Assembly (NCBI RefSeq): GCF_024223415.1
Contig: NZ_CP100500.1
Direction: 5' to 3' (one strand)
Source of the DNA: Escherichia coli
Lineage (GTDB): Bacteria; Pseudomonadota; Gammaproteobacteria; Enterobacterales; Enterobacteriaceae
Length of the DNA: 64,000 bases
The notes beneath the pieces were generated by a model. It was not told the origin of the DNA. It saw only the letters and a list, made by a program, of their open reading frames with translations, and made no database searches. Of this stretch, positions 1 through 64,000 are shown piece by piece. The translations under genes and the position numbers were made by a program. Positions within the stretch are counted from its first letter, which is position 1; the number at the start of each line of letters is the position of its first letter.

Positions 1-1033
1 TACCTTCCGGCATCGACAGCGTTGGCGCTTGTTCCTGCATCATCAGGGCAAAGGCCGCTTTGCGATAATCCGGGTTAGTCATGGTGTCGGCAATGGTTTC
101 ATAGCCGCCGAGGTAACCGAGGTACGCCAGGAAAGAGTGGCTGCCGTTCAGCATACGCAGTTTCATCATTTCGAACGGCACAACGTCTGCAACGAACTGT
201 GCGCCCACTTTATCCCAGTCCGGACGACCATTAACGAAGTTATCTTCAATCACCCACTGACGGAACGGTTCGCAGGCAATGGCGCACGGGTCGTAAACAC
301 CCAGCTGGTCAGCAATTTCCTGTAAGGTTTCTGGCGTCGCCGCCGGAACGATGCGGTCAACCATGGTGCACGGGAAGGTGACGTTCTCTTCAATCCATGC
401 CGCCAGCTGCGGGTCACGCGCCTGAGCCAGCCCCAGTACCGCGACCTTCGCCACATGACCGTTTTCACGCACGTTATCGCAGGACATGACAGTAAATGCT
501 TTCAGCCCTTTTTCACGACGCAGACGCAAGGCTTCGACGATGTAACCAATCGCGGACTTCGGCGCAGTCGGGTTTTCCAGATCGTGCTTGATCAGCGGGT
601 TATTGAGATCCAGTTGACCGCTTGCCGCATCAGCGCAGTAGCCTTTTTCCGTGACCGTCAGGGAGACAATCGCCGTCTGCGGACGCGCCATCGCGTTGAG
701 AATACCTTCGCAACCGTCGATTTCCGGATGCAGCGCTTCTTTCATCGAACCGATAATTTTCAGCTCGGTGCTTTCTGCGCCTTTTTCCGCCACGGTGTAC
801 AGCAGTTGCTGTTTTTTCAGGTTTTCGATCAGCACGCGGTCGTTGCCTGGCATCAGGTTAACTTCGCAGATGCCCCAGTCGCTGTCGGTGCTTTCCAGCA
901 GATGATGGGTATACAGCGCCTGGTGCGCGCGGTGAAACGCCCCGCAACCGAGATGCACAATGCGTGATTCCAGACGAGAATGATCCCATGACGGGCGGGC
1001 AACCGGCAGATTGCTGTCAACAATAGTAGTCAT
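1..1033 (-). CDS. uxuB: D-mannonate oxidoreductase (fructuronate reductase), 3-prime end cut by window edge
   Basis: Minus-strand frame opens with ATG at 1031-1033 and translates MTTIVDSNLPVARPSWDHSRLESRIVHLGCGAFHRAHQ... It runs to the window edge without a stop, which is why it is absent from the ORF track. It lies directly downstream of uxuA in the same orientation, as in the uxuAB operon. Confidence 0.85.
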   Translation of the reverse strand, partial: MTTIVDSNLPVARPSWDHSRLESRIVHLGCGAFHRAHQALYTHHLLESTDSDWGICEVNLMPGNDRVLIENLKKQQLLYTVAEKGAESTELKIIGSMKEALHPEIDGCEGILNAMARPQTAIVSLTVTEKGYCADAASGQLDLNNPLIKHDLENPTAPKSAIGYIVEALRLRREKGLKAFTVMSCDNVRENGHVAKVAVLGLAQARDPQLAAWIEENVTFPCTMVDRIVPAATPETLQEIADQLGVYDPCAIACEPFRQWVIEDNFVNGRPDWDKVGAQFVADVVPFEMMKLRMLNGSHSFLAYLGYLGGYETIADTMTNPDYRKAAFALMMQEQAPTLSMPEG

Positions 1034-1113
1034 CGTAAACTCCAGAATCCGTCTTCAAAGAGTGACGGCAAGGAAGAAGGAACCGGCACGGCGCGCAGCC
1101 ATGCCGGTGGATA

Positions 1114-2298
1114 TTAACGGCTAAAGAAAGCGCGCTGGATCGCCAGTTCGACACCGCGAACTTCGGCCAGGCCTTTCAGACGACCAATTGCGGAGTAACC
1201 TGGGTTAGTTTTCTTCTTCAGGTCGTCCAGCATCTGATGACCGTGGTCCGGGCGCATCGGGATCAGGTCTTCTTTGCCTTCCGCTTTACGACGGTGTTCT
1301 TCTTCAACAATCGCTTTCACCACTTCGTACATATCAACGTCACCGTTCAGGTGCGCCGCTTCGTGGAAGGTTTTCGGGTTATCTTCACGCATGGTGGAAC
1401 GCAGATGGGTGAAGTAAATGCGCGGACCGAACTGCTTGATCATATCAACCAGATCGTTGTCAGCACGCACGCCGTAGGAACCGGTGCACATGGTGAAACC
1501 GTTCGCCATGCTATTTACGGTATCAACCATCCACTGCATATCTTCAATGGTAGAAACAATGCGCGGCAGGCCGAGGATTGGGCGCGGCGGATCGTCCGGG
1601 TGAACAGCCATACGCACGCCAACTTCTTCGGCAACCGGAATAATCGCCTTCAGGAAGACCGCAAAGTTTTCGCGCAGTTTGGCTTTGTCGATATCTTTGT
1701 ACAGCTCCAGGTGCTTACGGAACTGGTCGAGGGTGTACCCTTCTTCCGCGCCCGGCAGACCGGCAATGATGTTACGGGTCAGACGCGCTTTGTCTTCGTC
1801 GCTCATAGTGGCGAAGCGTTCAGCTGCCTGAGCAACTTCTTCTTCGGTGTAATCCGCTTCCGCGCCTGGACGTTTCAGGATATGCATTTCGAATGCAGCG
1901 AATTCGATCTGGTCGAAGCGCAGAGCTTTGGAGCCGTCTGGCAGCACGTATTCGAGGTCAGTACGGGTCCAGTCGAGCACCGGCATGAAGTTGTAGCACA
2001 CGGTGCGAATGCCGCACTGCGCCAGGTTGCGCAGAGTCTGCTGATAGTTAGCGATCCACTGCTCATAGTTGCCGGTATGGGTTTTGATATCTTCATGAAT
2101 TGGCACGCTTTCTACGACAGACCACACCAGGCCTGCGTCTTCAACGATCGCCTTGCGTTTGAGGATCTCTTCTACGGACCATACTTCGCCGTTCGGGATA
2201 TGGTGCAGCGCGGTAACCACGCCAGTTGCGCCCGCCTGACGGACATCAGCTAAAGAAACCGGATCGTTTGGGCCGTACCAGCGCCAGGTCTGTTCCAT
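1114..2298 (-). CDS. uxuA: mannonate dehydratase
   Basis: ORF 1114..2334 (-). Translation from the internal Met reads [40 protein letters not shown]..., the recognised UxuA N-terminus, so the start is placed at 2298 rather than 2334. Confidence 0.9.
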
Positions 2299-2460
2299 GA
2301 TTTTTCCTCTTTCACATAGTGGGTTCCACAGCAAAGAGACGCGGAACCCTGGAGTTGTTTAGGTATCCGGATGAACAACCAGACCGCAGCCGTGGCGTTG
2401 CATCGGATGAGATGGCGTATAAGTTCTACCTTTTGGTAAGACATGTCAACCCGAATTCTA

Positions 2461-2477
2461 AAATTGGTTAACCACAT
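2461..2477. promoter_or_regulatory. candidate UxuR/ExuR-type operator (AAATTGGTTAACCA palindrome) in the uxuA-gntP divergent region
   Basis: Sequence aaattggttaaccaca contains the palindromic core tggttaacca, about 165 bp upstream of the uxuA start. It resembles the hexuronate regulon operator recalled from the literature. Confidence 0.4.
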
Positions 2478-2637
2478 CACAAGAATTTCACTCTCCTGGT
2501 TGTTGCTGCAAATTGCAGCAAAGGGTAATCGATGGTTATTGATCAGAGGATGTGACATTCATCGCAACAATGGTTGACCAATTTACATAACATGTCGCCC
2601 AAAATAACAACGGTTCAACCAGGTAAGGTAAAACGTT

Positions 2638-3981
2638 ATGCATGTGCTTAACATTCTCTGGGTGGTATTCGGCATTGGTCTGATGCTGGTACTGAATTTG
2701 AAGTTCAAAATCAATTCAATGGTGGCTTTGTTGGTGGCGGCGCTGTCCGTCGGGATGCTGGCGGGCATGGATTTGATGTCGCTGCTGCACACCATGAAAG
2801 CGGGCTTCGGCAACACGCTGGGGGAACTGGCTATCATCGTGGTGTTCGGTGCGGTCATCGGTAAATTGATGGTCGACTCCGGCGCGGCTCACCAGATAGC
2901 GCATACGTTGCTGGCGCGTCTCGGTCTGCGCTATGTACAGCTGTCAGTGATTATCATCGGCCTGATTTTTGGTCTGGCGATGTTCTATGAAGTGGCCTTT
3001 ATCATGTTAGCGCCGCTGGTTATTGTTATTGCCGCCGAAGCTAAAATTCCGTTCCTGAAACTGGCGATCCCGGCAGTAGCAGCTGCCACTACCGCACATT
3101 CACTGTTCCCACCGCAGCCGGGTCCGGTGGCGCTGGTGAATGCTTATGGCGCAGATATGGGGATGGTTTATATCTATGGCGTACTGGTGACGATCCCAAG
3201 TGTAATCTGCGCAGGTCTGATCCTGCCGAAGTTCCTCGGCAATCTTGAGCGCCCAACGCCATCATTCCTGAAAGCAGATCAACCGGTAGATATGAACAAT
3301 CTGCCCTCTTTCGGCGTTTCGATTCTGGTGCCGCTGATCCCGGCGATCATTATGATCTCTACCACCATCGCCAATATCTGGCTGGTAAAAGATACCCCTG
3401 CCTGGGAAGTGGTTAACTTTATCGGTTCCTCGCCGATTGCAATGTTTATTGCGATGGTGGTTGCATTCGTACTCTTTGGCACCGCACGTGGTCATGACAT
3501 GCAATGGGTGATGAACGCTTTTGAAAGTGCGGTGAAAAGCATTGCAATGGTGATTCTGATCATCGGTGCGGGTGGCGTGCTGAAGCAAACTATCATCGAC
3601 ACCGGCATTGGCGACACCATCGGCATGTTGATGTCCCACGGCAATATCTCGCCCTACATTATGGCATGGCTGATCACTGTGCTAATTCGTCTGGCGACGG
3701 GTCAGGGTGTCGTTTCGGCGATGACCGCCGCCGGGATTATCAGTGCTGCAATCCTTGATCCAGCAACTGGTCAGCTGATTGGCGTGAATTCGGCGCTGCT
3801 GGTGCTGGCGACGGCTGCGGGTTCCAACACCCTCACCCACATTAATGATGCCTCATTCTGGCTGTTCAAAGGTTACTTTGACCTGTCAGTAAAAGACACG
3901 TTGAAAACCTGGGGACTGCTGGAGCTGGTCAACTCCGTGGTTGGGCTGATTATTGTGTTGATTATTAGCATGGTAGCGTAA
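2638..3981 (+). CDS. gntP: GntP-family gluconate/fructuronate permease
   Basis: 447-aa polytopic membrane protein ([19 protein letters not shown]...), divergent from uxuA as in E. coli. Confidence 0.85.
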
Positions 3982-4046
3982 AAGAACACCAGAGCCTGCC
4001 AATGGCAGGCTCAGTTCGGATTGTCGGCAAAGTGCGCTTTGTTTAT

Positions 4047-4083
4047 GCCAGATGCGACGCTGACGCGTCTTATCTGGCCTACA
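4047..4083. repeat. REP (repetitive extragenic palindromic) element
   Basis: gccagatgcgacgctgacgcgtcttatctggcctac, a typical REP palindrome, lies just downstream of gntP. Confidence 0.55.
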
Positions 4084-4155
4084 AAGGGCTAACGTGCAGG
4101 TTTTTAGCTTCAGGTAATATTTGCGTACCTGCATTAGCAATGCCCTGTGATTTCT

Positions 4156-5058
4156 TTATTGATAAACAAAAGTCACGCCAATAATCGATTGCACATTCCC
4201 TGCAGTCACCTGCCCTCCGGTACGTGCGTAATTTGCCGTTAATCCCAGACTTACCGCCGAAGTTCCTACTGCTCCTAACGATACCGTGTTATTCGCTGGA
4301 ATAATCGTACCGTTGCGCGTCAACTGTACGCCGACGCCCTGCGCTGGTGAAAACGACGCGGTATTGGTGAAAATCGAGTTGCCCGCATCTGCGGTTGTGC
4401 CGGAGAGGTAATACCCCAGGTTTTGGCTTTTCGCACAATAAACGGTAAGAGGAATTGGCACTGAACCAGGGTAGTCCGGCAGAGTAACAGTGACATCACG
4501 AGCAGAAACATCGCAGCCGCCAGTAGGCACCACCACATCATTATTGGCGTAAATATTCCACACAAACTGGAAATCATCGCTGTTATAGTTGTTGGTCTGT
4601 CGCAAAATAAGCACGGCAATTAATGAGCCAGCTTTAATCGCCACCCCGCCCGCACTGCTCACAGGCGTCAAATAAAGCGCCACCGGCCACGGCTTATCCG
4701 TTCTCGAATTATAAACAACCCGCGGCGTTTCGCTGGTGGTCGGAAATGGATAGCTACTGCCACTATATTTTACGGTCCCGGAAAAATTAGATAACACGCC
4801 GCCATAAGCCGAGCCTCGTTGCAGTGTGACATAGTCTGTAATGGTTTCCGGATAATCGTTATGGCAAAAGATTTGCGTCGAAAGATCTACGACCAGGTTT
4901 TGCCCCACATTCACGGCAGGCGCAAGGTTTACATAAACATTAGCGCTGCCACCGCCAATAGGGATAGCGGTACCATTGGCGGTTTTACAGGCGAATGACC
5001 AGGCATTTACCGACCAGCCCATCAGCAGTACAGCAAACAGGGTAATAACTCGTTTCAT
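4156..5058 (-). CDS. fimH: type 1 fimbrial adhesin (mannose-binding tip)
   Basis: 300-aa ORF with signal peptide, mature N-terminus FACKTANGTAIPIGGGSANVYVNL and C-terminal pilin domain ending GVTFVYQ. Confidence 0.95.
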   Translation of the reverse strand: MKRVITLFAVLLMGWSVNAWSFACKTANGTAIPIGGGSANVYVNLAPAVNVGQNLVVDLSTQIFCHNDYPETITDYVTLQRGSAYGGVLSNFSGTVKYSGSSYPFPTTSETPRVVYNSRTDKPWPVALYLTPVSSAGGVAIKAGSLIAVLILRQTNNYNSDDFQFVWNIYANNDVVVPTGGCDVSARDVTVTLPDYPGSVPIPLTVYCAKSQNLGYYLSGTTADAGNSIFTNTASFSPAQGVGVQLTRNGTIIPANNTVSLGAVGTSAVSLGLTANYARTGGQVTAGNVQSIIGVTFVYQ

Positions 5059-5077
5059 TACAATTATCTCTTCGGGT

Positions 5078-5581
5078 TCAGCTGTAGGTATAGGTGATGC
5101 TAATCACTGCCTGAATGGTTCCCTGAGTGGCTCCGCCATTTACCGTCAATGCTCTGACCTGTAACGGGAAGTGCGCTGATTGTGAGGAATCATCCACCTG
5201 AACTGTTTTGGTTGCGCCAGTATTCAATGTGTTGCCACTGTCATCCTGTAGCTCTAACTGGATGTTTTGCGCGGTCCCCTGGTTTTTATAATATCCGGTA
5301 CTGTCGGCTGCCCCGCTGAAGCTGGCAGTGACCCTCGACGTTCCCACCGGACAATTAGTCAACTCAAGCGCAACATCATGCCAGGCCGATGCCGCCCCGG
5401 CAGACATCAGACTGAAAGAATAAAGATCGCCGAGATCAACCATGGCATTGGTGGTGGAAACTGTGCACGGTTTGGCGACGACCTTACCGTTCACCGTGAT
5501 GGTGACATCGGCTGCCTGTATCGTCGCACTTGCGAGCGCCAATATTGCCGCCAATAAATACCCACGTTTGCGCCATTTCAT
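5078..5581 (-). CDS. fimG: type 1 fimbrial minor subunit
   Basis: ORF 5078..5587. The product MKWRKRGYLLAAILALASATIQA... is a pilin fold ending ISITYTYS and sits in the fimG position. The start is taken at the second Met. Confidence 0.9.
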   Translation of the reverse strand: MKWRKRGYLLAAILALASATIQAADVTITVNGKVVAKPCTVSTTNAMVDLGDLYSFSLMSAGAASAWHDVALELTNCPVGTSRVTASFSGAADSTGYYKNQGTAQNIQLELQDDSGNTLNTGATKTVQVDDSSQSAHFPLQVRALTVNGGATQGTIQAVISITYTYS

Positions 5582-5593
5582 GAGCATCTCCAG

Positions 5594-6124
5594 TTACTGA
5601 TATTCAAGAGTGAAGGTAGCCGTGGCATTGATATGCCCCGCAGTGACAGGCACCTGTGTCGCCATTAGCCGGGCGTAAAAATTCAACGTATTTGGTTTAC
5701 CCGGCGTCAGGGTCGTCCACGAAATCGCGGACGATGGAGCATTAAGGGGTATCTGATTTTGCTGCTCATTCAGAAGCTGTATTCCCAGTCCCGAAGCCGC
5801 TGACACCGTATTTTCAAGTGCAAGCAGGTTGGCATTGTGGCTATCTGCAACGCCGGTAAACCCAACCTTTACGGCAGAAACGGCGTTACCACAGGGTGAC
5901 AGCAAAATACGAAATGGAACGACAGGAGTCGTTGCGCCAATGTTGTTAAATTGCTTCGCCGCGTTTTCCATCAAATCAACAGTAAAATTGGTTGATTCAG
6001 CGGCCACACTACAGCCGTTATCTCTGACATAGCCGCGGATAGTAATCGTGCTATCCGCAGCCAAAGCGTGACTCACCGCCAGCCACAAAAAAGCGCACAG
6101 AAGATAAAAAGGTTTGTTTCTCAT
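5594..6124 (-). CDS. fimF: type 1 fimbrial minor subunit
   Basis: [22 protein letters not shown] signal peptide followed by a pilin domain, in the fimF position. Confidence 0.9.
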
Positions 6125-6133
6125 CACGCCCCC

Positions 6134-8770
6134 TTAACGACATTCAGCTGATAGCTGGGTTAATAACTGCTGCTGACTCTCTGGTGGCAGTTGATAATTG
6201 GCGACACAGTGAGCATTTTCCTCTTCTCCCCATTTCACCTGAACTTTTCCCGCTAGAGGCATTCCGCTGAGGTAAACCTGACCATTATCCGCAACAATGC
6301 CGCTACTCTGGCTACTCTCTGATGTCACCATCGCCCCAAACGGCAGCGGCTTATTATTGTGGGTTAGCGTCATGAGCAGTTTTATCCCAACGCGCGCTTT
6401 AAACTCTGCTCGCACGATCGCCCCACGAGTGGGAACAACGTTAGCGACCGCGTTATCTAAATCGACGTTATCAGCCAGGGTATTGGTATCCAGCGCCACT
6501 CTGTTTTCCCGATATTCGGTGGCATAAGGCAGCACGGCATAACCGCGCCAGTCGGTACGCACCCCCGTCTGGTTTTCGACTTTTGCATCTTTTGCGCCAG
6601 GCGCTTTAACAAGCACCACCGTATCGTTTAACGGCTGCCCCAGCGTTACGCCATTGGCATGAGCCAGTACCCCACCGCTGACTCCGTAATAGAGCTGCTT
6701 AATATCATCGCTATGGCTGTAACCGATATTGGCATTGCCGTAACCACCGCGATAATTCAGCGTGGCGTAGCCTGTACTTCCGCTATTACCATCGCCTCCC
6801 CCGGCATAGCCGGTTTGCACGCTATAACTGAGGTTGTTGTCTTCCAGCAACGTACCGTATACACCAGCCAGATTGGTCATCCGACCGTTGAGATCGTGTG
6901 ACATGCTGTAGCTGGCACTGGCATGTCGCCACTGAGATCTACTGTCAGAACGCAGCCAGTGGCTGAAAGGAATATTGACGTTAAGCGCTAACATCTGATC
7001 CCGTCCTTTTTGCCAGGCGTTTTTCGTCAGGCTATAGCTGAGCGTCCAGTTGATATCTTCGAACGCAGTATTTAAACCAGCCTGGAATTGCTCATCGACA
7101 TTACTCGTTCCCCAATAAGTTTGATGGCTACCACTCAAATACAGTGTTGATGTGCGCCCGAGTTGCTGAGTAACGGTGAGCTGTAATTTCCCGCGTTTGT
7201 TATAAGCGAGGTTGTAATAGTCGGTGAATTTCGGCTTAACCTGAATAACTCCATCCTGTGTTTCGATGTTGTAGCCATTCATTCGACTGTATGTTGTATC
7301 AGCGAAATTAAAATATCCGCTGGTCGAATAACGGTAACCCACTAACTGAATATTCGTGCCTGACTCATTGAGCGATTTGTTATAGAGAAAACGCACCGAT
7401 TGTCCGTCATGCTGACTGTCATCGGGAAGTGTGGAATTAGCCTGCGTCATATCCACAGACAGAGCGCCCAGTGCCCCCATGTTTTTCCCGATACCGAAAT
7501 TAAAAGCACGATAACGATCTGCCAGTTGCGTTCCACCATATATTGTCCAGCCAGCCGGAAGGCCGTGGAGTAATGTACTTTGGAAAAAGCGGGGTTTTTC
7601 CTGTTGCGCATTTCCACTACGGTATTCTCCTGCCGTAATGGAATAACGAGTATGCCCTTCACGTTGCAAAAGCGGGACTGACGAATAGGGTACGGTAAAA
7701 ATCTGCGTGCTGCCGTCAGCCTCTTTAATCGTTACCTGCAAGTCACCACTATTACCTGCGGCATAGATATCGTTGATGGTAAAAGGCCCCGGCGGCACCG
7801 TACTATTATAAATGTCATACCCATTTTGTTTAATAGTGACCTGTGCAGTACCACGAGCAATACCGTGGATCACCGGGGCAAATCCTCTTTGGCTATCGGG
7901 TAACATATTGTCATCTGAGGCCAATTGTGCGCCGCGAAAGTTAATACCATCGAAAATATCGCCCTGAGTATAACCATCACCCAGCGTCAGCCGGGAACGT
8001 AACGGTATTATGTCTCGCTCAAGCCAGGTATTGATATGCTGCCATTTATTTTTGCTACCTGATGATCTGTCGCTACTGTTATAACTCCAGGTGGTATTGT
8101 CGCGTAAACGCCACGCACCAATATTTAACCCACTCTGTAGGTTTAAATATGCATAATGGCTGTTACCCCCAATCCGATTCTGTACACTATTTCCGCTGAA
8201 ATTATAATTGAGCAATCCGGCATTAATACCGGGATCCCATAACTCAGGAGGAATATAACCACGCGCGCGATTACTCATAAATGCCTGAGGGATCGTCAGG
8301 TTGAGTCGCTGCTGACCAACATCCAGATGCGCAGTAGCGTCATGGATCATTGAGGTTAATGGCACGCAGGCATCATCCGCCAGCAGATTCATACCGGAGA
8401 CAGAAGCCGTATTCAGCCCCATACTGGCAAGTTGCGCGCGTGTCAGGCAGGGAACAATCCCTTGTTCGCTGTCGCCCGTATTAAATGTGACATCACGCGT
8501 TGCCATATAACCATTATTCAAATAGATATCGACACGATACGTCCCTGGCGGTAATTCTTGCCCATTTTCAAAACGCGATAAATCGGCCACAGCCTGGGGA
8601 TCATCCGCTAAAAAGCGCGGATTAAAATAGAGTTCGGCAGATGACAAAGGTGCCTGTGCGGCAAAAGCACAGGCGACAACGAGCCGGACAAAAAAACCAG
8701 CCAAACGATGCTTACGAATATGCAAGCATTGTGTGTTTCGCTGGTAAAGTCTTAAATTCAGATATGACAT
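6134..8770 (-). CDS. fimD: fimbrial outer-membrane usher
   Basis: 878-aa ORF with usher-type N-terminus and C-terminal Cys pair, in the fimD position. Confidence 0.95.
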   Translation of the reverse strand: MSYLNLRLYQRNTQCLHIRKHRLAGFFVRLVVACAFAAQAPLSSAELYFNPRFLADDPQAVADLSRFENGQELPPGTYRVDIYLNNGYMATRDVTFNTGDSEQGIVPCLTRAQLASMGLNTASVSGMNLLADDACVPLTSMIHDATAHLDVGQQRLNLTIPQAFMSNRARGYIPPELWDPGINAGLLNYNFSGNSVQNRIGGNSHYAYLNLQSGLNIGAWRLRDNTTWSYNSSDRSSGSKNKWQHINTWLERDIIPLRSRLTLGDGYTQGDIFDGINFRGAQLASDDNMLPDSQRGFAPVIHGIARGTAQVTIKQNGYDIYNSTVPPGPFTINDIYAAGNSGDLQVTIKEADGSTQIFTVPYSSVPLLQREGHTRYSITAGEYRSGNAQQEKPRFFQSTLLHGLPAGWTIYGGTQLADRYRAFNFGIGKNMGALGALSVDMTQANSTLPDDSQHDGQSVRFLYNKSLNESGTNIQLVGYRYSTSGYFNFADTTYSRMNGYNIETQDGVIQVKPKFTDYYNLAYNKRGKLQLTVTQQLGRTSTLYLSGSHQTYWGTSNVDEQFQAGLNTAFEDINWTLSYSLTKNAWQKGRDQMLALNVNIPFSHWLRSDSRSQWRHASASYSMSHDLNGRMTNLAGVYGTLLEDNNLSYSVQTGYAGGGDGNSGSTGYATLNYRGGYGNANIGYSHSDDIKQLYYGVSGGVLAHANGVTLGQPLNDTVVLVKAPGAKDAKVENQTGVRTDWRGYAVLPYATEYRENRVALDTNTLADNVDLDNAVANVVPTRGAIVRAEFKARVGIKLLMTLTHNNKPLPFGAMVTSESSQSSGIVADNGQVYLSGMPLAGKVQVKWGEEENAHCVANYQLPPESQQQLLTQLSAECR

Positions 8771-8836
8771 TATTCCTCCGGTTTAAAATCACCCGGCAGT
8801 CAATTCTTTTTATTCAGGCGAAAAATTCCCCCTGCG

Positions 8837-9562
8837 TTATTCCATTACGCCCGTCATTTTGGGGGTAAGTGCGCCATAATCATTTATTGTTCGGTAAGTA
8901 ATATTGCTTCCTGCATCAGAAGGCAATTTAACCGTGCTTTCGCCCATTGGAGGCACCAATGCATTTTCAAGAACCCGGGTTCCGGCATTCAACTCTGTTA
9001 CCGTCAGGTAATAGGGTGTCGGGTTAATCAGCGTCAGAGAATTCGCGCTACGACGAAATCTTAATTTTTCTGCGGCCTGATCGGGTGGCAACGCTAATTT
9101 AGCCGGACGATAGTACAGTTTAATGCGGCTGATAATTGCGAGCTGTAGCGTATTCTCAGTCAATTTTGATTTATCCATTGACGGAATCGCTTTAACGTTC
9201 ATCCAGAATAAACTTTCCCGGTCCTGTGGCAATTGGTTATTTGTTGCATCAAGAATACGCAAGGTATTCTCTTTTTTTCCCTTCATCGCAAACAGAGGAG
9301 GCGTCACGATAAAACGACCATCCTTTACACCATCGGCATTTTCCACCCATGATTGAATTAAATAGGTACTATTTTCATCATTATTTGTCACGGCAAGTTG
9401 CACTTGTTTTTGCCCTGCCGGATAAATTACGCGAGTCGCACCTAAGGCCACTCCCGCTTCAGCGCGTCCGGCAACCATCATTGCCATGAACATCAGGATA
9501 CCTGCCAGCAAGCAGAATATTATTTCCTGCGATTTCCTTACATTGACGTTTTTATTACTCAC
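8837..9562 (-). CDS. fimC: periplasmic fimbrial chaperone
   Basis: 241-aa ORF, PapD-like chaperone (…GVALGATRVIYPAGQKQVQLAVTNNDE…). Confidence 0.95.
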   Translation of the reverse strand: MSNKNVNVRKSQEIIFCLLAGILMFMAMMVAGRAEAGVALGATRVIYPAGQKQVQLAVTNNDENSTYLIQSWVENADGVKDGRFIVTPPLFAMKGKKENTLRILDATNNQLPQDRESLFWMNVKAIPSMDKSKLTENTLQLAIISRIKLYYRPAKLALPPDQAAEKLRFRRSANSLTLINPTPYYLTVTELNAGTRVLENALVPPMGESTVKLPSDAGSNITYRTINDYGALTPKMTGVME

Positions 9563-9598
9563 TGTCCTGTTCCTGTTATCACATTATCTGCTGAACAA

Positions 9599-10138
9599 TT
9601 ACTGATAGGTTAAAGAGAACCAGGCCTGGGCATTGGCGATGCCGCCAGTAACCCGACGCCCGGTAGCACGATATTTGGCGATGAAATGTAGCGAAGTAGA
9701 GCCTGAGTAAAGCCGTTTCCAGTTTGCTGGAGGACGATTAATCGGTACGAGGTTTCCTTCATCATCAAACAACGCTACGCCAATATTGGTGGCTATCCCT
9801 GGCCCCTCTCCCACGGAAAGCACATCCGGATTTTTACCATCCGCGACACCGTGAAACGCCACACCCACACGTTCACTCACCACCGTGCTACATTCCCGTA
9901 AATGAATAACAAAAGGCACCGGTGCGCTATCTTCCCCTACCGCATGAAACCGGTTACTGCTGATTTGCCCCATATTGACCGTCATTTGTTTATCACCGGC
10001 TTCAATCCGGCAAGTTTCCGCAATAATGACGCCCTGAAATTGCATATTTCCGCCGGGCAGCGTGGTATTCCATTTATTTCCGGCCAGAGCAAACATTGGC
10101 AGCAACGACGCTAATAGAAATAATCTCTTCCTTTTCAT
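9599..10138 (-). CDS. fimI: fimbrin-like protein FimI
   Basis: ORF 9599..10270. The start is taken at [19 protein letters not shown] (signal peptide); the C-terminus ends with a pilin-like ...AWFSLTYQ. Confidence 0.85.
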
Positions 10139-10202
10139 CGTTATTTTTATCGCACAAGGGTGGGCATCCCTGCCCGTAATGACGTCCCTGAACCTGGGTA
10201 GG

Positions 10203-10751
10203 TTATTGATACTGAACCTTGAAGGTCGCATCCGCATTAGCTGCGCCAGGGGTTGCGGCACCGGTTGCAAAATAACGCGCCTGGAACGGAATGGTGTTGG
10301 TTCCGTTATTCAGGGTTGTTTGTGCACTAAATGTCGCACCGTCCAGCGCCAGCGCAGCGCCCGTTCTGTCCAGGATCTGCACACCAACTTTTGTTGCGCT
10401 ACCCGCAGCTGAACTCTGCAAAGCTAATACGTTAGGATGAGTGCCATCAATTGCGGTACCAAGGAAGGCAATAGCTGCTTTGTCTGCAACAGTAGTGTCA
10501 CAATCGTTCAGTTGAATGTTAAAACCGACAGCAGAACTGGTTGCTCCTTCTTGTGCCAGCGATGCGGTACGAACCTGTCCTAACTGAACGGTTTGATCAA
10601 CAGAGCCTGCATCAACTGCGCAAGCGGCATTAACAATTTCCCCTTTAAAGTGAACGGTCCCACCATTTACCGTCGTAGTATCGGCCAGAGCCGCTGCGGA
10701 ACTGAGGGACAGAGCCGACAGAACAACGATTGCCAGAGTTTTAATTTTCAT
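10203..10751 (-). CDS. fimA: type 1 fimbrial major subunit
   Basis: Translation from the internal Met reads [23 protein letters not shown]...ATFKVQYQ, the major pilin. The ORF-track start at 10808 is an upstream extension. Confidence 0.95.
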
Positions 10752-10870
10752 GCTGCTTTCCTTTAAAAAAACTATTTCTAAATCGACATGGGCAGTCGTT
10801 CTGTACACTTTGTTTTGTCAACGAGTTTGACTGCCAACACTGCACAGTTTTCCCCCAAAAGATGAAACAT

Positions 10871-11184
10871 TTGGGGCCATTTTGACTCATAGAGGAAAGC
10901 ATCGCGCACAAACTTTTTCAGTTTATTTGTTGGCTTAATATTCTATTGTTATCTTTATTTATAGATTTTTATATTGAATGAGGTGGTTTTTGGAGAGAAG
11001 AATGAGGAAGATGCGTCGAGCCACAGAAACGTTAGCTTTACATATAGCGGAGGTGATGTGAAATTAATTTACAAGAGAAATAATTTACATATCAAACAGT
11101 TAGATGATTTTTGTCGTTTTTTAAGATTTTTATGCTTGAGAAAAAATACGTAACTTATTTATGATATGGACAGTTTGGCCCCAA
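10871..11184. promoter_or_regulatory. fimS: fimS invertible switch (314 bp) bounded by 9-bp inverted repeats ttggggcca (10871-10879) and tggccccaa (11176-11184)
   Basis: Two perfect 9-bp inverted repeats lie exactly 314 bp apart (outer edges) between fimE and fimA. Confidence 0.85.
11136..11165 (+). promoter_or_regulatory. sigma70-like promoter inside fimS (TTGAGA, 18-bp spacer, TATGAT) reading toward fimE, away from fimA
   Basis: TTGAGA at 11136-11141 and TATGAT at 11160-11165 on the plus strand; fimA is on the minus strand at lower coordinates. Confidence 0.55.
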
Positions 11185-11231
11185 TTGTCTTGTATTTATT
11201 TGTTTTTTAACTTTATTATCAATAAGTTAAA

Positions 11232-11828
11232 TCAAACCTCTTCTCTTTTTAATTTTTCGTTTATGAGATTATTTCTTTCCCATAATCCGGCAAAACGAGC
11301 AGCATTACTGGCGGTATAACGTACAGTATGGCGAATATTTCGATGCCCGAGATAATCCTGAATTAAACGAGTATCTGCACCACGCTCCGCCAGTTCATAA
11401 CCGCAAGCATGCCTTAACATATGAGGATGAGTCTGCGTTACGGTTCCAGCTTCAATACCGGCATCACGAATAATGCGATAGGCCTGCTGGCGAGAAAGCC
11501 GACTCCCGCGGCGAGAAATAAATATGGCGTCGGTCCGGTCAGCGCCTTTCCAGTTAGCACGTTCCTGGGTCCAGCGTTCCACGGCTTCACGCTCATCAAA
11601 ACGCAACGGGTGAACGGTAGAAAACCCGTTCTTCAGTCGGCGAATATTTATTCGACCTTCATTAAGGTCAAGATCCTGATAATGCAGATCAAGCAGTTCA
11701 CTAATACGCATCCCATGCCGATATGCCAACAGAATAAGACAATAATCTCTGGCTCCCGTTGCCCCGTAACAAACCGCCTGCATCATGGCCTGAACTTCTT
11801 TACCGGTAAGATAACGACGTTTACTCAC
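11232..11828 (-). CDS. fimE: tyrosine recombinase (ON-to-OFF fim switch recombinase)
   Basis: 198-aa ORF with recombinase motifs (…HPHMLRHACGYELAERGADTRLIQDYLGHRNIRHTVRYT…), immediately upstream of fimS. Confidence 0.95.
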   Translation of the reverse strand: MSKRRYLTGKEVQAMMQAVCYGATGARDYCLILLAYRHGMRISELLDLHYQDLDLNEGRINIRRLKNGFSTVHPLRFDEREAVERWTQERANWKGADRTDAIFISRRGSRLSRQQAYRIIRDAGIEAGTVTQTHPHMLRHACGYELAERGADTRLIQDYLGHRNIRHTVRYTASNAARFAGLWERNNLINEKLKREEV

Positions 11829-12305
11829 AATAGTAGTACTCCTAACTGAGATATATTTGAATGAATACCTATAGGAAACCTCAATAGGTCAAAATTAGCC
11901 CAATAGATAAAAAGATAACCACACACGACGTGATGTGGCTATCAGTCAATTACATTAAATATCATACAAAAATAAAATATCACTGATGTGATAACATCTA
12001 TTTTCATTGATTTGATTCAATATAACAATAGATTGCAGTGGATTAACTTCCAGTTGCTTAAAAAATAAAGAAAAAAGTGCGAAAACAGGAGAATTTAAGT
12101 GATGTGTAAATTTATGAATGATTTTGTTTATTTATTTTGAAGAACACAAACCATTGTATTTTGTATGGATATGGTTAACTTAATGTTTATTATGATAATT
12201 AAGAATTATACTTACAATAACATCAATTAATAAATGGTTAATCATTTTTGATATATCGTAAGAATAATGTAGTTTTTAACACCATCCCTGGTATCTCAAC
12301 TATCT

Positions 12306-12908
12306 CTATAAAACAGCGTGACGCTGTCGTCCTCTGGCTCTATCCCAGATGCCGTAAAAACGCCCTGCATTGCTGGCGGTATACCAGACAGTATGACGAA
12401 TATTGCGATGCCCAAGATAATCCTGGATAAGTCGCGTATCTATTCCCATATTCGCCAAAGCAAAACCACACGAATGGCGTAACATGTGCGGATGAATCTC
12501 CAGTGACAACCCGGCATTACCACCGGAAGTCGAGATAATATGGTAAAACTGTTGCCGAGAAAGCGGATTCCCCTTACGCGATAAAAATACCCACTCGCTC
12601 TCAGCATGCGGGTACGAAGTACGGATACTCAACCAGTTTTTTAAAGCCTGAACTTCTTTGTTCAATAGCGGGTGCGTTGTTGAAAAGCCTTTTTTTAATC
12701 GATGGATATATATACACTTTGCCTTAAGATCAATATCCGAAATCCTCAATCGACAAATTTCACTCGCCCGGAAACCATGAATAAAACAAAGCAAAGTCAG
12801 ACAATAATTACGTGCTGCATGAGGCCCGGTATTTGCTGCTTTAAGGAGTGATTCGATTTCACTATGGGTCAGGAAGTTCCTTTTTTTGTTATCAGCCTTA
12901 TTCTTCAT
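12306..12908 (-). CDS. fimB: tyrosine recombinase (bidirectional fim switch recombinase)
   Basis: ORF 12306..12938. The start is taken at MKNKADNKKRNFLTHSEIESLL. It is a paralog of fimE (…HPHMLRHSCGFALANMGIDTRLIQDYLGHRNIRHTVWYT…). Confidence 0.9.
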   Translation of the reverse strand: MKNKADNKKRNFLTHSEIESLLKAANTGPHAARNYCLTLLCFIHGFRASEICRLRISDIDLKAKCIYIHRLKKGFSTTHPLLNKEVQALKNWLSIRTSYPHAESEWVFLSRKGNPLSRQQFYHIISTSGGNAGLSLEIHPHMLRHSCGFALANMGIDTRLIQDYLGHRNIRHTVWYTASNAGRFYGIWDRARGRQRHAVL

Positions 12909-13923
12909 CGTTTTTCCCTTATAATTACAGACGCGCACTAGCTGTGCTGGGTTAGCAATAATCCAACATTTTTATCCTGATTATGTTTATAAAAGCGAAC
13001 GTTTGCTTAATAACTAACGTAAGTGGACCAGTTCTTCTGAGTGAACTTAAATGGGGTAGCAACAGTTAATTATAATAACGTTGCCATACAAACGCTATGC
13101 TCTTGCATGCTATGTACCTTTATATATTTATCAATCGGATACGAATCTAATAATAACCCTCATCATTAATGCAACTAATCTTATCTATATATCATGTGAT
13201 ATGTTCTGTAACAAGTAAAATCAACATAAAAAATTCAGCAAAATTTAATATTCGTTCAACTAGCCGTCTCACATATGACATTATTAGTCAACTCCATTTG
13301 CCACAAAATGGCTATTTCATGGAGCGCAGTAATTTCTTAGTGGCTATTATCATGCTAATTCTTAGGTCCCTAGCGATTATTCCTGGCTGGTTCGTCAGCT
13401 TACGCCATGAGATTGTTACATTCCTTTTTATCCTGGAGATATGGGGGAACGCAGGAGATGATTTTTTCATCTACATTCGTTGGTAAATATGGCTTTGGTC
13501 ACTACGACTTAAACCTTCCTCAATCACAGCCATTCGCCGGGCGATACGGCAAACAAACTAAGTGAAACATCATCCTGAAAACACCAACATCAACAAGCCT
13601 CTCCAGATCGACTTCAGAAGTGACCAGTTACAAGCCACAAACCAGGAAACATATTTCATGATGAGAATTATGCTCAGCCTGATGGCGGGTAAACACTGAT
13701 TTTCACCAAGCTCACTGAGTTAGCTTGCAAAGCTTCCCTTGTTTAGACTCTAAATAAATTTTTTATAAAACAAATAGTTAAAAGAAGATCTTTAGTTTTT
13801 GAAGACCACTGCAAGTGTTCGTCTGGCTTCACATGGCATCTTCCTCTTAGAAAAAGATCGACATATTTTGTGACACGAATTGCAAATCTGGTTTTGTTGT
13901 ATGGATTGCGTGATTTTTGATCT

Positions 13924-13938
13924 GGTATAACAGGTATA
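13924..13938. promoter_or_regulatory. GGTATA direct repeats (NanR-type operator) in the fimB-nanC intergenic region
   Basis: ggtataacaggtataa has GGTATA at 13924-13929 and 13933-13938, upstream of nanC. NanR is known to bind GGTATA repeats. Confidence 0.5.
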
Positions 13939-14361
13939 AAGGTGCACCAAGATAGTCAATGAGACAGGGCATCTCGCAATCTATGGCAAACATCACTTCA
14001 GTTCTTTCTCATCGGGTGATGAAAACGCACTTCAGTCTGAAAGGAATATGAAAATGAGATCAATAGACACTCTATTTTATGACTCTGGGTAAAATGAATT
14101 GAGTAAGTGATATAGCTTACGAACATTCAAATCAATTAAACATCAGAAGAGATTTTATACTCAGGTATTTAATCTGGCTCTCTGTTTATTTAAATAATGT
14201 GGAAAGAGAATTTTCACAGGAGACCTTATACAAAAAATATAAAATAAGCTACCCGTTGCCAAAGACACTATAAGCCTGGCAAAAAATATTACACAACATA
14301 AATGCTAATTGTTTATGCGGGCTTTGTATTGCTTTCTGTATCCTACAAATGAGTGAAATTT

Positions 14362-15078
14362 ATGAAAAAGGCTAAAATACTTTCTGGCGTATTATTACTG
14401 TGCTTTTCGTCACCATTAATTTCTCAGGCTGCGACACTGGACGTACGTGGTGGATATCGTAGTGGAAGCCACGCCTATGAGACTCGACTCAAAGTCAGTG
14501 AGGGATGGCAAAATGGATGGTGGGCAAGTATGGAAAGTAATACCTGGAATACCATTCATGATAATAAAAAGGAAAATGCCGCACTCAATGATGTTCAGGT
14601 TGAAGTTAATTACGCGATTAAACTTGATGATCAATGGACGGTGCGCCCGGGAATGTTAACGCATTTTAGCAGCAACGGCACACGCTACGGACCCTACGTA
14701 AAACTGTCCTGGGACGCGACAAAAGATCTTAATTTTGGCATTCGCTATCGTTACGACTGGAAAGCTTACCGACAACAAGACTTATCCGGTGATATGTCTC
14801 GTGATAACGTTCATCGTTGGGATGGATATGTCACTTACCATATTAATAGTGATTTCACCTTCGCATGGCAAACGACGCTATACAGCAAACAGAACGATTA
14901 TCGCTATGCAAACCATAAGAAATGGGCGACGGAAAATGCATTTGTTCTACAATACCATATGACGCCCGATATTACGCCATACATAGAATATGACTACCTG
15001 GACCGTCAGGGTGTTTACAACGGCAGAGATAATTTATCGGAAAACAGTTATCGCATTGGTGTGTCATTTAAACTGTAG
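14362..15078 (+). CDS. nanC: N-acetylneuraminic acid outer-membrane channel
   Basis: MKKAKILSGVLLLCFSSPLISQA signal peptide, KdgM-family beta-barrel ending RIGVSFKL. Confidence 0.9.
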   Translation: MKKAKILSGVLLLCFSSPLISQAATLDVRGGYRSGSHAYETRLKVSEGWQNGWWASMESNTWNTIHDNKKENAALNDVQVEVNYAIKLDDQWTVRPGMLTHFSSNGTRYGPYVKLSWDATKDLNFGIRYRYDWKAYRQQDLSGDMSRDNVHRWDGYVTYHINSDFTFAWQTTLYSKQNDYRYANHKKWATENAFVLQYHMTPDITPYIEYDYLDRQGVYNGRDNLSENSYRIGVSFKL

Positions 15079-15097
15079 TAGACAGGAGACAGTCACA

Positions 15098-16204
15098 ATG
15101 AATAAAACAATAACGGCGCTTGCTATCATGATGGCTTCATTTGCCGCAAACGCGTCTGTATTACCGGAAACTCCTGTGCCATTTAAAAGTGGTACCGGAG
15201 CAATTGATAACGACACTGTCTACATTGGTTTAGGTAGCGCAGGTACGGCATGGTACAAGCTGGATACACAGGCCAAAGATAAAAAATGGACAGCGTTAGC
15301 TGCATTCCCTGGCGGACCAAGAGATCAAGCAACCTCTGCATTTATTGATGGCAATCTGTATGTGTTTGGCGGCATTGGCAAAAACAGCGAGGGCTTGACT
15401 CAGGTATTTAATGACGTACACAAATACAACCCCAAAACCAATAGCTGGGTTAAATTGATGTCGCACGCGCCGATGGGCATGGCGGGCCATGTGACTTTTG
15501 TACACAACGGCAAGGCTTATGTTACTGGCGGTGTTAACCAGAATATCTTCAATGGCTATTTTGAAGATCTCAACGAGGCTGGAAAAGATTCAACCGCTAT
15601 AGATAAAATCAACGCTCACTATTTTGACAAAAAAGCAGAAGATTATTTCTTCAATAAGTTTCTGTTGTCTTTTGATCCCTCAACACAGCAATGGAGTTAC
15701 GCTGGCGAATCTCCCTGGTACGGAACGGCTGGTGCGGCGGTTGTGAATAAAGGTGATAAAACCTGGCTTATTAATGGCGAAGCCAAACCAGGATTGCGAA
15801 CGGATGCCGTATTTGAACTTGATTTCACCGGCAATAATTTAAAATGGAATAAGCTTGCTCCCGTCTCATCACCAGATGGCGTCGCTGGCGGTTTTGCGGG
15901 GATAAGCAATGATTCTCTTATATTTGCCGGAGGGGCCGGATTCAAAGGTTCACGAGAAAATTACCAGAACGGTAAGAACTATGCGCATGAAGGCCTGAAA
16001 AAATCATATAGCACTGATATTCATCTTTGGCATAACGGGAAATGGGATAAATCGGGTGAATTATCGCAAGGTCGGGCCTACGGAGTATCATTGCCCTGGA
16101 ATAATAGTCTATTGATTATTGGCGGTGAAACTGCAGGCGGCAAAGCGGTGACGGATTCAGTTTTGATCTCTGTGAAGGATAATAAAGTCACAGTACAAAA
16201 CTAA
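15098..16204 (+). CDS. nanM: N-acetylneuraminate mutarotase (Kelch-repeat)
   Basis: The start is taken at ATG 15098 (MNKTITALAIMMASFAANA signal peptide) with GGAG-like RBS upstream. The ORF-track start at 14990 overlaps nanC and is rejected. Confidence 0.9.
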   Translation: MNKTITALAIMMASFAANASVLPETPVPFKSGTGAIDNDTVYIGLGSAGTAWYKLDTQAKDKKWTALAAFPGGPRDQATSAFIDGNLYVFGGIGKNSEGLTQVFNDVHKYNPKTNSWVKLMSHAPMGMAGHVTFVHNGKAYVTGGVNQNIFNGYFEDLNEAGKDSTAIDKINAHYFDKKAEDYFFNKFLLSFDPSTQQWSYAGESPWYGTAGAAVVNKGDKTWLINGEAKPGLRTDAVFELDFTGNNLKWNKLAPVSSPDGVAGGFAGISNDSLIFAGGAGFKGSRENYQNGKNYAHEGLKKSYSTDIHLWHNGKWDKSGELSQGRAYGVSLPWNNSLLIIGGETAGGKAVTDSVLISVKDNKVTVQN

Positions 16205-16268
16205 CGCTTCAGGGCCCCAGTAAAGGGGCCCTGCTATCAATTTGTCATTTCAATTACGCGAAATTTAT

Positions 16269-17249
16269 ATGAACGCAATAATATCGCCTGATTATTACTA
16301 TGTTCTTACCGTTGCTGGTCAGTCTAATGCCATGGCGTATGGCGAAGGACTGCCATTACCGGACAGGGAAGATGCGCCTCATCCCAGAATTAAACAATTA
16401 GCGAGATTTGCGCATACGCATCCCGGAGGCCCGTCATGTCACTTTAACGACATTATTCCACTGACTCACTGCCCACACGATGTTCAGGATATGCAGGGTT
16501 ATCACCATCCTCTGGCAACGAATCATCAAACACAGTACGGCACCGTTGGCCAGGCACTGCATATTGCACGGAAATTACTGCCCTTTATTCCTGATAACGC
16601 AGGGGTTCTCATCGTTCCGTGTTGCCGTGGCGGATCGGCTTTTACCGCGGGCAGCGAAGGGACATATTCAGAACGGCACGGAGCCAGCCATGATGCTTGT
16701 CGTTGGGGAACGGATACTCCGCTATACCAGGATTTAGTCAGCAGAACGCGAGCCGCATTGGCAAAAAATCCGCAGAACAAATTCCTCGGCGTATGCTGGA
16801 TGCAAGGCGAATTTGACTTAATGACCAGTGACTACGCGTCACACCCTCAACACTTTAATCATATGGTTGAAGCCTTTCGTAGGGATCTAAAACAATACCA
16901 TTCTCAGCTTAATAATATTACTGATGCGCCCTGGTTTTGCGGCGATACCACCTGGTACTGGAAAGAAAATTTCCCTCATGCGTATGAAGCTATTTATGGC
17001 AATTACCAAAATAATGTTTTAGCCAATATTATTTTCGTCGACTTCCAGCAACAAGGTGAAAGAGGACTGACGAACGCGCCTGATGAAGACCCGGACGATT
17101 TAAGCACGGGATATTACGGTTCAGCGTACCGGTCACCGGAGAACTGGACGACGGCACTGAGAAGCAGCCATTTCAGCGCGGCAGCCCGTCGGGGGATTAT
17201 TTCTGACAGGTTTGTAGAAGCAATTTTGCAGTTTTGGCGCGAAAAGTGA
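16269..17249 (+). CDS. nanS: 9-O-acetyl-N-acetylneuraminate esterase
   Basis: ORF 16242..17249, probable start at MNAIISPDYYYVLTVAGQSNAMAYGEG, downstream of nanM. The exact start is uncertain. Confidence 0.85.
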   Translation: MNAIISPDYYYVLTVAGQSNAMAYGEGLPLPDREDAPHPRIKQLARFAHTHPGGPSCHFNDIIPLTHCPHDVQDMQGYHHPLATNHQTQYGTVGQALHIARKLLPFIPDNAGVLIVPCCRGGSAFTAGSEGTYSERHGASHDACRWGTDTPLYQDLVSRTRAALAKNPQNKFLGVCWMQGEFDLMTSDYASHPQHFNHMVEAFRRDLKQYHSQLNNITDAPWFCGDTTWYWKENFPHAYEAIYGNYQNNVLANIIFVDFQQQGERGLTNAPDEDPDDLSTGYYGSAYRSPENWTTALRSSHFSAAARRGIISDRFVEAILQFWREK

Positions 17250-17302
17250 GCGTTCATTAATTTGATTTATTCGCATCCATCAACGCTTTTAACTCCTCCG
17301 GC

Positions 17303-17978
17303 GTGCGGCACTATAACGACTTCCACAACAAGGAGCCATTTTCTTATACCACTTTCAGTGACCATCCGCTTATGCCACCACCCTCTACGCAACTGTTTGC
17401 AGAGCACCTTCCCACCGAGTGGATACAGCACTTCCTGACGCTTTCTGCTCATGCGACCGTTCGTCGTCTTAACCTGAGCGTGGATGGCGAAGCGGGGATG
17501 AACCTGCTGGCGCCCGCAGCGCTGTCACCCAGGCGCGTCAGCGCGTGGGGGCCGCCCCGGTGGAATGGCTCTTCCGCCAGACCGCACAGACATGGGGCGC
17601 GGAACGTTACCTGAAGGATGACTGGCACGGCCTGCAACTTTTTGCCATTGATGGCGCACAGTTCAGGACACCTGATGAACCCGAGCTGCGTGAATATTAT
17701 GGCTCTGCCAACACATCCACTGAGCGGCAGAGCGCCTACCCCGTCATGCGTCTGGTGGCGTTAATGAATCTGGGAATCACATTCTACTGAATGCCATGAC
17801 CGCGCCTACCAGCGGAGCGATACGGCGTGAGGCAACAAAAGCGGCGTCAGAGATCAGCTTTAAGTTCGCGTTCCAGTTTATCGTGACAGAAATGATAGTG
17901 CTGGGAAACACGGCGTCACCGGGGACTATCCCGAAACGACTGGAGCATCTGCGGGGGCTCTGGAAGTGGTGTTCATAA
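17303..17978 (+). pseudogene. IS4-family transposase remnant (fragmented across three frames, internally deleted)
   Basis: Fragments …WLFRQTAQTWGAERYLKDDWHGLQLFAIDGAQFRTPDEPE… and …ASPGTIPKRLEHL… resemble N- and C-terminal parts of IS4-type transposase as recalled. No intact ORF or terminal inverted repeats were identified. Confidence 0.55.
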
Positions 17979-18702
17979 CAAAACGCCCCCGACCATCAAG
18001 GGCGAGGGCGGTTAAGATATCAAAAACCCGTTATCCTGTGAAACACAGTGCCGCCCCGATTAAGTGAACGGCATTGTGTTTCTGAGGGACCTTAATTTTC
18101 CCTGATTCTCTGACGTTCCTTACCATTGATATTTCCTTCATTCCTCACCAGAGAAATAAAAAATCACTATACTCATCAAAATATGAGATTACCTTTATTC
18201 AGGTGATCACCTTACTATTTTTTACGGAAAATAAATTATGAATAACAAGAAATCACTGACAAACCACCTGTAAAATGTCAATCATTTTAGTTCAATTGCC
18301 TTTGTCATGATTATCTTTTTATCGTCCTGACGATACTATTAACAATTGCAATTTTTATACCCCTCCTGAACAAATAGAAAAGAACTAATATATTCGTTTA
18401 TAATTCTGGTAATCCTGGCATCATACGTTTAAAACTTAAGATATTTATTTTATCATCATCATGGTTCCAGAGACTATTGGTCAGCTGGAAATGCCAGCCT
18501 TTTCGTGCCAGCTATATTTGTCCAGTGTGTCACCCCATCCAAAAATCATCCACATCCTGACGTTACGTTAGATATAGAGAAAACAGGTTGTACTGTGCAA
18601 TATGCAAACCGCATAAGCGAATATAATTTCTAAGTTGATATTGTCTGGCTGTTGGGAGCTAAGCAATATAAATATCGCCAGTTGCCAGAACGGTTATATA
18701 GA

Positions 18703-18732
18703 CCAGGAGCGTTTCGGCTCCTGGCCTGTTTT
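18703..18732. terminator. GC-rich hairpin (ccaggagc-loop-gctcctgg) immediately downstream of the UvrD-like gene
   Basis: Perfect 8-bp stem, T-run on the plus strand and A/T-rich tail on the minus strand. Possible bidirectional terminator closing the four-gene operon. Confidence 0.4.
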
Positions 18733-18742
18733 GGACATATTA

Positions 18743-20857
18743 TCAGTCAGCCACTAATAGCGGACTAGGGACACCAGATGATGAAACAAACAGCCCTTTT
18801 ACGGCACGGGTTGCAGCCACATGCAGTAACGCGCGCTCATTAAATAATGCATCACGCTGTTCAACGGGATCATCGGATGCTAATGCTTTTATTTCCGGCA
18901 CAACGCCTTCGTTAATCCCCACCAGGAACACATACTGGAACTCAAGCCCTTTAATACGGTGCATCGTTGCAACCCGCACGCCAGGGCGTGCATCGCTGTC
19001 ACCGCTATCATTGCCTAAATTAAATGTCTCAATTCCGGCGTCATTCAGTGCTGATGCGTAGCGGTCACAAGCATGTTTAGTACGCGCAGTAATGCAGATA
19101 TCCTGAGAACGAACCTGATTCGCCAGCAATGCCTGAATTTGCTTGACGAGCGTTGCAGCCTCTTCTTTGAAATCTGCCGCATGCGTAATCATGGGCTTTT
19201 CCCCGTGCAGTAATGACAAATAATCATTACTGGTATCCGCTTCGCCATCGAGGTTATCAACCTTCACACCAGTTAACAGCCCAACAGCAAATTGACGCGT
19301 CTCTTCTGTGGTCCGATAGTTAATCTTCAATTTTTTACTGCGACGACCACGGACGTTAATACCACACTGACCAAGAACGACCTTATTGCGATAAATACGC
19401 TGATGCCCATCCCCGACAATAAACAGATCGTTGGGCGACTCGGGAACCAGGCTGCGAATAAGAGTAAATGCCGGGGCACCGATATCTTGAGCTTCATCGA
19501 CCACAATACTGCTATAAGGTAGTTGGACCTGCTTTTCTTTAAACAGAACAATAGCCTCATGCATGGCATCGCCCATTTCGCGCAGTTTGGCACGCGCCAT
19601 TTGTGCTCTGAATTCTTCAAAGACTGGCCAGATTTTCGCCCGTTGAATACGGGATAACGCTGTACCACGTCCAACCCGGCTGACTTTGAGGTATTCCTCC
19701 CGGGTGTAAACCGCATTTGGCTGGACAACGCGTTGCCACTCTTCAGCATAGAAATTATCAGGTAGCCCCAGTTCGGCAGGTGCCTGCTGCAAGGCATAGT
19801 TCCAGCATTTGCGTCGCCCTTCATCGCTGTCGTATACCACGCGGAAATCATAACCGTGGCGTTTTAGTTGGTCGCTCATCCAGGCATCAATGTTAACGAC
19901 GTCAATACGCGCCATCTCTTCTCGCGTACACAACCGCTGGAGATTAGCGCGAATATCTGCCGCCAGGTTACGCGTAAAGGTCGTGAAAAGTACCTTCTTA
20001 CCGGGTTTATCTGCCAGACGCTGAGATAACCACCGCGCACGGTGCATCGCAACAACCGTTTTCCCTGTACCTGCACCGCCCAGTACTCGTACCGGACCAT
20101 TAGCGGGCGACTCCACCAGTTTTCGCTGGCTCGGATGCAGAAATACACGCCATTTTTCTAAAGGCGCATTAAGCATCTGCAACAGCTCCTGTTCATTTTC
20201 AACGACATGGAAGCGACGTTTACTTCGTTCAATCGCCTCCATAAAGTCGTTGGTATCAACAGGCTCATCACGATGATCGTTAAACTCTTCCAGCACTTCC
20301 TGGTAATCCAGCCCTTCTGCCAGCCAGTGCAGAGGTTCCCAGGCTTCTGCTGGCATTATGCTTTCAAGTTGGTTAAGCCCGGCTTCATCGGTAAGCGCCA
20401 TCACCTGATCAATAAAGACAGGCGGCACGCCCAGGGCCAGAATCTGTTCCGCGCTGTAAGCCGCGAAGAGTTTCGGTTTATCAACCACCGCTTCCGGTGC
20501 CGGTTTGATATAGCTAATATCAATAACCTGAATCGCGCCGGTAACTGGGTGAATCGAACAATCATGCCGCCGCGCCCAGTCGTATGCTTCGTCGTGTTTA
20601 TCCACCCACATCAGCATATACAGGGCACCCTGTTCAGGTTTCAGAACAATGCCGCGATAAGTTTGATCGATTCGCACCGAATGGACATTTTTACTGCGCG
20701 CATCGTGGATCTTTTCATAGTTAAGTCCATTACTGGTCGGGTCCTGACGGAATTTGGAGATGAATTCCTGCACCTTTTTTTGCTGTGCTTTTGGGATCCG
20801 CGCGAATGCGCCCAGAAAACCATCAGAAAGTGCCACCTTGGGCGTTTGCACCGTCAT
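18743..20857 (-). CDS. UvrD/PcrA-like superfamily-1 helicase with ~250-aa N-terminal extension (last gene of four-gene defence operon)
   Basis: Walker A VLGGAGTGKTVVAMHR, Walker B IVVDEAQDI, C-terminal motif VATMHRIKGLEFQYVFLVG. The start ATG overlaps the stop of the upstream 2113-aa gene (ATGA). Confidence 0.75.
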   Translation of the reverse strand: MTVQTPKVALSDGFLGAFARIPKAQQKKVQEFISKFRQDPTSNGLNYEKIHDARSKNVHSVRIDQTYRGIVLKPEQGALYMLMWVDKHDEAYDWARRHDCSIHPVTGAIQVIDISYIKPAPEAVVDKPKLFAAYSAEQILALGVPPVFIDQVMALTDEAGLNQLESIMPAEAWEPLHWLAEGLDYQEVLEEFNDHRDEPVDTNDFMEAIERSKRRFHVVENEQELLQMLNAPLEKWRVFLHPSQRKLVESPANGPVRVLGGAGTGKTVVAMHRARWLSQRLADKPGKKVLFTTFTRNLAADIRANLQRLCTREEMARIDVVNIDAWMSDQLKRHGYDFRVVYDSDEGRRKCWNYALQQAPAELGLPDNFYAEEWQRVVQPNAVYTREEYLKVSRVGRGTALSRIQRAKIWPVFEEFRAQMARAKLREMGDAMHEAIVLFKEKQVQLPYSSIVVDEAQDIGAPAFTLIRSLVPESPNDLFIVGDGHQRIYRNKVVLGQCGINVRGRRSKKLKINYRTTEETRQFAVGLLTGVKVDNLDGEADTSNDYLSLLHGEKPMITHAADFKEEAATLVKQIQALLANQVRSQDICITARTKHACDRYASALNDAGIETFNLGNDSGDSDARPGVRVATMHRIKGLEFQYVFLVGINEGVVPEIKALASDDPVEQRDALFNERALLHVAATRAVKGLFVSSSGVPSPLLVAD

Positions 20858-23800
20858 TTGTCACCTCCGGACAGATGTTGCAATGTATTTTCGTCAATTG
20901 GCCCGAATGCAACGTGCCAACCTCTGGTTGTGAATAATGGAATAAATTCTTGATTATCAATAATCAATGCCCATTTTTGTGATGGCCAGGCGAGATCGGC
21001 TTCCGCAATAATTTCACCTTCATCATTTTGCAATTCGTAGCCGAGAGTCGGCGCAGAGAGAGAATGAGACTGAAGCAACGCGATCTCTTCAGCGCTTAAT
21101 AAGCCAAACTCAATAATCTCAGCCCAACTCTCATCAGTCTCTGGTACTGCCTCTGGCGTTGCCGAAACTTTAGTGTCAACGCTTTCCTGCGGTAAATGCA
21201 CGGCTTTACGGCTGGTAAAGGTCATATCCGGCAGGAACTGTAACAGGTTTACCAGTCGCCAGAAGCCATTGAGTCCCGCTTCATAACCGTCATCCTGCGT
21301 ATAGCGATCGTCAAAACAGATATGCAAACGCAGCCAGCTGCGCATTTGTGCGACGCTGGTCGTCGGTTTAATGGCTTGTTGTGGCAACACCGAAGCCAGC
21401 TCAATAAATTGCTGCGATGAGTTACAGCTATCGAGTAAACCACCAAAGACAAACGGTTCGTCTGGCAAAAGCTCTGCTAGCCGCCAGGCTGGCGCGTTTT
21501 CCTGCATTTCATAGGCATACTTTTGTTTCGTTCCCGCGTCCTGTGACTTCTTCACATCCAACCACACCCAGGCATGTGCAGCAGCCATTCTCTGCCATAA
21601 CTGCGTTCTTCCGCCCGGATCGGCGAGATAATCCAGCAGCAGTGCAAAACTGTTGCGTTCCCGGAACGACGCTTCAAGGGCCGCAAAGTTGGTATCGTGA
21701 AACAGGTTATAAAACTTAGGCTGTTTCATATCCGGGTTATGCCCAAGTCCCAGGACATCCTGAACATGTTTAAGCCCAGGCTCTTTGAGATCGGCCCACG
21801 TGACTGTCCACACCCAGAAATTACCGCTATCCCGAATCGCCTGGCGTTTTTGCACATCCTCTGCGACGCTATTTTTGTGGAACGCAAAGCCATCAAGGAA
21901 AATAGCCACCGGTTTAATGACATCAGACTGCATAAGCGGATATAGCACGTAATCCGGGCGACAAGGGATCCCCACCGCCTCTTTAGCGCCTAAATCCACC
22001 TGAGCTTTAAGATGCCAGCTCATCATCGGTTCGCTGCGGGTGTTAATAATCCACCCAGCGCCCTGATGCGCGTAACTGCGACTGACAATCAGGTTTTTAT
22101 TTTCTTGCAGGCAGCTAATAAACCGTTTTTCCAGCTCACTGCCCATCATGGCTTCGAGGGAAATGTTTTTGATGGAATCAATTACCCGTATCGAATCTCT
22201 TGCCTGCAAAATTTTCGCCAGCAAGAGACGCGCCTGATCGCGGGAGACATACTTCATGCGCCCACGGTCACGGTAAGCGTAAACGCAACGATAACAACCA
22301 TCTTTATGCGTATCATTGTTGCAACTGCATTCCACTATTGCCTGATAGGCCAGTTCAAGTAATTTCAGCAAATTGTCGGGAGTGCGCATCAGCTCTTTAA
22401 GAGAACCAGTTCCCCCCGGGACGGTATCGTAAATCACCAGATACTGCCTCCAGGATTCGCCTTCATTTTCCGGCTCGCGGTACACAACGCCTTTCAGGTG
22501 ATCGACATTCCCCTTGAAGTAATGTTTAAGGCCGAGCTGGATCGCCGCCCCAAGAGAAGCCTCCACGACACGGTCATTACTGTAACTGCTTACCGGGAGC
22601 AGAATACGCAACGCTTCTGACTCCAGCTGGCGATAGAGATAGAGATAATCTTCGAACTTCGCCTTTTCCGGTTCCGTGCGATATTTGCAGCTCAAATCAT
22701 GACGTGGTTCATGATCGCGAGGACGCTGCACCATGCCGCACCCGAGGCAAACTTTAAACCCGGTTCGCTTCTTCGCTTCTCCGGCAATCATCAACTCATT
22801 GGCATCATCCGCCATTTTGCCGAAGTTGATATCCCGCAGGGTGACTTTGCTTAAAAATTCAAAACCAAACGGAACTTCGCCTTCCTCAATCGCGTATGCC
22901 GCCGATACATCTTCTTTTTCGAAACTAACCAATAGCTGACGCTGGAAGAAAGCAGGTTCACGGCTGTCGCTATCGTCGCTGATCTGGCTATCACGTGCGC
23001 TGGCGCGGGCATAAACCTGGCGAAGTTTCAGCAGCGTGGTTTTTTGTCCGGCATCGGCCCACCCCGGTGTGCCACATTTCGGGCAATATTTATGCTGGTC
23101 GCCCGTCTGGTCGATATTTTCGCTGTAGTTACAGTGGCTACAGATACGCCAGTTCTCCGGCTCAGAGACCTTCAGGTCTATCTGCTCAATTTCAACTTTA
23201 TGCCCACCGGCATAGAAATTATTCAGCGGAGCCAGCTCAGCCAGCGCCGTTGATGCCGGGCGTTCATATTCGAAAGTGGTGTTTTGATATTCACGCGCTT
23301 CCCCGCCTTCTTTACGCCGCCAGAGCACAGAACGTAACGTAATACCGGCTTCCGGGAAGGCGTAGTTAGGCAGCAGACCTTCATCCGTGAGGAAATTCAG
23401 CGTTTGCTTATTGTTGATTTGATTGACCAGCGCCATCAGCGCCTGCCGTTCTGAAGTCAGTTCGCGCATATCGCTGTCAAAGTTTTGATCGCGCGGCGCG
23501 TTCTCCAGTTTATCGATGCTGCGCTTGAGTTTATCGATGCGTGAGCGCAAAGATTTGCGATCTTCCACCAGCAGTTTTAACGCTTCTTCGATACGCTGCA
23601 CCAGCGAACGTTGCCCTGGCGCGCCCTGAAGATAAGACAACAGCTGTTGGCGAGTTTCTGCGGCAAGATCGGGGAAGATCGCCGTAAATTGTGCAGCAAT
23701 CTCCGCATGATGCTGTTCGATATATCGCAGTAAGTTATACGGAAAACCCGATTTACGCCCGAACTCCAGCTCATCCAGCATCTGTTTGACGTTTTTACAG

Positions 23801-26800
23801 ATAGCGGATTCTGGTACACCGGTTTTCACCCAGTTATCCATACAAAAAGCTGCCAGCTGGCGTTCGAGAATAGCCGTTGCATTGAGGAAGACGCCAGGAG
23901 CCTGCACCTGGCCCTGCATCATCTCCAGCGGTTCTTCAAAGAAAAACTGATCGTGCGGGTTCCCTTCTGCCACGGTAATGTTTAACGCGTTACCATCTTT
24001 ACGACCGGCGCGACCAATACGCTGCAAGTAGTTGGCCTGAGCAGGTGGGACAGAACAGAGTAAAACGGTGGAAAGATCGCCAACGTCAATACCCATCTCC
24101 AGCGTCGGTGTTGCCGACAACAGGTTGATATTCCACGGTTGGTTGCCGCGGTAGAACGATTTTTCGGTGGCTTCGCGATCTTCACGGCTAAGCAGCCCCG
24201 TGTGTTCTGCGCCCTGTACGCGCGCGATGTCCATGTTCTCCCAACGCCAGGTCGCCGTATTGTCGACTTCCTGGTAACGACCTTCACAACGTAAAGAGAG
24301 ACAAGGCGCATTACGCCACTGCCAGCCTTGATCGGCCGGAGCCCGGACAACCTCACGGCAACATGAACAATTAAGCTGAACGACGTCACGGCTCACCACC
24401 AGCGCCGAAGGCACCAGTCCCCAGGCTTCACGCCCTTTGGTGTCAAAATCTTTTACTACTCCGGCTATTTTCAACGCCGTAAACAGGCGTCGTAACACTG
24501 TTTCCGCAACGCTACTGATAAACAGATTATTGCCGTTACTCAGCGTGCGATTGATCCAATGCTGATACCAACTGGGGTTAGACTTCGCGCCAATCAGGCG
24601 ATGGAAACCATTAATTTTTTCAAACGACGCATAAGCCGGTTTACGCGTTTTCGGACCGATAGAAGGCATATAGCGCGAGGTACGCTCTTTTTGCGTCATC
24701 ATAAAGGTCGTGCCATCACGGCGATAACTTTCGAACGCCGGATGCATAACGGCCCCGGCCTGGCGTTGATACCAGATAACCCCCAGCGCCAGGTGCGCGA
24801 CCTGCTCGACGCTCACACCGGACATCTCATCACCCAGCTCTTCACAAAGCTGTTGATGCAGGGCGGTAATTGCCGGATTAAAGCGTTCTTTATCCACTCC
24901 GGCAACGGCATAACCGGTGGCTTCCAGCGTACGTCCGATACGCGCGCGCAGGGTGAATTCGCTGTACACCTCCCAGTCGAGGCGCAGGGAAACCAGCTCC
25001 GGCAGATCGGAGTTCTCCGCCAGTTTGCCTTCATTTTTCAGCATCTGATAATCATTCAGCCACTGCATATTTGGTGCGATGAAGTTCGCTGCAAAATGAG
25101 CATCGTCCGGTGAACGTTCACGCGTTTGTTGGCAAACACGCGCCGCGAACGCATCCAGCGGTAATGTCTCTTTTTCGCCAAGAACACTGGCGATTTGCCC
25201 ACGAATCATCAGCGGCCAGGTACGGGCAGTAAAGAAGCTGGCACGATGCGCGGCGTCTTGTACCGAGTCAGAAAACGTAATCAGCTTTTTATGTTCGTTG
25301 AACTGGCTGCCATAAAGCTGGTGAATCATCACCGCCGACAAACTGGCAGCCCGTGACCCCAGGATCGAAATCCCCTGTTTGCTGTTGCAGTACGGGCATT
25401 CATTAGCAAACTCCAGCTCGTCCTTACGCTCTTTGAGCATATCCGGGATCAGTACCTGCAACAGTTCCGTATGACCGCAATGTCCACACTGGACGCTGGA
25501 CTGTCGGTTCAGTTTCAGACAGGTAGGACACAGTTTCTGGTGTGCGCCACTGACCGCTTTTTCGTTGTTATCCGGGAAAGCAAGGACGATGGAGCGTCCT
25601 TTTTCAAAGAACTGGCGATAAATGCCGTCGAGGTCTGTTTCCAGCTGAACGCTTTGCCCATGACGCAGGCTGGCCCAGCCAGTTGCGTGGCAGTCACGGC
25701 AGTGGATAACCGGCAAATAGTGTTCGCGATCTTCCACCGCCACATCATCGGCAAACACCAGTCGGGGCGTTTTCGCCACGCTGGCGACCAGACGACGCAT
25801 CTCACGAAGCCACAACTGGGAGCGCAGTTGCACAAACGGCAGCACCGGACGCGCTTTCTTCGCCTGGAGACGTTTTTGCCGATCGTGTTCCGTTTCCGGT
25901 ACTTCGAGACGTGCCTGTGCGATCAGCGCCAGAATGCTTTGCAGCACGCGTCGGGCATGGTCGGCGCTTTCTGCCAGCATGACCTGGAGATTTTCCAGAC
26001 ACTCTCGTTCAGAGAGGATCCCGCCTTGCAGATCATGGAGTAAGACATGCATCACGCTGTGGCGGCGTAACAGTGACCCCAGCGCAATACGCTTTTCACG
26101 CCCGTCGTCGCTCTCCAGATCGTCCGGGAGTTGCAAGTCGCTGTCGGGGAACCACAAAGGGATTTGCCCGTTAAGATACGCTACCGGGGTAGCGTAACTC
26201 TGCGGGTCCAGGGCCGAAGCGACCTCCGGCCCCGGATACTGACTGTACGCAATGGCGTAATCCTGCAAGTACTCCGCTGCCGTGTAGCGATCTTCGCGAA
26301 TAACGGCGTCATCGGTAAACGGCTGGTCAAAGATTGTTTTTGCGTAATCGAGCAGTTGCCCCAGCTCGTCGCCGACGGTAGCTGATGTCCCGACGCAGGC
26401 GAATCGTTGGTTATCTACACCTATGTGATGCTTCAGACGTCGCACCAGACAGGCCAGATCCGACCCTTGCGCGCCATCAAACGTATGCAATTCATCCACG
26501 ACCAGGTAACGCAATGAACCGGGCTGGTTGTAACGCCAGAGCGGCTGATCGCCAGGGCGCATCAGCAGGTAGTCGAGCATTTTGTAGTTGGTCAACAGGA
26601 TGTCCGGCGGGCTTTCGCGCAGCGTGTGCTTGCAGGTAATGACCTTTTCTGCCGACATTTTTTTGCTGGGTTCGATTTCGCTGTCGCCGACAAACAGGCC
26701 GACGGTCACCTTGCCATGCAGTTGTGTATCGCTGGCGATGGTTTTGGCGAAACGGCTGGCCTGATCGGTTGCCAGGGCGTTCATCGGGTAGATGATAATC

Positions 26801-27195
26801 GCTTTAACCCCGGCTTGTGACGCGCCCGCGCAGTGGTTGAGCAGCGGGAACATAAAGCATTCTGTTTTACCGGAGCCGGTACCGGTAGCAACCAGCGTCG
26901 GCTGTGGCGCGTCGCTTCCCAGACGCTGAAATGCCCGGGCCTGATGCGCGTGCGGCGGGAACGGCAGCGTCAGATTAGGGAAGAAATTCAGCGGTAAGTC
27001 ACTTTTACGAAACGGCAACTGGGCGGAAAGGTATGGTCCTTTCAGCAGCGTTTCGGGCTGGGCCAGAAATTGCTCCAGCATTGAGACATTATCGTTATTC
27101 TCACCGTTAAACAGCGGACTGTTTAGCGGGAACGCCGCCCGTAAAAAGGCGGCAACGCTGTCGGCGACCTGCCGACTGACAACGGATGGCAGCAT
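20854..27195 (-). CDS. 2113-aa DEAD/DEAH-box helicase with Cys-rich DUF1998-like region (DrmA+DrmB-like or DruE-like giant helicase)
   Basis: Motif I ATGTGSGKTECF, motif II VVDELHTFDG, motif VI QRIGRAGRKDG about 800 residues later, then CxxC clusters (CSHCNYS…CPKCG, CLGCG, CSCNND…CYRCV). C-terminal PDYVLYP…IFLDGFAFH patch might be a nuclease-like fold. Confidence 0.7.
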   Translation of the reverse strand: MLPSVVSRQVADSVAAFLRAAFPLNSPLFNGENNDNVSMLEQFLAQPETLLKGPYLSAQLPFRKSDLPLNFFPNLTLPFPPHAHQARAFQRLGSDAPQPTLVATGTGSGKTECFMFPLLNHCAGASQAGVKAIIIYPMNALATDQASRFAKTIASDTQLHGKVTVGLFVGDSEIEPSKKMSAEKVITCKHTLRESPPDILLTNYKMLDYLLMRPGDQPLWRYNQPGSLRYLVVDELHTFDGAQGSDLACLVRRLKHHIGVDNQRFACVGTSATVGDELGQLLDYAKTIFDQPFTDDAVIREDRYTAAEYLQDYAIAYSQYPGPEVASALDPQSYATPVAYLNGQIPLWFPDSDLQLPDDLESDDGREKRIALGSLLRRHSVMHVLLHDLQGGILSERECLENLQVMLAESADHARRVLQSILALIAQARLEVPETEHDRQKRLQAKKARPVLPFVQLRSQLWLREMRRLVASVAKTPRLVFADDVAVEDREHYLPVIHCRDCHATGWASLRHGQSVQLETDLDGIYRQFFEKGRSIVLAFPDNNEKAVSGAHQKLCPTCLKLNRQSSVQCGHCGHTELLQVLIPDMLKERKDELEFANECPYCNSKQGISILGSRAASLSAVMIHQLYGSQFNEHKKLITFSDSVQDAAHRASFFTARTWPLMIRGQIASVLGEKETLPLDAFAARVCQQTRERSPDDAHFAANFIAPNMQWLNDYQMLKNEGKLAENSDLPELVSLRLDWEVYSEFTLRARIGRTLEATGYAVAGVDKERFNPAITALHQQLCEELGDEMSGVSVEQVAHLALGVIWYQRQAGAVMHPAFESYRRDGTTFMMTQKERTSRYMPSIGPKTRKPAYASFEKINGFHRLIGAKSNPSWYQHWINRTLSNGNNLFISSVAETVLRRLFTALKIAGVVKDFDTKGREAWGLVPSALVVSRDVVQLNCSCCREVVRAPADQGWQWRNAPCLSLRCEGRYQEVDNTATWRWENMDIARVQGAEHTGLLSREDREATEKSFYRGNQPWNINLLSATPTLEMGIDVGDLSTVLLCSVPPAQANYLQRIGRAGRKDGNALNITVAEGNPHDQFFFEEPLEMMQGQVQAPGVFLNATAILERQLAAFCMDNWVKTGVPESAICKNVKQMLDELEFGRKSGFPYNLLRYIEQHHAEIAAQFTAIFPDLAAETRQQLLSYLQGAPGQRSLVQRIEEALKLLVEDRKSLRSRIDKLKRSIDKLENAPRDQNFDSDMRELTSERQALMALVNQINNKQTLNFLTDEGLLPNYAFPEAGITLRSVLWRRKEGGEAREYQNTTFEYERPASTALAELAPLNNFYAGGHKVEIEQIDLKVSEPENWRICSHCNYSENIDQTGDQHKYCPKCGTPGWADAGQKTTLLKLRQVYARASARDSQISDDSDSREPAFFQRQLLVSFEKEDVSAAYAIEEGEVPFGFEFLSKVTLRDINFGKMADDANELMIAGEAKKRTGFKVCLGCGMVQRPRDHEPRHDLSCKYRTEPEKAKFEDYLYLYRQLESEALRILLPVSSYSNDRVVEASLGAAIQLGLKHYFKGNVDHLKGVVYREPENEGESWRQYLVIYDTVPGGTGSLKELMRTPDNLLKLLELAYQAIVECSCNNDTHKDGCYRCVYAYRDRGRMKYVSRDQARLLLAKILQARDSIRVIDSIKNISLEAMMGSELEKRFISCLQENKNLIVSRSYAHQGAGWIINTRSEPMMSWHLKAQVDLGAKEAVGIPCRPDYVLYPLMQSDVIKPVAIFLDGFAFHKNSVAEDVQKRQAIRDSGNFWVWTVTWADLKEPGLKHVQDVLGLGHNPDMKQPKFYNLFHDTNFAALEASFRERNSFALLLDYLADPGGRTQLWQRMAAAHAWVWLDVKKSQDAGTKQKYAYEMQENAPAWRLAELLPDEPFVFGGLLDSCNSSQQFIELASVLPQQAIKPTTSVAQMRSWLRLHICFDDRYTQDDGYEAGLNGFWRLVNLLQFLPDMTFTSRKAVHLPQESVDTKVSATPEAVPETDESWAEIIEFGLLSAEEIALLQSHSLSAPTLGYELQNDEGEIIAEADLAWPSQKWALIIDNQEFIPLFTTRGWHVAFGPIDENTLQHLSGGDK

Positions 27196-30100
27196 CAGGC
27201 GTTCTCCTTATCTTGTGCAAAGAACGCCCAGGCCACTTTGTAGTCGTCTTCGCGATCTGGCTTGATAAACGGAGCCTGCCAGGTGACGGTGCGGCGCTCG
27301 CCTTCGTCGCTGCGGGTATAGTCATCAAAGGTGACGCTGACGGTACCGGTTTTCAGATGTTTGACATCATCCCAGCCGATGGCTTGATCGGTGCAGTCAC
27401 CGCCGGTCCACTCCGGGCTGTCGACGTTAAAGACAAAGCTGTTTTTCAGATCAGCTTTACGGGCGGTACGCGGCAGACCGACGCCCACCAGCCCTTTGCT
27501 TGGGGTAAAGATGATGCGGCCGTTTTGGTCGTACCAGGTGTCCGCTTCGTACTGGCGCATCACCGGGAACTGTACACGGTAAATGGTAAGCAGCTCTTCG
27601 AGAGTTAACCCCAGCGCCTGTGCCACCAGCACGTCGATTTCCACCAGCGCCTGACGACGACTGTAGTCGGAGCGTAAGGCGCAGTTACGCTGCCACTCTG
27701 GGGTCAGATTGGTGAAGAAATCTTGTGGCAGCAGCGGGAGATCGCGGCTCCAACGCTGGGTGTTGAAGTCTGGGGTGTAGCAGGATTGCCAGAGATCGGC
27801 GTAATCTTTCGTTAACACATTCAAAGCTAATGCTCTTGAGTTTGCACTCATTAGCTCAACATAAGGGAAGCCACGCAATGTTGATTCATAAACATCCGCC
27901 CGTCCTGTTGTTTTCAAATAAAAATCAGCCACTATTGAATGGCAAAATGCAGAGAAACTTAGCAGGTTTATTGGCTCTCTAAATGTTGTTGAGAGTACAG
28001 GGTGTATATGAGCAACGTGCTTTGGAACTATGCTGGATATCATCGAGCGTTCTGATGATGCCCCAAACATTCTCCGATTAACAAAACGATAATAATCCGT
28101 CACCTTCCTCGGCTCGTCTTCATCCTGCTCTTTCCACGAAACCCGTGGGGTGCGCTTTGCATACTCCTGTGCATCACATGCCGGAATGTAGTTAGTTCGC
28201 GGCAGGTAATCGTCGGGCAGGGTTAATAAATCAAGGCAATCATAATGGCTATTTGCCTCACAGAGAGCTCTTGGTGTCTTATTGAAAGGATTACCCACGA
28301 AGAAATGGGGACCAGACAATACCCATTGAGAAGCATCTTTTGGATACATTGTTTTACGCTCGATAGTGCCATCAATTTGCTGATTTGTTTCATGCCACAT
28401 TTCCAGAGAAAAATACTGGCCTTGCAAATCGCCTAATCGCTTCGGCTGATTGGCAAATTTTTCCAATACCGCGACAAGTTGCTCTGCGTGCAAAGCGGGA
28501 AGACGAGCCTGTAATGCTGGCGTGTCGGGTTCATCATACAAACGAGCAAATAAAGCTAGCTGCTCTTTCGTGACACGAATAAGCCTGGATTTATGACCTT
28601 TAGTATTCCATCGGCTATAGTAAACATCTTTTATATAACCTTCTTCCTTAATGCCACCAACCAATCCATCACCTGAATGCTCAAAACTCTCATCAAGAGT
28701 TGAAGGAATAAAAAGATTATTAATATTAATAAACTCCACGTCGTTCGATTTGGTCATAGAGTAAACATGTGTCCCAAATTTCATTCGACCGTGATCATTT
28801 GTTCCAACAAATAGAGAAAACTCATTTTGATATTGGCAATGTAGACGTAACCTTGGATAGATCTCTTCTCTGAAGAGCCCTCCCTTAGGATCGTCATATA
28901 CCCCCTCTGGGTGAACAAATCCTGCCACGCCTTTCTCTGCCCCCAGACGCCAGGCCTGAGGCAGGAAGCATTTATACAAGTTGGTCTGCACCCCGCGCAG
29001 TACCGGGTAGTTTTGCTGCGCATTGAGGAAGTTTTGCATCCCTTCACAGCCTTCATACTCGCTGCGCCAGGCCGCTTCCAGCGCCGGGATCTGGTTAAAG
29101 GTATCAATACGCAACGTTGCCAGCTTCGATGCACTCAGCTTACGCAGCACAAATTCCGGCTCGTAATCACCCAGCACGCCCGCTTCCTGCCATTCCACTT
29201 TCAGCCACGGCGGGTTTCCGAGCATCAGGTCAAAACCGCCGCGCTCGGCAAACAGGTCGCAGAACTCCAGATCCCAGTGGAAGAAACGGTGCTGCTTTCT
29301 CAGGGCATCGACAATCGCCAGACGCGGCAAATGGCGGAACAGCACATCGGTTTTCAGACGACCAGCAACGGAAAACAGCGAAGACTCTTCTCGCAGCAGG
29401 CCTTCTTCGGCAAACAGATCGCCAGTAGTGCGCTCCGCAACTTCAGTGACTTTTTCCGTAATCACAATCCCGTCGAGCAGGGTTTCAATCTCAAACAACC
29501 AGGTACCGCGATCCGGTAACTCATCGGCTTTGTCGATCGGCCAGAACCACAGCGCGCACCAGTAGTCCATCACCCAACGCAGCTTCTGGTAGGCGCTGTT
29601 ATCTTCAAGACGACCGCTAAAGGTTTCATCTTTACTGCTCAGCGAAGAACGCGTCTGCTCGCTGTTTTCTGCCGGCCACACCGGGTAGCTGTCGGCGGTT
29701 TTCAGACGTTCTGCTTTAAGTTGCTGGCGATAGGTGTTCCACAGTGCTTCCACCTTTTCGCTGATACGCTGCACATCAGCAATCTCATGCCCGGCAAAGC
29801 TTTTAATAAACTCTTTGCGCCAGCTGTCCAGCGCTTTGAAGTCATCCGGATAACGCTGCTTAACAGTTTTATCGCTGTAGTTAGCCATACCGCCGTCGGG
29901 CAGCAGGAAGTGGAAAATCTGCGTCTCTTCACGCGGCGTGTTCATCGCCAGTTCGACCGGCTCGCTGTTAAGCCAGCTAGGATCTTTGGCTTTTTTGTAG
30001 GTCAGTTCGCTCTTGTTGAACACCTGACGGCGCGCGCCCACCAGCGAGTTACCGCAGTGCAGCTGGTAACCAAACCACGGTACAAAGGCATCGCCACTGA

Positions 30101-32126
30101 TGGCGTTCAGCCACAGCGACACTTCCGCCAGCTCCACCGCCACCGGGTTTAAGTCCACGCCGAAAACATTGTTATCGGCAATGTACATTTTCACCCGCTG
30201 TAACTCCTGGGTGTAACGATCCTGCGGAATACGGCGACCTTCCGCCTGCTGCTTGTGGAACAGATACGCTTCCGCCAGCTGGTTGATGGCTTCGTTAAGG
30301 AACGCCGCGCTGCCCATCGCCGGTTCGCACACAGTGAGGTTTAAGATGGCGTCGGCTTTGGCGTGCGGATCGCTAATGGGATCAATCTGCTCCTTAAACA
30401 GTTCTTTCAGGGCATATTTAACCAGTGAGCGGGTCAGCACTTCCGGGGTGTAATAAGAGGCAGATTTCTCACGGTCGCGCCCGGCCATACGGTAGATAAA
30501 GCTGCCTTTGCGGTGAATGCGCAGACTGCCGTCTTTCTCGTAGACCTTCTCGTCTTCGTGGTATTTGCCAATCTCATCCTTACTGACGAAGTAACCTGTC
30601 TCCAGCTCGTTAAACTCTTCCCCGGCTTTCTTCACCTCGTAGAGATCTTCGCTGGCGAAGAATCCACGATAGGAGAGCAGCGCCTCATACACCGCACCCA
30701 ACTGGTTGATACCCAACTGGCGATAAGAAATACGTCCGCGGCGGTTAAAGCGCCCTTTGGCCGGGCGGCTTAACGACATCGCCTGGATAATCTGTTGCAG
30801 GGTTTCGTTACGGAATACCACGCGGTTAAGAATGCGCGTGTTGTTGGCATCAAACAGATGACTTTCCAGACGCGGGACGCTGAACTGATGACTATGGATG
30901 GTGATCCGGTCGCCGCTCTCCAGGTCACTCTGCATTTTCACGCCGCCGTTGTAGCCTTCGCGCACCAGTTTAAACAGCATATTCAGGCTGTCGTGGAAGT
31001 AGCGCCCGTTGCGATCTTCTTCGCTGGTCAGCGGGATCATCTCCAGATCGCGCAACGTTTCCAGACTGTAACCTTGCAGATAGGTTTTGGCTGTCATTGG
31101 CGCATAACCCAGCTCCGGGCGCGCTTCAATGTAGAACAGGAACAGCAGGCGGTACATGTAACGCAGACATTCGCGGCTCAGTTCATCCGGGTCCACCGCA
31201 CGGTTACCGGTATAGTTTGCCAGGCCACGGTCGATCAGATAATGCATCGCTTCGTTGCCCAGCAACTCAATGCTTTCGCGCAGGGCATATTTCAGATCTT
31301 CCGAAACACCAAACGCATGTTTGTGCGAATTGTCATCCAGCGAGTCAAGATAAGGTGCCCCACTGCCCGGCAGCAGAGAATCTTTATGTAACAACACCGC
31401 AGTCGCTTTCAGCGTATCCGTTTCACGACGGCTTAAAATCTCTTCAAAATCAAAACGTAGCAGACGGTTTTGCGCCCACTTAGTACGGTCCAGCAGCAAT
31501 AGCTGACGGTTACCGAGCAGCAGCACAAAACGCGGCGGTTCATTTTGGGTGAAGACCGCCGTAGAGAGCAGATCCTGCCAGCTGCGATATTCACCGTTGG
31601 CTTTTTTGCGCAGGCTGTCGCGCTTATGTTTGTCGGTATCCGCCGGGAATTGCGCGGTCAGTAAGGAGAGCGCCAGCGGATCCAGCGTTCCTTCTTCCTG
31701 ATCGTGTGCTTCAACAATCCACAGCCACGGGCTACCGTCAGTGCTGTTGTAACGCGCCAGTACCGGCAGCGGTGTATCGTCATCCAGCATTTGGATCTGT
31801 GGCGTAATTTCGTAGCCCAGCGCCTTTAACAATGGCTGCCAGCGATTACGTTGATCGGCCAGACGCTGCGGGATCTGACGCTGTTTTTCGTGCTCGGCAA
31901 GTTTGCGGAAAAACTCAGTCGCCAGACTGTTAAACTGGTTCCACGGAGCGCGGTATCCCGGCTCCACGTCTTTGCCCTGTTCACGAGCGGCACGCTCCGC
32001 TTCACGCGCTGCATTTTCCTTGGCTATCCAGGGTTCCAGCACATCGCGGATATCACTGGTGAAAACCTCACCCAAATAGTGGTTAGAGTAAAATTCGTTT
32101 TCGTTATTAATACCGACCAGCGCCAT
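27195..32126 (-). CDS. 1643-aa N6-adenine DNA methyltransferase (gamma-class; DrmMI/PglX-like)
   Basis: SAM-binding motif I …CEPAMGSAAFL… and catalytic motif IV …LGNPPWLKVEW… (NPPW). Its stop overlaps the start of the 2113-aa gene. Confidence 0.8.
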   Translation of the reverse strand: MALVGINNENEFYSNHYLGEVFTSDIRDVLEPWIAKENAAREAERAAREQGKDVEPGYRAPWNQFNSLATEFFRKLAEHEKQRQIPQRLADQRNRWQPLLKALGYEITPQIQMLDDDTPLPVLARYNSTDGSPWLWIVEAHDQEEGTLDPLALSLLTAQFPADTDKHKRDSLRKKANGEYRSWQDLLSTAVFTQNEPPRFVLLLGNRQLLLLDRTKWAQNRLLRFDFEEILSRRETDTLKATAVLLHKDSLLPGSGAPYLDSLDDNSHKHAFGVSEDLKYALRESIELLGNEAMHYLIDRGLANYTGNRAVDPDELSRECLRYMYRLLFLFYIEARPELGYAPMTAKTYLQGYSLETLRDLEMIPLTSEEDRNGRYFHDSLNMLFKLVREGYNGGVKMQSDLESGDRITIHSHQFSVPRLESHLFDANNTRILNRVVFRNETLQQIIQAMSLSRPAKGRFNRRGRISYRQLGINQLGAVYEALLSYRGFFASEDLYEVKKAGEEFNELETGYFVSKDEIGKYHEDEKVYEKDGSLRIHRKGSFIYRMAGRDREKSASYYTPEVLTRSLVKYALKELFKEQIDPISDPHAKADAILNLTVCEPAMGSAAFLNEAINQLAEAYLFHKQQAEGRRIPQDRYTQELQRVKMYIADNNVFGVDLNPVAVELAEVSLWLNAISGDAFVPWFGYQLHCGNSLVGARRQVFNKSELTYKKAKDPSWLNSEPVELAMNTPREETQIFHFLLPDGGMANYSDKTVKQRYPDDFKALDSWRKEFIKSFAGHEIADVQRISEKVEALWNTYRQQLKAERLKTADSYPVWPAENSEQTRSSLSSKDETFSGRLEDNSAYQKLRWVMDYWCALWFWPIDKADELPDRGTWLFEIETLLDGIVITEKVTEVAERTTGDLFAEEGLLREESSLFSVAGRLKTDVLFRHLPRLAIVDALRKQHRFFHWDLEFCDLFAERGGFDLMLGNPPWLKVEWQEAGVLGDYEPEFVLRKLSASKLATLRIDTFNQIPALEAAWRSEYEGCEGMQNFLNAQQNYPVLRGVQTNLYKCFLPQAWRLGAEKGVAGFVHPEGVYDDPKGGLFREEIYPRLRLHCQYQNEFSLFVGTNDHGRMKFGTHVYSMTKSNDVEFININNLFIPSTLDESFEHSGDGLVGGIKEEGYIKDVYYSRWNTKGHKSRLIRVTKEQLALFARLYDEPDTPALQARLPALHAEQLVAVLEKFANQPKRLGDLQGQYFSLEMWHETNQQIDGTIERKTMYPKDASQWVLSGPHFFVGNPFNKTPRALCEANSHYDCLDLLTLPDDYLPRTNYIPACDAQEYAKRTPRVSWKEQDEDEPRKVTDYYRFVNRRMFGASSERSMISSIVPKHVAHIHPVLSTTFREPINLLSFSAFCHSIVADFYLKTTGRADVYESTLRGFPYVELMSANSRALALNVLTKDYADLWQSCYTPDFNTQRWSRDLPLLPQDFFTNLTPEWQRNCALRSDYSRRQALVEIDVLVAQALGLTLEELLTIYRVQFPVMRQYEADTWYDQNGRIIFTPSKGLVGVGLPRTARKADLKNSFVFNVDSPEWTGGDCTDQAIGWDDVKHLKTGTVSVTFDDYTRSDEGERRTVTWQAPFIKPDREDDYKVAWAFFAQDKENA

Positions 32127-32128
32127 GA

Positions 32129-34987
32129 TTAACCCTCCGCTCCGGTGATAACAGCAATTACCTGAATGTAGGGTTCTTTTTCAGTCGTCATGGTGTCCTC
32201 AATCCATTCGATATAGCTGTCAAAATTGTGTTCGATTTCGCGTTGTCTCTGCTCTTTACGGCTCTGCTTGACTGACAATTGCTGTTTGTTATCGGCAAAA
32301 TCCAGCTCAAGTTGGCTCAACTGCCGCCCACGCAAAACGTCCAGCTTTTGCAGATGCTCATTCAGTTGCTGGTTAATGTGCGTTTCAAACGCATTCCGAT
32401 CATGGATGAATACCTCCCGGGCATGAGCAATAGCCGCTTCAAGTAAATCCTGCTGGCGTTGGTGATTACGATCTTTACCGCCGCTGTTAGTCAGCTTGTT
32501 ACTCAACTGCGGATGACGTTGTAAAAACTCAGCGAATGGCTGACTGCCGATTAGCGATTCACGGTTAAAGCTCACCACTATCCACGGGTTCACCATCGGA
32601 TGTGATTTACGGTTCGGGAATAACCCGGAAAGAATGAAGTGATCTTCATCGGGTTCAAGCAGGTATGGCAGACGGATAACTGGTGCCTGATGACGACCAA
32701 AAGCCGAAGAGATTTTATCGTCCAGCCACTGCACTACCGGGTTGATTTGCCAGAGATACTGCACATCGGGCCAGGCATGTTGCTCACCGCGAGCGCGCGC
32801 AATCGCGTCGGTGATGACGGTTTTATCCTGACTTAAATAGAGCTGCCAGTTCTCCGGGGCAATTTCAGGCGGTAGCTGGTTGAAGCGGCGGCGTAACTCC
32901 TCCGGAGCCACCAGCGACAAGGTATTATCAGGCAAGGTTTCATACTGGATAGTTTGACCACTGGCTTTCAGGTAACCCAATGCTCTTTCGCAGTACGCCT
33001 GTTCGCTGGCAAACAAGCTGGTGTCTGCTTCGGTGACCATTGAGGCATCGCTGGAAACCGCACTGCATATTTCGCCAAACAGATCGTGTTCGGCGCTTTC
33101 CGAGACGTTGCTGTTCAGCAGTTGATCAAACAGGCTGGCACCATCATCCTGCATCATGAACTCTGCAACCTGCTCTTCTTCCTCTTCCTGGGTAAATTTG
33201 CCGGTAAACTCCGAACTGTCCCCAATGTTCTTCTGCGCCTGTTCGTCTTTGTTGATCAACACTTCCAGTACGCGCATATCGCCATTGATCTGTGGTTCGC
33301 TGGCCTCAGTAAGCAGATAGCGGATTTGAGGCTGATGTTTTTGCCCATAGCGGTCAATACGCCCGTTACGTTGCTGGAATACCATCAACGACCACGGAAT
33401 ATCAAAGTGAATCATTTTGTGGCTAAGGTGATGCAGGTTGATCCCTTCAGATGCCACATCCGAACAAACCAGAAGACGCAACGGCGACTGCGTTTTACCA
33501 AAGGCTTCTACGGTTTCCATCAATACCGTATCGCCCTGATCGCCGCGCAGCGTGGCGATCTGGTCATCTTTCAATTTCAGATCCGCTCGCAGTTGCTGTT
33601 CGAGGAACTCCAGCGTTTTAATACTTTCGGTGAAGATCACCAGGCGATCTTCCGTGTTATTGGCTTTCCAGGCGAGGTCTTTTCGGATGGTGTCGAGCAG
33701 CAACTGGTATTTGCTAAACTGGCTGGCATCAATATTATTCAGCGCCAACAGCAATGACTCCAGTTCGTTGATCTGGCTCTGGCTATTATGATCTTTACGG
33801 CTCTCAAGACGCTTCAGACGATTCGCCACGACGCTGGCACACGCCATCGGGCTGGAAAATAGCGCTTTTTCGAGGGTTATCTTGAACAGACGACCTTTGT
33901 TAGACTGGGCCTGTTCATCGTCATCATCACGGAACTGGCTCTCAACCAGACGACGGTATGCTTCTTCTTCGGCACCGGATGCCAGGCGAGTCAATTTGAC
34001 AATATTGCGCTCGGGAAACTCGCCGGACATCTGATCTTTCACGTCTTTTTTGAAGCGACGGACAACCAGATTTTTATCGGCAAAGTCGGCGTATTCATAC
34101 TCTTTCGGGTTGGCGATCGCCGTCGGGTCAAGCATGTTCATCAGGCTGGCAAAACTTTCAGCCTTACCATCATGCGGCGTTGCTGAAAGCATAATCAGCG
34201 TATCGCTACGCCCGGCGAGCAGTTTTGCCAGTTTACTGCGTAACGAACTGGTTCCACGTTCTGCGACGTTATGGGCCTCATCAATGACAATAATATCCCA
34301 CCAGGCATTTTCCAGATGGTGACGATATTCAATGTCTTGTTTCAGCGTATCGATGGAGATAATGGTCTTGTCAAAATAGTGGAACGGGTTGTGGTTGGTT
34401 GGGATGCGGTTACGCACCTTTTGTAAACCAGCAGAATCCAGGCGGGTCAATGGGATCGCAAAACGGCTCCAGAACTCCTTCTGGAATTGTGTCAGCATCG
34501 ATTTGACCGCCAGAACCAGAATACGTTTTCCGCGCCCACGACGGATCAGCTCCGAAACCAGAATACCCGCTTCCAGTGTTTTACCCAGACCGACAGCGTC
34601 GGCAATGAGTATCCGCTGACGCGGTTGTGCCAGCGCCATCCGCGTAGGATCGAGCTGAAACGGCATGGAATCCATCGCCGCCAGATGACCAAAATGGACT
34701 TTACTGTCTGTCGGTACGCGTTGGCGTAACTGACTTTCGATATACAACTGCGCCGCTTGATAATTGGCGGATTCATCTTCCACCAAATGCGTTTTTGCGG
34801 GATCCAGGATCTCTACTTTTTGTTCCAGTTTGGTCAGAAATAACCCTTCTTTACCGCGCACAAGCTCTGAAATACCATCGCAGGTCAGCAAATACCCACC
34901 ATCACCACTGTCATCCGCCCGGCGAATACGCCATTCGGCATCACGAATAACCACCCGCATACCAGGTGCATAATTTTGCTTATTCAT
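32129..34987 (-). CDS. 952-aa SNF2-family helicase (DrmD-like), first gene of operon
   Basis: SNF2 Walker A LIADAVGLGKTLEAG, DEAH box IIVIDEAHNV, motif III LMLSATPHDG, C-terminal helicase motif …FQQRNGRIDRYGQ. It ends 2 nt before the methyltransferase start. Confidence 0.85.
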   Translation of the reverse strand: MNKQNYAPGMRVVIRDAEWRIRRADDSGDGGYLLTCDGISELVRGKEGLFLTKLEQKVEILDPAKTHLVEDESANYQAAQLYIESQLRQRVPTDSKVHFGHLAAMDSMPFQLDPTRMALAQPRQRILIADAVGLGKTLEAGILVSELIRRGRGKRILVLAVKSMLTQFQKEFWSRFAIPLTRLDSAGLQKVRNRIPTNHNPFHYFDKTIISIDTLKQDIEYRHHLENAWWDIIVIDEAHNVAERGTSSLRSKLAKLLAGRSDTLIMLSATPHDGKAESFASLMNMLDPTAIANPKEYEYADFADKNLVVRRFKKDVKDQMSGEFPERNIVKLTRLASGAEEEAYRRLVESQFRDDDDEQAQSNKGRLFKITLEKALFSSPMACASVVANRLKRLESRKDHNSQSQINELESLLLALNNIDASQFSKYQLLLDTIRKDLAWKANNTEDRLVIFTESIKTLEFLEQQLRADLKLKDDQIATLRGDQGDTVLMETVEAFGKTQSPLRLLVCSDVASEGINLHHLSHKMIHFDIPWSLMVFQQRNGRIDRYGQKHQPQIRYLLTEASEPQINGDMRVLEVLINKDEQAQKNIGDSSEFTGKFTQEEEEEQVAEFMMQDDGASLFDQLLNSNVSESAEHDLFGEICSAVSSDASMVTEADTSLFASEQAYCERALGYLKASGQTIQYETLPDNTLSLVAPEELRRRFNQLPPEIAPENWQLYLSQDKTVITDAIARARGEQHAWPDVQYLWQINPVVQWLDDKISSAFGRHQAPVIRLPYLLEPDEDHFILSGLFPNRKSHPMVNPWIVVSFNRESLIGSQPFAEFLQRHPQLSNKLTNSGGKDRNHQRQQDLLEAAIAHAREVFIHDRNAFETHINQQLNEHLQKLDVLRGRQLSQLELDFADNKQQLSVKQSRKEQRQREIEHNFDSYIEWIEDTMTTEKEPYIQVIAVITGAEG

Positions 34988-35058
34988 CGGTTTTTCTGTC
35001 TATTTGGGGCAGTGGCGGTAACGTCATCCTGAAAAATGTGGCGCGGCACACTGCGATA

Positions 35059-35093
35059 AAAAAGAGGGCCTTAAAGATATCATGAAGGCCCCC
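35059..35093 (-). terminator. candidate rho-independent terminator between the Druantia-like operon and the SNF2-led operon
   Basis: On the minus strand: gggcctt-(12 nt loop)-aaggccc followed by tctttttt. Confidence 0.4.
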
Positions 35094-35210
35094 GGCAAAG
35101 TGACAAAATGGGAGGGAATGCGCATAAATTGCGCATGATTTTCAAACAAAAATTATTAAAAAGTGAGCTGGGTCAACTCCCCTGGAAGATATCCCCAGGG
35201 AAGCAATTAT

Positions 35211-38200
35211 TTATCCAGCGATAATATAACTCCTAAGGTCATTACCCGGGGCAACAGCTCGCGCTCGCGTGTTTGCCAGCCGTTCAACTTGCTGCGGTAC
35301 TCGCAGGGCAAAATCAAAGAAGGTATCTTCAATACAGCGCCAGTAGCTAAGCCCCATGTCGAGCAGGACATAATGCTGACTGCCATCGCTGAAGGTGACT
35401 GTCAGTTCTCGTCCATGCTCCGTACTCTGGTTATCCCCCGTTAACCAGCTAATTGCTCCCGGCCACGCAGGCCCCAGATATCCTTCTTCAAGTAAAGTGG
35501 TCACAACCTGCTGACGATCTTCCTCATTAAGCCACGCGTTATAGAGAGCGTCGTGTTGGCGAGAGTTGTAATCCAATTTTTTGACGCAAACAGTGAGGCT
35601 GGCGCGTTCCGCCATTCCCTGTTCAACCAGCTCGGTTAAGATTTCACCTAACAAACGCGCCGTGAATGGGCTATTAAGATAACGATCGCTGTACTCAACA
35701 TGCGTTATCTCTTTGTGGCGGGTAAATGCCTGCTTCCAGCCAGCGTGCTGTTGCGTGACTAACGACCAGAAACGCGAACCAAAACCTTCCAGCGGCCCGT
35801 CCAGTTGTTCACAGAGATTGATGCGCACCGCCCCGGTGGGTAAGGCGGGCAGTAAATCTTCTGCACTTAAGGTCTGACCCGAGAAGTTTTTTCCGGACGT
35901 TCCTTTAAGTGTCACTACTGGTGAAGACGCACTTTGTCCCCATAATTCACCAGGGGCAACGGTAGCGCTGTCGTCTGCGGCCCACTGTTGGCTTTGCCCT
36001 TCGCGAGTCACCTGCGCAAGCCAGCGCCCCTTTCCTTGCATGAGTTGCGCAGTGGCAATGGATTTCACTTGTAAGCGTCCTCCCGGCATCGCCGCCAACG
36101 CGGAAAGCTGATGTCTGGAGCTATCAGTTAAGTTTTCCAGCGGCGTGGCCACCAGCAACTCAACATTCCCACCGGAGGAGGCAAACTGGAGCAACTCTTT
36201 AAATAATGGCCATTGGGCAAAGTCCCACTGTTCCTGCGGCCCCGCAAGAACCAGCGAGCAGGAGTCATAAATCTCGCTGTTCAGGCATTGCGCAATACGT
36301 AAACTCAGAGGGTTAGTTTCAACCCGGCTACCATCGCCGAAGTACTGATATTCTGGCGCGAGGTTAAGTCGCTGCAACCGTACATTGGTAAGCAGGGTTA
36401 ATGCATGGTGACGATCTAATCTGTTGACATAATGCTGACTGTCGTAGCTGAGCAAGCAGTGGTGACAAAATTTATCGCAACTGCAATCGAGCAATTTTCT
36501 GGCGTAATTAAAGACATCAGCCCAATGGTCGATCAATTGCACTGCATAACCTGCACCACCCGCATTATTGTCGTATATGAAGATGGAATATCCGGTATAG
36601 CCATTGATATCGCGCGCTTGCTGCGTCGTCACGCCCAGCTCAGTATTTTCGATACCCAATTTATGCGCTAACCCTTCACGCAAAGCGACCGCAAGGGAAC
36701 GCGCGGCAACCTCATCACGGATCAACAGGCCATTATCATCATTGAGTTGCAGCTCAACCATATCTGTACGACTGCTATATCCCAACCACAGATCTTTATG
36801 CACATGACCGTGGCACAATTTATTGCTCCCCTGACGATCGTTACTGCCCCCTCGCAACAGGTAATGCGTATTTTCCCGCTCTGGGTTCTTTAGATTTTCA
36901 GGGGTACGCTGGGGTTGAGTTTGAGATTCTGCCCGACCACATGAGAGGCAAATTGCGTAGCCGTGCCCAAATTCCCCTTCACTGAAGTGGAACAATTCCC
37001 CACTATGGCTAAAACGGTAACGTCCTAGCCCAGCATCGGGTAAAGAAACCCACACCGAAGACGGTACAAGAACACGTGGATCTTTCCAAGGAAGTTGTGC
37101 AGGCATGGATACATCATTATGTGCCTGATAACGAATATCTGTCGCAAAACCAACAGGCTGTAAATAACGCTTCACATCAAGTTGCTGTATATCCGCTTTG
37201 CAGTGACTACATTCGACAGGACGGGTAGTACTGGTTGCCCCCGCACCACATTTACGGCAATGCCAGAACCACGGAATGTGATGATCGCCTGACAGCTCCT
37301 GCCCGCTGGCAAGTACCTTGCCAAGCATAATGCCCGAGGAACGATATACTTTTCCGCCCAATACCACATCTGCACCAGGCGCATACTCGCGTAATGCTGT
37401 AGGTAGATCACGGCTGGGCAATTTTTCAATACGACGAGAAAAGCTTTCTCCCCCTTCATTAGGGTCAGCCTGAGTAGCTTTTATTGCACGACGTTTTTCC
37501 AGCTCATCTGCCGTCAGATAATTGAAATTGACGACGCCAACCGGGAAACCATGCCCCGGCAGGAACGCTTCACTAATGAGTTTAGAAAACAGATATGCAC
37601 CGCGATAATCACGAAGCTGATAAGCGATGGCTTTACCTGCTGGCGTTTCTTCCCACGCGCTGTTATCCGCCTTCAACGCTTCGATATTTTCCAACAGTAT
37701 CGCAAGTTGGCTTCTCCAGCGGATATCAACCTGCTGCATCATTGCTTGTGTGCGGGTCAAGAGCTGGGTTGCCGTCAATGACTTCAGGACGGTTCCCTGA
37801 GTAAGGCGTTTAAGTTTATCCGCCAGCTCATCGGCCTGGTGATTTAACCAATGAAGAAAACGAAGACACTGGCTCTCATCACCTTCAAAGAACCATTTGC
37901 AACTCAGTTTTGTCGCATCAGGTACTTCAGCTCGTAAAAACAGACCTAAAACCAGGGCATTAACATGTCGTTGAACAATACTACTGCTCCCAAAACGAAC
38001 CCGTGGCGCACTGGCAGTAGTGTTGAACGCCCAGAGGGGGTCTTTGAATACCTCCATTCCATGCGCCGTGTTTTTACATAACGTAATGGCAGCAGATGCA
38101 CTCTCTCCACGACGCCCCGCGCGACCTGCACGCTGCAAATAATTTGCCGGCGCTGGAGGAACGTTGTTCATTGCCACCAAACTCATACCACCAATATCCA

Positions 38201-38693
38201 CCCCCATCTCCATGGTCGTGGAACAGTTCAGCACATTAACTTTGCCTGACTTAAATTGTTTTTCATTAAACTGGTTCTGCTCAGGCGTTCTCTGCGCAGA
38301 GTGTTCCTCCAGACGATACCAGCTATCTTTCAGGGCCAGTCGGTCGCTGCGAGTAGACCATAATCCTTCCTCGCGGGCATGTTGAATCAGCGCATTACTT
38401 TCCAGCCACTCCAGACGTTCTTCTCGGGCGATTTCTCCACCACCAGACAAACGCCAGTGACGTACAGGAAGCTCAGGCATTTCAATCAACACTGCTTTTT
38501 CAGGTGCAATTTCTTTGCTACCCGGCAAATACGGAGAGTATCCCAGCAACGTGACGTCTAACGCACGTCGAGTATAGGGGCAACGCCACACTTGCTTTGG
38601 ACTGTAAAATTCAGCCTGTTGTTTAATATCCAGCTGATAACCCGACTCAAACTGACGTAAGCAGGGTCGAATTGCATCCCAGACCTCAATCAT
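35211..38693 (-). CDS. C-terminal segment (1160 aa) of a DruE-like giant helicase; frame open upstream to the A7 tract at 38830-38836
   Basis: Helicase motif VI …ANYLQRAGRAGRRGE… near its N-terminus (matching the C-terminal lobe of the upstream ORF), then Cys clusters (CRKCGAG…CSHCKAD, CLSCGRAES, CSCDKFCHHC). Architecture parallels the 2113-aa protein. Confidence 0.7.
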   Translation of the reverse strand: MIEVWDAIRPCLRQFESGYQLDIKQQAEFYSPKQVWRCPYTRRALDVTLLGYSPYLPGSKEIAPEKAVLIEMPELPVRHWRLSGGGEIAREERLEWLESNALIQHAREEGLWSTRSDRLALKDSWYRLEEHSAQRTPEQNQFNEKQFKSGKVNVLNCSTTMEMGVDIGGMSLVAMNNVPPAPANYLQRAGRAGRRGESASAAITLCKNTAHGMEVFKDPLWAFNTTASAPRVRFGSSSIVQRHVNALVLGLFLRAEVPDATKLSCKWFFEGDESQCLRFLHWLNHQADELADKLKRLTQGTVLKSLTATQLLTRTQAMMQQVDIRWRSQLAILLENIEALKADNSAWEETPAGKAIAYQLRDYRGAYLFSKLISEAFLPGHGFPVGVVNFNYLTADELEKRRAIKATQADPNEGGESFSRRIEKLPSRDLPTALREYAPGADVVLGGKVYRSSGIMLGKVLASGQELSGDHHIPWFWHCRKCGAGATSTTRPVECSHCKADIQQLDVKRYLQPVGFATDIRYQAHNDVSMPAQLPWKDPRVLVPSSVWVSLPDAGLGRYRFSHSGELFHFSEGEFGHGYAICLSCGRAESQTQPQRTPENLKNPERENTHYLLRGGSNDRQGSNKLCHGHVHKDLWLGYSSRTDMVELQLNDDNGLLIRDEVAARSLAVALREGLAHKLGIENTELGVTTQQARDINGYTGYSIFIYDNNAGGAGYAVQLIDHWADVFNYARKLLDCSCDKFCHHCLLSYDSQHYVNRLDRHHALTLLTNVRLQRLNLAPEYQYFGDGSRVETNPLSLRIAQCLNSEIYDSCSLVLAGPQEQWDFAQWPLFKELLQFASSGGNVELLVATPLENLTDSSRHQLSALAAMPGGRLQVKSIATAQLMQGKGRWLAQVTREGQSQQWAADDSATVAPGELWGQSASSPVVTLKGTSGKNFSGQTLSAEDLLPALPTGAVRINLCEQLDGPLEGFGSRFWSLVTQQHAGWKQAFTRHKEITHVEYSDRYLNSPFTARLLGEILTELVEQGMAERASLTVCVKKLDYNSRQHDALYNAWLNEEDRQQVVTTLLEEGYLGPAWPGAISWLTGDNQSTEHGRELTVTFSDGSQHYVLLDMGLSYWRCIEDTFFDFALRVPQQVERLANTRARAVAPGNDLRSYIIAG

Positions 38694-38755
38694 TAAGTGG
38701 TTAACTAACGATTTCCAGTGAGCCTGCTCAGGTTGTATTGCCGGAAAGACTGCGA

Positions 38756-41533
38756 TTAATAGCTTAATGACCCGGTTATAATGGCGATCGCGTATTTGTG
38801 GCCAAAGTTGATCACGTTTCTGCCCTTTGTTTTTTTATCTGGCCCCTGGAGCATTTTTACCGGGAAACGTGCCCCCATCCAGCGAGGGTATTGCTCGTTT
38901 TCGTAAAAAACGGCACTGTTTTCACGGATAAAGAAATCAAGAGTAATCTTCAATAAATTACGCCATTCCGCTAATTGCTTATCGGGATCGGGTAATAATG
39001 TCTTCCAGTCCTGCGGGCAGGTTGTAACTTTATCAATAAATGGATAGTGAATGGCTACCAGACCCAGACTTTCGAGGGTCCAGGCATTTTTAGGGCGGCG
39101 ACCAAACTCGCTGTATAAACAAAAATCTGCAAACTGTTGTTTAGTAAGATCAAGCCCAGACAATTCTTTAAAACTGCCTCTCATTCTATCGGCAAGGTCC
39201 ACACTGCCAACCAGCTGTTCAGACAGCGTTTGCCATGACATGGTTTTCTTCTGCTGATTGCCAGAGTTAACCTGAAGTATTTGCATCGCTTCAGCATGCT
39301 CCGGGCTTAAGGAACTCACCATCGGCTCAATAATTTTAAGTGACTGAATGTCCGCCGGGCTAAGCTCCTCATTCGCAGCCATCGCTTTTTTCAGCGCGTC
39401 GATGGAATTTTTTAAAGGGAGGACAGAAAACTGGCTAATAACTTTCTCTAACAGTGCACAGTGTGCCGGGCTGAGTTTTGCTGAAGGCTCTGTAATATTT
39501 GCCAGCTCCTGGTAACAAAGAGCTCGCAACGTCGCTTTATCGGCATCCTGCTGTAAGCGGGCTGAAATGCGAGCGGTACCCTGACGCGAATCCGTAAAGG
39601 TGAGCAAGCGTCGACCATTAAACGGTCCTAACTGCTCTTCTCTTGTTTGCGGTAATGGAGAAAACTCCAGCAGAGTAGGAATAATTTCATTTAAAAAAAA
39701 GGGCGCGCCGAGCCGAAGCGGACGGAATAAAGGATTATTTTTCCGTTGAGTGTCACCACAGCAAACACAAGCAAAGGAGTTATTGCGCCCCTCACCTCGA
39801 GATTCCGGTCTTAACAGGTTTATTTCATAGTGCTTTTGCGCTTCACTATCAATTTTCCCCGCCGTCGTTTCTTCCAGTGAAATGATATATTTTTCACCAT
39901 CGCTCGCAATCAGACGATCAAATTGAGAGTTATTGTCTAATTCGTCGTTGTCTTCATCTTCAGAATAAACATCTACATCAAGAGCAAACTCATCCACTTC
40001 GGCAGCGGCTGGTTGCGCTACCAACCAGTTCGTTCCATCACCGCGCATCTCCTCTTTGGCAGACAAATAAGCTGAACCACACCCGGAGCAACGTAAAACT
40101 TCAAATACCGGCGCTCCACAGTCACAATATTGGCGCTGCTCAAACCATACCTGACCAAATGGCCAGTCACTCTGATTTAATTCATGTGCTTTATGTGAGC
40201 ATTGTTTGTTTGAACATGCCCATAGACCCGCCAGTGTTCTGATAAACCCATGCATACGTAATGGCGTAAAAGCCAGTTCACCTTCTCGCGATCTTGCCAT
40301 TAGATCGAGGAGTTGCAGTAGCTCACGGTGATTAATATCTGGCCAGGTTCTTCTGGCAACATTGAGCAACTCACTCAAACGTACTGCCTGCCGTCCGGGA
40401 TGAGTTAACGCCTGACGCAATTGCTGGGCCACACGGTAATGACAAAGCTGTTGGTAAAGATCCTGAGGGCTCAGGGATTTAAGAGAAGTTAAAGATGTGG
40501 GGTATTCATGACGAATCAGCGACTCCGATACCCGCGGTATTTGTCGATAACCGCGAACCACTTTGACATCACGTTCTGTAACGCCCGCGAGATCAGCGAC
40601 AAATTTAGCAAGCTCCTTATTACCTTCAGGAGAGTCTTCACCAATAGTGGCAGAGGTCGCGATAATCTGCACAGGTTTATCTGTGCCGGGTCCAACATTG
40701 AAAGCCTGCATAACACGACGTAAAAGCAGCGCTAACTCAGCAGCCTGAGAACCAATATAACTATGGGCTTCATCCAGGACGATATACTTTAACATCCCCT
40801 GAGACTTTTCGATGATTGGGGCATCTTTACGACGAATCAGCATATATTCCAGCATGGTGGTATTCGTCACCATGATGGAAGGTGGTGCTTCATAAATGGC
40901 TTCCCGACTCAAAGCTTGTTCAGGTACTTTCAACTGATCTTCCTGAACTTCGTATTTGGTATGCCGGGTTTCGCCATTATATAGCGCGAAGCGTATTTTC
41001 CCCTTAAATCCGCGCGTCCATTCGCGAAGCCGCTCCTGTTGGCTGTTAATTAATGCATTTAACGGATACAAGAAAATAGCTTGTGTCCCTGTTAGTGACT
41101 GGCGGGTCGATTTTTGCTGACGAATAAGATCTTCCAGAACCGGTACCATAAAGCATTCTGTTTTCCCGGATCCCGTACCGCTGCTCACTAACAAGGATTT
41201 TTTGTCTTCCAGAATCGTTCGCCACGCAGTAAGTTGATGACGAAATGGCACTGGCGCTTTGCTCAATGCATCAACCAGCGGGCTGGAGATCAGCTTGTCC
41301 CGCAAATCCTCCATTGTTTCATCCGCAGGCATCCAGCCGAATGTACTTTCGAATACCGGGTCTGCAAGCAGTGACCCCTCCTGACCGGGAGGCTGAAAAT
41401 ATTGTGATTCCAGATAATGAGTCAACGACTTGCTCCGCAATGCCAACTGACTTACCACCGACCTCACCGCACGCTGATGAAGCTGATTTAGAAGTGGCGC
41501 ATAATGCAGTTGCTGAACGTCCATCAATGACAT
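38756..41533 (-). CDS. N-terminal segment (925 aa) of a DruE-like giant helicase; ends 2 codons... stop shortly after an A7 tract
   Basis: Motif I VSSGTGSGKTECFMVPVL, motif II VLDEAHSYIG, internal Cys clusters as in the 2113-aa paralog. It is in a different frame from the downstream 1160-aa ORF by exactly one nucleotide. Confidence 0.7.
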   Translation of the reverse strand: MSLMDVQQLHYAPLLNQLHQRAVRSVVSQLALRSKSLTHYLESQYFQPPGQEGSLLADPVFESTFGWMPADETMEDLRDKLISSPLVDALSKAPVPFRHQLTAWRTILEDKKSLLVSSGTGSGKTECFMVPVLEDLIRQQKSTRQSLTGTQAIFLYPLNALINSQQERLREWTRGFKGKIRFALYNGETRHTKYEVQEDQLKVPEQALSREAIYEAPPSIMVTNTTMLEYMLIRRKDAPIIEKSQGMLKYIVLDEAHSYIGSQAAELALLLRRVMQAFNVGPGTDKPVQIIATSATIGEDSPEGNKELAKFVADLAGVTERDVKVVRGYRQIPRVSESLIRHEYPTSLTSLKSLSPQDLYQQLCHYRVAQQLRQALTHPGRQAVRLSELLNVARRTWPDINHRELLQLLDLMARSREGELAFTPLRMHGFIRTLAGLWACSNKQCSHKAHELNQSDWPFGQVWFEQRQYCDCGAPVFEVLRCSGCGSAYLSAKEEMRGDGTNWLVAQPAAAEVDEFALDVDVYSEDEDNDELDNNSQFDRLIASDGEKYIISLEETTAGKIDSEAQKHYEINLLRPESRGEGRNNSFACVCCGDTQRKNNPLFRPLRLGAPFFLNEIIPTLLEFSPLPQTREEQLGPFNGRRLLTFTDSRQGTARISARLQQDADKATLRALCYQELANITEPSAKLSPAHCALLEKVISQFSVLPLKNSIDALKKAMAANEELSPADIQSLKIIEPMVSSLSPEHAEAMQILQVNSGNQQKKTMSWQTLSEQLVGSVDLADRMRGSFKELSGLDLTKQQFADFCLYSEFGRRPKNAWTLESLGLVAIHYPFIDKVTTCPQDWKTLLPDPDKQLAEWRNLLKITLDFFIRENSAVFYENEQYPRWMGARFPVKMLQGPDKKTKGRNVINFGHKYAIAIITGSLSY

Positions 41534-44500
41534 ACTCCTGCTTGTTCAAAATAATATTGATAGATTACACCTAATTGCTGTGGGGCTTGCTGATAGTGAA
41601 ATTCAAAAAGCGCAGACAGTTGATGTATCAGGTTATTATCTTTTTGGGTTAACAGCGCTGCGACTAACATCAAATTAAAACGTTTTTCAAGCCGTGAGTG
41701 ATATTTATCTTCAATCCAAAGCTTATTAAAAACAGATTTTAACTCTGGAGTAATAGCACTAGACCAAAGTTCTTTAGGGAAGATACTGATACGCCCAAAG
41801 CTGTCGGGGTTCCTTAATAGCATCTGTTTAGCTTCATTAAACTGCTCACGACTAACAGTTGGCAATACATCACAACCGGTTGGTAGGCTCTCACTATATG
41901 TAAGTAACATATTCGCAATCGGAGCCAGCCGACGATCGATATGTGCACGATGGTTCATAAAAGCAATAAAGGGTTGCAATATATGTAATGCTAATGTTTT
42001 ATCGTTAATCTGTTTCTCCAGATAAGTCCAACATTTTTGGAAAACATCTTTCCAGATTGAAACGGGAATCCATCCCCATGAAAAGGGTAATTCTTCCTGT
42101 ATATCATAAATCGTATCGCTATCACCAGAAAGACATGATGATATTAACAATTGAACAACCACGCGGTAATTACTCGAAATACCTCTGAACAAGTCCAGAT
42201 CCAGCAAGGATAAGCCATTATTCATTTTGTATTTCTTAATATACTCTGTTAATAAACAGCAATAATTTTGCAATGGGTTGTTATCTATTTCAAAAATTAG
42301 CTCATTAAAATTTTTTTTGCGCTGTTCTGGGTCTGCTTCGCATAGAGCATTTAGTAATAAATCATTTGTCTGCAATACAGGTAGCATCCATTTAATTACT
42401 GGTGCAATGCGAGCTGTACCATCAAGTTTTCCCACAATTAACCATGGACTATCCTGAACATTCAGAGCTGAAAGATCATAAGCAAACTCATCTTTTTTTA
42501 ACAATGATATGTGTAAGCCAGGATTCTTAAGAGAAATAGCATCAACAACCAGTTCGTCTATTCTATTTGCAGGAAAAACAACAGAATTTTTTATATCAAC
42601 CAGTAACCCTTGATCGTGTTCAATAAAACTACCATCGTAGCGTTTAATATTGAGTGTTGCTTTATCCTTTCCAAATCTGTCAGAGTAAAAATCAACACAT
42701 AATGTACTATTGCTGTTCCATGCACATGCCAGCATAGCATTTAGCAAATTATAGTTCTCATAAAGTGAAATTTGTTGTAATTTGTCATTGCGTCCTGATA
42801 AAAGAGGAAGGTCGGCATGTAAATAGCGGAATTTTTCAGCTACTGGATTTTCATCCAATAACTCGATATTAAGATATCCTCTTCCAGCACATGATATGGT
42901 TAATAACTCAGCATCTATTCCATGCAAATGTGCTATAGATGCCACACCATCAAAATGAACAGAACCATCATTAGTTACAAATCGGCCACCGCTAACCGGC
43001 TTAGGTAATAATAGTTTAAGATTAGAACCATCTTTCCAGGAGACCCGTAAATCAACGGTATTTTCCAGCATCAGCGATGAATTATAATAAATAGCACACT
43101 CGTTTTGTGAATAATCGGACTTAAGTGTTACTTTTTCATTGTTTAAATATTTATCAATTCTAGTATCCGTTATACCAGAAAGCATAATAATGCCTTGCTG
43201 AGCACTCTCAGGTATAATATTAATATCGAAGTCTGCTGGTAAAACTACAACTTTACCGCTAAATAAAACCTCATCATTAACTATTCGCCGGACTTCTATC
43301 TGTCCTTTTGGCATTTCTGATGCGACAGAATACCAGGCATTGTTACCTGAACGAATGGAACGCCAAAAAAGTTCTTTCTCCGGTACAATGCCATATTGCA
43401 GATCCTTTTTCCAACCGATCTTCGGCCAGGCTCGATGGACAGGATAATCCGATTTAACCAGTTCAACTTCTGTCGATTTAATATAATATTCAATCGCAGA
43501 ATCATAAAGTTGCTGGGTGCGAATTGTACAAACTGCACCATCATGTAAAACAACGCTAAATACTCCACTTATTTTAGTTAAGCTGCGTTCACTGTTTTTC
43601 AGCAACCTTGGGATATCAAACTCACCTTCTCCACTAATATCTAAATGGCTATTTTTCGGTAGCGAAATAAACAGAGCATTTAGCCTGGAACTCACAGACC
43701 CCATACCAACAAGTTTTAGCTGCGATTCACTCTCATTCATCGCTTCAAAAACCCAGGGAAGTTCTTCAGTAAGTTCATAACCGCCTTTTGGAATTGTGTG
43801 ACCTAACAGAATTGGACCTTCATGAAGCGACAATGAGATTTCGGCCATTGCATCTGCACCAGAGAGTTTTTGCATCGCAATAGGTAATAACTCGACCCGC
43901 CAATCTTGCTGCTCATAACGGCTTAGCATTGCCAACCTTGCCCCGCCATTTTTCCATTTTCCTGAAATGATGAGTCGGGTCTGCTCCGGCTGAATATGGC
44001 ATTCAAACAAAGAGGTTAACTGTTCTGTACGCATTGTGGCCGGGAATCGGAACCGGGCATCGCAATACCAACTGTCATCAACATCGACCCAGATTCTTTC
44101 AACCTGAAGACTACTTGCACTGCGTATTTCAGAAGATTGAGATAGTAATCGCCTTACAATCTCTGCAGCATTCGCTTCGGGGAGAACGAGTGGAAGTTTA
44201 AGATGCCAGTCTGGAGAGAGCTTACGTAATGCAGAAACGGGATCACTGCTTTGAGGAGGATGCTCACTAAGTAATCGGCAGAGAGTCTCGCAGAATTCAC
44301 CGGCTATTTCATAGACCAGTTCGTTTTGCATTGTGACAGGAATCGTATCGCCTAATTCTTGTGCAATTTTAGCGGCAGGATATTGAGATGATTGCCCACG
44401 AAGCGCCTGATATATCCTTCTGAAATAGGTAATCAAATAACCGCTCTCATTTTCAATCATGCGGATAGGCAAACCACCTTCACAAGCCAGTGTATGCAGA

Positions 44501-44883
44501 TAACCCGAAGCTTGTCCCAGGTTTCTTATCTTTCTTTTCCAGTAGCGAATGCCATCATTAACCAGCTTCTGTCGATGAACATACGGAACTTTCCAGTTAA
44601 TAGAATCTAAAATTGTGTCCCATTTAGGGTGTCCGACCGTATGAGTCCGGCGGATAAACTCTGCGGCATATATGCTAAATAGAACATCGCTATAGGAAAT
44701 GAATATCGTTCTTGGATAACTACGGGGGGCATATGTACGCAGTAGTTCTGCCAAACTTTCGTACTCTGTATCAGTACAACGGTAAGCATATAACGCCCGT
44801 CCATCAGCTCCGGATAATGAACGGCGACTAAAAAACATGTTAAGCCATTGCAAAAGTGGGTTAACTGGAGTTTTCACAAGCAA
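41524..44883 (-). CDS. 1119-aa protein of unknown function (DruH-like partner of the giant helicase)
   Basis: Large ORF with no motif recognisable by eye. Its stop overlaps the start of the 925-aa helicase ORF by ~10 nt, implying co-translation. Position and size fit the partner gene of Druantia type III. Confidence 0.5.
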   Translation of the reverse strand: MLVKTPVNPLLQWLNMFFSRRSLSGADGRALYAYRCTDTEYESLAELLRTYAPRSYPRTIFISYSDVLFSIYAAEFIRRTHTVGHPKWDTILDSINWKVPYVHRQKLVNDGIRYWKRKIRNLGQASGYLHTLACEGGLPIRMIENESGYLITYFRRIYQALRGQSSQYPAAKIAQELGDTIPVTMQNELVYEIAGEFCETLCRLLSEHPPQSSDPVSALRKLSPDWHLKLPLVLPEANAAEIVRRLLSQSSEIRSASSLQVERIWVDVDDSWYCDARFRFPATMRTEQLTSLFECHIQPEQTRLIISGKWKNGGARLAMLSRYEQQDWRVELLPIAMQKLSGADAMAEISLSLHEGPILLGHTIPKGGYELTEELPWVFEAMNESESQLKLVGMGSVSSRLNALFISLPKNSHLDISGEGEFDIPRLLKNSERSLTKISGVFSVVLHDGAVCTIRTQQLYDSAIEYYIKSTEVELVKSDYPVHRAWPKIGWKKDLQYGIVPEKELFWRSIRSGNNAWYSVASEMPKGQIEVRRIVNDEVLFSGKVVVLPADFDINIIPESAQQGIIMLSGITDTRIDKYLNNEKVTLKSDYSQNECAIYYNSSLMLENTVDLRVSWKDGSNLKLLLPKPVSGGRFVTNDGSVHFDGVASIAHLHGIDAELLTISCAGRGYLNIELLDENPVAEKFRYLHADLPLLSGRNDKLQQISLYENYNLLNAMLACAWNSNSTLCVDFYSDRFGKDKATLNIKRYDGSFIEHDQGLLVDIKNSVVFPANRIDELVVDAISLKNPGLHISLLKKDEFAYDLSALNVQDSPWLIVGKLDGTARIAPVIKWMLPVLQTNDLLLNALCEADPEQRKKNFNELIFEIDNNPLQNYCCLLTEYIKKYKMNNGLSLLDLDLFRGISSNYRVVVQLLISSCLSGDSDTIYDIQEELPFSWGWIPVSIWKDVFQKCWTYLEKQINDKTLALHILQPFIAFMNHRAHIDRRLAPIANMLLTYSESLPTGCDVLPTVSREQFNEAKQMLLRNPDSFGRISIFPKELWSSAITPELKSVFNKLWIEDKYHSRLEKRFNLMLVAALLTQKDNNLIHQLSALFEFHYQQAPQQLGVIYQYYFEQAGVCH

Positions 44884-45094
44884 CCTGCCTTCCTTTGATA
44901 CAATTCGTAACAGGTTACTATCATCATAAAAAAGCTCAACCCGATGAACTCGCTAAAAATGAGACAAATCATTTATATCTCGAAAAAACTTGTTACAATC
45001 ATGAGCGCTACACCGAACTTAACCATATAAATTATGTGTGTTTTGTTTATTTTTTAAACGATTACAACTATCCATTATTTACACAGGTATCAAA

Positions 45095-46747
45095 ATGTTA
45101 GCGCAGCTTTTTGAGCAGTTGTTTCAATCGATAGACTCTACACTGATCACCAATATTTTCATCTGGGCTGTTATATTCGTATTTTTATCAGCGTGGTGGT
45201 GTGACAAAAAAAATATACATAGTAAGTTTAGAGAATATGCTCCAACCTTAATGGGGGCATTAGGTATTCTGGGTACTTTCATTGGTATTATTATTGGTTT
45301 ACTCAATTTTAATACCGAAAGTATTGATACCAGCATCCCCGTATTATTAGGTGGCCTAAAAACAGCATTCATTACAAGCATTGTAGGTATGTTTTTTGCC
45401 ATTTTATTTAATGGAATGGATGCTTTCTTTTTTGCCAATAAACGAAGTGCGTTAGCAGAAAATAACCCTGAATCTGTTACACCTGAACATATCTATCATG
45501 AATTAAAAGAGCAGAACCAGACTCTGACTAAATTAGTCTCGGGTATTAACGGTGATAGTGAAGGTTCTCTTATTGCTCAAATAAAATTACTACGTACTGA
45601 GATTAGCGATTCCTCGCAGGCACAATTAGCTAATCACACTCATTTCAGTAATAAGCTTTGGGAACAACTTGAACAATTTGCAGATCTAATGGCAAAAGGT
45701 GCTACAGAACAAATTATTGATGCTTTGCGACAAGTCATTATTGATTTTAATCAAAATTTAACTGAACAGTTTGGTGAAAACTTTAAAGCTCTTGATGCCT
45801 CTGTAAAAAAACTTGTTGAGTGGCAGGGAAATTATAAAACGCAAATTGAGCAGATGTCAGAACAATATCAACAAAGTGTCGAGTCCCTGGTTGAAACAAA
45901 AACTGCGGTTGCAGGGATTTGGGAAGAATGTAAAGAAATTCCTCTGGCTATGTCTGAACTGCGTGAAGTGCTTCAGGTGAACCAACATCAAATCAGCGAA
46001 CTCTCCCGCCATTTAGAAACCTTTGTCGCCATCCGCGATAAAGCTACAACCGTATTACCTGAAATACAGAACAAAATGGCTGAAGTGGGTGAACTGCTGA
46101 AATCCGGAGCTGCAAATGTTAGTGCATCTCTTGAGCAAACCAGCCAGCAAATACTTCTTAATGCAGATTCAATGCGCGTTGCCCTGGATGAAGGTACCGA
46201 AGGATTCAGACAATCGGTTACCCAAACACAACAAGCATTTGCCTCGATGGCACATGATGTCAGCAATTCCTCCGAAACCTTAACCAGCACGTTAGGTGAA
46301 ACAATTACTGAAATGAAACAAAGTGGTGAAGAATTCCTGAAATCACTAGAGTCGCACTCGAAAGAATTGCATAGAAATATGGAACAAAATACGACGAATG
46401 TGATTGATATGTTCAGTAAGACTGGTGAAAAGATTAACCATCAACTATCCAGTAATGCCGATAATATGTTTGATTCAATCCAGACATCATTTGATAAGGC
46501 AAGTGCAGGGCTGACTTCTCAAGTCAGAGAATCAATTGAAAAATTTGCTCTATCCATCAACGAGCAGTTACATGCTTTTGAGCAAGCAACTGAACGTGAA
46601 ATGAACCGTGAAATCCAATCATTAGGTAATGCTCTGCTTTCAATCAGCAAAGGTTTTGTCGGTAACTATGAAAAACTTATTAAAGATTACCAAATAGTTA
46701 TGGGGCAGTTACAAACATTAATTTCTGCTAATAAACATCGCGGGTAA
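45095..46747 (+). CDS. zorA: Zorya ZorA-like (MotA/ExbB-like membrane domain with long coiled-coil tail)
   Basis: N-terminal TM helices (…LMGALGILGTFIGIIIGLLNF…, …FITSIVGMFFAILFNG…) then ~400 aa of heptad-rich low-complexity sequence. The start is taken at ATG 45095 (AGG RBS); the ORF track uses an upstream GTG at 45038. Confidence 0.75.
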   Translation: MLAQLFEQLFQSIDSTLITNIFIWAVIFVFLSAWWCDKKNIHSKFREYAPTLMGALGILGTFIGIIIGLLNFNTESIDTSIPVLLGGLKTAFITSIVGMFFAILFNGMDAFFFANKRSALAENNPESVTPEHIYHELKEQNQTLTKLVSGINGDSEGSLIAQIKLLRTEISDSSQAQLANHTHFSNKLWEQLEQFADLMAKGATEQIIDALRQVIIDFNQNLTEQFGENFKALDASVKKLVEWQGNYKTQIEQMSEQYQQSVESLVETKTAVAGIWEECKEIPLAMSELREVLQVNQHQISELSRHLETFVAIRDKATTVLPEIQNKMAEVGELLKSGAANVSASLEQTSQQILLNADSMRVALDEGTEGFRQSVTQTQQAFASMAHDVSNSSETLTSTLGETITEMKQSGEEFLKSLESHSKELHRNMEQNTTNVIDMFSKTGEKINHQLSSNADNMFDSIQTSFDKASAGLTSQVRESIEKFALSINEQLHAFEQATEREMNREIQSLGNALLSISKGFVGNYEKLIKDYQIVMGQLQTLISANKHRG

Positions 46748-46753
46748 TCGATC

Positions 46754-47461
46754 ATGGATAAGATTATAGGGAAACAATTACCTAAAAAAGATCAAGATAA
46801 TGAACATTGGGTATCCATGTCAGACCTAATGGCAGGGCTGATGATGGTTTTTATGTTCATATCTATTGCTTATATGCACTACGTACGTATTGAAAAAGAA
46901 AAAATTAAAGAAGTTGCCGTAGCCTACGAGAATGCTCAGTTACAGCTTTATAATGCTCTGGATATTGAGTTTGCAAAGGATTTACAAGACTGGGATGCAG
47001 AGATCGATAAACAGACTCTGGAGGTTCGATTTAAATCACCGGATGTTTTATTTGGCTTAGGAAGCACAGAGCTAAAACCAAAGTTTAAACTCATTCTTGA
47101 CGACTTCTTTCCTCGCTACCTAAAAGTTCTAGATAATTATCAGGAACATATTACTGAAGTCCGCATTGAAGGTCACACAAGTACTGACTGGACAGGAACA
47201 ACGAATCCTGATATTGCTTATTTTAATAATATGGCACTATCGCAAGGTCGTACACGTGCAGTATTACAATACGTTTATGACATAAAAAATATCGCGACAC
47301 ACCAACAATGGGTTAAAAGTAAATTTGCCGCAGTAGGTTATTCATCTGCACATCCCATTCTTGATAAAACCGGCAAGGAGGATCCTAATCGCTCTCGTCG
47401 TGTCACCTTCAAAGTTGTAACAAATGCCGAGTTGCAGATTAGAAAGATTATTCAGGAGTAA
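46754..47461 (+). CDS. zorB: Zorya ZorB-like (MotB-like membrane anchor with OmpA-type peptidoglycan-binding domain)
   Basis: N-terminal TM (…LMAGLMMVFMFISIAYM…) and OmpA-like motif …RIEGHTSTDW…NMALSQGRTRAV…NRSRRVTFKV. Confidence 0.75.
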   Translation: MDKIIGKQLPKKDQDNEHWVSMSDLMAGLMMVFMFISIAYMHYVRIEKEKIKEVAVAYENAQLQLYNALDIEFAKDLQDWDAEIDKQTLEVRFKSPDVLFGLGSTELKPKFKLILDDFFPRYLKVLDNYQEHITEVRIEGHTSTDWTGTTNPDIAYFNNMALSQGRTRAVLQYVYDIKNIATHQQWVKSKFAAVGYSSAHPILDKTGKEDPNRSRRVTFKVVTNAELQIRKIIQE

Positions 47462-47464
47462 GAG

Positions 47465-48568
47465 ATGAAATTATCTATCGACCTTTCAGAACTTATTCAA
47501 TTAGGGAAGAAAATGTTACCAGAAGGAGTCGATTTTTTTCTGGATGAATCCCCTATTGACTTTGATCCTATAGATATTGAGTTATCCACGGGTAAAGAAG
47601 TTAGTATCGAAGATCTTGACCCTGGTAGCGGGCTTATCTCTTATCATGGCCGCCAGGTTCTTTTATATATTCGGGACCATTCAGGGCGTTATGATGCGGC
47701 TATCGTAGATGGCGAAAAAGGAAAACGTTTTCATATTGCCTGGTGCAGAACTCTTGATGAAATGCGCCATAAAAATCGATTTGAAAGGTATCATGCAACT
47801 AACCGCATAGATGGTTTATTCGAAATTGATGATGGTTCAGGTCGGAGCCAGGATGTTGATTTACGGGTATGTATGAATTGCCTCGAACGACTTAATTATA
47901 AAGGAAGTATTGATAAACAACGAAAAAGAGAGATTTTTAAATCATTCTCATTAAATGAGTTTTTTTCAGATTATAGTACCTGTTTTCGTCATATGCCTAA
48001 GGGTATCTATGACAAAACAAATAGTGGGTATGTCGAAAACTGGAAGGAAATATCTAAAGAAATACGAGAAAAGGCCAATTATGTTTGTAATGATTGTGGC
48101 GTGAATTTATCAACCGCCAAAAACTTGTGCCATGTCCATCATAAAAATGGCATCAAATATGATAATCACCATGAAAACCTTCTTGTTCTGTGCAAGGATT
48201 GCCATCGAAAACAGCCCCTCCACGAAGGTATATTCGTTACCCAAGCTGAGATGGCTATCATTCAACGTTTACGTTCCCAACAAGGGCTATTAAAAGCAGA
48301 ATCCTGGAATAAAATATATGACCTGACTGATCCATCAGTGCATGGTGATATTAATATGATGCAACATAAAGGCTTTCAACCTCCTGTTCCTGGGTTAGAT
48401 CTTCAAAACTCAGAACATGAAATTATTGCAACCGTAGAAGCTGCATGGCCAGGCCTTAAAATTGCAGTTAACCTTACTCCCGCCGAAGTCGAAGGATGGA
48501 GAATATATACCGTGGGTGAGCTGGTTAAAGAAATACAAACCGGAGCCTTTACGCCAGCAACTTTGTAA
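47465..48568 (+). CDS. zorE: Zorya type II effector ZorE-like HNH endonuclease
   Basis: HNH motif CNDCGVNLSTAKNLCHVHHKNGIKYDNHHENLLVLCKDCH. It follows zorB by 3 nt. Confidence 0.7.
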   Translation: MKLSIDLSELIQLGKKMLPEGVDFFLDESPIDFDPIDIELSTGKEVSIEDLDPGSGLISYHGRQVLLYIRDHSGRYDAAIVDGEKGKRFHIAWCRTLDEMRHKNRFERYHATNRIDGLFEIDDGSGRSQDVDLRVCMNCLERLNYKGSIDKQRKREIFKSFSLNEFFSDYSTCFRHMPKGIYDKTNSGYVENWKEISKEIREKANYVCNDCGVNLSTAKNLCHVHHKNGIKYDNHHENLLVLCKDCHRKQPLHEGIFVTQAEMAIIQRLRSQQGLLKAESWNKIYDLTDPSVHGDINMMQHKGFQPPVPGLDLQNSEHEIIATVEAAWPGLKIAVNLTPAEVEGWRIYTVGELVKEIQTGAFTPATL

Positions 48569-48579
48569 ATTCTAACACT

Positions 48580-48603
48580 CCGTGAAAGTTAAGACTTTCA
48601 CGG
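48580..48603 (+). terminator. 10-bp perfect hairpin (ccgtgaaagt-taag-actttcacgg) after zorE
   Basis: Perfect stem-loop immediately downstream of the zorE stop. No clear U-run follows, so terminator function is uncertain. Confidence 0.35.
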
Positions 48604-48753
48604 AAGATAAATAAAACTTCCCTGATTTGTGACTCAAATTACAAAAGTAGTTTATGGCATAACTTGTCTATCTTTATGGTGTAATAGGTATAAAGGTATA
48701 TGCTATGGTTCGCCTCATACTTAAAACTTCCCTCATACGGGTGAAGGTTAAAG

Positions 48754-49032
48754 CTTTGTAGACAGGAGACAGTCACAATGAATAAAACAATAAATTGATG
48801 TCGCACGCGCCGATGGGCATGGCGGGTAATGTAACTTTTGTACACAACGGCAAGGCTTATGTTACTGGCGGTGTTAACCAGAACATCTTCAATGGCTATT
48901 TTGAAGATCTCAACGATGCTGGAGAATATTTAGCAGCTATAGACAAGATCAATGCCTATTATTTCGACAAAAAAGCAGAAGATTATTTCTTCAATAAGTT
49001 TTTGTTGTCTTTTGATCCCTCAACACAGCAAT
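48754..49032 (+). pseudogene. diverged nanM remnant (first ~37 bp of nanM fused to an internal ~240-bp nanM segment), preceded by a nanC-promoter-like GGTATA repeat at 48687-48700
   Basis: 48754-48790 matches 15079-15115 (gtagacaggagacagtcacaatgaataaaacaataa). 48791-49032 matches 15460-15700 at roughly 90 percent identity by eye. Same orientation as the intact nanM. Confidence 0.8.
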
Positions 49033-49107
49033 GGATCTTCACTTGCAGGCTTGAACAGCAGAAAATTTGCGAGCATGATCGCAATTATTTCACTGCCAGG
49101 GATATCA

Positions 49108-49980
49108 ATGGCTTCCAGTAAATCGCTACAGCAGGCAATTGCCAACATAAAAATCTGGCACAAGGGTGAACAGCGCGCGCCGCATAAGCCATTGTTATTG
49201 CTATACGTATTAGCGGGATACCTGAATGGACATCCACGCCTTTTCGATTATGGATCGGAAATCTACGAACCTCTGCACAGTTTACTGGAACGTTTTGGGC
49301 CACAGCGTTCACAGTACCGACCTGATATGCCGTTCTGGCGATTACAAGGCGACGGATTCTGGCAATTACACAATGCCGAGCTTTGCTCAACAGCAGGGAG
49401 CAGCCGACAACCGCCAGTGAAGGAACTGAACGAATACCACGTTGCAGGCGGTTTCGATGAACAGCACTACGCCCTGGTAACCGGCAATAAAAAACTCATC
49501 AATACTCTGGCGCAACAGATACTCGAAGCGCACTTCACCGAGAGTATTCAGGAAGAAATTGCTGACGAGCTGGGTTTTGATCTCCAGCAAATCCGTAAAC
49601 AGCGCGACCCGTTATTTCGCAAAAATGTATTACGCGCTTATAACTACCAGTGCGCGATATGTGGCTTTAATATGCGCCACGACGACACCACCGTCGCGCT
49701 GGAAGCGGCGCATATAAAATGGAAACAGCACGGCGGTCCTTGTGAAATTCCTAATGGCCTGGCGCTTTGCGCAATTCACCATAAAGCCTTTGATAAAGGA
49801 TCGATTGGCCTGGATGAAAATATGCGGGTACTGGTCTCGGATGCGGTAAACGGCGGAGGGATCGTTGAGAGATTATTCTGGGATTTTGACGGGAAAACTA
49901 TTGCGTTGCCGCAGGTGCGTAAAAATTACCCTTATGAGGGGTTTGTGGAGTGGCATCGGGAAGAGGTTTTTAGGGGGTGA
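49108..49980 (+). CDS. HNH endonuclease with unidentified N-terminal domain (candidate modification-dependent restriction enzyme)
   Basis: C-terminal HNH motif YQCAICGFNMRHDDTTVALEAAHIKWKQHGGPCEIPNGLALCAIHHKAFD. The start is taken at ATG 49108 (MASSKSLQQAIANIKIW) with AGGGA RBS, because the ORF-track start at 48952 lies in the nanM remnant. Confidence 0.6.
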   Translation: MASSKSLQQAIANIKIWHKGEQRAPHKPLLLLYVLAGYLNGHPRLFDYGSEIYEPLHSLLERFGPQRSQYRPDMPFWRLQGDGFWQLHNAELCSTAGSSRQPPVKELNEYHVAGGFDEQHYALVTGNKKLINTLAQQILEAHFTESIQEEIADELGFDLQQIRKQRDPLFRKNVLRAYNYQCAICGFNMRHDDTTVALEAAHIKWKQHGGPCEIPNGLALCAIHHKAFDKGSIGLDENMRVLVSDAVNGGGIVERLFWDFDGKTIALPQVRKNYPYEGFVEWHREEVFRG

Positions 49981-50024
49981 GGTTGATAACTATCGCAGTA
50001 TGTTCAATATTGCTGACATAATCA

Positions 50025-50204
50025 GTGCAGGATCTTGCCGCTAGTTTACAACTCGCCTTCGATAGCGGCGCAAAACGTGTTCTGTTGCCGATATCCTCGG
50101 CTATGGATATTCCAACAGTTCCGGCAGAGTTGTTTACCAAGTTTCAGGTAAGTTTTTACTCAGAACCGGTTGATGTGGTTTATAAGGCGCTGGATGTGAA
50201 TTAA
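50025..50204 (+). pseudogene. possible 3-prime remnant of a Lon-like protease gene (BrxL-like C-terminus)
   Basis: Short frame encoding …GAKRVLLPISSAMDIPTVPAELFTKFQVSFYSEPVDVVYKALDVN*, which resembles the extreme C-terminus of Lon-family proteases from memory. No upstream coding sequence remains. Confidence 0.3.
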
Positions 50205-50537
50205 CACATTCCTCAGCTTATTTACAAAAGGATTATTCCCATTTGATATAATATCAGTGCCAATTTACTTTTTTCAATGGAATATATCTCGGCTAAATAA
50301 CAATAAAACTTATCGCTAATTGATTAAATAAACAATTTTCTAATTCATTTCACCACCTTTGATATAGAAATTGATGGTGTTGTCGCTGCCATTGCTTATG
50401 GTGATGATAAAATCCACGTTTCTGGATCGTTGCGTAGAAAATCATCACTACCTTGATATTTTGATGCGATATGATCATACCGTTCCGTAGTACCAATTTC
50501 AATTTCAGGCTAAACCCCAACATTAAAAAAATTAGAG

Positions 50538-50579
50538 TTATTCACTGATTATATTATCAATAATATAATCAGTGAATAA
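50538..50579. repeat. 42-bp near-perfect AT-rich palindrome (20-bp arms, 2-nt centre)
   Basis: ttattcactgattatattat-ca-ataatataatcagtgaataa; all 20 arm positions pair. It lies ~25 bp downstream of the stop of the 682-aa minus-strand ORF. Confidence 0.8.
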
Positions 50580-50602
50580 CATGGACTATATAATAAATTG
50601 CT

Positions 50603-52651
50603 CTAATCATTTCCCTTACGAATATATGGGCCAAAAGCCCAAGAATCATAATAAGGGTGATGGACTAGTTTTTCATTAAATCGAACACTATAAGTTAATT
50701 TTTTTATATTTTTACGTACAGCATTAATACTGGGCAAAGAGGAAAGATAATCTATAAACTTATCGATAGTGATTTCCCCTTCGCAACACTCAAACCCATC
50801 AATGATATTTTTCGCCATTTTTCCATTTTCATTTGTTTGATATATCACTCCAGGTATTCGTTGAAAAAAACTAGATAATGCATATTTGTCCGCTACATAT
50901 GTATCATCCACATGATATTTCCCACCGAGCATAGTTGTAGTAACAATAAGCTTATACACACCTTTGGGTTGCCATGTTGATGGTAGTTCGAATTCTTTAA
51001 TGATCACATCAAGATGATTAAGATAATGTTCAGAAATTCGATTTATTTGTTGAAAATAAGAACGCATAAATTTATTATTATGATCATGTATTAATGAGCT
51101 ATCTCCAACGATGTTACACATTTGCTGATAGTATTTACCATAATATATTGGTTGACCATTTGATTTTAGTTCTGTAAAAATCAAACAATCATCCAGGAGA
51201 ATCACGCAATCGCACTGATAATTAGCATGAGCATCAATTGGAGAAGCTTTAATCCCCGCATCACGAACTTGTTTTATAAATTGTTGCTCATGAAATCGCC
51301 CTTTACTTGCTTGAGAAATTTTTTTGGAACCAAATAATGACATTAGAGAGCGAGTCACTGAGCTATTTGCTATTAATGCAGGCATTAAGCATAAACCGTC
51401 CATACAGGGAATAAATGGGCAATCATTAAGATCATGTGATTTTGAATTGAAGGTAAAATAATCTATCAGTTTTTTTGCTGCATCTGCTGCAATCCCCTTA
51501 CGTTGAAAGAATGATAACCAACTCTCACGGCTTTTTATGATCAGCCAGCGATCCAACTGTAGGGGTATAGGTTTTGTCGATGAAAATCTTTTGCTCATTT
51601 CTTCTTTAGATAACTCGACTAAACATTGATAAGCGTGCACCCAATTAAATAATGATATATTCCCATATTCTTCATGAAGGTCATCAGGAGACATATTTTC
51701 CAACTCGCTTAGATGAAATGAGCTAAAAACGCCATCAGAATTTAAGTAAGATGGCATATGATCCTTTACCCAACTATTTAGATGAAAATGTTTGTTACTA
51801 AATTCATGAACTTCGCTATATAGATGTGACGCTCTCATCATTAGTCTATTTCTTGCAATCTCATAATCTCGGTATAAACAAAAACTATCAACCTCAAGAG
51901 AGTAAATGTTATTATCCAATTTTGTAAATACTGCACTACTTAGTCTGAAAAAGTCTCTTACTCTGCTTAATGAGTCAAAAACATTCCACTCATTAAGGTA
52001 CCCTCCCATTGAAAGCAAGGTTTGTTTATTCACACAAGAAGTTAGTTTCAATGGCTCATGAGTCCGTAAATAAGAAAATATTCTTCCGGTGTAATTGGCT
52101 ACCTCATCAAATGCCCTATCGATAACTCGAAAATATTCGATATCAGGTTCAGCATGAATATTAATATTTTCAGAAACGATAAATAATGGAAAAATCCTCT
52201 TCATTTTTTTAGGATCATTGACCACAACCAAGGATGATAATGATGATAAAAACATCTCACAAAACATGATGAGATTAAGTATTAATGCATGTGATTTTTT
52301 TGTATTTTTACGCCAAATACCAGCACATTTTGTAGCCGCAAAGAAAGAATTATTTATATCATGCATAATTTTACATTGACTCTCGAACTCAGAAATTAGT
52401 TCAATGTTATCAGGAAATGAGTTTACTAGCTCATTAATACATTTTTTGAATGTATTGTTATACTCAACTTCAGTCTGAACTGAAAATCTATTATAATAGA
52501 TGGAAGATATTCTCAGCACATCCAAGGCGATATCTATACTAATATCATCTCTTTTTATGTACTCACAAAAAAAAGAACAAAACTGTTTCGGGTCGTTAGC
52601 AAGATTACTAATTCTAGTGGTATCATAAACTTTTTCCATTTTTCCATACAT
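50603..52651 (-). CDS. 682-aa hypothetical protein, very AT-rich, possible C-terminal PD-(D/E)xK-like patch
   Basis: Long uninterrupted ORF in the most AT-rich stretch of the window, adjacent to leuX. No recognisable P-loop. C-terminal segment …YQCDCVILLDDCLIFTELK… has the hydrophobic-D…E-x-K spacing of PD-(D/E)xK nucleases (weak, by eye). Confidence 0.6.
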   Translation of the reverse strand: MYGKMEKVYDTTRISNLANDPKQFCSFFCEYIKRDDISIDIALDVLRISSIYYNRFSVQTEVEYNNTFKKCINELVNSFPDNIELISEFESQCKIMHDINNSFFAATKCAGIWRKNTKKSHALILNLIMFCEMFLSSLSSLVVVNDPKKMKRIFPLFIVSENINIHAEPDIEYFRVIDRAFDEVANYTGRIFSYLRTHEPLKLTSCVNKQTLLSMGGYLNEWNVFDSLSRVRDFFRLSSAVFTKLDNNIYSLEVDSFCLYRDYEIARNRLMMRASHLYSEVHEFSNKHFHLNSWVKDHMPSYLNSDGVFSSFHLSELENMSPDDLHEEYGNISLFNWVHAYQCLVELSKEEMSKRFSSTKPIPLQLDRWLIIKSRESWLSFFQRKGIAADAAKKLIDYFTFNSKSHDLNDCPFIPCMDGLCLMPALIANSSVTRSLMSLFGSKKISQASKGRFHEQQFIKQVRDAGIKASPIDAHANYQCDCVILLDDCLIFTELKSNGQPIYYGKYYQQMCNIVGDSSLIHDHNNKFMRSYFQQINRISEHYLNHLDVIIKEFELPSTWQPKGVYKLIVTTTMLGGKYHVDDTYVADKYALSSFFQRIPGVIYQTNENGKMAKNIIDGFECCEGEITIDKFIDYLSSLPSINAVRKNIKKLTYSVRFNEKLVHHPYYDSWAFGPYIRKGND

Positions 52652-53328
52652 CCTATTGTCTAAATTACTATAAAACTAGCCACTTAACTAATAATTATAA
52701 ATTTCATCTTTTACACCTTGCATTTTTATAACCAATGAAATCTACGACAAGCAACTGATGGATAATCCGATATTGGTCGCATTTAATGGCATGGTAGCAA
52801 AGTTTTCATCACATACCTCCTTTGCACCAGAATAAACGCCAGAGATCTGAAATTGCGAGTACACTACAGAAATTGTACTGCCGGTCCCATCAGCATAAAA
52901 CCATAGTTACACAGGTAATCATCATTATTCGCCAAGATAATAAATATTATTCGGTAGAATAGCGTTCTCAGGTGGTCAGTATAATTGTCTTCAACAAGAT
53001 GTCTGCGCATCTCGTCTGCTAGCCCTACATAACTGCTCTCGACCGAAACTATTTATTGAATGTTCACCAAGGTGGGCGTGGAGACAAAATGACGTCTTTT
53101 GATATTAGCTACCTGAGCCACATGGTCAAAACGTTCAAGTAGCATAGCGAAACCACCCTGCCCACGTAATGTGGACGATGCAGCTTCCAGCCAGAGCAAA
53201 CTTGGGACCATCGACTACAAAATGAAGAATACTGAACTGCTTTTCTGGCAGGCCTATATACTGCACGGATATGGGTGATTTCAGACACAAAAAAAGCCGC
53301 CCTTGAGCGACTCGATTTGCATACGGTG

Positions 53329-53413
53329 TGGTGCCGAAGGCCGGACTCGAACCGGCACGTATTTCTACGGTTGATTTTGAATCAACTGCGTCTACCGATT
53401 TCGCCACTTCGGC
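53329..53413 (-). tRNA. leuX: tRNA-Leu (anticodon CAA)
   Basis: Reverse complement reads GCCGAAGTGGCGAAATCGGTAGACGCAGTTGATTCAAAATCAACCGTAGAAATACGTGCCGGTTCGAGTCCGGCCTTCGGCACCA, with anticodon loop TTCAAAA and a T-run downstream. Confidence 0.95.
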
Positions 53414-53608
53414 ACTGAAGAGGTATGCGGAAAACGTTGTGGATTATACCTGTCGCACGCCACCATGCAAGCGCCAGCTTGCTCGCACCTCGCTAAGTGC
53501 TGAAATTTTCAGCATTGCATACAGCGATGTGTAACCTTTGTCACACTCCAGGCACCCCGCCCTGCCATGCTCTACACTTCCCAGACAACACCAGAGAAGG
53601 ACCAAAAA

Positions 53609-54628
53609 ATGTCGATGATAAAAAGCTATGCCGCAAAAGAAGCAGGCGGCGAACTGGAAGTTTATGAGTACGCTCCCGGTGAGCTGAAGCCACAAGATGT
53701 TGAAGTGCAGGTGGATTACTGCGGGATCTGCCATTCCGATCTGTCGATGATCGATAACGAATGGGGATTTTCACAATATCCGCTGGTTGCCGGGCATGAG
53801 GTGATTGGGCGCGTGGTGGCACTCGGGAGCGCCGCGCAGGATAAAGGTTTGCAGGTCGGTCAGCGTGTCGGGATTGGCTGGACGGCGCGTAGCTGTGGTC
53901 ACTGCGACGCCTGTATTAGCGGTAATCAGATCAACTGCGAGCAAGGTGCGGTGCCGACGATTATGAATCGCGGTGGCTTTGCCGAGAAGTTGCGTGCGGA
54001 CTGGCAATGGGTGATTCCACTGCCAGAAAATATTGATATCGAGTCCGCCGGGCCGCTGTTGTGCGGCGGTATCACGGTCTTTAAACCACTGTTGATGCAC
54101 CATATCACTGCTACCAGCCGCGTTGGGGTAATTGGTATTGGCGGGCTGGGGCATATCGCTATAAAACTTCTGCACGCAATGGGATGCGAGGTGACAGCCT
54201 TTAGTTCTAATCCGGCGAAAGAGCAGGAAGTGCTGGCGATGGGTGCCGATAAAGTGGTGAATAGCCGCGATCCGCAGGCACTGAAAGCACTGGCGGGGCA
54301 GTTTGATCTCATTATCAACACCGTCAACGTCAGCCTCGACTGGCAGCCCTATTTTGAGGCGCTGACCTATGGCGGTAATTTCCATACGGTCGGTGCGGTT
54401 CTCACGCCGCTGTCTGTTCCGGCCTTTACGTTAATTGCGGGCGATCGCAGCGTCTCTGGTTCTGCTACCGGCACGCCTTATGAGTTGCGTAAGCTGATGC
54501 GCTTTGCCGCCCGCAGCAAGGTTGCGCCGACTACCGAACTGTTCCCGATGTCGAAAATTAACGACGCCATCCAGCATGTGCGCGACGGTAAGGCGCGTTA
54601 CCGCGTGGTGTTGAAAGCCGATTTTTGA
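53609..54628 (+). CDS. ahr: NADPH-dependent aldehyde reductase (zinc-type alcohol dehydrogenase)
   Basis: The start is taken at [21 protein letters not shown]. Zn-ADH motifs GHEVIGRV and CGHCDAC are present, followed by a GxGxxG NAD(P)-binding motif. Confidence 0.9.
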
Positions 54629-54631
54629 AAA

Positions 54632-55195
54632 TCATTCGCAGCGCTGATCTGAGGCGCTGCCCTCTTTCGCACGTATTCTGTTTTGTCGTATCGCCAGCAC
54701 AGCCTGCCGACATTGTTCGGTGACATTGGCAATATCATGGTTGATATCAATGCGCACAATATCCTGTTCATCTGCTTGTGGACGCTCCAGTGCCTCAAAC
54801 TGACTTTTTAGTAACGCTACCGGCATAAAATGCCCAGCCCGACGCTGCATTCGCGCGAGAATAGTTTCATAGTCGCCATCTAACCAGAGGAAATGAACAT
54901 GGGGGCTACCCTTGCGTAAAATATCACGATACTGTTTTTTTAATGACGAACAGACAATAAATCCTGTTTCATTCTTTTTATAAAGACTGTATGAAGCATC
55001 ATTTAAGCGTTCCAGCCAGGGAAGTCGATCTTCATCAGATAATGGAATACCCTGCGACATTTTATCTATATTTTTGGCTGGATGAAGATCGTCACCATCA
55101 ATAAATTTAGCAGATAATAACGCGGCAACCTTGCTACCAATTAATGTTTTACCACTCCCTGAAACGCCCATCAAAATAAAGCTTTCACCCGCCAT
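54632..55195 (-). CDS. idnK: gluconokinase (thermosensitive, idonate pathway)
   Basis: 187-aa protein with P-loop MAGESFILMGVSGSGKTLIGS, divergent from idnD. Confidence 0.9.
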   Translation of the reverse strand: MAGESFILMGVSGSGKTLIGSKVAALLSAKFIDGDDLHPAKNIDKMSQGIPLSDEDRLPWLERLNDASYSLYKKNETGFIVCSSLKKQYRDILRKGSPHVHFLWLDGDYETILARMQRRAGHFMPVALLKSQFEALERPQADEQDIVRIDINHDIANVTEQCRQAVLAIRQNRIRAKEGSASDQRCE

Positions 55196-55295
55196 TTAAA
55201 ATCTCCTGAATCATCTTACCTGCTGCGATACTACGCCTGGCGGCATAATAATTTCACGTTTTTTTATTTCTGCTGATAAGAATTACAAGGCACAT

Positions 55296-55326
55296 CACGT
55301 TATGCGTAACATAGTAATGTAACAAT
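55296..55326. promoter_or_regulatory. candidate GntR/IdnR-type operator(s) in the idnK-idnD divergent promoter region
   Basis: acgttatgcgtaacat followed by agtaatgtaacaat: imperfect TGTTAC/GTAACA-type palindromes between the divergent idn genes. Confidence 0.35.
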
Positions 55327-55411
55327 TTTCTGACGTGATCTTCATCACAAATAATGACAATTAAAACCGCTTAAATGCTTCCGAGGTGTCTACCTGACCA
55401 GTGAGGAATTT

Positions 55412-56443
55412 ATGCAAGTGAAAACACAGTCCTGCGTTGTTGCGGGCAAGAAAACTGTTGCCGTTACCGAGCAGACGATAGATTGGAATAATAATGGAAC
55501 ATTAGTACAAATAACCCGAGGTGGAATTTGCGGTTCCGATTTACATTATTATCAGGAAGGAAAAGTAGGTAATTTCATGATAAAGGCACCGATGGTGTTA
55601 GGTCATGAAGTTATCGGTAAAGTTATTCATAGCGACTCATCAGAATTACATGAAGGGCAAACGGTAGCCATTAATCCGTCTAAACCGTGCGGTCACTGCA
55701 AATACTGCATTGAACATAACGAGAATCAGTGTACAGATATGCGTTTTTTTGGCAGTGCCATGTATTTCCCTCATGTTGATGGTGGTTTTACCCGTTATAA
55801 AATGGTCGAAACGTCGCAATGTGTCCCTTATCCGGCCAAAGCTGACGAAAAGGTTATGGCTTTTGCCGAACCTTTAGCCGTCGCGATTCATGCCGCACAT
55901 CAGGCCGGCGAGTTACAGGGCAAGCGAGTATTTATTTCCGGTGTTGGACCCATTGGCTGCCTGATTGTCAGTGCAGTGAAAACACTGGGGGCCGCGGAAA
56001 TTGTCTGTGCTGATGTGAGTCCCCGTTCCCTTTCGCTGGGCAAAGAGATGGGGGCGGATGTGCTCGTAAACCCACAAAACGACGACATGGATCACTGGAA
56101 AGCGGAAAAAGGCTATTTCGATGTCAGCTTTGAAGTGTCCGGTCATCCTTCATCAGTGAATACCTGTCTGGAGGTCACTCGTGCACGCGGCGTAATGGTG
56201 CAGGTAGGTATGGGAGGCGCGATGGCAGAATTCCCAATGATGACGTTGATTGGTAAGGAGATTTCACTCAGAGGCTCTTTCCGTTTTACCAGCGAATTTA
56301 ATACCGCAGTGTCATGGCTGGCGAATGGCGTTATCAATCCACTGCCTTTACTGAGTGCTGAATATCCCTTCACTGACCTGGAAGAGGCGCTACGTTTCGC
56401 CGGTGATAAAACCCAGGCAGCAAAAGTCCAGCTTGTTTTCTAA
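55412..56443 (+). CDS. idnD: L-idonate 5-dehydrogenase
   Basis: 343-aa Zn-dependent MDR dehydrogenase (GGICGSDLHYY, GHEVIGKV, CGHCKYC). Confidence 0.9.
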   Translation: MQVKTQSCVVAGKKTVAVTEQTIDWNNNGTLVQITRGGICGSDLHYYQEGKVGNFMIKAPMVLGHEVIGKVIHSDSSELHEGQTVAINPSKPCGHCKYCIEHNENQCTDMRFFGSAMYFPHVDGGFTRYKMVETSQCVPYPAKADEKVMAFAEPLAVAIHAAHQAGELQGKRVFISGVGPIGCLIVSAVKTLGAAEIVCADVSPRSLSLGKEMGADVLVNPQNDDMDHWKAEKGYFDVSFEVSGHPSSVNTCLEVTRARGVMVQVGMGGAMAEFPMMTLIGKEISLRGSFRFTSEFNTAVSWLANGVINPLPLLSAEYPFTDLEEALRFAGDKTQAAKVQLVF

Positions 56444-56466
56444 GAGATAAATAAAGGAATAATACA

Positions 56467-57231
56467 ATGAACGATCTATTTTCACTGGCAGGAAAAAATA
56501 TCTTGATTACCGGTTCAGCACAGGGCATTGGCTTTTTACTGGCAAGCGGCCTGGGTAAATATGGCGCACAAATAATTATTAATGATATTACTGCCGAACG
56601 CGCAGAACTTGCTGTAGAAAAACTCCACCAGGAGGGTATTCAGGCCGTTGCCGCACCTTTTAATGTTACTCATAAACATGAAATTGATGCCGCCGTTGAA
56701 CATATCGAAAAGGACATCGGCCCCATTGATGTGCTGGTGAATAACGCCGGTATCCAGCGCCGTCATCCTTTTACTGAGTTCCCTGAACAAGAGTGGAATG
56801 ATGTGATCGCAGTAAACCAGACCGCCGTGTTCCTGGTATCGCAAGCGGTAACTCGTCACATGGTTGAACGCAAGGCAGGTAAAGTTATTAATATTTGCTC
56901 GATGCAAAGCGAACTGGGACGTGACACCATCACCCCTTATGCCGCATCGAAAGGGGCGGTAAAAATGCTCACCCGCGGCATGTGCGTCGAGCTGGCGCGC
57001 CACAATATTCAGGTCAACGGTATTGCGCCGGGCTATTTCAAAACAGAAATGACTAAAGCACTGGTTGAGGACGAAGCCTTCACCGCCTGGTTGTGCAAAC
57101 GGACCCCCGCCGCACGCTGGGGAGATCCGCAGGAACTGATTGGTGCTGCGGTGTTCCTTTCTTCAAAAGCCTCTGATTTCGTAAACGGCCACCTGTTGTT
57201 TGTTGATGGCGGCATGTTAGTGGCTGTTTAA
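56467..57231 (+). CDS. idnO: 5-keto-D-gluconate 5-reductase (SDR family)
   Basis: 254-aa short-chain dehydrogenase (TGSAQGIG cofactor motif, YAASKGAVK catalytic motif). Confidence 0.9.
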   Translation: MNDLFSLAGKNILITGSAQGIGFLLASGLGKYGAQIIINDITAERAELAVEKLHQEGIQAVAAPFNVTHKHEIDAAVEHIEKDIGPIDVLVNNAGIQRRHPFTEFPEQEWNDVIAVNQTAVFLVSQAVTRHMVERKAGKVINICSMQSELGRDTITPYAASKGAVKMLTRGMCVELARHNIQVNGIAPGYFKTEMTKALVEDEAFTAWLCKRTPAARWGDPQELIGAAVFLSSKASDFVNGHLLFVDGGMLVAV

Positions 57232-57292
57232 CAGCCCCCCTACGTGCAGCGCGAAAGCGCTGCTTTTCTGGCACTAATAAGAGATAAAGACT

Positions 57293-58612
57293 ATGCCATT
57301 AATCATTATTGCGGCAGGCGTCGCGCTGCTTCTTATCCTGATGATCGGCTTTAAAGTTAACGGCTTTATTGCCCTCGTTCTGGTAGCTGCCGTCGTCGGA
57401 TTTGCCGAAGGGATGGATGCACAGGCCGTCCTGCACTCTATACAAAATGGTATCGGCAGCACGCTCGGCGGGCTGGCAATGATCCTCGGTTTCGGGGCCA
57501 TGTTAGGCAAGCTGATTTCTGATACGGGTGCGGCACAACGTATCGCCACTACGCTGATTGCTACTTTTGGTAAAAAACGCGTGCAATGGGCGCTAGTGAT
57601 CACCGGTCTGGTTGTGGGCCTCGCCATGTTTTTTGAAGTGGGTTTTGTCCTGCTGTTGCCGTTGGTATTTACCATCGTAGCATCATCAGGATTACCCCTG
57701 TTGTATGTTGGCGTACCAATGGTAGCAGCGCTCTCTGTAACCCACTGTTTTCTGCCGCCACATTCAGGGCCTACTGCCATCGCGACTATCTTTGAGGCTA
57801 ATCTCGGAACGACTTTACTGTATGGATTTATCATTACCATTCCGACAGTTATTGTCGCAGGACCGCTGTTTTCTAAACTGCTAACTCGCTTTGAGAAAGC
57901 ACCACCGGAAGGCTTATTTAATCCTCATCTGTTTAGCGAAGAGGAGATGCCCTCCTTCTGGAACAGTATTTTCGCTGCCGTGATCCCGGTCATCCTGATG
58001 GCTATCGCCGCCGTTTGTGAAATTACGTTACCGAAAACTAACACCGTGCGCCTCTTCTTTGAATTTGTCGGTAACCCTGCCGTTGCGCTGTTTATTGCCA
58101 TTGTTATTGCGATTTTCACACTGGGCCGACGTAATGGACGCACCATCGAGCAAATCATGGATATCATTGGGGATTCTATAGGCGCTATCGCGATGATTGT
58201 GTTTATTATCGCTGGCGGCGGCGCGTTTAAGCAGGTATTAGTAGATAGCGGTGTCGGGCACTATATTTCACACTTAATGACCGGAACTACACTTTCGCCG
58301 TTATTGATGTGCTGGACTGTTGCGGCGCTGTTGCGTATCGCTCTGGGCTCTGCCACCGTCGCGGCCATTACCACCGCGGGTGTGGTGTTGCCGATTATCA
58401 ACGTTACCCATGCCGATCCCGCTTTAATGGTACTGGCAACCGGTGCGGGCAGCGTGATCGCGTCACACGTAAACGACCCTGGCTTCTGGCTATTTAAAGG
58501 GTATTTTAATCTGACGGTTGGTGAAACGTTGCGTACCTGGACGGTGATGGAAACCCTTATTTCTATTATGGGTTTGCTGGGCGTGTTAGCCATTAACGCC
58601 GTATTGCACTGA
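57293..58612 (+). CDS. idnT: L-idonate/5-ketogluconate/gluconate transporter (GntP family)
   Basis: 439-aa polytopic membrane protein, paralogous to the gntP product at 2638-3981. Confidence 0.9.
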   Translation: MPLIIIAAGVALLLILMIGFKVNGFIALVLVAAVVGFAEGMDAQAVLHSIQNGIGSTLGGLAMILGFGAMLGKLISDTGAAQRIATTLIATFGKKRVQWALVITGLVVGLAMFFEVGFVLLLPLVFTIVASSGLPLLYVGVPMVAALSVTHCFLPPHSGPTAIATIFEANLGTTLLYGFIITIPTVIVAGPLFSKLLTRFEKAPPEGLFNPHLFSEEEMPSFWNSIFAAVIPVILMAIAAVCEITLPKTNTVRLFFEFVGNPAVALFIAIVIAIFTLGRRNGRTIEQIMDIIGDSIGAIAMIVFIIAGGGAFKQVLVDSGVGHYISHLMTGTTLSPLLMCWTVAALLRIALGSATVAAITTAGVVLPIINVTHADPALMVLATGAGSVIASHVNDPGFWLFKGYFNLTVGETLRTWTVMETLISIMGLLGVLAINAVLH

Positions 58613-58678
58613 AAGAATAAAATATTGTGATGTAGTTTCGGGGGAAGATTGAAGATTCCCCCGACGTTGGGAGAAGTT

Positions 58679-59677
58679 ATGCGCAATCACAGAATTTCTT
58701 TACAGGATATCGCTACGCTGGCTGGCGTAACAAAAATGACCGTGAGTCGTTATATCCGCTCGCCGAAAAAGGTGGCAAAGGAAACAGGCGAGCGCATCGC
58801 CAAAATTATGGAAGAGATCAATTATATCCCTAATCGCGCTCCCGGCATGTTGTTGAATGCACAAAGTTATACCCTCGGTATCTTGATTCCGTCATTTCAA
58901 AATCAACTCTTCGCTGACATTCTCGCGGGAATAGAATCCGTCACCTCTGAGCATAATTATCAGACCCTTATTGCTAATTACAATTACGATCGCGATTCCG
59001 AAGAAGAGTCGGTGATTAACCTGCTCTCTTATAACATTGACGGGATTATACTTTCGGAAAAATATCACACCATCAGGACGGTGAAATTTCTGCGTTCAGC
59101 CACCATTCCGGTCGTGGAATTGATGGATGTACAGGGAGAACGGCTGGATATGGAGGTCGGTTTTGATAATCGGCAGGCCGCTTTTGACATGGTGTGTACC
59201 ATGCTGGAGAAGCGAGTCAGGCACAAAATTCTGTATCTCGGTTCCAAAGATGACACCCGCGATGAACAGCGTTATCAGGGGTATTGCGATGCGATGATGC
59301 TGCATAATCTTTCCCCATTACGCATGAATCCACGCGCCATCTCATCCATTCATTTAGGAATGCAGTTAATGCGTGATGCCCTTAGCGCAAACCCGGATTT
59401 AGACGGTGTATTTTGCACCAATGACGATATTGCGATGGGTGCGCTTCTGCTGTGCCGCGAGCGAAACCTCGCCGTGCCAGAACAAATTTCCATTGCGGGT
59501 TTTCATGGGCTGGAGATTGGCAGGCAAATGATCCCAAGCCTCGCCAGCGTAATTACTCCCCGTTTTGATATTGGTCGGATGGCCGCCCAAATGTTGCTGA
59601 GCAAAATTAAAAATAACGATCACAACCACAACACTGTTGACCTCGGGTATCAGATTTATCACGGCAACACGCTTTAG
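58679..59677 (+). CDS. idnR: LacI-family transcriptional regulator of the idn operon
   Basis: The start is taken at [27 protein letters not shown] (helix-turn-helix), followed by a periplasmic-binding-protein-like domain. Confidence 0.85.
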
Positions 59678-59754
59678 GTTATTTTCTCTTCATTACACGT
59701 ATTCTCTTTGCCGGACGTTGCCTATACTCCAGGCAGGAAACTGGAGGAAATCTC

Positions 59755-61257
59755 ATGAGCGAACCCCTGTTAATTGCCCGCACGCCGGACACAGAACTGT
59801 TTTTACTGCCGGGAATGGCTAACCGTCACGGGCTGATTACTGGCGCAACGGGGACGGGTAAAACTGTCACGTTGCAAAAACTGGCAGAGTCATTGTCGGA
59901 AATCGGCGTGCCGGTGTTTATGGCTGATGTGAAAGGCGATCTGACCGGCGTCGCGCAGGCAGGAACGGCGTCGGAAAAACTGCTCGCAAGGCTTAAAAAT
60001 ATCGGCGTCAATGATTGGCAACCGCATGCCAATCCGGTGGTGGTGTGGGATATCTTTGGCGAGAAAGGCCATCCGGTGCGGGCGACGGTTTCGGATCTGG
60101 GGCCGCTGTTGCTGGCGCGGCTGTTGAATCTCAACGATGTGCAATCTGGCGTGCTGAATATCATTTTCCGCATTGCTGACGATCAGGGGCTGTTACTGCT
60201 CGACTTTAAAGATCTGCGGGCAATTACCCAGTACATCGGCGATAACGCCAAATCTTTCCAGAATCAGTACGGAAATATCAGTAGCGCATCGGTTGGTGCC
60301 ATCCAGCGCGGGCTGTTGTCGCTGGAACAGCAAGGCGCAGCACACTTCTTTGGTGAGCCGATGCTGGATATCAAAGACTGGATGCGCACCGATGCCAACG
60401 GTAAAGGCGTTATCAATATCCTCAGCGCCGAGAAACTTTATCAGATGCCGAAACTGTACGCCGCCAGCCTGTTGTGGATGCTCTCGGAGTTGTATGAACA
60501 ATTGCCGGAAGCGGGCGATCTGGAGAAACCAAAACTGGTGTTTTTCTTCGACGAAGCACATCTGCTGTTTAACGATGCACCGCAGGTACTGCTGGATAAG
60601 ATTGAGCAGGTGATAAGGCTTATTCGCTCAAAAGGCGTGGGCGTCTGGTTCGTTTCGCAAAACCCGTCTGATATTCCAGATAATGTGCTCGGCCAGCTCG
60701 GTAATCGCGTTCAACACGCTTTGCGTGCTTTTACGCCCAAAGATCAGAAAGCGGTAAAAGCTGCGGCGCAAACCATGCGGGCCAATCCAGCGTTTGATAC
60801 CGAAAAGGCGATTCAGGAACTGGGCACTGGCGAGGCGTTAATCTCGTTTCTCGATGCGAAAGGAAGCCCTTCTGTGGTGGAGCGTGCGATGGTGATCGCG
60901 CCTTGTTCGCGGATGGGGCCGGTGACGGAAGATGAGCGTAATGGCTTGATTAATCACTCTCCGGTGTATGGCAAGTACGAGGATGACGTGGACCGGGAAT
61001 CCGCCTATGAGATGTTGCAAAAAGGCTTTCAGGCCAGTACCGAGCAGCAAAATAATCCCCCCGCGAAAGGGAAAGAGGTAGCGGTAGATGACGGCATTCT
61101 TGGTGGATTGAAGGATATTTTGTTCGGCACTACCGGACCACGCGGCGGGAAGAAAGATGGTGTTGTGCAAACAATGGCGAAAAGCGCCGCCCGCCAGGTG
61201 ACGAATCAGATTGTGCGTGGAATGTTGGGGAGTTTGCTGGGGGGGAGAAAAAGGTAA
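59755..61257 (+). CDS. yjgR: DUF853-type P-loop NTPase (HerA-like ATPase)
   Basis: 500-aa protein with Walker [13 protein letters not shown] and Walker B-like [11 protein letters not shown]. Confidence 0.85.
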
Positions 61258-61277
61258 GCCAGGTGCGATTTGTCTTT

Positions 61278-61313
61278 GCCTGATGCGACGCTGGCGCGTC
61301 TTATCATGCCTAC
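61278..61313. repeat. REP element
   Basis: gcctgatgcgacgctggcgcgtcttatcatgcctac between yjgR and lptG. Confidence 0.55.
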
Positions 61314-61417
61314 ACCACTGCAATATATTGGATTTTCATAATTTTTCAGGAATGAACGAAGCACACTTTGCTAACAATAATAAAGGGAGCTTTCGCTCCC
61401 TTTATTCGTTCATTCGG

Positions 61418-62500
61418 TTACGATTTTCTCATTAACAGCCACAGGCTGATTAAGAAGAAGCTGGCGCTTGGCAACAGTGCGCCGATGATCGGCGGGATGC
61501 CATAAACCAACGTCAGCGGGCCGAAGATCTGGTCCAGTACGTAGAAGACAAAACCGAAGCTAATACCGGTGACCACACGCACACCCATCGGTACGCTACG
61601 CAGTGGGCCAAAGATGAACGACAGCGCCATCAGCATCATCACCGCCACGGATAGCGGCTGGAAGATTTTGCTCCACATGTTGAGCTGATAACGTCCGGCA
61701 TCCTGACCGCTCGACTTCAGATACTTCACATAGTTGTGCAAACCGCTGATAGAGAGTGCATCCGGGTCCAGCGCCACCACGCCCAGTTTGTCAGGCGTGA
61801 GGTTGGTTTTCCAGGTGCCGCTCACCGTCTGCGAACCGGTGATCTGTTTCGGATTGGTCAGATCAGATTCATCAACCTGCGACAGACGCCAGACTTTATG
61901 TTCCGGGTCAAACTTCGCGGTAGCGGCATAGCGTACGGATTGCAGACGACGATTCTCGTTAAAGGCATAAATACTGATGCCACCTAACTCTTCGTCACCT
62001 TTAACCCGCTCAATGTAGACGAAGTTGTTGCCATCTTTCGCCCATAAGCCTTGCTGGGTAGAGAGCAACGAGCCGCCGTACATCGCCTGCGCACGGTAGT
62101 TACGCGCCATCTGCTCGCCCTGCGGCGCGACCCATTCGCCAATCGCCATCGTCAGCAAGACCAGCGGAATGGCGGTTTTCATCACCGACAGCGCAACCTG
62201 CATACGGGTGAAACCAGAAGCCTGCATCACCACCAGTTCGCTGCGCTGCGCCAGCATCCCAAGACCAAGCAACGCCCCAAGCAGAGCCGCCATCGGGAAG
62301 AAGATCTGCACATCTTTCGGCACGCTCAGCAAGGTATACATTCCTGCGCCTAACGCGTCGTAACTCCCCTGCCCGGCTTTTTTCAGCTGATCGACAAACT
62401 TGATAATGCCCGACAGCGACACCAGCATGAACAGCGTCATCATGATGGTGGTGAAAATAGTTTTACCGATATAGCGGTCAAGTACGCCAAAAGGTTGCAT
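61418..62500 (-). CDS. lptG: LPS export ABC transporter permease
   Basis: The start is taken at MQPFGVLDRYIGK with a 1-nt overlap with the lptF stop. Six-TM permease with periplasmic beta-jellyroll region. Confidence 0.9.
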   Translation of the reverse strand: MQPFGVLDRYIGKTIFTTIMMTLFMLVSLSGIIKFVDQLKKAGQGSYDALGAGMYTLLSVPKDVQIFFPMAALLGALLGLGMLAQRSELVVMQASGFTRMQVALSVMKTAIPLVLLTMAIGEWVAPQGEQMARNYRAQAMYGGSLLSTQQGLWAKDGNNFVYIERVKGDEELGGISIYAFNENRRLQSVRYAATAKFDPEHKVWRLSQVDESDLTNPKQITGSQTVSGTWKTNLTPDKLGVVALDPDALSISGLHNYVKYLKSSGQDAGRYQLNMWSKIFQPLSVAVMMLMALSFIFGPLRSVPMGVRVVTGISFGFVFYVLDQIFGPLTLVYGIPPIIGALLPSASFFLISLWLLMRKS

Positions 62501-63600
62501 CACACCGCTCCTTTACGCGAAAAACTGGCGCGCAGGCGGCGGACCGGCACGGTGTCCCAAAGGTTGAGAACAATCGCCAAAGCCAGATAAATCAGGTTAA
62601 CGGTCCACATCCACAGCGTCGGGTCCAGCTTACCTTTACCGCCGTTCGATTTCAGGGAGGTCTGGATCAGGAAGAAAAGTAGATACAGCAGCATGGCTGG
62701 CAGCATCGACAGTACGCGTCCCTGACGTGGGTTAACCACGCTCAGCGGTACGACCATAAGTGCCATCATAAACACGGTGAATACCAACGTGATACGCCAG
62801 TTCAGTTCTGCGCGAGCACGATCGGTGTCAGTGTTCCACAATGTGCGCATGTCCATCTGGTCGGTATCGTTCGGGTCGAGCGCCACCGCCTGGTGACCAA
62901 TGATCGCCTGATAATCCTGGAAATCCGTAATGCGGAAATCACGTAACAGTGCAGTGCCTTCGAAGCGCGTTCCCTGGTTGAGAGTGACGACCTGGGAGCC
63001 GTCGCGCAGCTGGGTTAAATGTCCGGAATCGGCCACCACCACAGAAGGACGTGCATTACCTTTTGGTCGAATTTGCGCGAGGAACACATCTTTGAAATCG
63101 CTGCCGTCAACGCTTTCGATGAACAGCACCGAGCTGCCATTAGTCGCTTGCTGGAATTGCCCTTGCGCCAGCGCCGCCATGCCAGGGTTCGCTTTCGCTT
63201 CTGCTAACACTTCATCCTGATGACGCGATGACCACGGTCCCGCCCACATCACGTTAACCGCCGCGACGATTGCCGTGAATACCGCAAGGATCATTGCCGC
63301 TTTCACCAGAACCGCTTTGCTCAGGCCGCAGGCATGCATTACCGTAATTTCACTTTCGGTATACAGTTTGCCCAGCGTCATCAGCAGCCCGAGGAACAGG
63401 CTTAATGGCAGGATAAGCTGCGCCATTTCCGGCACGCCCAACCCGAGAAGGGAGAGCACCAGATTCGCCGGAATATCGCCGTCAACCGCTGCGCCGAGGA
63501 TCCTCACTAACTTTTGACAGAAGAAGATCAAAAGCAAGATGAAGAGTATCGCCAGCTGGCTTTTGAGCGTCTCCCGCACCAGATATCTTATGATTATCAC
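62500..63600 (-). CDS. lptF: LPS export ABC transporter permease
   Basis: 366-aa protein MIIIRYLVRETLKSQLAILFILLLIFF…, paralog of lptG and upstream of it. Confidence 0.9.
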   Translation of the reverse strand: MIIIRYLVRETLKSQLAILFILLLIFFCQKLVRILGAAVDGDIPANLVLSLLGLGVPEMAQLILPLSLFLGLLMTLGKLYTESEITVMHACGLSKAVLVKAAMILAVFTAIVAAVNVMWAGPWSSRHQDEVLAEAKANPGMAALAQGQFQQATNGSSVLFIESVDGSDFKDVFLAQIRPKGNARPSVVVADSGHLTQLRDGSQVVTLNQGTRFEGTALLRDFRITDFQDYQAIIGHQAVALDPNDTDQMDMRTLWNTDTDRARAELNWRITLVFTVFMMALMVVPLSVVNPRQGRVLSMLPAMLLYLLFFLIQTSLKSNGGKGKLDPTLWMWTVNLIYLALAIVLNLWDTVPVRRLRASFSRKGAV

Positions 63601-63863
63601 TTTAAATACGCCCGTAAAAACTCGTCTTTTGCAGGATTTTAGCTTGTTTCATGGCTTAAACGTCATTTATTCTCTTGAGTCGTCGAAATCGTCGCTAAGA
63701 TAATTATACTCAACGGATTCACCTCTCAGATTTTGTTCTGACGTGCCAATGCCGTAATAACGTTAAGATTAACACGAAGTCATCGCAACAGCGGACATGA
63801 GTTACGAAAGCTTGCAATTCTATCTGTAGCCACCGCCGTTGTCTTTAAGATTCAGGAGCGTAG

Positions 63864-64000
<137 letters not shown>

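Follow-up and report, generated by a model that had tools for sequence, protein, structure and literature searches.

In which orientation does the fim switch of this E. coli sequence lie, and how much does that orientation say about the strain? The window, the whole 64,000-nucleotide stretch of contig NZ_CP100500.1 (assembly GCF_024223415.1) analysed here, carries a short element between fimE and fimA that the original prediction had taken for an intact fimS in phase OFF. The element is almost certainly the canonical E. coli fim phase-variation switch, captured by the assembly in phase OFF, and we found no evidence that contradicts this explanation. The OFF call is correct but ordinary, as OFF is the commonest state and the default. 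The finding itself is already known, belongs to textbook biology and advances no open question.

The fim locus and the identity of the element

The fim genes lie on the minus strand in the order fimB, fimE, a 480-bp intergenic region, fimA, fimI, fimC, fimD, fimF, fimG and fimH. They were called from the open reading frames of the window together with the annotation of the NCTC10444 record, which is collinear and near-identical. K-12 MG1655 has the same gene order, and the fimB-fimE-fimS-fimAICDFGH synteny is complete. fimS sits in the fimE-fimA intergenic region, with fimB upstream and fimICDFGH downstream. Reading frames and annotation agree with the original prediction that fimA is on the minus strand and on the opposite side of the element from fimE; both genes are on that strand and flank fimS. 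Both recombinase genes are intact. FimB (200 aa) and FimE (198 aa) are each identical to the MG1655 protein, and the bias of FimE is towards switching from ON to OFF (PMC2647292). The positions of all features are collected in Table 1.

Table 1. Features of the fim locus in the window, with the basis on which each was placed
Feature	Position	Strand	Basis and remarks
fimS	10871-11184		314-bp invertible element including both repeats; assembled phase-OFF
IRR	10871-10879		fimA-proximal 9-bp inverted repeat, TTGGGGCCA
IRL	11176-11184		fimE-proximal 9-bp inverted repeat; the plus strand reads TGGCCCCAA, the gene direction TTGGGGCCA
fimB	12306-12908	-	ORF; NCTC10444 annotation; tyrosine recombinase, inverts fimS both ways
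fimE	11232-11828	-	ORF; NCTC10444 annotation; tyrosine recombinase, ON-to-OFF bias
fimA	10203-10751	-	ORF; NCTC10444 annotation; major type 1 fimbrial subunit, 182 aa
fimI, fimC, fimD, fimF, fimG, fimH	4156-10138	-	NCTC10444 annotation and ORFs; 3' of fimA in the operon
PfimA candidate	11136-11165	+	-35 TTGAGA 11136-11141, 18-nt spacer, -10 TATGAT 11160-11165
Weak sigma-70-like match	11095-11066	-	TTGATA-18-TAAATT, 9/12; promoter scan; chance level by shuffle control
IHF consensus match TATCAATAAGTTA	11217-11229	+	Match to WATCAANNNNTTR; position of IHF site I, outside fimS beside IRL
IHF consensus match TATCAAACAGTTA	11090-11102	+	Match to WATCAANNNNTTR; position of IHF site II, inside fimS
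Fis binding site core CCAACAAA	10926-10933	-	Bases changed in the published mutagenic oligo FBSFOR2
SnaBI site TACGTA, unique	11147-11152		In the promoter spacer; asymmetric, usable for an orientation assay
BstUI site CGCG, unique	10903-10906		fimA side, the OFF position; published orientation assay
HinfI site GACTC, unique	10884-10888		fimA side, the OFF position; published orientation assay

Two small features of these genes were recorded in passing. The 35-nt small RNA fimR2 of K-12, annotated in MG1655 directly 3' of fimA, has an exact copy at 10158-10192 on the minus strand, between fimA and fimI. Leucine is encoded by TTG at six codons in fimB and at two in fimE.

The original prediction had described an intact 314-bp element with inverted repeats at its two ends. 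Every coordinate it gave is correct, and the repeats are perfect, TGGCCCCAA being the exact reverse complement of TTGGGGCCA. A 9-bp inverted repeat is in itself statistically unremarkable: across the 651 bases of the region, the repeat finder returns 13 inverted pairs that are 8 nt or longer. Sigma-70-like matches are not above expectation either in this AT-rich DNA, with three found and 2.0 +/- 1.5 in shuffled sequences. Since repeat and promoter motifs both stand at chance level, the element is assigned to fimS by homology and synteny, not by motif statistics. Rfam gave no match at fimS, and its sole match in the whole window is a tRNA.

The homology is close. MG1655 (NC_000913.3) carries the same element at the same locus, between fimE (b4313) and fimA (b4314), with the same gene order, length, repeats and orientation; 308 of the 314 positions of fimS are identical, and the 651-bp region as a whole is 98% identical. 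The window differs from MG1655 by the six base substitutions inside fimS, by one fewer A in the spacer between fimE and IRL, and by a divergent fimA allele whose product has 14 amino-acid differences from the K-12 protein. The fimS of uropathogenic UTI89 is collinear, lies OFF like that of the window and is slightly more divergent (302/314 identical, same orientation); the island content flanking it differs. Other switches share the logic of a short promoter segment bounded by short inverted repeats with recombinases adjacent: ipuS/hyxS of UPEC, the Klebsiella fimS and the Proteus mrp switch all work by promoter inversion through FimB-family tyrosine recombinases (PMC6458436, PMC6083910). By their descriptions, these belong to other loci, with other repeats and other target operons, whereas the element in the window is fimS itself.

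Orientation of the element

We read the orientation with assays that are published, have been calibrated on phenotypically ON and OFF bacteria, and are independent of the promoter hexamers. In the first, PCR with the Dorman-lab primers OL4 and OL20 is followed by BstUI digestion, which gives 539 + 187 bp for OFF and 433 + 293 bp for ON (PMC9993118). The window contains exact matches to both primers, and its in-silico product of 727 bp is cut into 188 + 539 bp. Inverting fimS in silico changes this to 434 + 293 bp; the same assay on MG1655 gives 540 + 188 bp. In the second, the 650-bp product of CMD1258 and CMD1259 is cut by HinfI into 411 + 239 bp for OFF and 522 + 128 bp for ON (PMC6727828). 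From the window we obtain a 650-bp product that is cut into 414 + 236 bp, or 519 + 131 bp once fimS is inverted. The in-silico and published fragments are 1-3 bp apart, owing to strain indels or to how the cut position is counted, and this offset is far smaller than the 106-283 bp that separate the ON and OFF patterns. A restriction assay had been proposed in the original prediction; run here in silico, it returns the OFF pattern with either enzyme.

The reference genome of UTI89 carries fimS in the OFF orientation (PMC6458436), and the window is collinear through fimS with UTI89 (NC_007946.1) and with MG1655. A distance of 50 bp has been given between the Fis binding site and the repeat at the "promoter-distal end" of the element (PMC9993118). 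In the window the FBSFOR2 oligo has an exact match at 10913-10948 on the minus strand, and the Fis block itself lies 47-54 bp from the fimA-side repeat. The OFF assignment is thus supported by four lines, namely the BstUI digest, the HinfI digest, reference collinearity and the Fis site, all of which say OFF, as the original prediction had claimed. A published 135-bp probe for the right end in phase OFF, for which one primer lies within fimS and the other beyond it, is also reproduced at exactly 135 bp in the window orientation.

Genomes with the opposite orientation were sought by querying a collection of complete genomes with the window sequence after fimS had been inverted artificially. This query is matched end to end by 248 complete E. 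coli genomes; in 4457, at least 80% of the uninverted 651-bp query aligns collinearly. With about 15 partial matches the total comes to 4720 complete E. coli genomes, so that 4705 can be scored, about 95% of them OFF and about 5% ON. The near-identical strain NCTC10444 is among those that lie OFF. Inversion of fimS is therefore visible at the level of the population, with 4457 and 248 genomes in opposite orientations between identical flanks.

One of the 248, A16 (NZ_CP028758.1), served for the comparison with an ON-phase fimS that the original prediction had suggested. Its flanks are identical to those of the window. Its fimS is the same element, with the segment between the repeats reverse-complemented relative to the window: only 95 of 314 positions agree as assembled, and 311 of 314 agree after inversion. 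In A16 the TTGAGA-18-TATGAT motif faces fimA. The comparison supports the OFF call of the original prediction.

Promoter, regulatory sites and alternative readings

According to the original prediction, the only strong sigma-70-like promoter inside fimS reads on the plus strand toward fimE. The promoter scan confirmed the site and its direction. TTGAGA-18-TATGAT is the sole 10/12 sigma-70 match in 10600-11400. The end of its -10 hexamer is 10 bp away from the repeat on the fimE side, and the site is directed at IRL and the fimE 3' end, away from fimA. The word "strong" is essential here: two weaker promoter-like matches of 9/12 also lie inside fimS, and a plain "only" does not hold. Transcription from the candidate would be expected to start at about 11170-11172. 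TTGAGA and TATGAT are probably the PfimA hexamers, reportedly mapped by Olsen and Klemm (1994); the conserved position of the candidate speaks for equating it with mapped PfimA. No relevant text came up in a full-text literature search for these hexamers in connection with fimA. On the broader claim of the original prediction, that the fimA promoter resides within fimS and drives fimA only in the ON orientation, the literature is in agreement (PMC2647292).

The candidate regulatory sites are where they would be expected. IHF-1 adjoins IRL and IHF-2 lies within fimS (PMC9993118), and the two putative IHF matches in the window probably correspond to these sites, judging by their sequence and position. 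No intrinsic terminator was found in 10600-11400. The absence of such a terminator-like hairpin fits the Rho-dependent terminator of the literature (PMC2647292, PMC9993118).

The mechanism proposed for the locus follows established knowledge. fimS contains the fim operon's promoter, which faces fimA in ON and is disconnected from it in OFF; FimB inverts the element both ways, FimE acts mainly from ON to OFF, and the architecture of the recombination complex is influenced by IHF, Lrp, Fis and H-NS (PMC2647292, PMC9993118, PMC11316696, PMC2636892). Only in the OFF orientation does a Rho-dependent terminator within fimS make the fimE mRNA shorter and less stable (PMC2647292, PMC9993118). In the window, FimB (in both directions) and FimE (from ON to OFF) would invert the 314-bp fimS with the aid of IHF, Lrp, Fis and H-NS, and fimS would carry the sole promoter of the fimAICDFGH operon. 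As assembled, the promoter beside the fimE-proximal repeat is predicted to fire on the plus strand toward the fimE 3' end. With the promoter facing fimE, the minus-strand structural genes would be left without one, and a cell with such DNA would be expected to make no type 1 fimbriae. fimE transcripts that read into fimS in the OFF orientation would probably meet the Rho-dependent terminator, which would lower FimE.

A further feature of the same stretch is a 16-nt imperfect inverted repeat, 88% complementary, in which 11151-11166 pairs with 11214-11229. It links the PfimA -10 region within fimS to the IHF-site-I consensus outside IRL, and it is present only in the OFF orientation. In AT-rich DNA it may be due to chance.

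How far the assembled orientation describes the strain is a separate question. There is an even chance that it was an arbitrary or consensus pick from mixed ON and OFF reads, and that it reports the majority molecule rather than a strain property. In wild-type strains with intact fimB and fimE, inversion of fimS is frequent enough to be measured (PMC2647292), and both genes are intact in the window. Sequencing libraries can hold both orientations (PMC6458436), and both occur among the complete genomes (4457 vs 248). This possibility stands alongside the OFF call and is no argument against it, as OFF remains the orientation of the assembled molecule. For an invertible promoter, the orientation that an assembly shows is that of most of a culture at one moment and not a fixed genotype, and one sequence is silent on the fraction of cells that are ON. 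If RNA-seq reads or variant callers were run against this reference, ON cells would appear as an inversion.

Two further readings of the OFF state are very improbable. PfimA could drive a transcript antisense to the 3' end of fimE that helps to set FimE levels and hence the time spent in OFF, or the weak minus-strand match could provide basal fim transcription in OFF. The putative antisense transcript would run from about 11170 across IRL into 11232 and onward, convergent with fimE. The weak match, at 11066-11095, does face fimA in the OFF orientation, and it overlaps the IHF-II consensus. Orientation-dependent control of fimE has been attributed to the Rho-dependent terminator (PMC2647292, PMC9993118), and inactivating PfimA leaves the switch biasing of FimB unchanged (PMC2647292). 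The idea of a regulatory antisense PfimA has little in its favour, and published results speak partly against it (PMC2647292).

The switch could also be locked OFF genetically, by a fimS deletion of the EHEC O157:H7 type or by inactivated recombinases, rather than merely resting. We regard this as very unlikely. EHEC O157:H7 is reported to be locked OFF by a deletion in fimS. There are precedents for locking in both EHEC, where regulatory mutations lock fimS OFF, and ST131, where fimB is inactivated (PMC6458436), and the fimS of the window does differ from that of K-12 at six bases. However, the element has its full length of 314 bp and both 9-bp repeats are exact. The two recombinases share 100% of their sequence with the functional proteins of K-12, and IHF consensus matches occur at both expected positions. 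The A16 element, identical at 311/314 positions, was assembled ON, which argues that nearly the same allele does invert. Given the full-length element, the exact repeats and the K-12-identical recombinases, we rejected a lock by deletion or by recombinase inactivation. Nothing in the sequence suggests a lock of the switch, and the fim operon appears intact and switch-competent.

That fimS is really ON, with the true fimA promoter another minus-strand element near the fimA-side repeat and TTGAGA/TATGAT a chance occurrence, is exceedingly improbable: promoter-like matches do occur at chance frequency (3 found vs 2.0 +/- 1.5 expected) and one 9/12 minus-strand match (11095 to 11066) does face fimA, but both published restriction assays return OFF fragments, the window aligns collinearly with UTI89, a reference explicitly described as OFF, and the Fis site called promoter-distal sits at the fimA end. 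The original prediction had named a minus-strand fimA promoter near 10880-10960 as the finding that would count against OFF; the scan finds no minus-strand promoter-like site in 10880-10960, and the BstUI and HinfI in-silico assays refute an ON element with a different promoter.

With the canonical switch in phase OFF as the preferred reading, the consequence for annotation, and for predicting fimbriation from the genome, is that the fim operon should be recorded as intact and switch-competent and the assembled molecule as non-expressing. Most E. coli assemblies are in this non-expressing state, among them the reference genomes of K-12 and UTI89.

The defence island and leuX

Beyond the fim locus, the window remains collinear with NCTC10444 up to 53352, with 15 substitutions and three single-base indels. 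Collinearity ends inside a leuX-type tRNA-Leu gene (anticodon CAA) at 53329-53413 on the minus strand. Beyond leuX, the window continues as core genome, and NCTC10444 carries a CP4-like island with CbtA/YeeU toxin-antitoxin genes. Divergence inside leuX fits the role of leuX as an island integration site.

An anti-phage defence island of about 31 kb occupies 18743-49980, between the nanC/nanM/nanS-remnant genes and leuX. At 16491-18067, the remnant of a truncated sialate O-acetylesterase gene (nanS) and a transposase with a frameshift mark its left boundary, both as annotated in collinear NCTC10444. The island holds a UvrD/GajB-like helicase, a 2113-aa DruE-like helicase whose C-terminal part includes a ZorE-like HNH stretch, a 1643-aa type IIG restriction-methyltransferase (DrmMI-like) and a DrmD-like helicase, together with Druantia type III (DruE, DruH), Zorya type II (zorA2, zorB2, zorE) and an HNH/phosphorothioated-DNA restriction endonuclease. 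Besides Druantia and Zorya, the island has a further helicase/methyltransferase cluster. The first four of the genes listed match no single named PADLOC system.

Two helicase genes of the island differ between the window and NCTC10444. The Druantia type III DruE-like helicase gene (35211-41533, minus strand) is a single 2104-aa ORF in NCTC10444. In the window it is split into ORFs of 1160 and 925 aa, with the break at about 38693-38829, because of a 1-bp deletion at about 38829 that NCTC10444 lacks; the deletion is either a sequencing error in a homopolymer or a genuine frameshift that inactivates the gene. The DrmD-like SNF2 helicase gene (32129-34987, minus strand) is an intact 952-aa ORF in the window and is annotated as frameshifted in NCTC10444, with a 1-bp difference at window position 34386. 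Each of the two near-identical assemblies therefore has a different broken defence gene.

Follow-up and report, generated by a model that had tools for sequence, protein, structure and literature searches.

The interval between leuX and nanS in this Escherichia coli genome raises the question of how some 36 kb of anti-phage defence genes came to lie beside a tRNA gene with no integrase. The window, the 64,000-nt stretch of contig NZ_CP100500.1 (assembly GCF_024223415.1) analyzed here, carries fim-nanC-nanM-nanS on one flank, ending at 17249, and leuX followed by ahr, idnKDOTR, yjgR, and lptGF on the other. Because homology to K-12 extends 52 bp beyond leuX, through the leuX terminator, a Rho-independent one described in PMC2811032, the variable interval of accessory DNA is 17253-53276, a small correction to the 17250-53328 first proposed. 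Its features are collected in Table 1; system calls are from PADLOC, NCBIfam, and the RefSeq annotation of near-identical genomes.

Table 1. Features of the leuX–nanS interval (window coordinates)
Feature	Position	Strand	Evidence
HNH endonuclease gene relic, last 16 codons, directly after nanS stop	17257..17304	-	tblastn with 35-aa IHE3034 relic: 94% identity over 16 aa
IS4-family transposase gene, decayed, ISCro3-like	17303..18060	+	NCBIfam NF033592 IS4 transposase, 41.9 bits
armD, UvrD/GajB-like helicase, small RelE-like N-terminal domain (ARMADA II)	18743..20857	-	PADLOC GajB, 2.5e-36
armC, 2113-aa YprA/DruE-like DExH helicase with MZB (DUF1998) domain (ARMADA II)	20854..27195	-	PADLOC DruE3, 348 bits
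armB, 1643-aa PglX/DrmMI-like N6-adenine methyltransferase (ARMADA II)	27195..32126	-	PADLOC REase_MTase_IIG 960 bits, DrmMI 191 bits
armA, SNF2/BrxHII/DrmD-like helicase (ARMADA II)	32129..34987	-	PADLOC DrmD, 333 bits
druE, helicase-nuclease (Druantia III)	35211..41524	-	PADLOC DruE3
druH, STY4851/ECs_5259 family (Druantia III)	41524..44883	-	PADLOC DruH3 PDLC00041, 2549 bits, full length; RefSeq name
zorA2 (Zorya type II)	45095-46747	+	PADLOC ZorA2 1000 bits; RefSeq gene name
zorB2 (Zorya type II)	46754-47461	+	PADLOC ZorB2 346 bits; RefSeq gene name
zorE (Zorya type II)	47465-48568	+	PADLOC ZorE2 586 bits; RefSeq gene name
nanC'/nanM' scar of second nan locus	48748..49035	+	blastn vs K-12, IHE3034, O157, window's own nanM
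Phosphorothioated-DNA-binding (SBD-HNH) restriction endonuclease gene	49108..49980	+	NCBIfam NF045808, 438 bits vs cut-off 180
brxL relic, last 59 codons of BREX Lon-like protease gene	50025..50204	+	NCBIfam TIGR02653, 82.5 bits, profile positions 617-675 of 675
orf682, 682-aa protein, uncharacterised predicted NERD-type PD-(D/E)xK nuclease	50603..52651	-	
Non-coding stretch, 625 bp	52652..53276	.	travels always with orf682
leuX downstream terminator region, GC-rich hairpin and T run	53277..53328	-	backbone DNA common to K-12; homology resumes 53277
leuX, tRNA-Leu(CAA)	53329..53413	-	ARAGORN and Rfam

The initial annotation had read the interval as an accessory block of at least three defence systems plus nuclease-like orphans between nanCMS and leuX-ahr-idn, and these can now be named: ARMADA II (armABCD), Druantia III (druHE), and Zorya II (zorABE), a phosphorothioate (PT)-dependent restriction endonuclease, a brxL stump, and the putative nuclease gene orf682. 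The heterogeneous base composition that it noted by eye is borne out by computation as a GC mosaic of 33-53% (ARMADA 0.50-0.53, druE 0.49, druH 0.40, Zorya 0.38-0.39, PT endonuclease 0.50, orf682 0.33, flanks 0.45-0.51). The mosaic fits the stepwise assembly that it suggested, and the IS4, nanC'/nanM', brxL, and HNH stumps confirm it.

The four-gene helicase/methylase operon (18743-34987) is of the ARMADA II type, defined and tested in PMC12458937, where ArmD is described and the O157 orthologue of ArmC (WP_000937974.1) is named as the type II representative. ArmD matches PHROGs for a helicase (6e-51) and, at residues 8-92, for a RelE-like toxin (E=0.003), and ArmC contains a Helicase_C domain and an MZB domain (PF09369, 7.3e-13, at about residues 1549-1638). 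Within armB, a strain-variable segment (~27800-28900; GC 0.42) is 74-79% identical to O157 and ATCC 8739, compared with 98-99% elsewhere. The window's armA is whole, while that of NCTC10444 is annotated as frameshifted (1-bp difference at 34386). The operon shares with DISARM class 1 an SNF2 helicase (DrmD-like), an N6-adenine methylase (DrmMI-like), and a helicase with DUF1998. However, DrmA and DrmB are here fused as one DruE-like protein, the PLD protein DrmC is lacking, a UvrD/GajB-like fourth gene is added, and the NCBIfam DISARM_DrmD score of ArmA (350 bits) falls below the cut-off of 610; the literature files the system as ARMADA II.

Druantia III spans 35211-44883, with the Zorya II genes (45095-48568) divergent from druHE. 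One base is missing from an A run at ~38829 (A7 in the window against A8), which splits druE into two reading frames, 35211-38693 and 38756-41533, which match positions 907-2051 and 4-865, respectively, of the 2055-position PADLOC DruE3 profile. The gene is a single 6315-bp CDS in PapRG-06-5, NCTC10444, O157, and ATCC 8739. Because druE carries this frameshift, Druantia III is probably inactive in the window, though a change in a homopolymer could be a sequencing error.

The leuX defence island is not new. It is an allele of O157 SpLE6/OI-172 (ECs_5253-5264, annotated in Sakai as "phage-like element SpLE6") in defence hotspot #37. The two agree in all nine defence genes, their order, and their orientation, and also have in common the IS4 relic beside nanS, the nanM' fragment, and the PT endonuclease; DNA identity is 98-100%. 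They differ in the ArmB variable segment, in druE, which is intact in O157, and in the leuX-proximal part, where a transposase stump and a truncated integrase (ECs_5253) replace the brxL stump, orf682, and the 625-bp stretch, and a further integrase-bearing element, SpLE5, lies between the ECs_5253 segment and leuX. Experiments on the same array, under the name OI-172, have been done in EDL933 and ATCC 8739 (bioRxiv 10.1101/2025.09.22.677730), and phage protection and Druantia–ARMADA synergy have been shown for the SpLE6/OI-172 allele (bioRxiv 10.1101/2025.09.22.677730; PMC12458937). Hotspot #37 of Hochhauser et al. (2023; PMC10121019), identified as the leuX-anchored one in an EcoSal Plus review (PMC12707154), has the same chromosomal position; it is occupied in 97% of genomes, holds 31 system types, and is enriched in Zorya (PMC10121019). 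That study, in contrast, is a survey and did not dissect the junctions and relics of this allele.

Comparison with strain IHE3034 indicates that most of the interval is a 31.7-kb insertion (17305-49034) between nanS and the PT endonuclease gene. The IHE3034 sequence can be aligned with window 3870-17304 and again with 49035-53348, the two segments being only 84 bp apart in that strain; on the left, homology ends at 17304 at the IS4 relic. On the left, the HNH relic is longer in IHE3034, which retains 35 codons, and is annotated in both IHE3034 and W2-5. The transposase gene at this junction is frameshifted and internally deleted, and is labeled "transposase domain-containing protein, frameshifted" by RefSeq and "ISCro3 Family: IS4 partial" in Sakai. 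The right junction is the nanC'/nanM' scar, a RefSeq pseudogene ("N-acetylneuraminate epimerase, partial") comprising the last 11 bp of nanC, intergenic DNA, the first few nanM codons, and then ~245 bp of internal nanM, 92-95% identical to native nanM. A search for terminal inverted repeats or a target duplication of the 31.7-kb block found none, and therefore no specific insertion mechanism is demonstrated. The large three-system array is not attached to leuX but lies 4.3 kb away.

A second copy of the array, at tRNA-Phe in ATCC 8739, matches window 18231-49053, a span that takes in the nanM' scar and 18 bp of the DNA upstream of the PT endonuclease; an IS5 marks the end of the copy, and IS1 copies lie on its flanks. 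The comparison indicates that the tRNA-Phe copy would have derived from the leuX-locus arrangement.

The DNA on the leuX side of the insertion has a distribution of its own. The PT endonuclease gene directly adjoins nanS in IHE3034 and W2-5, the direct nanS/HNH'/PT-endonuclease junction is found at at least 80% coverage in 1296 of 5426 complete genomes, and K-12 retains a relic of the gene (residues 8-96) beside nanS; the gene belongs to the older resident backbone. Beyond it lie the brxL relic, marked as a partial pseudogene in RefSeq, and orf682 (RefSeq start 52639, 678 aa), with a large helical N-terminal region and no family match in PADLOC or NCBIfam. The adjoining 625-bp stretch is at least 80% present in 332 of the 5426 genomes, never with an annotated feature, and an Rfam search of 52652-53276 returned nothing.

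Consistent with the initial annotation, which saw no integrase, no obvious direct repeat of the tRNA 3' end, and no phage structural genes, our searches were negative. Translated searches of the whole window with four leuX-associated integrases and one serine recombinase gave nothing better than E=0.7, no phage genes were found in the island, and the small ORFs of 52652-53328 had no PHROGs match. A 25-mer from the leuX 3' end occurs once only; the 3' 16-mer has two approximate matches (three mismatches each), of which only one is inside the interval, on the wrong strand and at chance level; and the interval contains no exact repeat of at least 12 nt of the leuX/terminator region. In other strains, the leuX 3' end is the attachment site for integrative elements. 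IHE3034, NCTC10444, and W2-5 carry integrase-bearing elements between leuX and the non-coding stretch, delimited by a 20-24-bp leuX 3'-end repeat. The IHE3034 element, which encodes an integrase, is a P4-like satellite lying behind a 20-bp repeat. Across 38.8 kb only 13 positions distinguish NCTC10444 from the window, but homology stops 24 bp inside leuX, at a repeat that is followed by a CbtA/YeeU-type island. In Sakai, SpLE5 lies behind a 25-bp leuX repeat, but its neighbor is the ECs_5253 integrase stump rather than the non-coding stretch. Because the relatives' elements sit between that stretch and leuX, the window shows an unoccupied attachment site, and the lack of an integrase is explained by leuX currently hosting no tRNA-integrating element. 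The uninterrupted leuX junction occurs in 104 of the 5426 genomes. Thus, the non-coding DNA beside leuX, proposed earlier as the place of a missing integrase, is indeed there without an integrase remnant, but it is not where an integrase was lost.

Collectively, these data make it probable that the interval is a non-mobile, composite anti-phage defence island within a hypervariable leuX–nanS region, with the array inserted in an older backbone. Two layers can be proposed, from a handful of genomes rather than a phylogeny. The first would be the resident ~4.3 kb beside leuX, holding the PT endonuclease, the stump of a deleted BREX operon, the NERD-type nuclease gene, the 625-bp non-coding DNA, and the leuX terminator. 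The second would be the insertion itself, armABCD, druHE, and zorABE with a dead IS4 on the left and the nanC'/nanM' scar on the right. The array would have entered the existing backbone rather than by integration at leuX, probably by recombination with a second nan copy and/or an IS4 element. The locus may later have spread through descent and flanking homologous recombination; the comparison of flank and block identities is compatible with both recombination spread and vertical descent. On at least one occasion, insertion sequences appear to have mediated a move of the array, to the tRNA-Phe site of ATCC 8739.

It is unlikely, though by no means negligible, that the whole 36 kb is instead one degraded tRNA-integrating phage-like element of the SPIDER/SpLE6 type, which would have integrated at leuX by means of its own integrase and, in this lineage, had its integrase end and distal repeat deleted later. 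In O157 the same cargo is accompanied, at its leuX-proximal end, by a leuX repeat and then a truncated P4-type integrase (ECs_5253) that adjoins the PT endonuclease, an arrangement that fits the published view of the whole block as one immobilised element. PMC12458937 (Fig. 5B) proposes that tRNA-Leu has seen repeated rounds of insertion and immobilisation, with vestiges of integrases, and this Druantia clade is often found on such elements (PMC13192584). ARMADA-containing elements at tRNA-Leu are "frequently, but not always immobilized" (PMC12458937), so intact integrase-bearing versions may exist. However, array-free genomes also contain the 4.3-kb segment that here separates the array from leuX, joined in them straight to nanS, and since the window retains less of the HNH relic than such genomes do (16 codons vs. 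35 in IHE3034), the array-free state is not derivable from the window's state by deletion. In addition, leuX is immediately followed by its terminator, the arrangement of an unoccupied site, and the right junction is a nanM fragment rather than an att site, with no integrase trace or repeat.

Continued mobility of the interval through an unrecognised recombinase, such as the orf682 nuclease or the IS4-family element, is very improbable. Hotspot #37 is highly variable in content although 68% of its occupants have no detectable mobile element (PMC10121019), and a Pectobacterium orf682 homologue adjoins an integrase. Yet the IS4 gene is decayed and terminal repeats are absent, and the orf682 fold is that of a restriction endonuclease, not a recombinase, its Izhakiella homologue being a solitary gene amid housekeeping genes. 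Moreover, at a coverage of at least 80%, matches spanning the left junction are found in 512 genomes and matches to a zorB-to-PT-endonuclease query, which includes the right junction, in 511; this threshold by itself is no proof of an intact right junction in each of the 511. The recurrence of the same junctions in about 510 genomes is as expected for a fixed locus and would argue for a single origin of the junctions.

That the interval is ordinary core chromosome is refuted: although a great many genomes have the PT endonuclease or its stump next to nanS (part of the junction query is matched in 5031 of 5426), the array (16000-40999) is present at at least 80% in only 512 (9.4%) and the leuX-proximal segment (49900-53420) in 330 (6.1%) of the complete E. 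coli genomes, and K-12, O157, IHE3034, and W2-5 all differ in content. These frequencies agree with the earlier reading of the block as accessory, and the K-12 annotation bears out its statement that KpLE2 occupies the leuX–nanS interval there. K-12 shares the 52-bp terminator and the PT-endonuclease stump, but its interval contains an intB pseudogene, IS2, IS4, IS30, IS911, IS1, fec, nanXY, yjhGHI, sgc, topAI-yjhQ, and more, without ARMADA, Druantia, or Zorya.

The composite island has the same array at the same tRNA gene as the "immobilised" ARMADA islands at tRNA-Leu of a 2025 preprint (PMC12458937), with which the SPIDER phage-like elements (named in PMC13192584) are grouped here. It carries none of the hallmark genes of such elements, having no integrase, AlpA-like excisionase, HUH Rep, or CbtA/RadC-type module. 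In the published model, later active elements integrate at tRNA-Leu beside an immobile ARMADA island (PMC12458937), and exactly this arrangement is seen in NCTC10444 and IHE3034. In contrast to that work, the junctions examined here put the array within an older backbone, not next to leuX, and where separate element types were inferred there for delivery, the ATCC 8739 copy would here stem from the leuX-locus arrangement. What is added is the empty leuX site, the 31.7-kb insertion in an older backbone, the scar shared with ATCC 8739, and the druE frameshift. As to function, published experiments on orthologues 98-99% identical in DNA suggest that ARMADA II and Druantia III would act directly on unmodified phage DNA, without killing the cell and reinforcing each other, and that Zorya II would add protection, chiefly against podoviruses.

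The interval singled out by the initial annotation is exactly the leuX-nanS interval of the E. coli chromosome, which in K-12 is occupied by KpLE2, as stated there. The feature is real and was correctly read; only its right limit, drawn at the leuX gene itself, requires correction, since homology to K-12 resumes at 53277 and not at 53329. The bracketing synteny also stands. The fim operon, fimE, fimB and nanC-nanM-nanS lie to the left of 17249, and the sole tRNA gene in the window, tRNA-Leu(CAA) (leuX; 53329-53413, minus strand; ARAGORN), is flanked on its right by ahr, idnK, idnDOTR, yjgR and lptGF. The gene content is consistent across PADLOC, NCBIfam, Pfam and RefSeq annotation of near-identical genomes and includes three defense systems, ARMADA II, Druantia III and Zorya II, the minimum number anticipated from the unaided reading. 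A search for non-coding RNAs in the interval with Rfam matched leuX only.

Features of the nanS-to-leuX interval in window coordinates
Feature	Position	Strand
HNH endonuclease gene stump, 16 codons	17257-17304	
Decayed IS4-family transposase gene	17303-18060	
armD, UvrD/GajB-like helicase	18743-20857	minus
armC, DruE-like helicase, 2113 aa, MZB/DUF1998 domain	20854-27195	minus
armB, PglX/DrmMI-like methylase, 1643 aa	27195-32126	minus
armA, SNF2 helicase	32129-34987	minus
druE	35211-41524	
druH	41524-44883	
zorA2-zorB2-zorE, divergent from druHE	45095-48568	
nanC and nanM fragment, 288 bp	48748-49035	
Phosphorothioated-DNA (PT) restriction endonuclease gene	49108-49980	
brxL, final 59 codons	50025-50204	
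orf682, 682 aa, without family match	50603-52651	
Non-coding DNA, 625 bp	between orf682 and leuX terminator	
leuX terminator region, 52 bp	53277-53328	

The interval is an accessory genomic island in the general sense, as it occurs in a minority of the species, has conserved flanks and is atypical in composition. At least 80% of window 16000-40999 is contained in 512 of 5426 complete E. coli genomes (9.4%) and at least 80% of 49900-53420 in 330 of them (6.1%), bearing out the expectation that this content would be absent from most genomes. The base composition, judged heterogeneous by eye, indeed spans a GC fraction of 0.33 to 0.53 by module, with 0.50-0.53 in the four-gene operon, 0.49 in druE, 0.40 in druH, 0.38-0.39 in Zorya, 0.50 in the PT endonuclease gene and 0.33 in orf682. 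One comparison genome, NCTC10444, differs from the window at 13 positions across 14567-53352. Outside the island, the idnK-idnDOTR cluster (54632-59677) is missing in O157, where ahr is followed directly by yjgR (14814-17465 of the O157 segment, L005). The fimA region (window 10001-11000) shows 93-95% identity to other strains compared with 98-99% elsewhere in the fim operon, a dip that fits allelic variation of this major fimbrial subunit gene.

Sequence comparison assigns the four-gene operon to ARMADA II. Its genes match PADLOC profiles and run, all on the minus strand, in the order SNF2 helicase, methylase, DruE-like helicase, UvrD/GajB-like helicase; PMC12458937, where ARMADA was defined, gives the strict type II order as BrxHII/SNF2 helicase, PglX-like methylase, YprA-like helicase and GajB-like helicase, and names as type II representative WP_000937974.1, the O157 orthologue of ArmC. 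ArmC carries the MZB domain (Pfam, 7.3e-13) and is closest to DruE, with DruE3 and DruE1 as its top PADLOC profiles; for the C-terminal Vsr-type PD-(D/E)xK nuclease domain of type II ArmC proteins, a Pfam profile scan of its last 1113 residues gave no match. ArmD joins an N-terminal RelE-like domain (residues 8-92; a weak match to the PHROG "RelE-like toxin," E=0.003) to a UvrD/GajB-like helicase, with GajB profiles matching from residue 240 on. An assignment to DISARM class 1 is ruled out by gene content and by a sub-cut-off score: DISARM class 1 encodes separate DrmA, DrmB (DUF1998) and DrmC (PLD) proteins with DrmD and DrmMI, whereas the operon here has no PLD protein, fuses the helicase and DUF1998 into one DruE-like protein and scores 350 against the cut-off of 610 for the NCBIfam DrmD model. 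For the functions of the array systems we rely on published work with orthologues of 98-100% identity. ARMADA II, as described in PMC12458937, protects directly without cell death and requires its helicase ATPase motifs and the NPPW motif of the methylase. Within armB, a segment of ~1.1 kb (27800-28900) has a GC fraction of 0.42 and only 74-79% identity to O157 and ATCC 8739, compared with 98-99% for the operon outside it. This segment has the look of an exchanged target-recognition module; such a swap in the methylase would alter the protected motif.

The Druantia III locus has the expected composition of a full-length DruH (DruH3, 2549 bits; PADLOC) and an adjacent, co-directional DruE of ~2100 aa. 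The intact druE frame needed for function is, however, absent from the window. A 1-bp deletion at ~38829, in an A run (window 38820-38835, minus strand) with 7 A in place of the 8 found in NCTC10444 and other strains, splits druE into adjoining ORFs of 925 and 1160 aa that cover DruE3 profile positions 4-865 and 907-2051; druE is intact in 4 relatives. The missing A may reflect true inactivation by mutation, phase-variable slippage or an error in sequencing the homopolymer; if it is real, Druantia III would be off in the source strain. In NCTC10444, a 1-bp deletion (window 34386) shifts the frame of armA (L002 17563-20420), which is intact in the window, so these two near-identical sequences have one broken defense gene each. 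In published work, DruH probably serves as the sensor and the helicase-nuclease DruE targets replication intermediates that contain single-stranded DNA, and the system synergizes with Zorya II (PMC13192584) and also with ARMADA II (bioRxiv 10.1101/2025.09.22.677730; PMC12458937). The Zorya II operon is complete by PADLOC, with MotA-like ZorA (ZorA2, 1000 bits), MotB-like ZorB (ZorB2, 346 bits) and the HNH protein ZorE (ZorE2, 586 bits), named zorA2, zorB2 and zorE in RefSeq.

Two further genes lie between the three systems and leuX. The PT endonuclease scores 438 bits with NF045808 (cut-off 180) in a full-length match that spans profile positions 2-284 of 284 and, from this family assignment, should cut phosphorothioate-modified DNA. 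The protein encoded by orf682 has no match in Pfam, PADLOC, NCBIfam or PHROGs, and its nuclease was recognized solely by structure comparison and remote-homologue alignment. Its structure is confidently predicted, with the defense protein Upx as the best solved match. The protein is assigned to an uncharacterized family of NERD-type PD-(D/E)xK nucleases, and the gene, which lies next to leuX, is a candidate for defense.

The initial reading that no integrase is present held in every search: tblastn against the window with IntB, ECs_5242, ECs_5253 and the P4-type integrase of IHE3034 reached E=0.7 at best, and a serine recombinase query gave nothing better. The stretch next to leuX proposed as the place to look for integrase remnants (52652-53328) likewise yielded none by tblastn, by PHROGs analysis of its small ORFs or by distant blastn against the 5426 genomes, and it has no annotated feature in any of the 332 genomes carrying it. 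The absence of a tRNA 3' repeat was also borne out. A 25-mer probe from the leuX 3' end matches leuX alone, a 16-mer probe has one match in the interval (3 mismatches, opposite strand, at chance level), and a k-mer search around leuX found no exact repeats of at least 12 nt in the interval. Furthermore, leuX is followed by its own terminator, common to K-12, and the original downstream DNA has thus not been displaced; where other strains have elements integrated, the terminator is found on the far side of the distal repeat. An integrase, a distal repeat and displaced downstream DNA, the marks of a tRNA-integrated island or prophage-like element, are all missing here.

Other strains show where such elements do reside: in IHE3034, a P4-like satellite carrying an integrase lies between the real leuX and a 20-bp copy of the leuX 3' end; NCTC10444, otherwise near-identical to the window, has a CbtA/YeeU-type island behind a 24-bp repeat; W2-5 has a CbtA/YeeU-type island ahead of leuX; and Sakai has SpLE5 behind a 25-bp repeat. 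In each strain the integrase-bearing element occupies the leuX 3' end, preceded by a repeat of this kind, and in IHE3034, NCTC10444 and W2-5 the element lies between leuX and the non-coding stretch or, in W2-5, its counterpart. The window therefore represents an unoccupied attachment site. An uninterrupted leuX junction of this kind is rare (104 of 5426 genomes). More broadly, two classes of E. coli genome can be told apart at leuX: in one, homology resumes at the tRNA 3' end (53329), with an element integrated in the tRNA, and in the other it resumes 52 bp downstream, past the terminator (53277), as in K-12 with intB. This suggests that leuX islands have two distinct junction types.

The three-system array is an insertion of 31.7 kb between nanS and the PT endonuclease gene, 4.3 kb from leuX. 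Two parts of the window, 3870-17304 and 49035-53348, align to IHE3034 (phylogroup B2), where only 84 bp separate them. The same nanS/HNH stump/PT endonuclease junction is found in W2-5, in which a membrane-protein gene replaces the brxL stump and orf682, and 1296 of 5426 genomes have this direct junction intact. In K-12 MG1655, a PT endonuclease stump (residues 8-96; L004 42249-42514) persists between nanS and yjhR, which shows that this gene predates KpLE2 at the nanS-adjacent position. The neighboring yjhR was considered as an armD stump, but tblastn shows no similarity and the two are unrelated. IHE3034 retains 35 codons of the HNH stump and the window 16, the IS4 relic cutting it there; deletion from the window arrangement therefore cannot yield the array-free one. 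On this evidence, the array appears to have entered a pre-existing backbone. The final brxL codons are the sole remnant of a BREX operon once located between the PT endonuclease gene and orf682; of the type 1 genes brxA, brxB, brxC, pglX, pglZ and brxL, this end is all that is present.

The right junction of the array is the nanC and nanM fragment (92-95% identity), which has an internal deletion, is truncated at about codon 200 and lies 31.7 kb from the intact nanM. It was found in every array-bearing genome examined and represents a scar of recombination rather than an att site. A search for transposon-like ends of the block found no repeat longer than 10 nt common to both junction regions, and no terminal repeats or target duplication. 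Sliding identity of flanks versus block was uninformative for recombination tracts. Approximately 510 genomes match the query across each junction region (at least 80% coverage), consistent with the junctions having arisen once.

A second context for the array is provided by ATCC 8739, in which it is located in an island at tRNA-Phe (L013 13126-47240, matching window 18231-49053). This copy retains, besides the nanM scar, 18 bp from the leuX locus that lie upstream of the PT endonuclease gene. It stops at an IS5 (ISKpn26) and has an IS1 copy on either side. From the scar and the 18 bp we infer that the tRNA-Phe copy must descend from the leuX-locus arrangement, most likely by an IS-mediated move. 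GDSC2BY4G (L009), a candidate for a different context, was rejected as a chromosomal rearrangement at IS5; its IS5 insertion point is identical to that of ATCC 8739. For the leuX and tRNA-Phe contexts, PMC12458937 infers delivery by separate element types. The ATCC 8739 scar qualifies that view, though intact array-carrying elements may exist elsewhere. Because the right-end scar from a second nan locus recurs at the ATCC 8739 tRNA-Phe, with the 18 bp, between IS elements, we tentatively propose, at somewhat less than even likelihood, that the array arrived without a tRNA-targeting integrase and that recombination, homologous or IS-mediated, moves it as a cassette inside E. coli tRNA hotspots and from one to another. 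Separately, orf682 may encode a new single-gene NERD-nuclease defense protein.

The island itself is already known: it is published, named and experimentally characterized. The orthologous block in the Sakai record is the "phage-like element SpLE6" (ECs_5253-5264), which includes an "IS4 partial," and SpLE6, of 34,148 bp, lies in tandem with SpLE5 at leuX (sizes from PMC7430833). [quoted passage not shown] PMC12458937 describes tRNA-Leu ARMADA islands as "frequently, but not always immobilized," next to which active elements have since inserted. The locus coincides with hotspot #37 of Hochhauser et al., anchored at leuX according to an EcoSal Plus review (PMC12707154); 97% of genomes have it occupied, and no mobile element is detectable in 68% of the occupants (PMC10121019). 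To this our analyses add the vacant leuX site, the two layers with their dated relics, the scar shared with tRNA-Phe, the ArmB segment, the druE frameshift and the NERD candidate, which are of modest, specialist interest.

As published, EHEC owes most of its resistance against a broad panel of phages to the orthologous island, a point of relevance to phage therapy. The island is also a textbook example of a defense hotspot with contents that turn over although no vehicle is obvious. The unoccupied leuX site, the IS4 stump, the nanC/nanM scar, the brxL stump and the tRNA-Phe scar of ATCC 8739 provide markers for a population-scale reconstruction, and the locus can help test how large defense arrays spread without an integrase.

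Follow-up and report, generated by a model that had tools for sequence, protein, structure and literature searches.

The stretch of Escherichia coli DNA analyzed here, referred to as the window, comprises 64,000 nucleotides, and its plus strand reads uxuA, the fim operon, nanC, nanM, and nanS, after which a variable region extends to leuX (Table 1). The leuX region has been published as E. coli defense hotspot #37, the most heavily occupied among 41 hotspots (PMC10121019, PMC12707154). The nanC-nanM-nanS segment of K-12 is 98.8% identical to the window at the DNA level, as far as window position 17252. In three related strains, RefSeq labels nanS as a partial pseudogene (L001 5242-5586, L004 4020-4586, and L005 4242-4586; L numbers denote comparison loci), which may be an annotation artefact. 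The RefSeq annotation of the near-identical strain NCTC10444 lists, after nanS, a frameshifted "transposase domain-containing protein" and then a minus-strand operon encoding a UvrD-like helicase, a 2113-aa DEAD/DEAH helicase, a 1643-aa methyltransferase, and another helicase. Beyond this operon it lists a DEAD/DEAH-box helicase gene and a STY4851/ECs_5259-family gene, which we take to be DruE and DruH of Druantia III, and it also contains a type II Zorya system (zorA2, zorB2, and zorE). In the window, the four-gene operon (18743-34987, minus strand) encodes a DrmD-like SNF2 helicase (952 aa), a type IIG/DrmMI-like methyltransferase (1643 aa), a DruE-like 2113-aa helicase, the C-terminus of which matches a ZorE-type HNH model, and the UvrD/GajB-like helicase (704 aa). 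With these mixed affinities, the operon gives the impression of a DISARM-like variant that includes a UvrD helicase. The K-12 gene yjhR was considered as a remnant of the 704-aa helicase and rejected, there being no similarity between the two.

Table 1 Features at the nanS-proximal edge of the variable region and at its far side (window coordinates)
Feature	Position	Strand	Basis or remark
nanS (sialate O-acetylesterase)	16269-17249	+	Uninterrupted 326-codon ORF, collinear with K-12; last of the core genes, with the variable region following
55-bp flank downstream of nanS	17250-17304		Shared with genomes carrying other cargo
3'-terminal 48 bp of an HNH-endonuclease gene	17257-17304	-	Full gene in strain elppa4
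Decayed insertion sequence (IS), assigned to the ISZ' type (IS4 family)	17304-18076 (773 bp)	+	DNA alignment, tblastn, K-12 pseudogene match
Former transposase start codon, now ATA (was ATG)	17346-17348	+	Alignment
19-bp deletion just after the former start codon	17352/17353	+	Alignment
87-bp in-frame deletion site (IS 216-302, aa 45-73), between two copies of GTTCGCCG	17458-17459	+	Alignment
2-bp frameshifting insertion	17510-17511	+	Alignments; private to the window allele, absent from EcPNK004
488-bp deletion site (IS 663-1150, aa 194-355)	17818-17819	+	Alignment
Right terminal inverted repeat GATTAAGTGAACGGCATTG, intact	18058-18076	+	Comparison with the termini of the intact IS and K-12 IS4
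Presumed right-hand copy of the 11-bp target-site duplication, TGTTTCTGAGG	18077-18087		Inferred from 10-11-bp duplications in intact relatives
AT-rich spacer separating the relic from the helicase operon's 3' end	18077-18742 (666 bp)		GC 35.6% versus 47.4% for the whole window
Scar of a deleted 651-bp UDG-family gene	18231-18244	+	Comparison with an allele keeping the gene
3' relic of an MBL-fold gene (58 codons and stop)	18457-18633	+	tblastn, aa 364-421, 98% identity
GC-rich hairpin, candidate terminator, between the convergent MBL relic and UvrD-like gene	18703-18724		Consensus scan only
UvrD/GajB-like helicase gene, 704 aa	18743-20857	-	Last gene of the four-gene minus-strand defense operon
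Second, diverged nanM copy, two fragments (nanC-nanM junction, 46 bp; nanM internal, 245 bp)	48748-49035	+	
tRNA-Leu(CAA) gene leuX	53329-53413		End of the variable region

A first-pass annotation had described three short frames at 17303-17978, immediately after nanS, as the N- and C-terminal parts of an IS4-type transposase with the middle missing. All three frames exist (17303-17614, 17545-17790, and 17796-17978), but a fourth frame of the same gene, 17966-18067, has to be added, and the remnant, although situated downstream of nanS, begins 55 bp past its stop codon and runs to the end of the right inverted repeat, so that its last 33 codons and this repeat had been overlooked. RefSeq gives the region corresponding to 17372-18067 the label "transposase domain-containing protein, frameshifted." When the four fragments were compared with Pfam, the sole match was Nterm_IS4, which remained sub-threshold (E 0.014), and since Pfam is nearly blind on such fragments, homology was shown by way of an intact relative. 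This relative, reached through a search in which the central portion of a longer plasmid copy served as the query, is a chromosomal element in the gnd-ugd region of E. coli 720632 (L007 2355-3784). It measures 1430 bp, has inverted repeats CAATGCCGATCAGTTAAGG and CAATGCCGTTCACTTAAGC and an 11-bp target duplication, CAGCTAGACTG, and contains an intact ORF for a 445-aa transposase (WP_058055589.1) with full DDE/YREK motifs. The protein scored 255.5 bits with the NCBIfam model transpos_IS4_1 (cut-off 115), and 100.5 and 80.6 bits with the Pfam models Nterm_IS4 and DDE_Tnp_1, respectively. A tblastn comparison of this transposase with the region returned four collinear pieces in three different frames, covering aa 10-109 (E 2e-27), aa 80-178 (90% identity, E 1e-58), aa 357-409 (E 2e-22), and aa 398-445 (E 3e-17). 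At the DNA level, the relic aligns to positions 42-90, 110-215, 303-662, and 1151-1430 of the intact element, with 93.6% identity over 771 aligned bases (54% of the element covered). A similarity of this extent, with E values from 1e-58 to 3e-17, is far beyond chance and upholds the description as the remnant of an IS4-type transposase; by these comparisons, the relic's element belongs to the IS4 subgroup of the IS4 family.

The lesions listed in Table 1 are accompanied by four frameshifts (one +2 and three -1). At least one of the internal deletions, that of 87 bp, arose by slippage, between the two GTTCGCCG copies. The first catalytic aspartate, D137, is kept, but D214 and E318, together with Y311, R314, and K325 of the Y-2-R-3-E-6-K motif, were lost within the 488-bp deletion, leaving the DDE triad incomplete; the missing middle part thus corresponds to the catalytic residues 194-355, as the first-pass annotation had it. 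Because D214 and E318/YREK are deleted, the window copy is a relic of an IS4-family member and not a working member. A 21-bp difference at IS positions 1167-1187 is of another kind: these bases are missing from the relic, and since they are missing from the ColV-plasmid copy as well, the difference may represent an insertion in the 720632 reference rather than a deletion in the relic. IS positions 1-41, including the whole left inverted repeat, are absent. Lacking one terminus as well as two catalytic residues out of three, the relic can neither make transposase nor be mobilized as a normal element. At the other end, homology both to the plasmid copy and to the 720632 locus ends at 18076. Members of the IS4 family have terminal inverted repeats of about 18-19 bp at both ends and direct target-site duplications of about 10-13 bp. 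Terminal repeats and target-site duplications had been proposed as a check on the element: the right repeat was found, but there is no left repeat, and the 11-bp sequence TGTTTCTGAGG adjoining the right end occurs only once in the window, a search for a partner having returned none.

The left end of the relic coincides with the edge of the variable region. Among the matches listed, the 55-bp flank matched at 96-100% in genomes that have HNH'/SBD-REase/McrBC cargo instead. Such genomes, carrying an HNH fragment, a phosphorothioate-sensing restriction endonuclease, and McrBC, agree with the window as far as 17304, where the similarity ends; in L005, homology likewise stops at 17304. The island boundary had therefore been placed correctly, and the nanS-side breakpoint of the defense block is 17304/17305. 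At this point IS position 42 meets a truncated HNH-endonuclease gene, which is full length (651 bp) in elppa4 (L025), with one nucleotide shared between the two. Because both partners are truncated and the IS terminus itself is missing, the left joint is, judging from the sequences, the product of deletion or illegitimate recombination, and not of transposition or an IS-mediated adjacent deletion. This bears on the view that the IS itself made the island boundary, either as part of a composite transposon that moved the defense block or through an IS-mediated deletion next to nanS. The relic does lie right at the point from which the window departs from the simpler genomes, and IS elements cause adjacent deletions, a known capacity that counts for such an origin. 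However, after transposition or a deletion mediated by an IS, the joint still carries the IS terminus, and here precisely this terminus (41 bp, including the left repeat) is gone. A composite transposon was rejected, as neither a second ISZ-like copy nor a partner of the target duplication was found in the 64-kb window, and at its other end the block is closed by a nanM fragment, not by an IS. We consider it very improbable, therefore, that the IS made the boundary.

Two other arrangements of this region were observed. K-12 (L023) departs from the window 3 bp past the nanS stop codon, and just beyond nanS it has a fragment of a phosphorothioate-sensing restriction endonuclease gene (L023 37269-37515, 89.5% identical to window 49128-49375), and for this reason K-12 is a further deletion derivative of the same region. 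In Escherichia sp. E1V33, uxuA directly adjoins the end of the defense operon and the whole fim-nan segment is absent (L009 10022-12659 versus window 3-2639).

Positions 17250-18750 were compared by megablast with 5426 complete E. coli genomes. Of these, 446 covered at least 80% of the query; in thousands, the match was confined to its middle portion (about 93% identity) and lay at the adhE-tdk locus. ATCC 8739 no longer has the relic, an IS1-associated rearrangement having removed it. A second island allele, in EcPNK004 (L004), shares the 41-bp truncation and all three of the larger internal deletions (19, 87, and 488 bp); its small frameshifts are different, and it has a private 12-bp deletion. 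The two alleles diverge by 7.3% in the 55-bp flank, 7.8% in the IS relic, and about 6-7% (5.8-6.3%) in the spacer, versus 0.7-2.6% in nanC, nanM, nanS, the UvrD-like gene, and the DEAD-box gene. Large lesions common to alleles that are ~7% apart in non-coding DNA indicate that the relic is old and neutral, that it arose once, and that it drifts like unconstrained DNA. The earlier suggestion of an old insertion or deletion event agrees with these shared lesions and with the loss of the left IS end and its fusion to the truncated HNH gene. When one genome per species was scanned for relatives of the 704-aa helicase, 14 loci were obtained, 13 outside Escherichia (including Siccibacter, Citrobacter, Enterobacter, Leclercia, Serratia, Yersinia, Aeromonas, and Vibrio) and one in Escherichia sp. 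E1V33; the relatives in Siccibacter, Citrobacter, Mangrovibacter, Enterobacter, Leclercia, Serratia, and Yersinia are 90-94% identical. No ISZ-like sequence was found within 6 kb of the UvrD homologue in E1V33 or in 12 of the 13 non-Escherichia loci, the thirteenth (L019) ending inside the UvrD gene, so that its downstream side falls outside this count. As the operon relatives checked in other genera are without ISZ-like sequence, the relic is not part of the defense system. None of the 14 helicase loci has a complete IS at the same site, and the state before decay was not recovered.

It is also very improbable that the relic has been co-opted, as a truncated N-terminal DNA-binding protein (the 103-codon GTG frame 17303-17614) or as a promoter or terminator for its neighbors: although the first frame retains part of the Nterm_IS4 domain (E 0.014) and promoter-like sites are enriched in 17200-18800 (11 found versus 2.3 expected), the two alleles differ in how this frame is interrupted, divergence of the relic (7.8%) keeps pace with that of the non-coding DNA around it, as against 0.7-2.6% in genes, there is no Rfam match, and the gene that it could have driven, that of the UDG family, is deleted in the window. 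The excess of promoter-like sites fits the AT-richness of the region, such matches being expected in AT-rich DNA. It should be added that a residual promoter, terminator, or small-peptide role would be excluded through the apparent lack of sequence constraint only.

The DNA between the relic and the operon had been described as ~760 bp of ORF-free, AT-rich sequence before the operon. It is indeed AT-rich (Table 1), but about 98 bp of that length still belong to the IS, and since the operon lies on the minus strand, the spacer is located beyond its stop codon, that is, 3' of the operon. Nor is the spacer featureless, as it holds the relics of two genes. The first, a UDG-family gene, was deleted between two AATCAT(G/T)AATA microhomologies, leaving only ATGAAT and the nine final sense codons with their stop codon. 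The gene (216 aa; L004 5974-6624), which is convergent with the helicase operon, is whole in 93 complete E. coli genomes, and another 40, ATCC 8739 among them, keep part of it. Its product is called "uracil-DNA glycosylase family protein" in some RefSeq records; the Pfam model UDG matched below the cut-off (E 0.003), and there was no match to the PADLOC models. The second relic is the 3' end of an MBL-fold gene, the intact form of which (421 aa; L009 8225-9490) occurs in Escherichia sp. E1V33. The E1V33 protein matched Pfam Lactamase_B with E 0.002 and gave weak PADLOC matches to PDC-M48B (6e-12), LmuA (1e-11), and an RT-associated MBL, and the lost gene may have been a defense effector. Membership of the two genes in the helicase operon was rejected, as they are absent beside the homologous operon in other genera, and they are treated as neighbors of the operon. 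The consensus scan that marked the candidate terminator found no enrichment of terminator-like sites over shuffles, and an Rfam scan of 17000-19000 at E<=1 returned only a meaningless snoRNA match.

Taken together, positions 17304-18076 are very probably a dead ISZ'-type remnant of the IS4 family, functionless and neutrally drifting, that does nothing but mark the nanS-proximal edge of the defense block. IS4-family elements transpose by a DDE cut-and-paste mechanism. The 1430-bp element would have transposed into DNA 161 bp upstream of the UDG-family gene, which stood beside the helicase/methyltransferase defense operon in the leuX island, and the insertion would have produced an 11-bp target duplication. 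Afterwards, the left 41 bp were lost by deletion or illegitimate recombination, which fused IS position 42 to the end of the HNH gene, and the element gathered the start codon loss, the 19-, 87-, and 488-bp internal deletions, and the four frameshifts.

A second nan copy lies on the far side of the block. Compared to the simpler arrangement nanS - HNH' - restriction endonuclease (L005), window positions 17305-49034 (31.7 kb) replace 83 bp, and the far end of this stretch is formed by the second nanM fragments, which are 93-95% identical to nanM of L005. The defense block proper (17305-48747, 31.4 kb), with the DISARM-like operon, Druantia III, and Zorya II, is thereby bracketed by diverged direct nan repeats of ~2.2 kb (nanC end, nanM, nanS, and 55-bp flank), of which the left one (15068-17304) is intact and the right one has decayed to 291 bp in the window; the two copies are 85-94% identical. 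In elppa4, more of the second copy survives (L025 5361-6658): nanM is represented by 525 bp and nanS by its final 130 bp, and the 55-bp flank and a complete HNH gene are also present. The losses from this copy differ between the window and elppa4. These repeats suggest either a homology-assisted insertion or an old duplication. We infer that the block arrived, with its HNH'/IS' joint already formed, by recombination through nan/fim homology on one side, and that the redundant right-hand nan copy decayed after this arrival; an internal duplication could also be the origin of the bracketing repeats. More tentatively, in a reading that is less likely right than wrong, the left joint of the relic might be one of the two illegitimate joints of a nan-bracketed block that entered hotspot #37 at leuX through nan homology, by homology-facilitated or Campbell-type recombination without an integrase or transposase. 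If so, the block could be lost again by recombination between the repeats, and defense islands would have a route of turnover that needs no mobile element.

By itself, the relic matters little, as decayed IS copies are common in E. coli islands; it is ordinary and without detectable function, and its worth is that of a historical marker. As a landmark it fixes the nanS-side breakpoint at 17304/17305 and indicates a joint made by deletion rather than by transposition, and the lesions common to diverged alleles mark this joint as old and of a single origin. For annotators there is a warning in the adjoining spacer, since this "empty" AT-rich DNA is a graveyard of two accessory genes and not regulatory DNA of the operon. 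The relic is already known, in that RefSeq annotates it as a frameshifted transposase pseudogene and the ISZ' type is known from K-12. We found no literature on the window relic itself, only the listing of ISZ'/insZ and descriptions of leuX hotspot #37.

The closest known relatives of the relic are elements at other loci. The 720632 element is complete with both repeats, and its right inverted repeat is identical to that of the window relic, which shares 93.6% of the 771 bases it has kept but is without a left end. IS4 itself (insG) of K-12, the founding member of the family, is more distant: InsG and the 720632 transposase agree in domain order and can be aligned at D137, D214, and the YREK motif, but because the two transposases are only 38% identical, the 720632/ISZ-type element is an IS species distinct from IS4, within the IS4 subgroup. 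The left ends of IS4 (L023 3091-4516) and of the ISZ-type element (L007 2355-3784) share 33 of their first 35 bases, so that terminal sequence is conserved far better than protein. K-12 also has a pseudogene between adhE and tdk, annotated as a frameshifted IS4-family transposase, that is 92.8% identical to the relic over 46% of the query, which amounts to all shared IS parts (90.9-94.0% per segment). Isoforms in ISfinder usually share about 90% or more DNA identity, and by this measure the relic is of the ISZ' (insZ) type. The adhE-tdk relic is ISZ'/insZ in the list of Archer et al. (PMC3032704), and a K-12-type ISZ' match is present in 3821 of the 5426 complete E. coli genomes, mostly at adhE-tdk only. 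Like the window relic, ISZ'/insZ (ychG) is frameshifted and internally deleted, but it sits at another locus, decayed independently with a different internal deletion, and still has its two inverted repeats and a target duplication of 10 bp, CCCTTCTGGG. An ISZ-like copy downstream of etsC on ColV-type plasmids, also found on hundreds of Escherichia, Salmonella, and Klebsiella plasmids, lies between etsC and a gene pair encoding a hypothetical protein and a UvrD-helicase-domain protein (L003 2781-6361), possibly another defense module. This plasmid copy is 86-88% identical to the window relic and, at about 1.4 kb, nearly full length; it has frameshifts and an internal stop, and unlike the window relic, it has kept both ends and an 11-bp duplication, CCGGCATAGCG.

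Follow-up and report, generated by a model that had tools for sequence, protein, structure and literature searches.

The segment 18743-34987 of the 64,000-nucleotide stretch of E. coli DNA analyzed here (hereafter, the window) very probably represents armABCD, the operon of a type II ARMADA system that defends against phages. This system has already been named and tested in two preprints of September 2025 (Bell et al., PMC12458937; Li et al., 10.1101/2025.09.22.677730), which defined its components (ArmA, ArmB, ArmC and ArmD) and showed that they block phages. Hence, although genuine, the finding is not novel and adds nothing as a discovery. What we add is modest: the variation of ArmB maps to two blocks that reassort independently, which offers a testable handle on how ARMADA tells self from non-self. 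Among the determinants of phage resistance in EHEC O157:H7, ARMADA type II is the dominant one; about 10% of the complete genomes of E. coli contain it, antibiotic-resistance plasmids included, and spotting it matters for both phage therapy and genome annotation.

Identity and setting of the operon

According to the ORF map, the operon consists of four minus-strand genes, the first two of which (counting from armA) are separated by 2 nt, while the following junctions overlap by 1 nt and 4 nt:

32129..34987, minus strand: armA, 952 aa
27195..32126, minus strand: armB, 1643 aa
20854..27195, minus strand: armC, 2113 aa
18743..20857, minus strand: armD, 704 aa

This tight packing had been described in an earlier note on this DNA, and all the motifs listed there were found by the ORF map and a motif scan. 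The profile searches that the note proposed confirmed the domains of all four proteins (Pfam, PADLOC and NCBIfam), with matches to SNF2, N6-adenine methyltransferase, DEAD, Helicase_C, MZB and UvrD domains. The resulting gene order, that is, an Snf2 (BrxHII-like) helicase, a PglX-like methyltransferase, a YprA-like helicase and a GajB-like helicase, is the strict order of ARMADA type II when the ORF map and profile matches are compared to the published definition. Further, of the eight residues that Bell et al. mutated, 8/8 are kept in the window proteins at identical numbering.

ARMADA type II loci have been described in E. coli NCTC 12900, ATCC 8739 and EDL933 (PMC12458937; 10.1101/2025.09.22.677730), and the O157:H7 strains tested are NCTC 12900 (Bell et al., PMC12458937) and EDL933, genes z5899-z5902 (Li et al., 10.1101/2025.09.22.677730). 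Sakai shares the O157:H7 serotype with both of these strains and encodes near-identical proteins, which argues for the ARMADA type II identity of the window operon: ArmA is 99.9% identical to ECs_5261, ArmB 89.4% to ECs_5262 (with the identity spread as a mosaic), ArmC 99.6% to ECs_5263, and ArmD 99.7% to ECs_5264 over aa 1-652, as far as the compared Sakai region covers this gene. The whole 16.2-kb cluster is present at ≥95% identity in 535/5,426 complete E. coli genomes and therefore represents a conserved unit, not a chance arrangement. The databases searched do not name ARMADA: PADLOC-DB v2.0.0 (2023) matched armABCD only to components of DISARM, Druantia and type IIG-like systems, and NCBIfam returned only sub-threshold DrmD and generic helicase matches.

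A near-identical orthologous operon alone protects E. coli from many phages, including Drexlerviridae, Demerecviridae, siphoviruses and some podoviruses (PMC12458937; 10.1101/2025.09.22.677730). Protection depends on all four genes, on Walker A and Walker B in both ArmA and ArmC, on Walker A in ArmD and on NPPW in ArmB (PMC12458937). The relation to class 1 DISARM and Druantia that the earlier note had recognized agrees with the description of ARMADA as a "missing link" between the two (Bell et al., PMC12458937). The note was also right that a single DruE-like protein combines the functions of the DrmA-like and DrmB-like parts, and that a PLD nuclease is absent; the HxK(x4)D motif occurs in 0/4 proteins by motif scan, and PADLOC and Pfam gave no PLD profile match for any of them. 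Its proposal of an undescribed DISARM/Druantia variant has to be given up, since the 704-aa protein is a canonical member of a defined system with this exact gene order, i.e., ARMADA type II as published in September 2025, and the note itself had named such a placement as grounds for abandoning the proposal.

The operon is flanked by DruH and DruE of Druantia III and by ZorA2, ZorB2 and ZorE of Zorya II; DruH belongs to the adjoining operon and not to armABCD, and the neighboring druE is frameshifted in the window. armA is intact in the window and annotated as frameshifted in the RefSeq record of NCTC10444, whose chromosome the window resembles, so that it may or may not be functional in the strain itself. 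The two indels concerned, at 34386 in armA and 38830 in druE, may be assembly errors. The stop of druE and the start of armA lie 223 bp apart, and the gap contains one weakly supported promoter candidate with a 9/12 consensus match:

35079..35106, minus strand: sigma-70-like promoter candidate

The promoter and terminator scan of the region yielded 22 vs. 16.5 ± 4.4 and 27 vs. 19.7 ± 4.7 sites in the actual vs. shuffled sequence; these counts are not significantly above expectation and the armA promoter candidate is, therefore, offered as a suggestion. A terminator-like hairpin follows druE at 35165-35179. The tRNA-Leu(CAA) gene leuX lies at 53329-53413, and no exact direct repeat of its 3' end of ≥13 nt, which would mark an island boundary, was found in the window.

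ArmA, ArmC and ArmD

ArmA is a Swi2/Snf2 helicase of the BrxHII/DrmD-like kind (Pfam SNF2-rel_dom and Helicase_C), with DAVGLGKT at aa 130, DEAH at aa 236, and both K136 and D236 present. ArmC is a YprA-family DEAD/DEAH helicase-nuclease (Pfam DEAD, 84-278; Helicase_C, ~993-1066), with GTGSGKT at aa 105, DELH at aa 234, nine CxxC motifs, and K110 and D234 present. BrxA-like, beta-barrel zinc-binding and MarR-like insertions are among the features by which ArmC of ARMADA type II has been defined. In the PDB, the window's ArmC is closest in sequence to 9tu7, a "DEAD/DEAH box helicase" of 2108 aa, and to YprA (6znp, E 4e-20). Three further features of ArmC and one of ArmD could be placed:

22282..22551, minus strand: armC MZB (former DUF1998) zinc-binding domain, aa ~1549-1638 (Pfam PF09369, E 7e-13)
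21751..21993, minus strand: armC predicted Vsr-type PD-(D/E)xK nuclease core, aa ~1735-1815 (fold and conserved residues)
20908..21132, minus strand: armC terminal domain, aa ~2022-2096, homologous to the ZorE C-terminal domain (PADLOC ZorE2 positions 282-357, E 6e-9)
20513..20857, minus strand: armD predicted N-terminal RelE/ParE-superfamily domain, aa ~1-115 (fold comparison)

PDB sequence searches matched neither the ArmC C-terminus nor the RelE-like region of ArmD (only the UvrD region of the latter protein was matched), and fold comparison was needed for this reason. The structure predicted for the ArmC C-terminus has the fold of a Vsr-like nuclease, in which acidic and histidine residues are conserved, and ArmC is accordingly predicted to carry a C-terminal Vsr-type PD-(D/E)xK nuclease. 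Thus, the view that the system is nuclease-less does not hold at the level of prediction. A word-indexed homologue search with this region returned only 5 proteins and was replaced by an exhaustive search of representatives, which gave 916 matches. The terminal domain also resembles the window's own ZorE (BLASTP, 39% over 57 aa, E 1e-8; tblastn, E 4e-8), and a domain shared in this way could physically link the co-localized systems.

ArmD is a UvrD/GajB-like SF1 helicase (Pfam UvrD-helicase, 241-490; UvrD_C, 509-693; PADLOC GajB, 124 bits), with GGAGTGKT at aa 260, VVDEAQD at aa 452, HRIKGLEFQYVFLVG at aa 633, and K266 and D454 present. The earlier note was correct about a UvrD-like helicase with an extra N-terminal domain; the label "uncharacterised" no longer fits that domain. 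The N-terminal ~240 aa have no Pfam match, but the structure prediction that the note had suggested yielded a confident RelE/YafQ/YoeB fold with R62, R68 and H88 invariant, from which RelE-like activity is predicted.

RelE-family domains are ribosome-dependent mRNases. Accordingly, one might consider that the ArmD domain is a toxin freed upon infection to shut down translation, i.e., that the system acts by abortive infection, and the fold and its invariant residues would suit such a role. We consider this improbable, however, since cells remain intact and metabolically normal after infection at high MOI, from which Bell et al. concluded that protection is direct and non-abortive (PMC12458937). 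Deletion of armD in EDL933 was also milder than the other deletions (10.1101/2025.09.22.677730), and the ArmD Walker B mutant D454N showed only a partial loss of defense (PMC12458937).

ArmB, its variable blocks and a possible mechanism

ArmB is a PglX/DrmMI-like N6-adenine DNA methyltransferase, with weak Pfam matches (Eco57I/MmeI_Mtase/N6_Mtase), a 191-bit match to DrmMI, and CEPAMGSAAFL at aa 600 (G605 present). Its strongest PADLOC match, nearly full length, is to REase_MTase_IIG (PDLC03614, 960 bits), and both deletion of armB and N971A abolish defense (N971A: PMC12458937), as would be expected if the operon were a type IIG-like restriction-modification core in which ArmB methylates and cuts, with three accessory helicases. 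Such an arrangement appears still less probable than abortive infection: no nuclease domain was matched by Pfam in ArmB aa 1-530 and no PDB sequence match was obtained for ArmB, the conserved predicted nuclease sits on ArmC instead, and deletions and ATPase mutants of ArmA, ArmC and ArmD each abolish or reduce defense (PMC12458937).

The catalytic motif and the two variable blocks of armB, the latter delineated by comparison of 12 E. coli alleles, are as follows:

29205..29216, minus strand: armB catalytic motif IV, NPPW, aa 971-974 (motif scan; N971 present)
28527..28844, minus strand: armB hypervariable block V1, aa ~1095-1200, putative target-recognition module 1
27762..28094, minus strand: armB hypervariable block V2, aa ~1345-1455, putative target-recognition module 2

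Among the 12 alleles, mean pairwise identity is 38-56% in V1 and 32-56% in V2, compared to 97-100% in the constant parts of ArmB. That is, the variation is limited to two blocks, both C-terminal to NPPW, and these reassort independently of each other among E. coli strains. Gamma-class methyltransferases (MmeI/PglX family) carry their target-recognition domain C-terminal to NPPW. Since the two shuffled blocks lie where these enzymes have that domain, the variation points to strain-specific sequence recognition by ArmB. The window allele is ≤44% identical to each other allele in V1 and ≤55% in V2; relative to the alleles tested for defense, identity in the recognition region (aa ~1051-1450) is 34-82% in 50-residue windows. 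The DNA segment 27745-28890, which covers V1 and V2, is found at ≥99% in only 1/5,426 complete E. coli genomes, i.e., the window allele is unique. It is tempting to hypothesize that the DNA sequence recognized by ArmB is specific to the strain, possibly bipartite, and set by exchangeable V1 and V2 modules that are reshuffled by recombination, similar to type I HsdS, so that ARMADA type II would be sequence-programmed and modification-dependent and the window would have a so far unique specificity. We hold this idea tentatively and put it slightly short of an even chance. Strain-specific recognition by ArmB is not a topic of either ARMADA preprint (PMC12458937; 10.1101/2025.09.22.677730), and the word "methylation" occurs zero times in Bell et al. 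(PMC12458937). For ARMADA, the literature reports neither a methylome or methylation motif nor DNA cleavage or the structure of a complex, and a 2026 review lists it among systems "restricted by unknown mechanisms".

A four-step chain of events, which as a whole we regard as about equally likely to be right or wrong, could accommodate these elements. ArmB would read a strain-specific motif through its two exchangeable modules and mark the host DNA. It would also be an obligatory part of the restriction machinery, as in BREX, because a strain lacking armB was made and grew, yet lost defense (Li et al., 10.1101/2025.09.22.677730). ArmA, as an Snf2 translocase, and ArmC, as a YprA-type helicase with an OB-CON-DUF1998 canopy, would then engage unmodified invading DNA or ssDNA-containing intermediates, which the Vsr-type nuclease of ArmC would cut. 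ArmD may serve as an accessory motor and, through its RelE-like domain, possibly as an RNA- or ribosome-directed module.

Relation to known defense systems

The window locus shares with published ARMADA type II the four genes, their order and domain architecture (down to the Vsr-like nuclease of ArmC and the RelE-like N-terminus of ArmD), the catalytic residues at identical numbering, and the Druantia III and Zorya II partners. It differs in its unique ArmB V1/V2 allele and its frameshifted druE; its anti-phage activity is predicted from that of its orthologues.

Class 1 DISARM (DrmD, DrmMI, DrmA, DrmB, DrmC) resembles ARMADA in that it, too, combines an Snf2-like helicase with a large N6-adenine methyltransferase and with a YprA-family helicase plus DUF1998, and in its presumed discrimination of unmodified DNA. 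A DISARM of non-canonical make-up, with DrmA and DrmB fused and DrmC replaced, would explain the matches of ArmA to DrmD (PADLOC, 333 bits), of ArmB to DrmMI and, weakly, of ArmC to DrmA (50 bits), as well as the label "DISARM I-related" that the locus received in a DefenseFinder-based analysis (Li et al., 10.1101/2025.09.22.677730). We nonetheless judge it very unlikely. ArmA scores well below the curated DrmD cut-off (NF038317, 349.9 vs. 610 bits), ArmC is much nearer to DruE (348 bits) than to DrmA, and the helicase and DUF1998, fused in one 2113-aa ORF here, are consistently split in DISARM. In the phylogeny of Bell et al. (PMC12458937), ARMADA forms a separate, strongly supported clade on the Druantia-containing side, apart from DISARM. 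ARMADA also has a Vsr-type nuclease fused to the helicase instead of the PLD nuclease DrmC, and encodes one more helicase, which is UvrD/GajB-like and carries a RelE-like domain.

Druantia type III (DruH-DruE) is encoded side by side with ARMADA, and both have a YprA-family helicase of ~2100 aa that includes DUF1998 and, at its C-terminus, a nuclease. The best PADLOC matches of ArmC are to DruE3 (348 bits) and DruE1 (324 bits), the length of 9tu7 suggests a DruE, and Druantia type II, as Doron et al. 2018 are said to have described it, includes a methylase. Yet a Druantia subtype in which the 2113-aa protein is an ordinary full-length DruE, with the SNF2 helicase and methyltransferase as standard neighbors, is the least credible reading and hardly tenable, given that the DruE matches of ArmC are partial (the genuine DruE next door reaches 981 + 1150 bits on profile PDLC00037), DruH, DruA-D and DruF/G are absent from armABCD, the ArmC C-terminus is Vsr-like rather than tandem PLD, and ARMADA branches separately (Bell et al., PMC12458937). 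Conversely, Druantia type III lacks the methyltransferase, Snf2 helicase and UvrD-like helicase of ARMADA, with which it acts synergistically (PMC12458937; 10.1101/2025.09.22.677730).

BREX type 1 (PglX, BrxHII) shares with ARMADA type II a PglX-like methyltransferase needed for defense and presumably modification, and a BrxHII/RapA-like Snf2 helicase, and ArmB alleles vary where gamma-class enzymes carry the target-recognition domain. ARMADA, however, lacks BrxA/B/C, BrxL and PglZ, has a YprA-type helicase-nuclease, and its ArmB falls far below the NCBIfam PglX cut-offs (27 vs. 900 bits; 25 vs. 500 bits). Finally, the helicase core of ArmD matches GajB profiles, but Gabija was rejected for armABCD because the operon has no GajA partner, and ArmD adds a RelE-like N-terminal domain and a helical linker to the GajB-like core.

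The operon and its identity as ARMADA type II

Four co-directional ORFs make up the minus-strand operon armABCD (window 18743-34987), tightly spaced, with 2 nt between armA and armB and overlaps of 1 nt (armB/armC) and 4 nt (armC/armD), and profile searches (Pfam, PADLOC and NCBIfam) gave the following domain content.

Open reading frames of the operon (ORF map; window positions)
32129-34987, minus strand: armA, 952 aa, SNF2-type helicase
27195-32126, minus strand: armB, 1643 aa, Eco57I/MmeI-type N6-adenine methyltransferase
20854-27195, minus strand: armC, 2113 aa, DEAD/Helicase_C helicase; MZB (DUF1998) domain, aa ~1549-1638
18743-20857, minus strand: armD, 704 aa, UvrD-type helicase; no Pfam match in the first ~240 aa

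The operon described in the earlier note is thus real; all of that note's motif strings were found, at defined positions, the SNF2, N6-adenine methyltransferase, DEAD plus DUF1998 (MZB) and UvrD content was upheld by the profile searches, and the HxK(x4)D PLD motif was, as stated there, absent (0/4 proteins in a motif scan). Its suggestion of an undescribed DISARM/Druantia-related variant has been superseded, since the four genes form a known system, ARMADA type II: exactly this operon was defined in two September 2025 preprints (Bell et al., PMC12458937; Li et al., bioRxiv 10.1101/2025.09.22.677730). The published components include a BrxHII-like Snf2 helicase (ArmA), a PglX-like methyltransferase (ArmB) and a YprA-like helicase (ArmC) (PMC12458937), and armABCD of EDL933 is z5899-z5902 of O-island 172 (10.1101/2025.09.22.677730). 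Identity to O157:H7 Sakai is 99.9% for ArmA (ECs_5261), 89.4% for ArmB (ECs_5262), 99.6% for ArmC (ECs_5263) and 99.7% for ArmD (ECs_5264, over aa 1-652, the compared part of the Sakai gene). Further, every residue that Bell et al. mutated is conserved (8/8) with the same numbering (K136 and D236 in ArmA, G605 and N971 in ArmB, K110 and D234 in ArmC, K266 and D454 in ArmD). Judged by its sequence, the operon has every testable defining feature of ARMADA type II, and its interest comes mainly from the putative specificity modules of ArmB and from ARMADA's mechanism, not from the operon's existence.

Variable blocks of the methyltransferase ArmB

ArmB is a mosaic relative to its Sakai counterpart, with ~100% identity over aa 1-1050 and 1451-1643 and 34-82% in between. 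Among 12 E. coli alleles, the constant parts share 97-100% identity, and mean pairwise identity is 32-56% in two hypervariable blocks, which are separated by a short stretch (aa 1301-1325) of 99% identity.

Hypervariable blocks of ArmB (window positions)
28527-28844, minus strand: V1, aa ~1095-1200
27762-28094, minus strand: V2, aa ~1345-1455

V1 and V2 reassort independently among E. coli strains. For instance, allele pTEM135_005215 carries the V1 of SC516 (99%) with the V2 of CUVET16-819 (100%), and allele PapRG-06-5 an SC516-like V1 (87%) with the V2 of THO-008 (99%). The window's own V1 and V2 share at most 44% and 55% identity, respectively, with all other compared alleles, and the DNA of its variable segment occurs at ≥99% identity only in NCTC10444 among 5,426 complete genomes. 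Both blocks lie C-terminal to the catalytic motif NPPW, where gamma-class methyltransferases (MmeI/PglX family) have their target-recognition domain. This pattern of variation argues for sequence-specific recognition by ArmB through what would be exchangeable specificity modules. Li et al. reported armB as the island's variable gene, with the variation neither localised nor interpreted (10.1101/2025.09.22.677730); mapping it to two blocks is a modest addition beyond the published ARMADA work.

Genomic setting

The window differs from the E. coli NCTC10444 chromosome (NZ_LR134092.1) by 15 substitutions and two single-base indels over 49 kb.

Gene order in the window
fim operon
nanC, nanM, nanS fragment
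transposase pseudogene
armABCD operon
Druantia III (DruH, DruE; druE at 35211-41533, minus strand)
Zorya II (ZorA2, ZorB2, ZorE), divergent transcription
nanM fragment
48952-49980, plus strand: phosphorothioate-DNA-binding HNH restriction endonuclease (NCBIfam NF045808, 438 bits)
50603-52651, minus strand: 682-aa ORF
tRNA-Leu(CAA), leuX

The HNH endonuclease adjoins Zorya II and is a fourth defence gene of the island. The 682-aa ORF abuts leuX and had no match in NCBIfam or PADLOC; Sakai has an integrase-annotated gene at the corresponding position. A 245-bp direct repeat between part of the intact nanM (15451-15695) and the nanM fragment (48791-49035; 92.7% identity) flanks the entire ARMADA-Druantia-Zorya array, which points to an earlier insertion or recombination event at the nan locus and represents a possible route to loss of the array.

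The 16.2-kb operon was found at ≥95% identity in 535 of the 5,426 complete E. coli genomes, with 23 plasmid-borne copies among the matching places. On the multidrug-resistance plasmid pYLPD7b (NZ_CP074049.1, 14001-35943; cmlA1, aadA1, qacL, sul3), an intact armABCD lies beside a druE remnant cut off by IS903B, with IS elements all round; that is, the operon travels there with resistance genes.

The window's druE is split into two ORFs (925 and 1160 aa) by a 1-nt deletion at 38830 in a T-run (7 T vs. 8 T in RefSeq NCTC10444, where druE is intact, 2104 aa), which reflects either faulty assembly or a genuine inactivation of the system with which ARMADA synergises. Conversely, NZ_LR134092.1 lacks one G at the site corresponding to window 34386, inside armA, and annotates this gene as a pseudogene with a frameshift; in the window, the 952-aa reading frame is intact. 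Hence, the broken helicase gene differs between two assemblies of one strain, or of near-identical strains. The final ArmC domain (20908-21132) and the non-HNH domain at the C-terminus of ZorE (48299-48505) are homologous (33-39% identity, E ~1e-8), with the two encoded 27 kb apart in the same island, so the co-localised ARMADA and Zorya II have one module in common.

Proposed mechanism and comparison with known systems

The orthologous NCTC 12900 operon protected against 13 of 80 phages in a direct, non-abortive manner, with all four genes essential; defence was abolished by mutating Walker A or Walker B in ArmA or ArmC, by mutating Walker A in ArmD and by ArmB N971A, and only partially lost with ArmD D454N and ArmB G605A, and ARMADA showed synergy with Druantia III in ATCC 8739 (PMC12458937). 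In EDL933, armABCD is the dominant phage-resistance determinant, with a reduced requirement for ArmD (10.1101/2025.09.22.677730). No ARMADA methylation motif, cleavage activity or structure was reported in the literature searched.

We propose that ArmB reads a strain-specific motif, which it methylates, and would also be part of the restriction machinery, since the delta-armB EDL933 strain was constructed and grown, yet defenceless (10.1101/2025.09.22.677730). Foreign DNA lacking the modification would be unwound by ArmA and ArmC or serve as their translocation track, ArmC perhaps acting like MrfA/YprA and DruE (a reported 3'-to-5', ssDNA-binding helicase). The Vsr-type domain of ArmC would then cut this DNA; at the ArmC C-terminus, Bell et al. 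describe a Vsr-type PD-(D/E)xK nuclease that is active, in many cases with inactivated EEP and Vsr domains behind it (PMC12458937). ArmD, which also has a RelE-like domain, may serve as an accessory motor. We consider the whole chain about as likely to be right as wrong.

Among known systems, type IIG restriction-modification is suggested by the 960-bit match of ArmB to a REBASE-derived PADLOC profile; against it, ArmB has no Pfam-detectable nuclease domain and no PDB sequence relative, and the conserved nuclease of ARMADA is on ArmC. A Druantia assignment would rest on ArmC-DruE matches that are partial (the true neighbouring DruE reaches 981 + 1150 bits with that profile), and there is no DruH inside the operon. 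Assignment to class 1 DISARM fails, with ArmA reaching 350 bits against a cut-off of 610 for the DrmD equivalog of NCBIfam, ArmC, a fused helicase and DUF1998 protein, at 50 bits on DrmA vs. 348 bits on DruE profiles, and the PLD nuclease absent. The loss of defence on deletion of armB resembles PglX of BREX.

Follow-up and report, generated by a model that had tools for sequence, protein, structure and literature searches.

A giant open reading frame in the stretch of Escherichia coli DNA analysed here (the window, 64,000 nucleotides) raises the question of which system its product serves, and whether its long C-terminal tail supplies a nuclease. The initial annotation read the product as a helicase with a split core and a possible nuclease-like tail. 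Judged from its sequence, the ORF is armC, encoding the YprA/MrfA-family SF2 motor of the ARMADA type II anti-phage system; both the gene and its predicted nuclease have already been described (Bell et al. 2025, PMC12458937). The encoded protein is identical to WP_112037742.1 and agrees with the published ArmC, WP_000937974.1, at 2104 of 2113 residues (99.57%), with none of the nine substitutions at a catalytic or Cys position. The published protein has the same length, operon order, Druantia III and Zorya II neighbours and predicted series of domains (RecA1, inserts, RecA2, OB-CON-MZB, Vsr-like and two further domains).

The gene belongs to an operon of four co-directional ORFs that abut or overlap (34987..18743; Table 1); armC shares 1 nt with the armB stop and 4 nt with the armD start. 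The gene order is that of ARMADA type II, namely a BrxHII/RapA-like SNF2 helicase, a PglX-like methyltransferase, a YprA-like helicase and a GajB-like UvrD helicase. The same order is found in a distant homologue (L004), and the operon adjoins Druantia III and Zorya II. The ArmA-D accessions of O157:H7 ATCC 43888 are those in Table S2 of PMC12458937. ArmB matches the PADLOC models REase_MTase_IIG (5e-289) and DrmMI (5.6e-57) and, weakly, Pfam Eco57I/MmeI_Mtase. It is 89.4% identical to its published counterpart, and the changes are clustered in residues ~1050-1450, which suggests a different methylation specificity. ArmD differs from WP_000218177.1 by two substitutions and carries the Pfam domains UvrD-helicase (residues 241-490) and UvrD_C, its N-terminal ~240 residues having no assignment. 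At a nucleotide identity of at least 95%, armC occurs in 525 of 5426 complete E. coli genomes. About a tenth of these genomes, O157:H7 among them, thus have ARMADA II, and much of the phage resistance of the carriers is due to it. The 90%-identity protein cluster of ArmC has 3981 members from E. coli, Klebsiella, Salmonella, Citrobacter and Enterobacter.

Table 1. Features of the ARMADA type II operon, of ArmC and of ZorE in the window.
Feature	Residues	Nucleotide positions	Strand	Remarks
armA		32129..34987	-	SNF2/RapA-like helicase, 952 aa; PADLOC DrmD 1.4e-99
armB		27195..32126	-	PglX/type IIG-like N6-adenine methyltransferase, 1643 aa
armC		20854..27195	-	complete ORF, 2113 aa, ATG start
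armD		18743..20857	-	UvrD/GajB-like helicase, 704 aa; PADLOC GajB 2.5e-36
ArmC RecA1 / DEAD domain	84-278	26362..26946	-	Pfam DEAD 2.6e-22
ArmC Walker A, GTGSGKT	105-111 (K110)	26863-26883	-	
ArmC DELH	234-237 (D234)	26485-26496	-	
ArmC insert between helicase halves	279-992	24220..26361	-	714 residues
ArmC RecA2, C-terminal part	993-1068	23992..24219	-	ends in motif VI
ArmC post-RecA2 region	1069-1548	22552..23991	-	helical region and OB-CON part of the YprA 'canopy'
ArmC MZB / DUF1998 zinc-binding domain	1549-1638	22282..22551	-	Pfam MZB 6.4e-13
ArmC Vsr-like (EDxHD-type) PD-(D/E)xK nuclease domain	about 1680-1810	21766..22158	-	predicted
ArmC middle tail domain	about 1821-1999	21199..21735	-	mostly helical, small sheet, no assigned fold
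ArmC terminal domain	2022-2108	20872..21132	-	small alpha/beta module
ZorE C-terminal extension	279-353	48299..48523	+	homologous to ArmC terminal domain

The domains of the YprA family (DEAD/DEXH RecA1, Helicase_C and MZB) are all present in ArmC, and the ArmC-family profile matches DruE (PDB 9tu7) at 6.5e-83 and MrfA/YprA (PDB 6znp) at 4.5e-36. Helicase motifs I and II lie where they had been placed (near residues ~100-240), and motif VI, expected around ~1070, is QRIGRAGRKDG at residues 1058-1068, alongside a Pfam Helicase_C match (1.2e-10, residues 993-1066). K110 and D234 carry the numbering of the published mutants, and the 99.6%-identical orthologue no longer gives defence when it carries K110A or D234N (PMC12458937). 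The large insert proposed between the motifs is real, its length between the Pfam helicase halves being 714 rather than ~800 residues. The Pfam scan gave no match in residues 279-992 or 1639-2113. In our models the insert appears to consist of helical and winged-helix modules plus a zinc-binding beta module, with no nuclease. The Cys pairs reported there as Zn-ribbon-like (CPTC at 556, CGHCGH at 570, CPYC at 600) are found at those positions, among the Cys4 sites C499/C502/C600/C603, C556/C559/C570/C573 and C943/C946/C965/C970. In 59 full-length homologues (32-51% identity) the first of these sites is 100% conserved and the second 90-96% conserved, and we therefore do not regard the pairs as due to chance. 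Further clusters at C1352/C1355/C1371/C1374 and C1483/C1486/C1503, as well as the MZB cysteines C1623, C1625, C1634 and C1637, are 100% conserved, which brings the conserved Cys clusters of ArmC to six. The domain names used for residues 1069-1548 are taken from PMC12458937.

A long tail follows the MZB domain, of 475 residues instead of the ~500 first estimated. Only about 135 of these (about 1680-1810) form the nuclease-like part, and two more domains follow it. The motifs that had drawn attention to this region, PDYVLYP (residues 1747-1753) and IFLDGFAFH (1765-1773), span D1748 to H1773 (nt 21877-21954). They had been compared with Vsr/DUF559-type endonucleases; the Vsr half of this comparison is the better one, as the signature F-[TL]-D-G-x3-H is nearer to Vsr 'FTHG...H' and the EDxHD family than to the 'ExDG' of DUF559. 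Because a word-indexed search for homologues yielded no more than three partial proteins, an exhaustive representative search was used in its place. Five residues, E1689, D1748, D1768, H1773 and D1780, are invariant in 114 of 114 sequences (~30% identity) and, together with R1784, are the candidate catalytic residues. They map onto E25, D51, H64, H69 and D97 of Vsr (residue roles from PMC3239194), with E25 and D97 matched by motif register and not by superposition. D1768 is an Asp at the position of His64 in Vsr, where I-Bth0305I has Asn. The five residues thus offer a candidate active site and a direct test of ArmC as a DNA-cutting effector.

The predicted domain has the Vsr-like alpha/beta core fold and is aligned to Vsr by hhalign, and the published HHpred result reaches an E-value of 5.2e-5. 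Other searches were less productive: with HMMER no Pfam family, Vsr (PF03852) and DUF559 included, matches residues 1640-2113 or any of 31 homologues; when PDB sequences were searched with the tail, phmmer and profiles gave nothing or only chance Rad50 coiled-coil matches; and Foldseek against the PDB gave no match below E 0.1, the weak top ones being PD-(D/E)xK enzymes (BsmI, TnsA, R2 RLE). In the hhalign alignment C66 of Vsr stands opposite F1770, and the zinc-loop segment with H71 and C73 falls in a gap, the ArmC loop being shorter. Because the zinc-site residues have no equivalents, we consider the domain to be Vsr-like rather than a Vsr orthologue; the mismatch-intercalating aromatic residues of true Vsr are also missing. 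Unlike Vsr (1cw0), the EDxHD homing endonuclease I-Bth0305I (3r3p) and NGO0050 (3hrl, DUF559), the ArmC domain is fused to a helicase, and in it an additional beta-sheet is inserted after helix 1, ahead of the first core strand. In PMC12458937 an "active Vsr" nuclease with degenerate domains downstream of it was predicted at the C-terminus of ArmC, and the layout that we predict is the same.

The closest counterpart in the window is DruE of Druantia type III, a YprA-family SF2 helicase of ~2100 aa encoded 8 kb upstream. In both proteins RecA2 contains embedded domains, several zinc modules and an MZB domain are present, and the C-terminus carries a nuclease (predicted in ArmC); in sequence the two resemble each other only in the helicase and canopy parts. 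Experimentally, DruE is a 3'-to-5' helicase-nuclease that is powered by ATP and works at junctions of ssDNA and duplex. It carries two PLD-like domains where ArmC has the Vsr-like domain, and its partner is DruH, whereas ArmC is accompanied by an SNF2 helicase, a methyltransferase and a UvrD-like helicase. As the initial annotation had stated, no PLD gene is present in the operon, and the ArmC tail has no PLD match. MrfA/YprA of Bacillus subtilis shares with ArmC the DEXH RecA1, RecA2 and OB-CON-DUF1998 canopy and is a 3'-to-5' translocase. In contrast to ArmC, it has 751 aa, without RecA2 inserts or a fused nuclease (its partner MrfB is an exonuclease), and its role is in DNA repair, not in defence.

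We consider it rather probable that ArmC, the ARMADA II motor, clears phage DNA directly through its Vsr-like nuclease. The protein would load on invading DNA, at single-stranded stretches or at duplex/ssDNA junctions, and this DNA would be guided by the winged-helix and zinc modules between the RecA halves and by the OB-CON-MZB canopy. ATP-driven translocation, probably 3'-to-5' as in MrfA and DruE, may then bring the DNA to the Vsr-like domain, where it would be cut or nicked, leading to direct, non-abortive clearance; self DNA would presumably be marked by ArmB methylation. We infer the nuclease activity, substrate, polarity and methylation read-out; the literature searched held no assay of Mg-dependent DNA nicking or cleavage by ArmC. 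Published experiments on the system with the 99.6%-identical ArmC found defence to be non-abortive and all four genes to be required (PMC12458937), and armC deletion and complementation have been published in EDL933.

It is possible, and in our view rather unlikely, that the Vsr-like domain serves as a DNA-binding module that senses structure or modification, or as a regulatory plug, and that phage DNA is destroyed by the ArmD N-terminus, host RecBCD or DruE/ZorE. Precedents exist: DrmC is dispensable in DISARM and nuclease activity of DrmAB/DrmC has not been seen, while in one study the PLD domains of DruE were not needed in the assays. ARMADA also shows synergy with Druantia III, and the need for all three ATPases suggests that remodelling may be central. 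Against this reading, five residues of catalytic type stay completely invariant in 114 sequences that have otherwise diverged, as is typical of an active enzyme; the Vsr-like domains of DruE types I/II are, by contrast, described as inactivated. In addition, plasmid-borne ARMADA alone protects without Druantia or Zorya. Contrary to the earlier view, the operon does have other candidate nucleases: a RelE-like RNase domain is predicted at the ArmD N-terminus (published HHpred, E 0.0085), and the terminal domain of ArmC keeps a nuclease-like triad.

This terminal domain might itself be the catalytic nuclease, alone or with the Vsr-like domain, as a minimal PD-(D/E)xK-like module common to ZorE; we regard this as improbable. 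Its conserved residues are E2054, E/D2067, W2070, K/R2074 and G2092-W2093. The acidic/acidic/basic triad among them (E/D at 2054 in 108 of 114 sequences, E/D at 2067 in 108 of 114, K/R at 2074 in 97 of 114) is also carried by ZorE, whose extension has been described with a nuclease-like pocket. The published table labels the domain 'active? Vsr', but the text of the same paper (PMC12458937) describes the domains that come after as inactivated and as present in many cases, though not in all. The terminal domain is, moreover, less conserved than the Vsr-like domain and has no hhalign similarity to it or to Vsr. Duplication of the Vsr-like domain within ArmC is likewise not supported, since hhalign of the middle and terminal domains against Vsr and the Vsr-like domain gave nothing. 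The conserved residues of the middle domain are D1963, N1983, Q1986 and F1987.

Class 1 DISARM (DrmD, DrmMI, DrmA, DrmB, DrmC) resembles the operon in its SNF2 helicase, adenine methyltransferase and YprA-like helicase with a DUF1998 module, and differs in that DUF1998 is a separate protein (DrmB) rather than fused as in ArmC, the nuclease is likewise a protein of its own, of the PLD type (DrmC), and the UvrD-like fourth gene is missing. That the ORF encodes the DruE of Druantia, or a fusion of DrmA and DrmB of DISARM, as PADLOC matches of ArmC (DruE3 4.6e-104, DruE1 8.2e-97, DrmA 3.6e-14) and the resemblance of ArmA to DrmD and ArmB to DrmMI might suggest, is extremely improbable and was refuted by domain and operon tests: DruH and DruE have genes of their own upstream, which match their models much more strongly (the two ORFs of the true DruE reach E = 0 and 4.5e-295 with the same DruE3 model), ArmC lacks PLD domains, the operon has neither DrmC nor a separate DrmB, no DruH is encoded in it, ArmA reaches 349.9 bits against the DISARM_DrmD (NF038317) cut-off of 610, and the published phylogeny places ArmC in the ARMADA II clade.

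One result adds to the published account. Sequence comparison makes a solid case for homology between the final ~90 residues of ArmC and the extension at the C-terminus of ZorE, which is encoded in the same island; the literature gives no assignment for this extension. The two align by BLASTP with 39% identity over 57 aa (E 6e-8), and the ArmC-family profile scores 46.9-48.1 bits on the ZorE extension, with an hhalign probability of 97%. We suggest tentatively that this module may form a physical or functional link between the effectors of ARMADA II and Zorya II; such coupling is a matter of speculation, and could for example take the form of heterodimerisation or of binding to a common factor or DNA structure. 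In that case the 'Druantia-associated' extension of ZorE would really be an ARMADA-linked feature.

The giant helicase gene stands third in an operon of four ORFs, all co-directional and either abutting or overlapping by a few bases. Directly upstream of this operon lie druH and druE (Druantia III) and, beyond them on the opposite strand, zorA2-zorB2-zorE (Zorya II); the window shares 99.97% identity with the chromosome of E. coli NCTC10444. Two 2025 preprints (PMC12458937; 10.1101/2025.09.22.677730) report this arrangement, the Zorya II-Druantia III-ARMADA II island, and Bell et al. named the type II genes ArmA-D (PMC12458937). The accessions of the four operon proteins in O157:H7 ATCC 43888 are those that Bell et al. 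list in their Table S2 (PMC12458937), the window protein differs from WP_000937974.1 at 9 of 2113 positions, with motif and cysteine residues untouched, and the published mutant sites K110 and D234 map to its Walker A and DELH motifs. Therefore, we conclude that this ORF is ArmC of the anti-phage system ARMADA type II. The operon of E. coli NCTC 12900 confers non-abortive resistance to 13 of 80 phages, defence requires all four genes, and ArmC K110A and D234N abolish it (PMC12458937); Li et al. drew similar conclusions from EDL933 deletions (10.1101/2025.09.22.677730).

Location of the operon genes, ArmC motifs and domains, and the module common to ArmC and ZorE
Feature	Position	Strand	Remark
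armA	32129-34987	-	SNF2/RapA-like helicase
armB	27195-32126	-	PglX/type IIG-like adenine methyltransferase, 1643 aa
armC	20854-27195	-	single ORF, 2113 codons
armD	18743-20857	-	UvrD/GajB-like helicase
ArmC terminal domain	20872-21132	-	homologous to ZorE extension (sequence comparison)
ZorE C-terminal extension, residues 279-353	48299-48523	+	homologous to ArmC terminal domain (sequence comparison)
DEAD	ArmC 84-278		Pfam
GTGSGKT (Walker A)	ArmC 105-111		contains K110
DELH	ArmC 234-237		contains D234
CPTC	ArmC 556		
CGHCGH	ArmC 570		
CPYC	ArmC 600		
Helicase_C	ArmC 993-1066		Pfam
QRIGRAGRKDG	ArmC 1058-1068		
MZB/DUF1998	ArmC 1549-1638		Pfam
Alpha/beta domain	ArmC ~1680-1810		AlphaFold
PDYVLYP	ArmC 1747-1753		
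IFLDGFAFH	ArmC 1765-1773		
Mostly helical domain	ArmC ~1821-1999		AlphaFold
Small alpha/beta domain	ArmC 2022-2108		AlphaFold; after disordered linker

Every string quoted in the initial annotation, PDYVLYP and IFLDGFAFH included, was located in ArmC, with slightly shifted numbering, and the split helicase core it described is borne out by Pfam DEAD and Helicase_C halves separated by 714 residues. The long region it noted beyond DUF1998 comprises 475 residues after the MrfA zinc-binding domain (MZB); a Pfam scan assigned no domain to this tail or to the gap between the helicase halves. Compared with solved structures, a profile of ArmC homologues was closest to DruE (9tu7, 6.5e-83), followed by a second large helicase (9wae, 3.5e-47) and B. 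subtilis MrfA/YprA (6znp, 4.5e-36). Cryo-EM of DruE places insertion and stalk domains within RecA2 (10.64898/2026.05.13.724313), and BrxA-like, zinc beta-barrel and MarR-like inserts are described as a common trait of the ARMADA-Druantia lineage (PMC12458937). In the RecA1 of ArmC (26395-26859, minus strand), C113, C122, C249 and C267 are 85-95% conserved among homologues and may constitute an extra metal or redox site.

An exhaustive HMMER search with ArmC residues 1640-2113 (E up to 0.001) matched 948 proteins; the best matches are mostly helicases of ~2100 aa, aligned along the whole tail at 26-40% identity. An AlphaFold model of the tail, built with 30 homologues as alignment, is confident (pLDDT 85.5) and contains three domains. 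The resemblance to a Vsr-type signature proposed from the sequence holds in hhalign comparison with Vsr (sequence confirmed as 1cw0), in which RPDYVLYP pairs with RPDFVVDE and VAIFLDGFAFH with CVIFTHGCFWH. With catalytic roles taken from Vsr and I-Bth0305I (PMC3239194), Vsr E25, D51, H64, H69 and D97 are equivalent to ArmC E1689, D1748, D1768, H1773 and D1780, which make up the EDxHD signature. All five occur in 114/114 aligned sequences; S1686 and G1769 are equally invariant, and R1784 occurs in 113. The zinc ligands of Vsr are absent from the ArmC domain, which is therefore Vsr-like and no Vsr orthologue. Both ArmC and this predicted nuclease domain are already described, a real feature rightly read from the sequence.

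Such invariance at ~30% background identity is the pattern expected of an active enzyme, and ArmC is predicted to be a nuclease. The domain could instead lack catalytic activity and act as a sensor of DNA or of its modification, given that some related systems do not need their nucleases; we regard this as rather unlikely. Our preferred reading, which as a whole we hold to be reasonably probable, is that ArmC is a helicase-coupled nuclease. Its RecA core would engage invading DNA that is single-stranded or forms a junction, with strands guided by wHTH/zinc inserts and an OB-CON-MZB canopy; ArmC would translocate with ATP, probably 3'-to-5' by analogy with MrfA and DruE, and then cleave with the Vsr-like domain. 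The complex or pathway would also depend on two further motors, ArmA and ArmD, and on the methyltransferase ArmB, whose presumed role is to mark self. For ARMADA II, the need for ATPase function and the non-abortive outcome are published (PMC12458937).

Sequence comparison shows homology between the ArmC terminal domain and the C-terminal part of ZorE, the Zorya II effector, whose gene lies 20 kb away on the same island. The two are 39% identical across 57 residues, and the domain matches the PADLOC ZorE2 (5.9e-9) and NCBIfam ZorE (6.6e-5) models. A profile of ~100 ArmC homologues matches ZorE 279-353 at 47-48 bits (hhalign probability 97%); among all 470 window ORFs it matches only ArmC and ZorE, with no match in DruE or DruH. 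Both families carry an acidic-acidic-basic triad (E2054, E/D2067 and K/R2074 in ArmC numbering). On an unrelated metagenomic contig, a ZorE 40% identical to that of E. coli has the same module (65.7 bits), and 7 kb separate it from an ArmC-like/UvrD-like pair. Neither ARMADA preprint, nor the paper treating the ZorE extension, mentions this link. The remaining interest of ArmC, which is modest, lies in the predicted nuclease and this common module.

Adjoining zorE, the ORF at 48952-49980 (+) matches the phosphorothioated-DNA-binding restriction endonuclease NF045808 of NCBIfam (1.3e-131) and is a fourth defence-type gene of the island. Between the island and its flanking genes, a low-GC stretch (~34-42% GC) contains an ORF of 682 aa (50603-52651, -) that matches no NCBIfam model at E up to 0.1. 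Relative to RefSeq NZ_LR134092.1, a 1-bp deletion at ~38829 splits druE (35211-41533, -) into ORFs of 925 aa and 1160 aa, and a 1-bp insertion at 34386 leaves intact the armA annotated there as a frameshifted pseudogene; the two changes may reflect differences between strains or sequencing errors in homopolymers. ArmB is 89.4% identical to its O157:H7 counterpart, whereas ArmC and ArmD exceed 99.5%, and 164 of 174 differing alignment columns lie C-terminal to the NPPW motif, within residues 1050-1449; ArmB ~1050-1450 is probably a swapped target-recognition region, hence of different methylation specificity. In a metagenomic locus (L003, 10001-18613), an ArmC-like gene of 2138 aa is followed by a UvrD-like gene, but a PIN/antitoxin pair and small ORFs stand before it where armA/armB would be; this locus, whose contig stops just downstream, may represent an ARMADA variant that has been reduced or rearranged.
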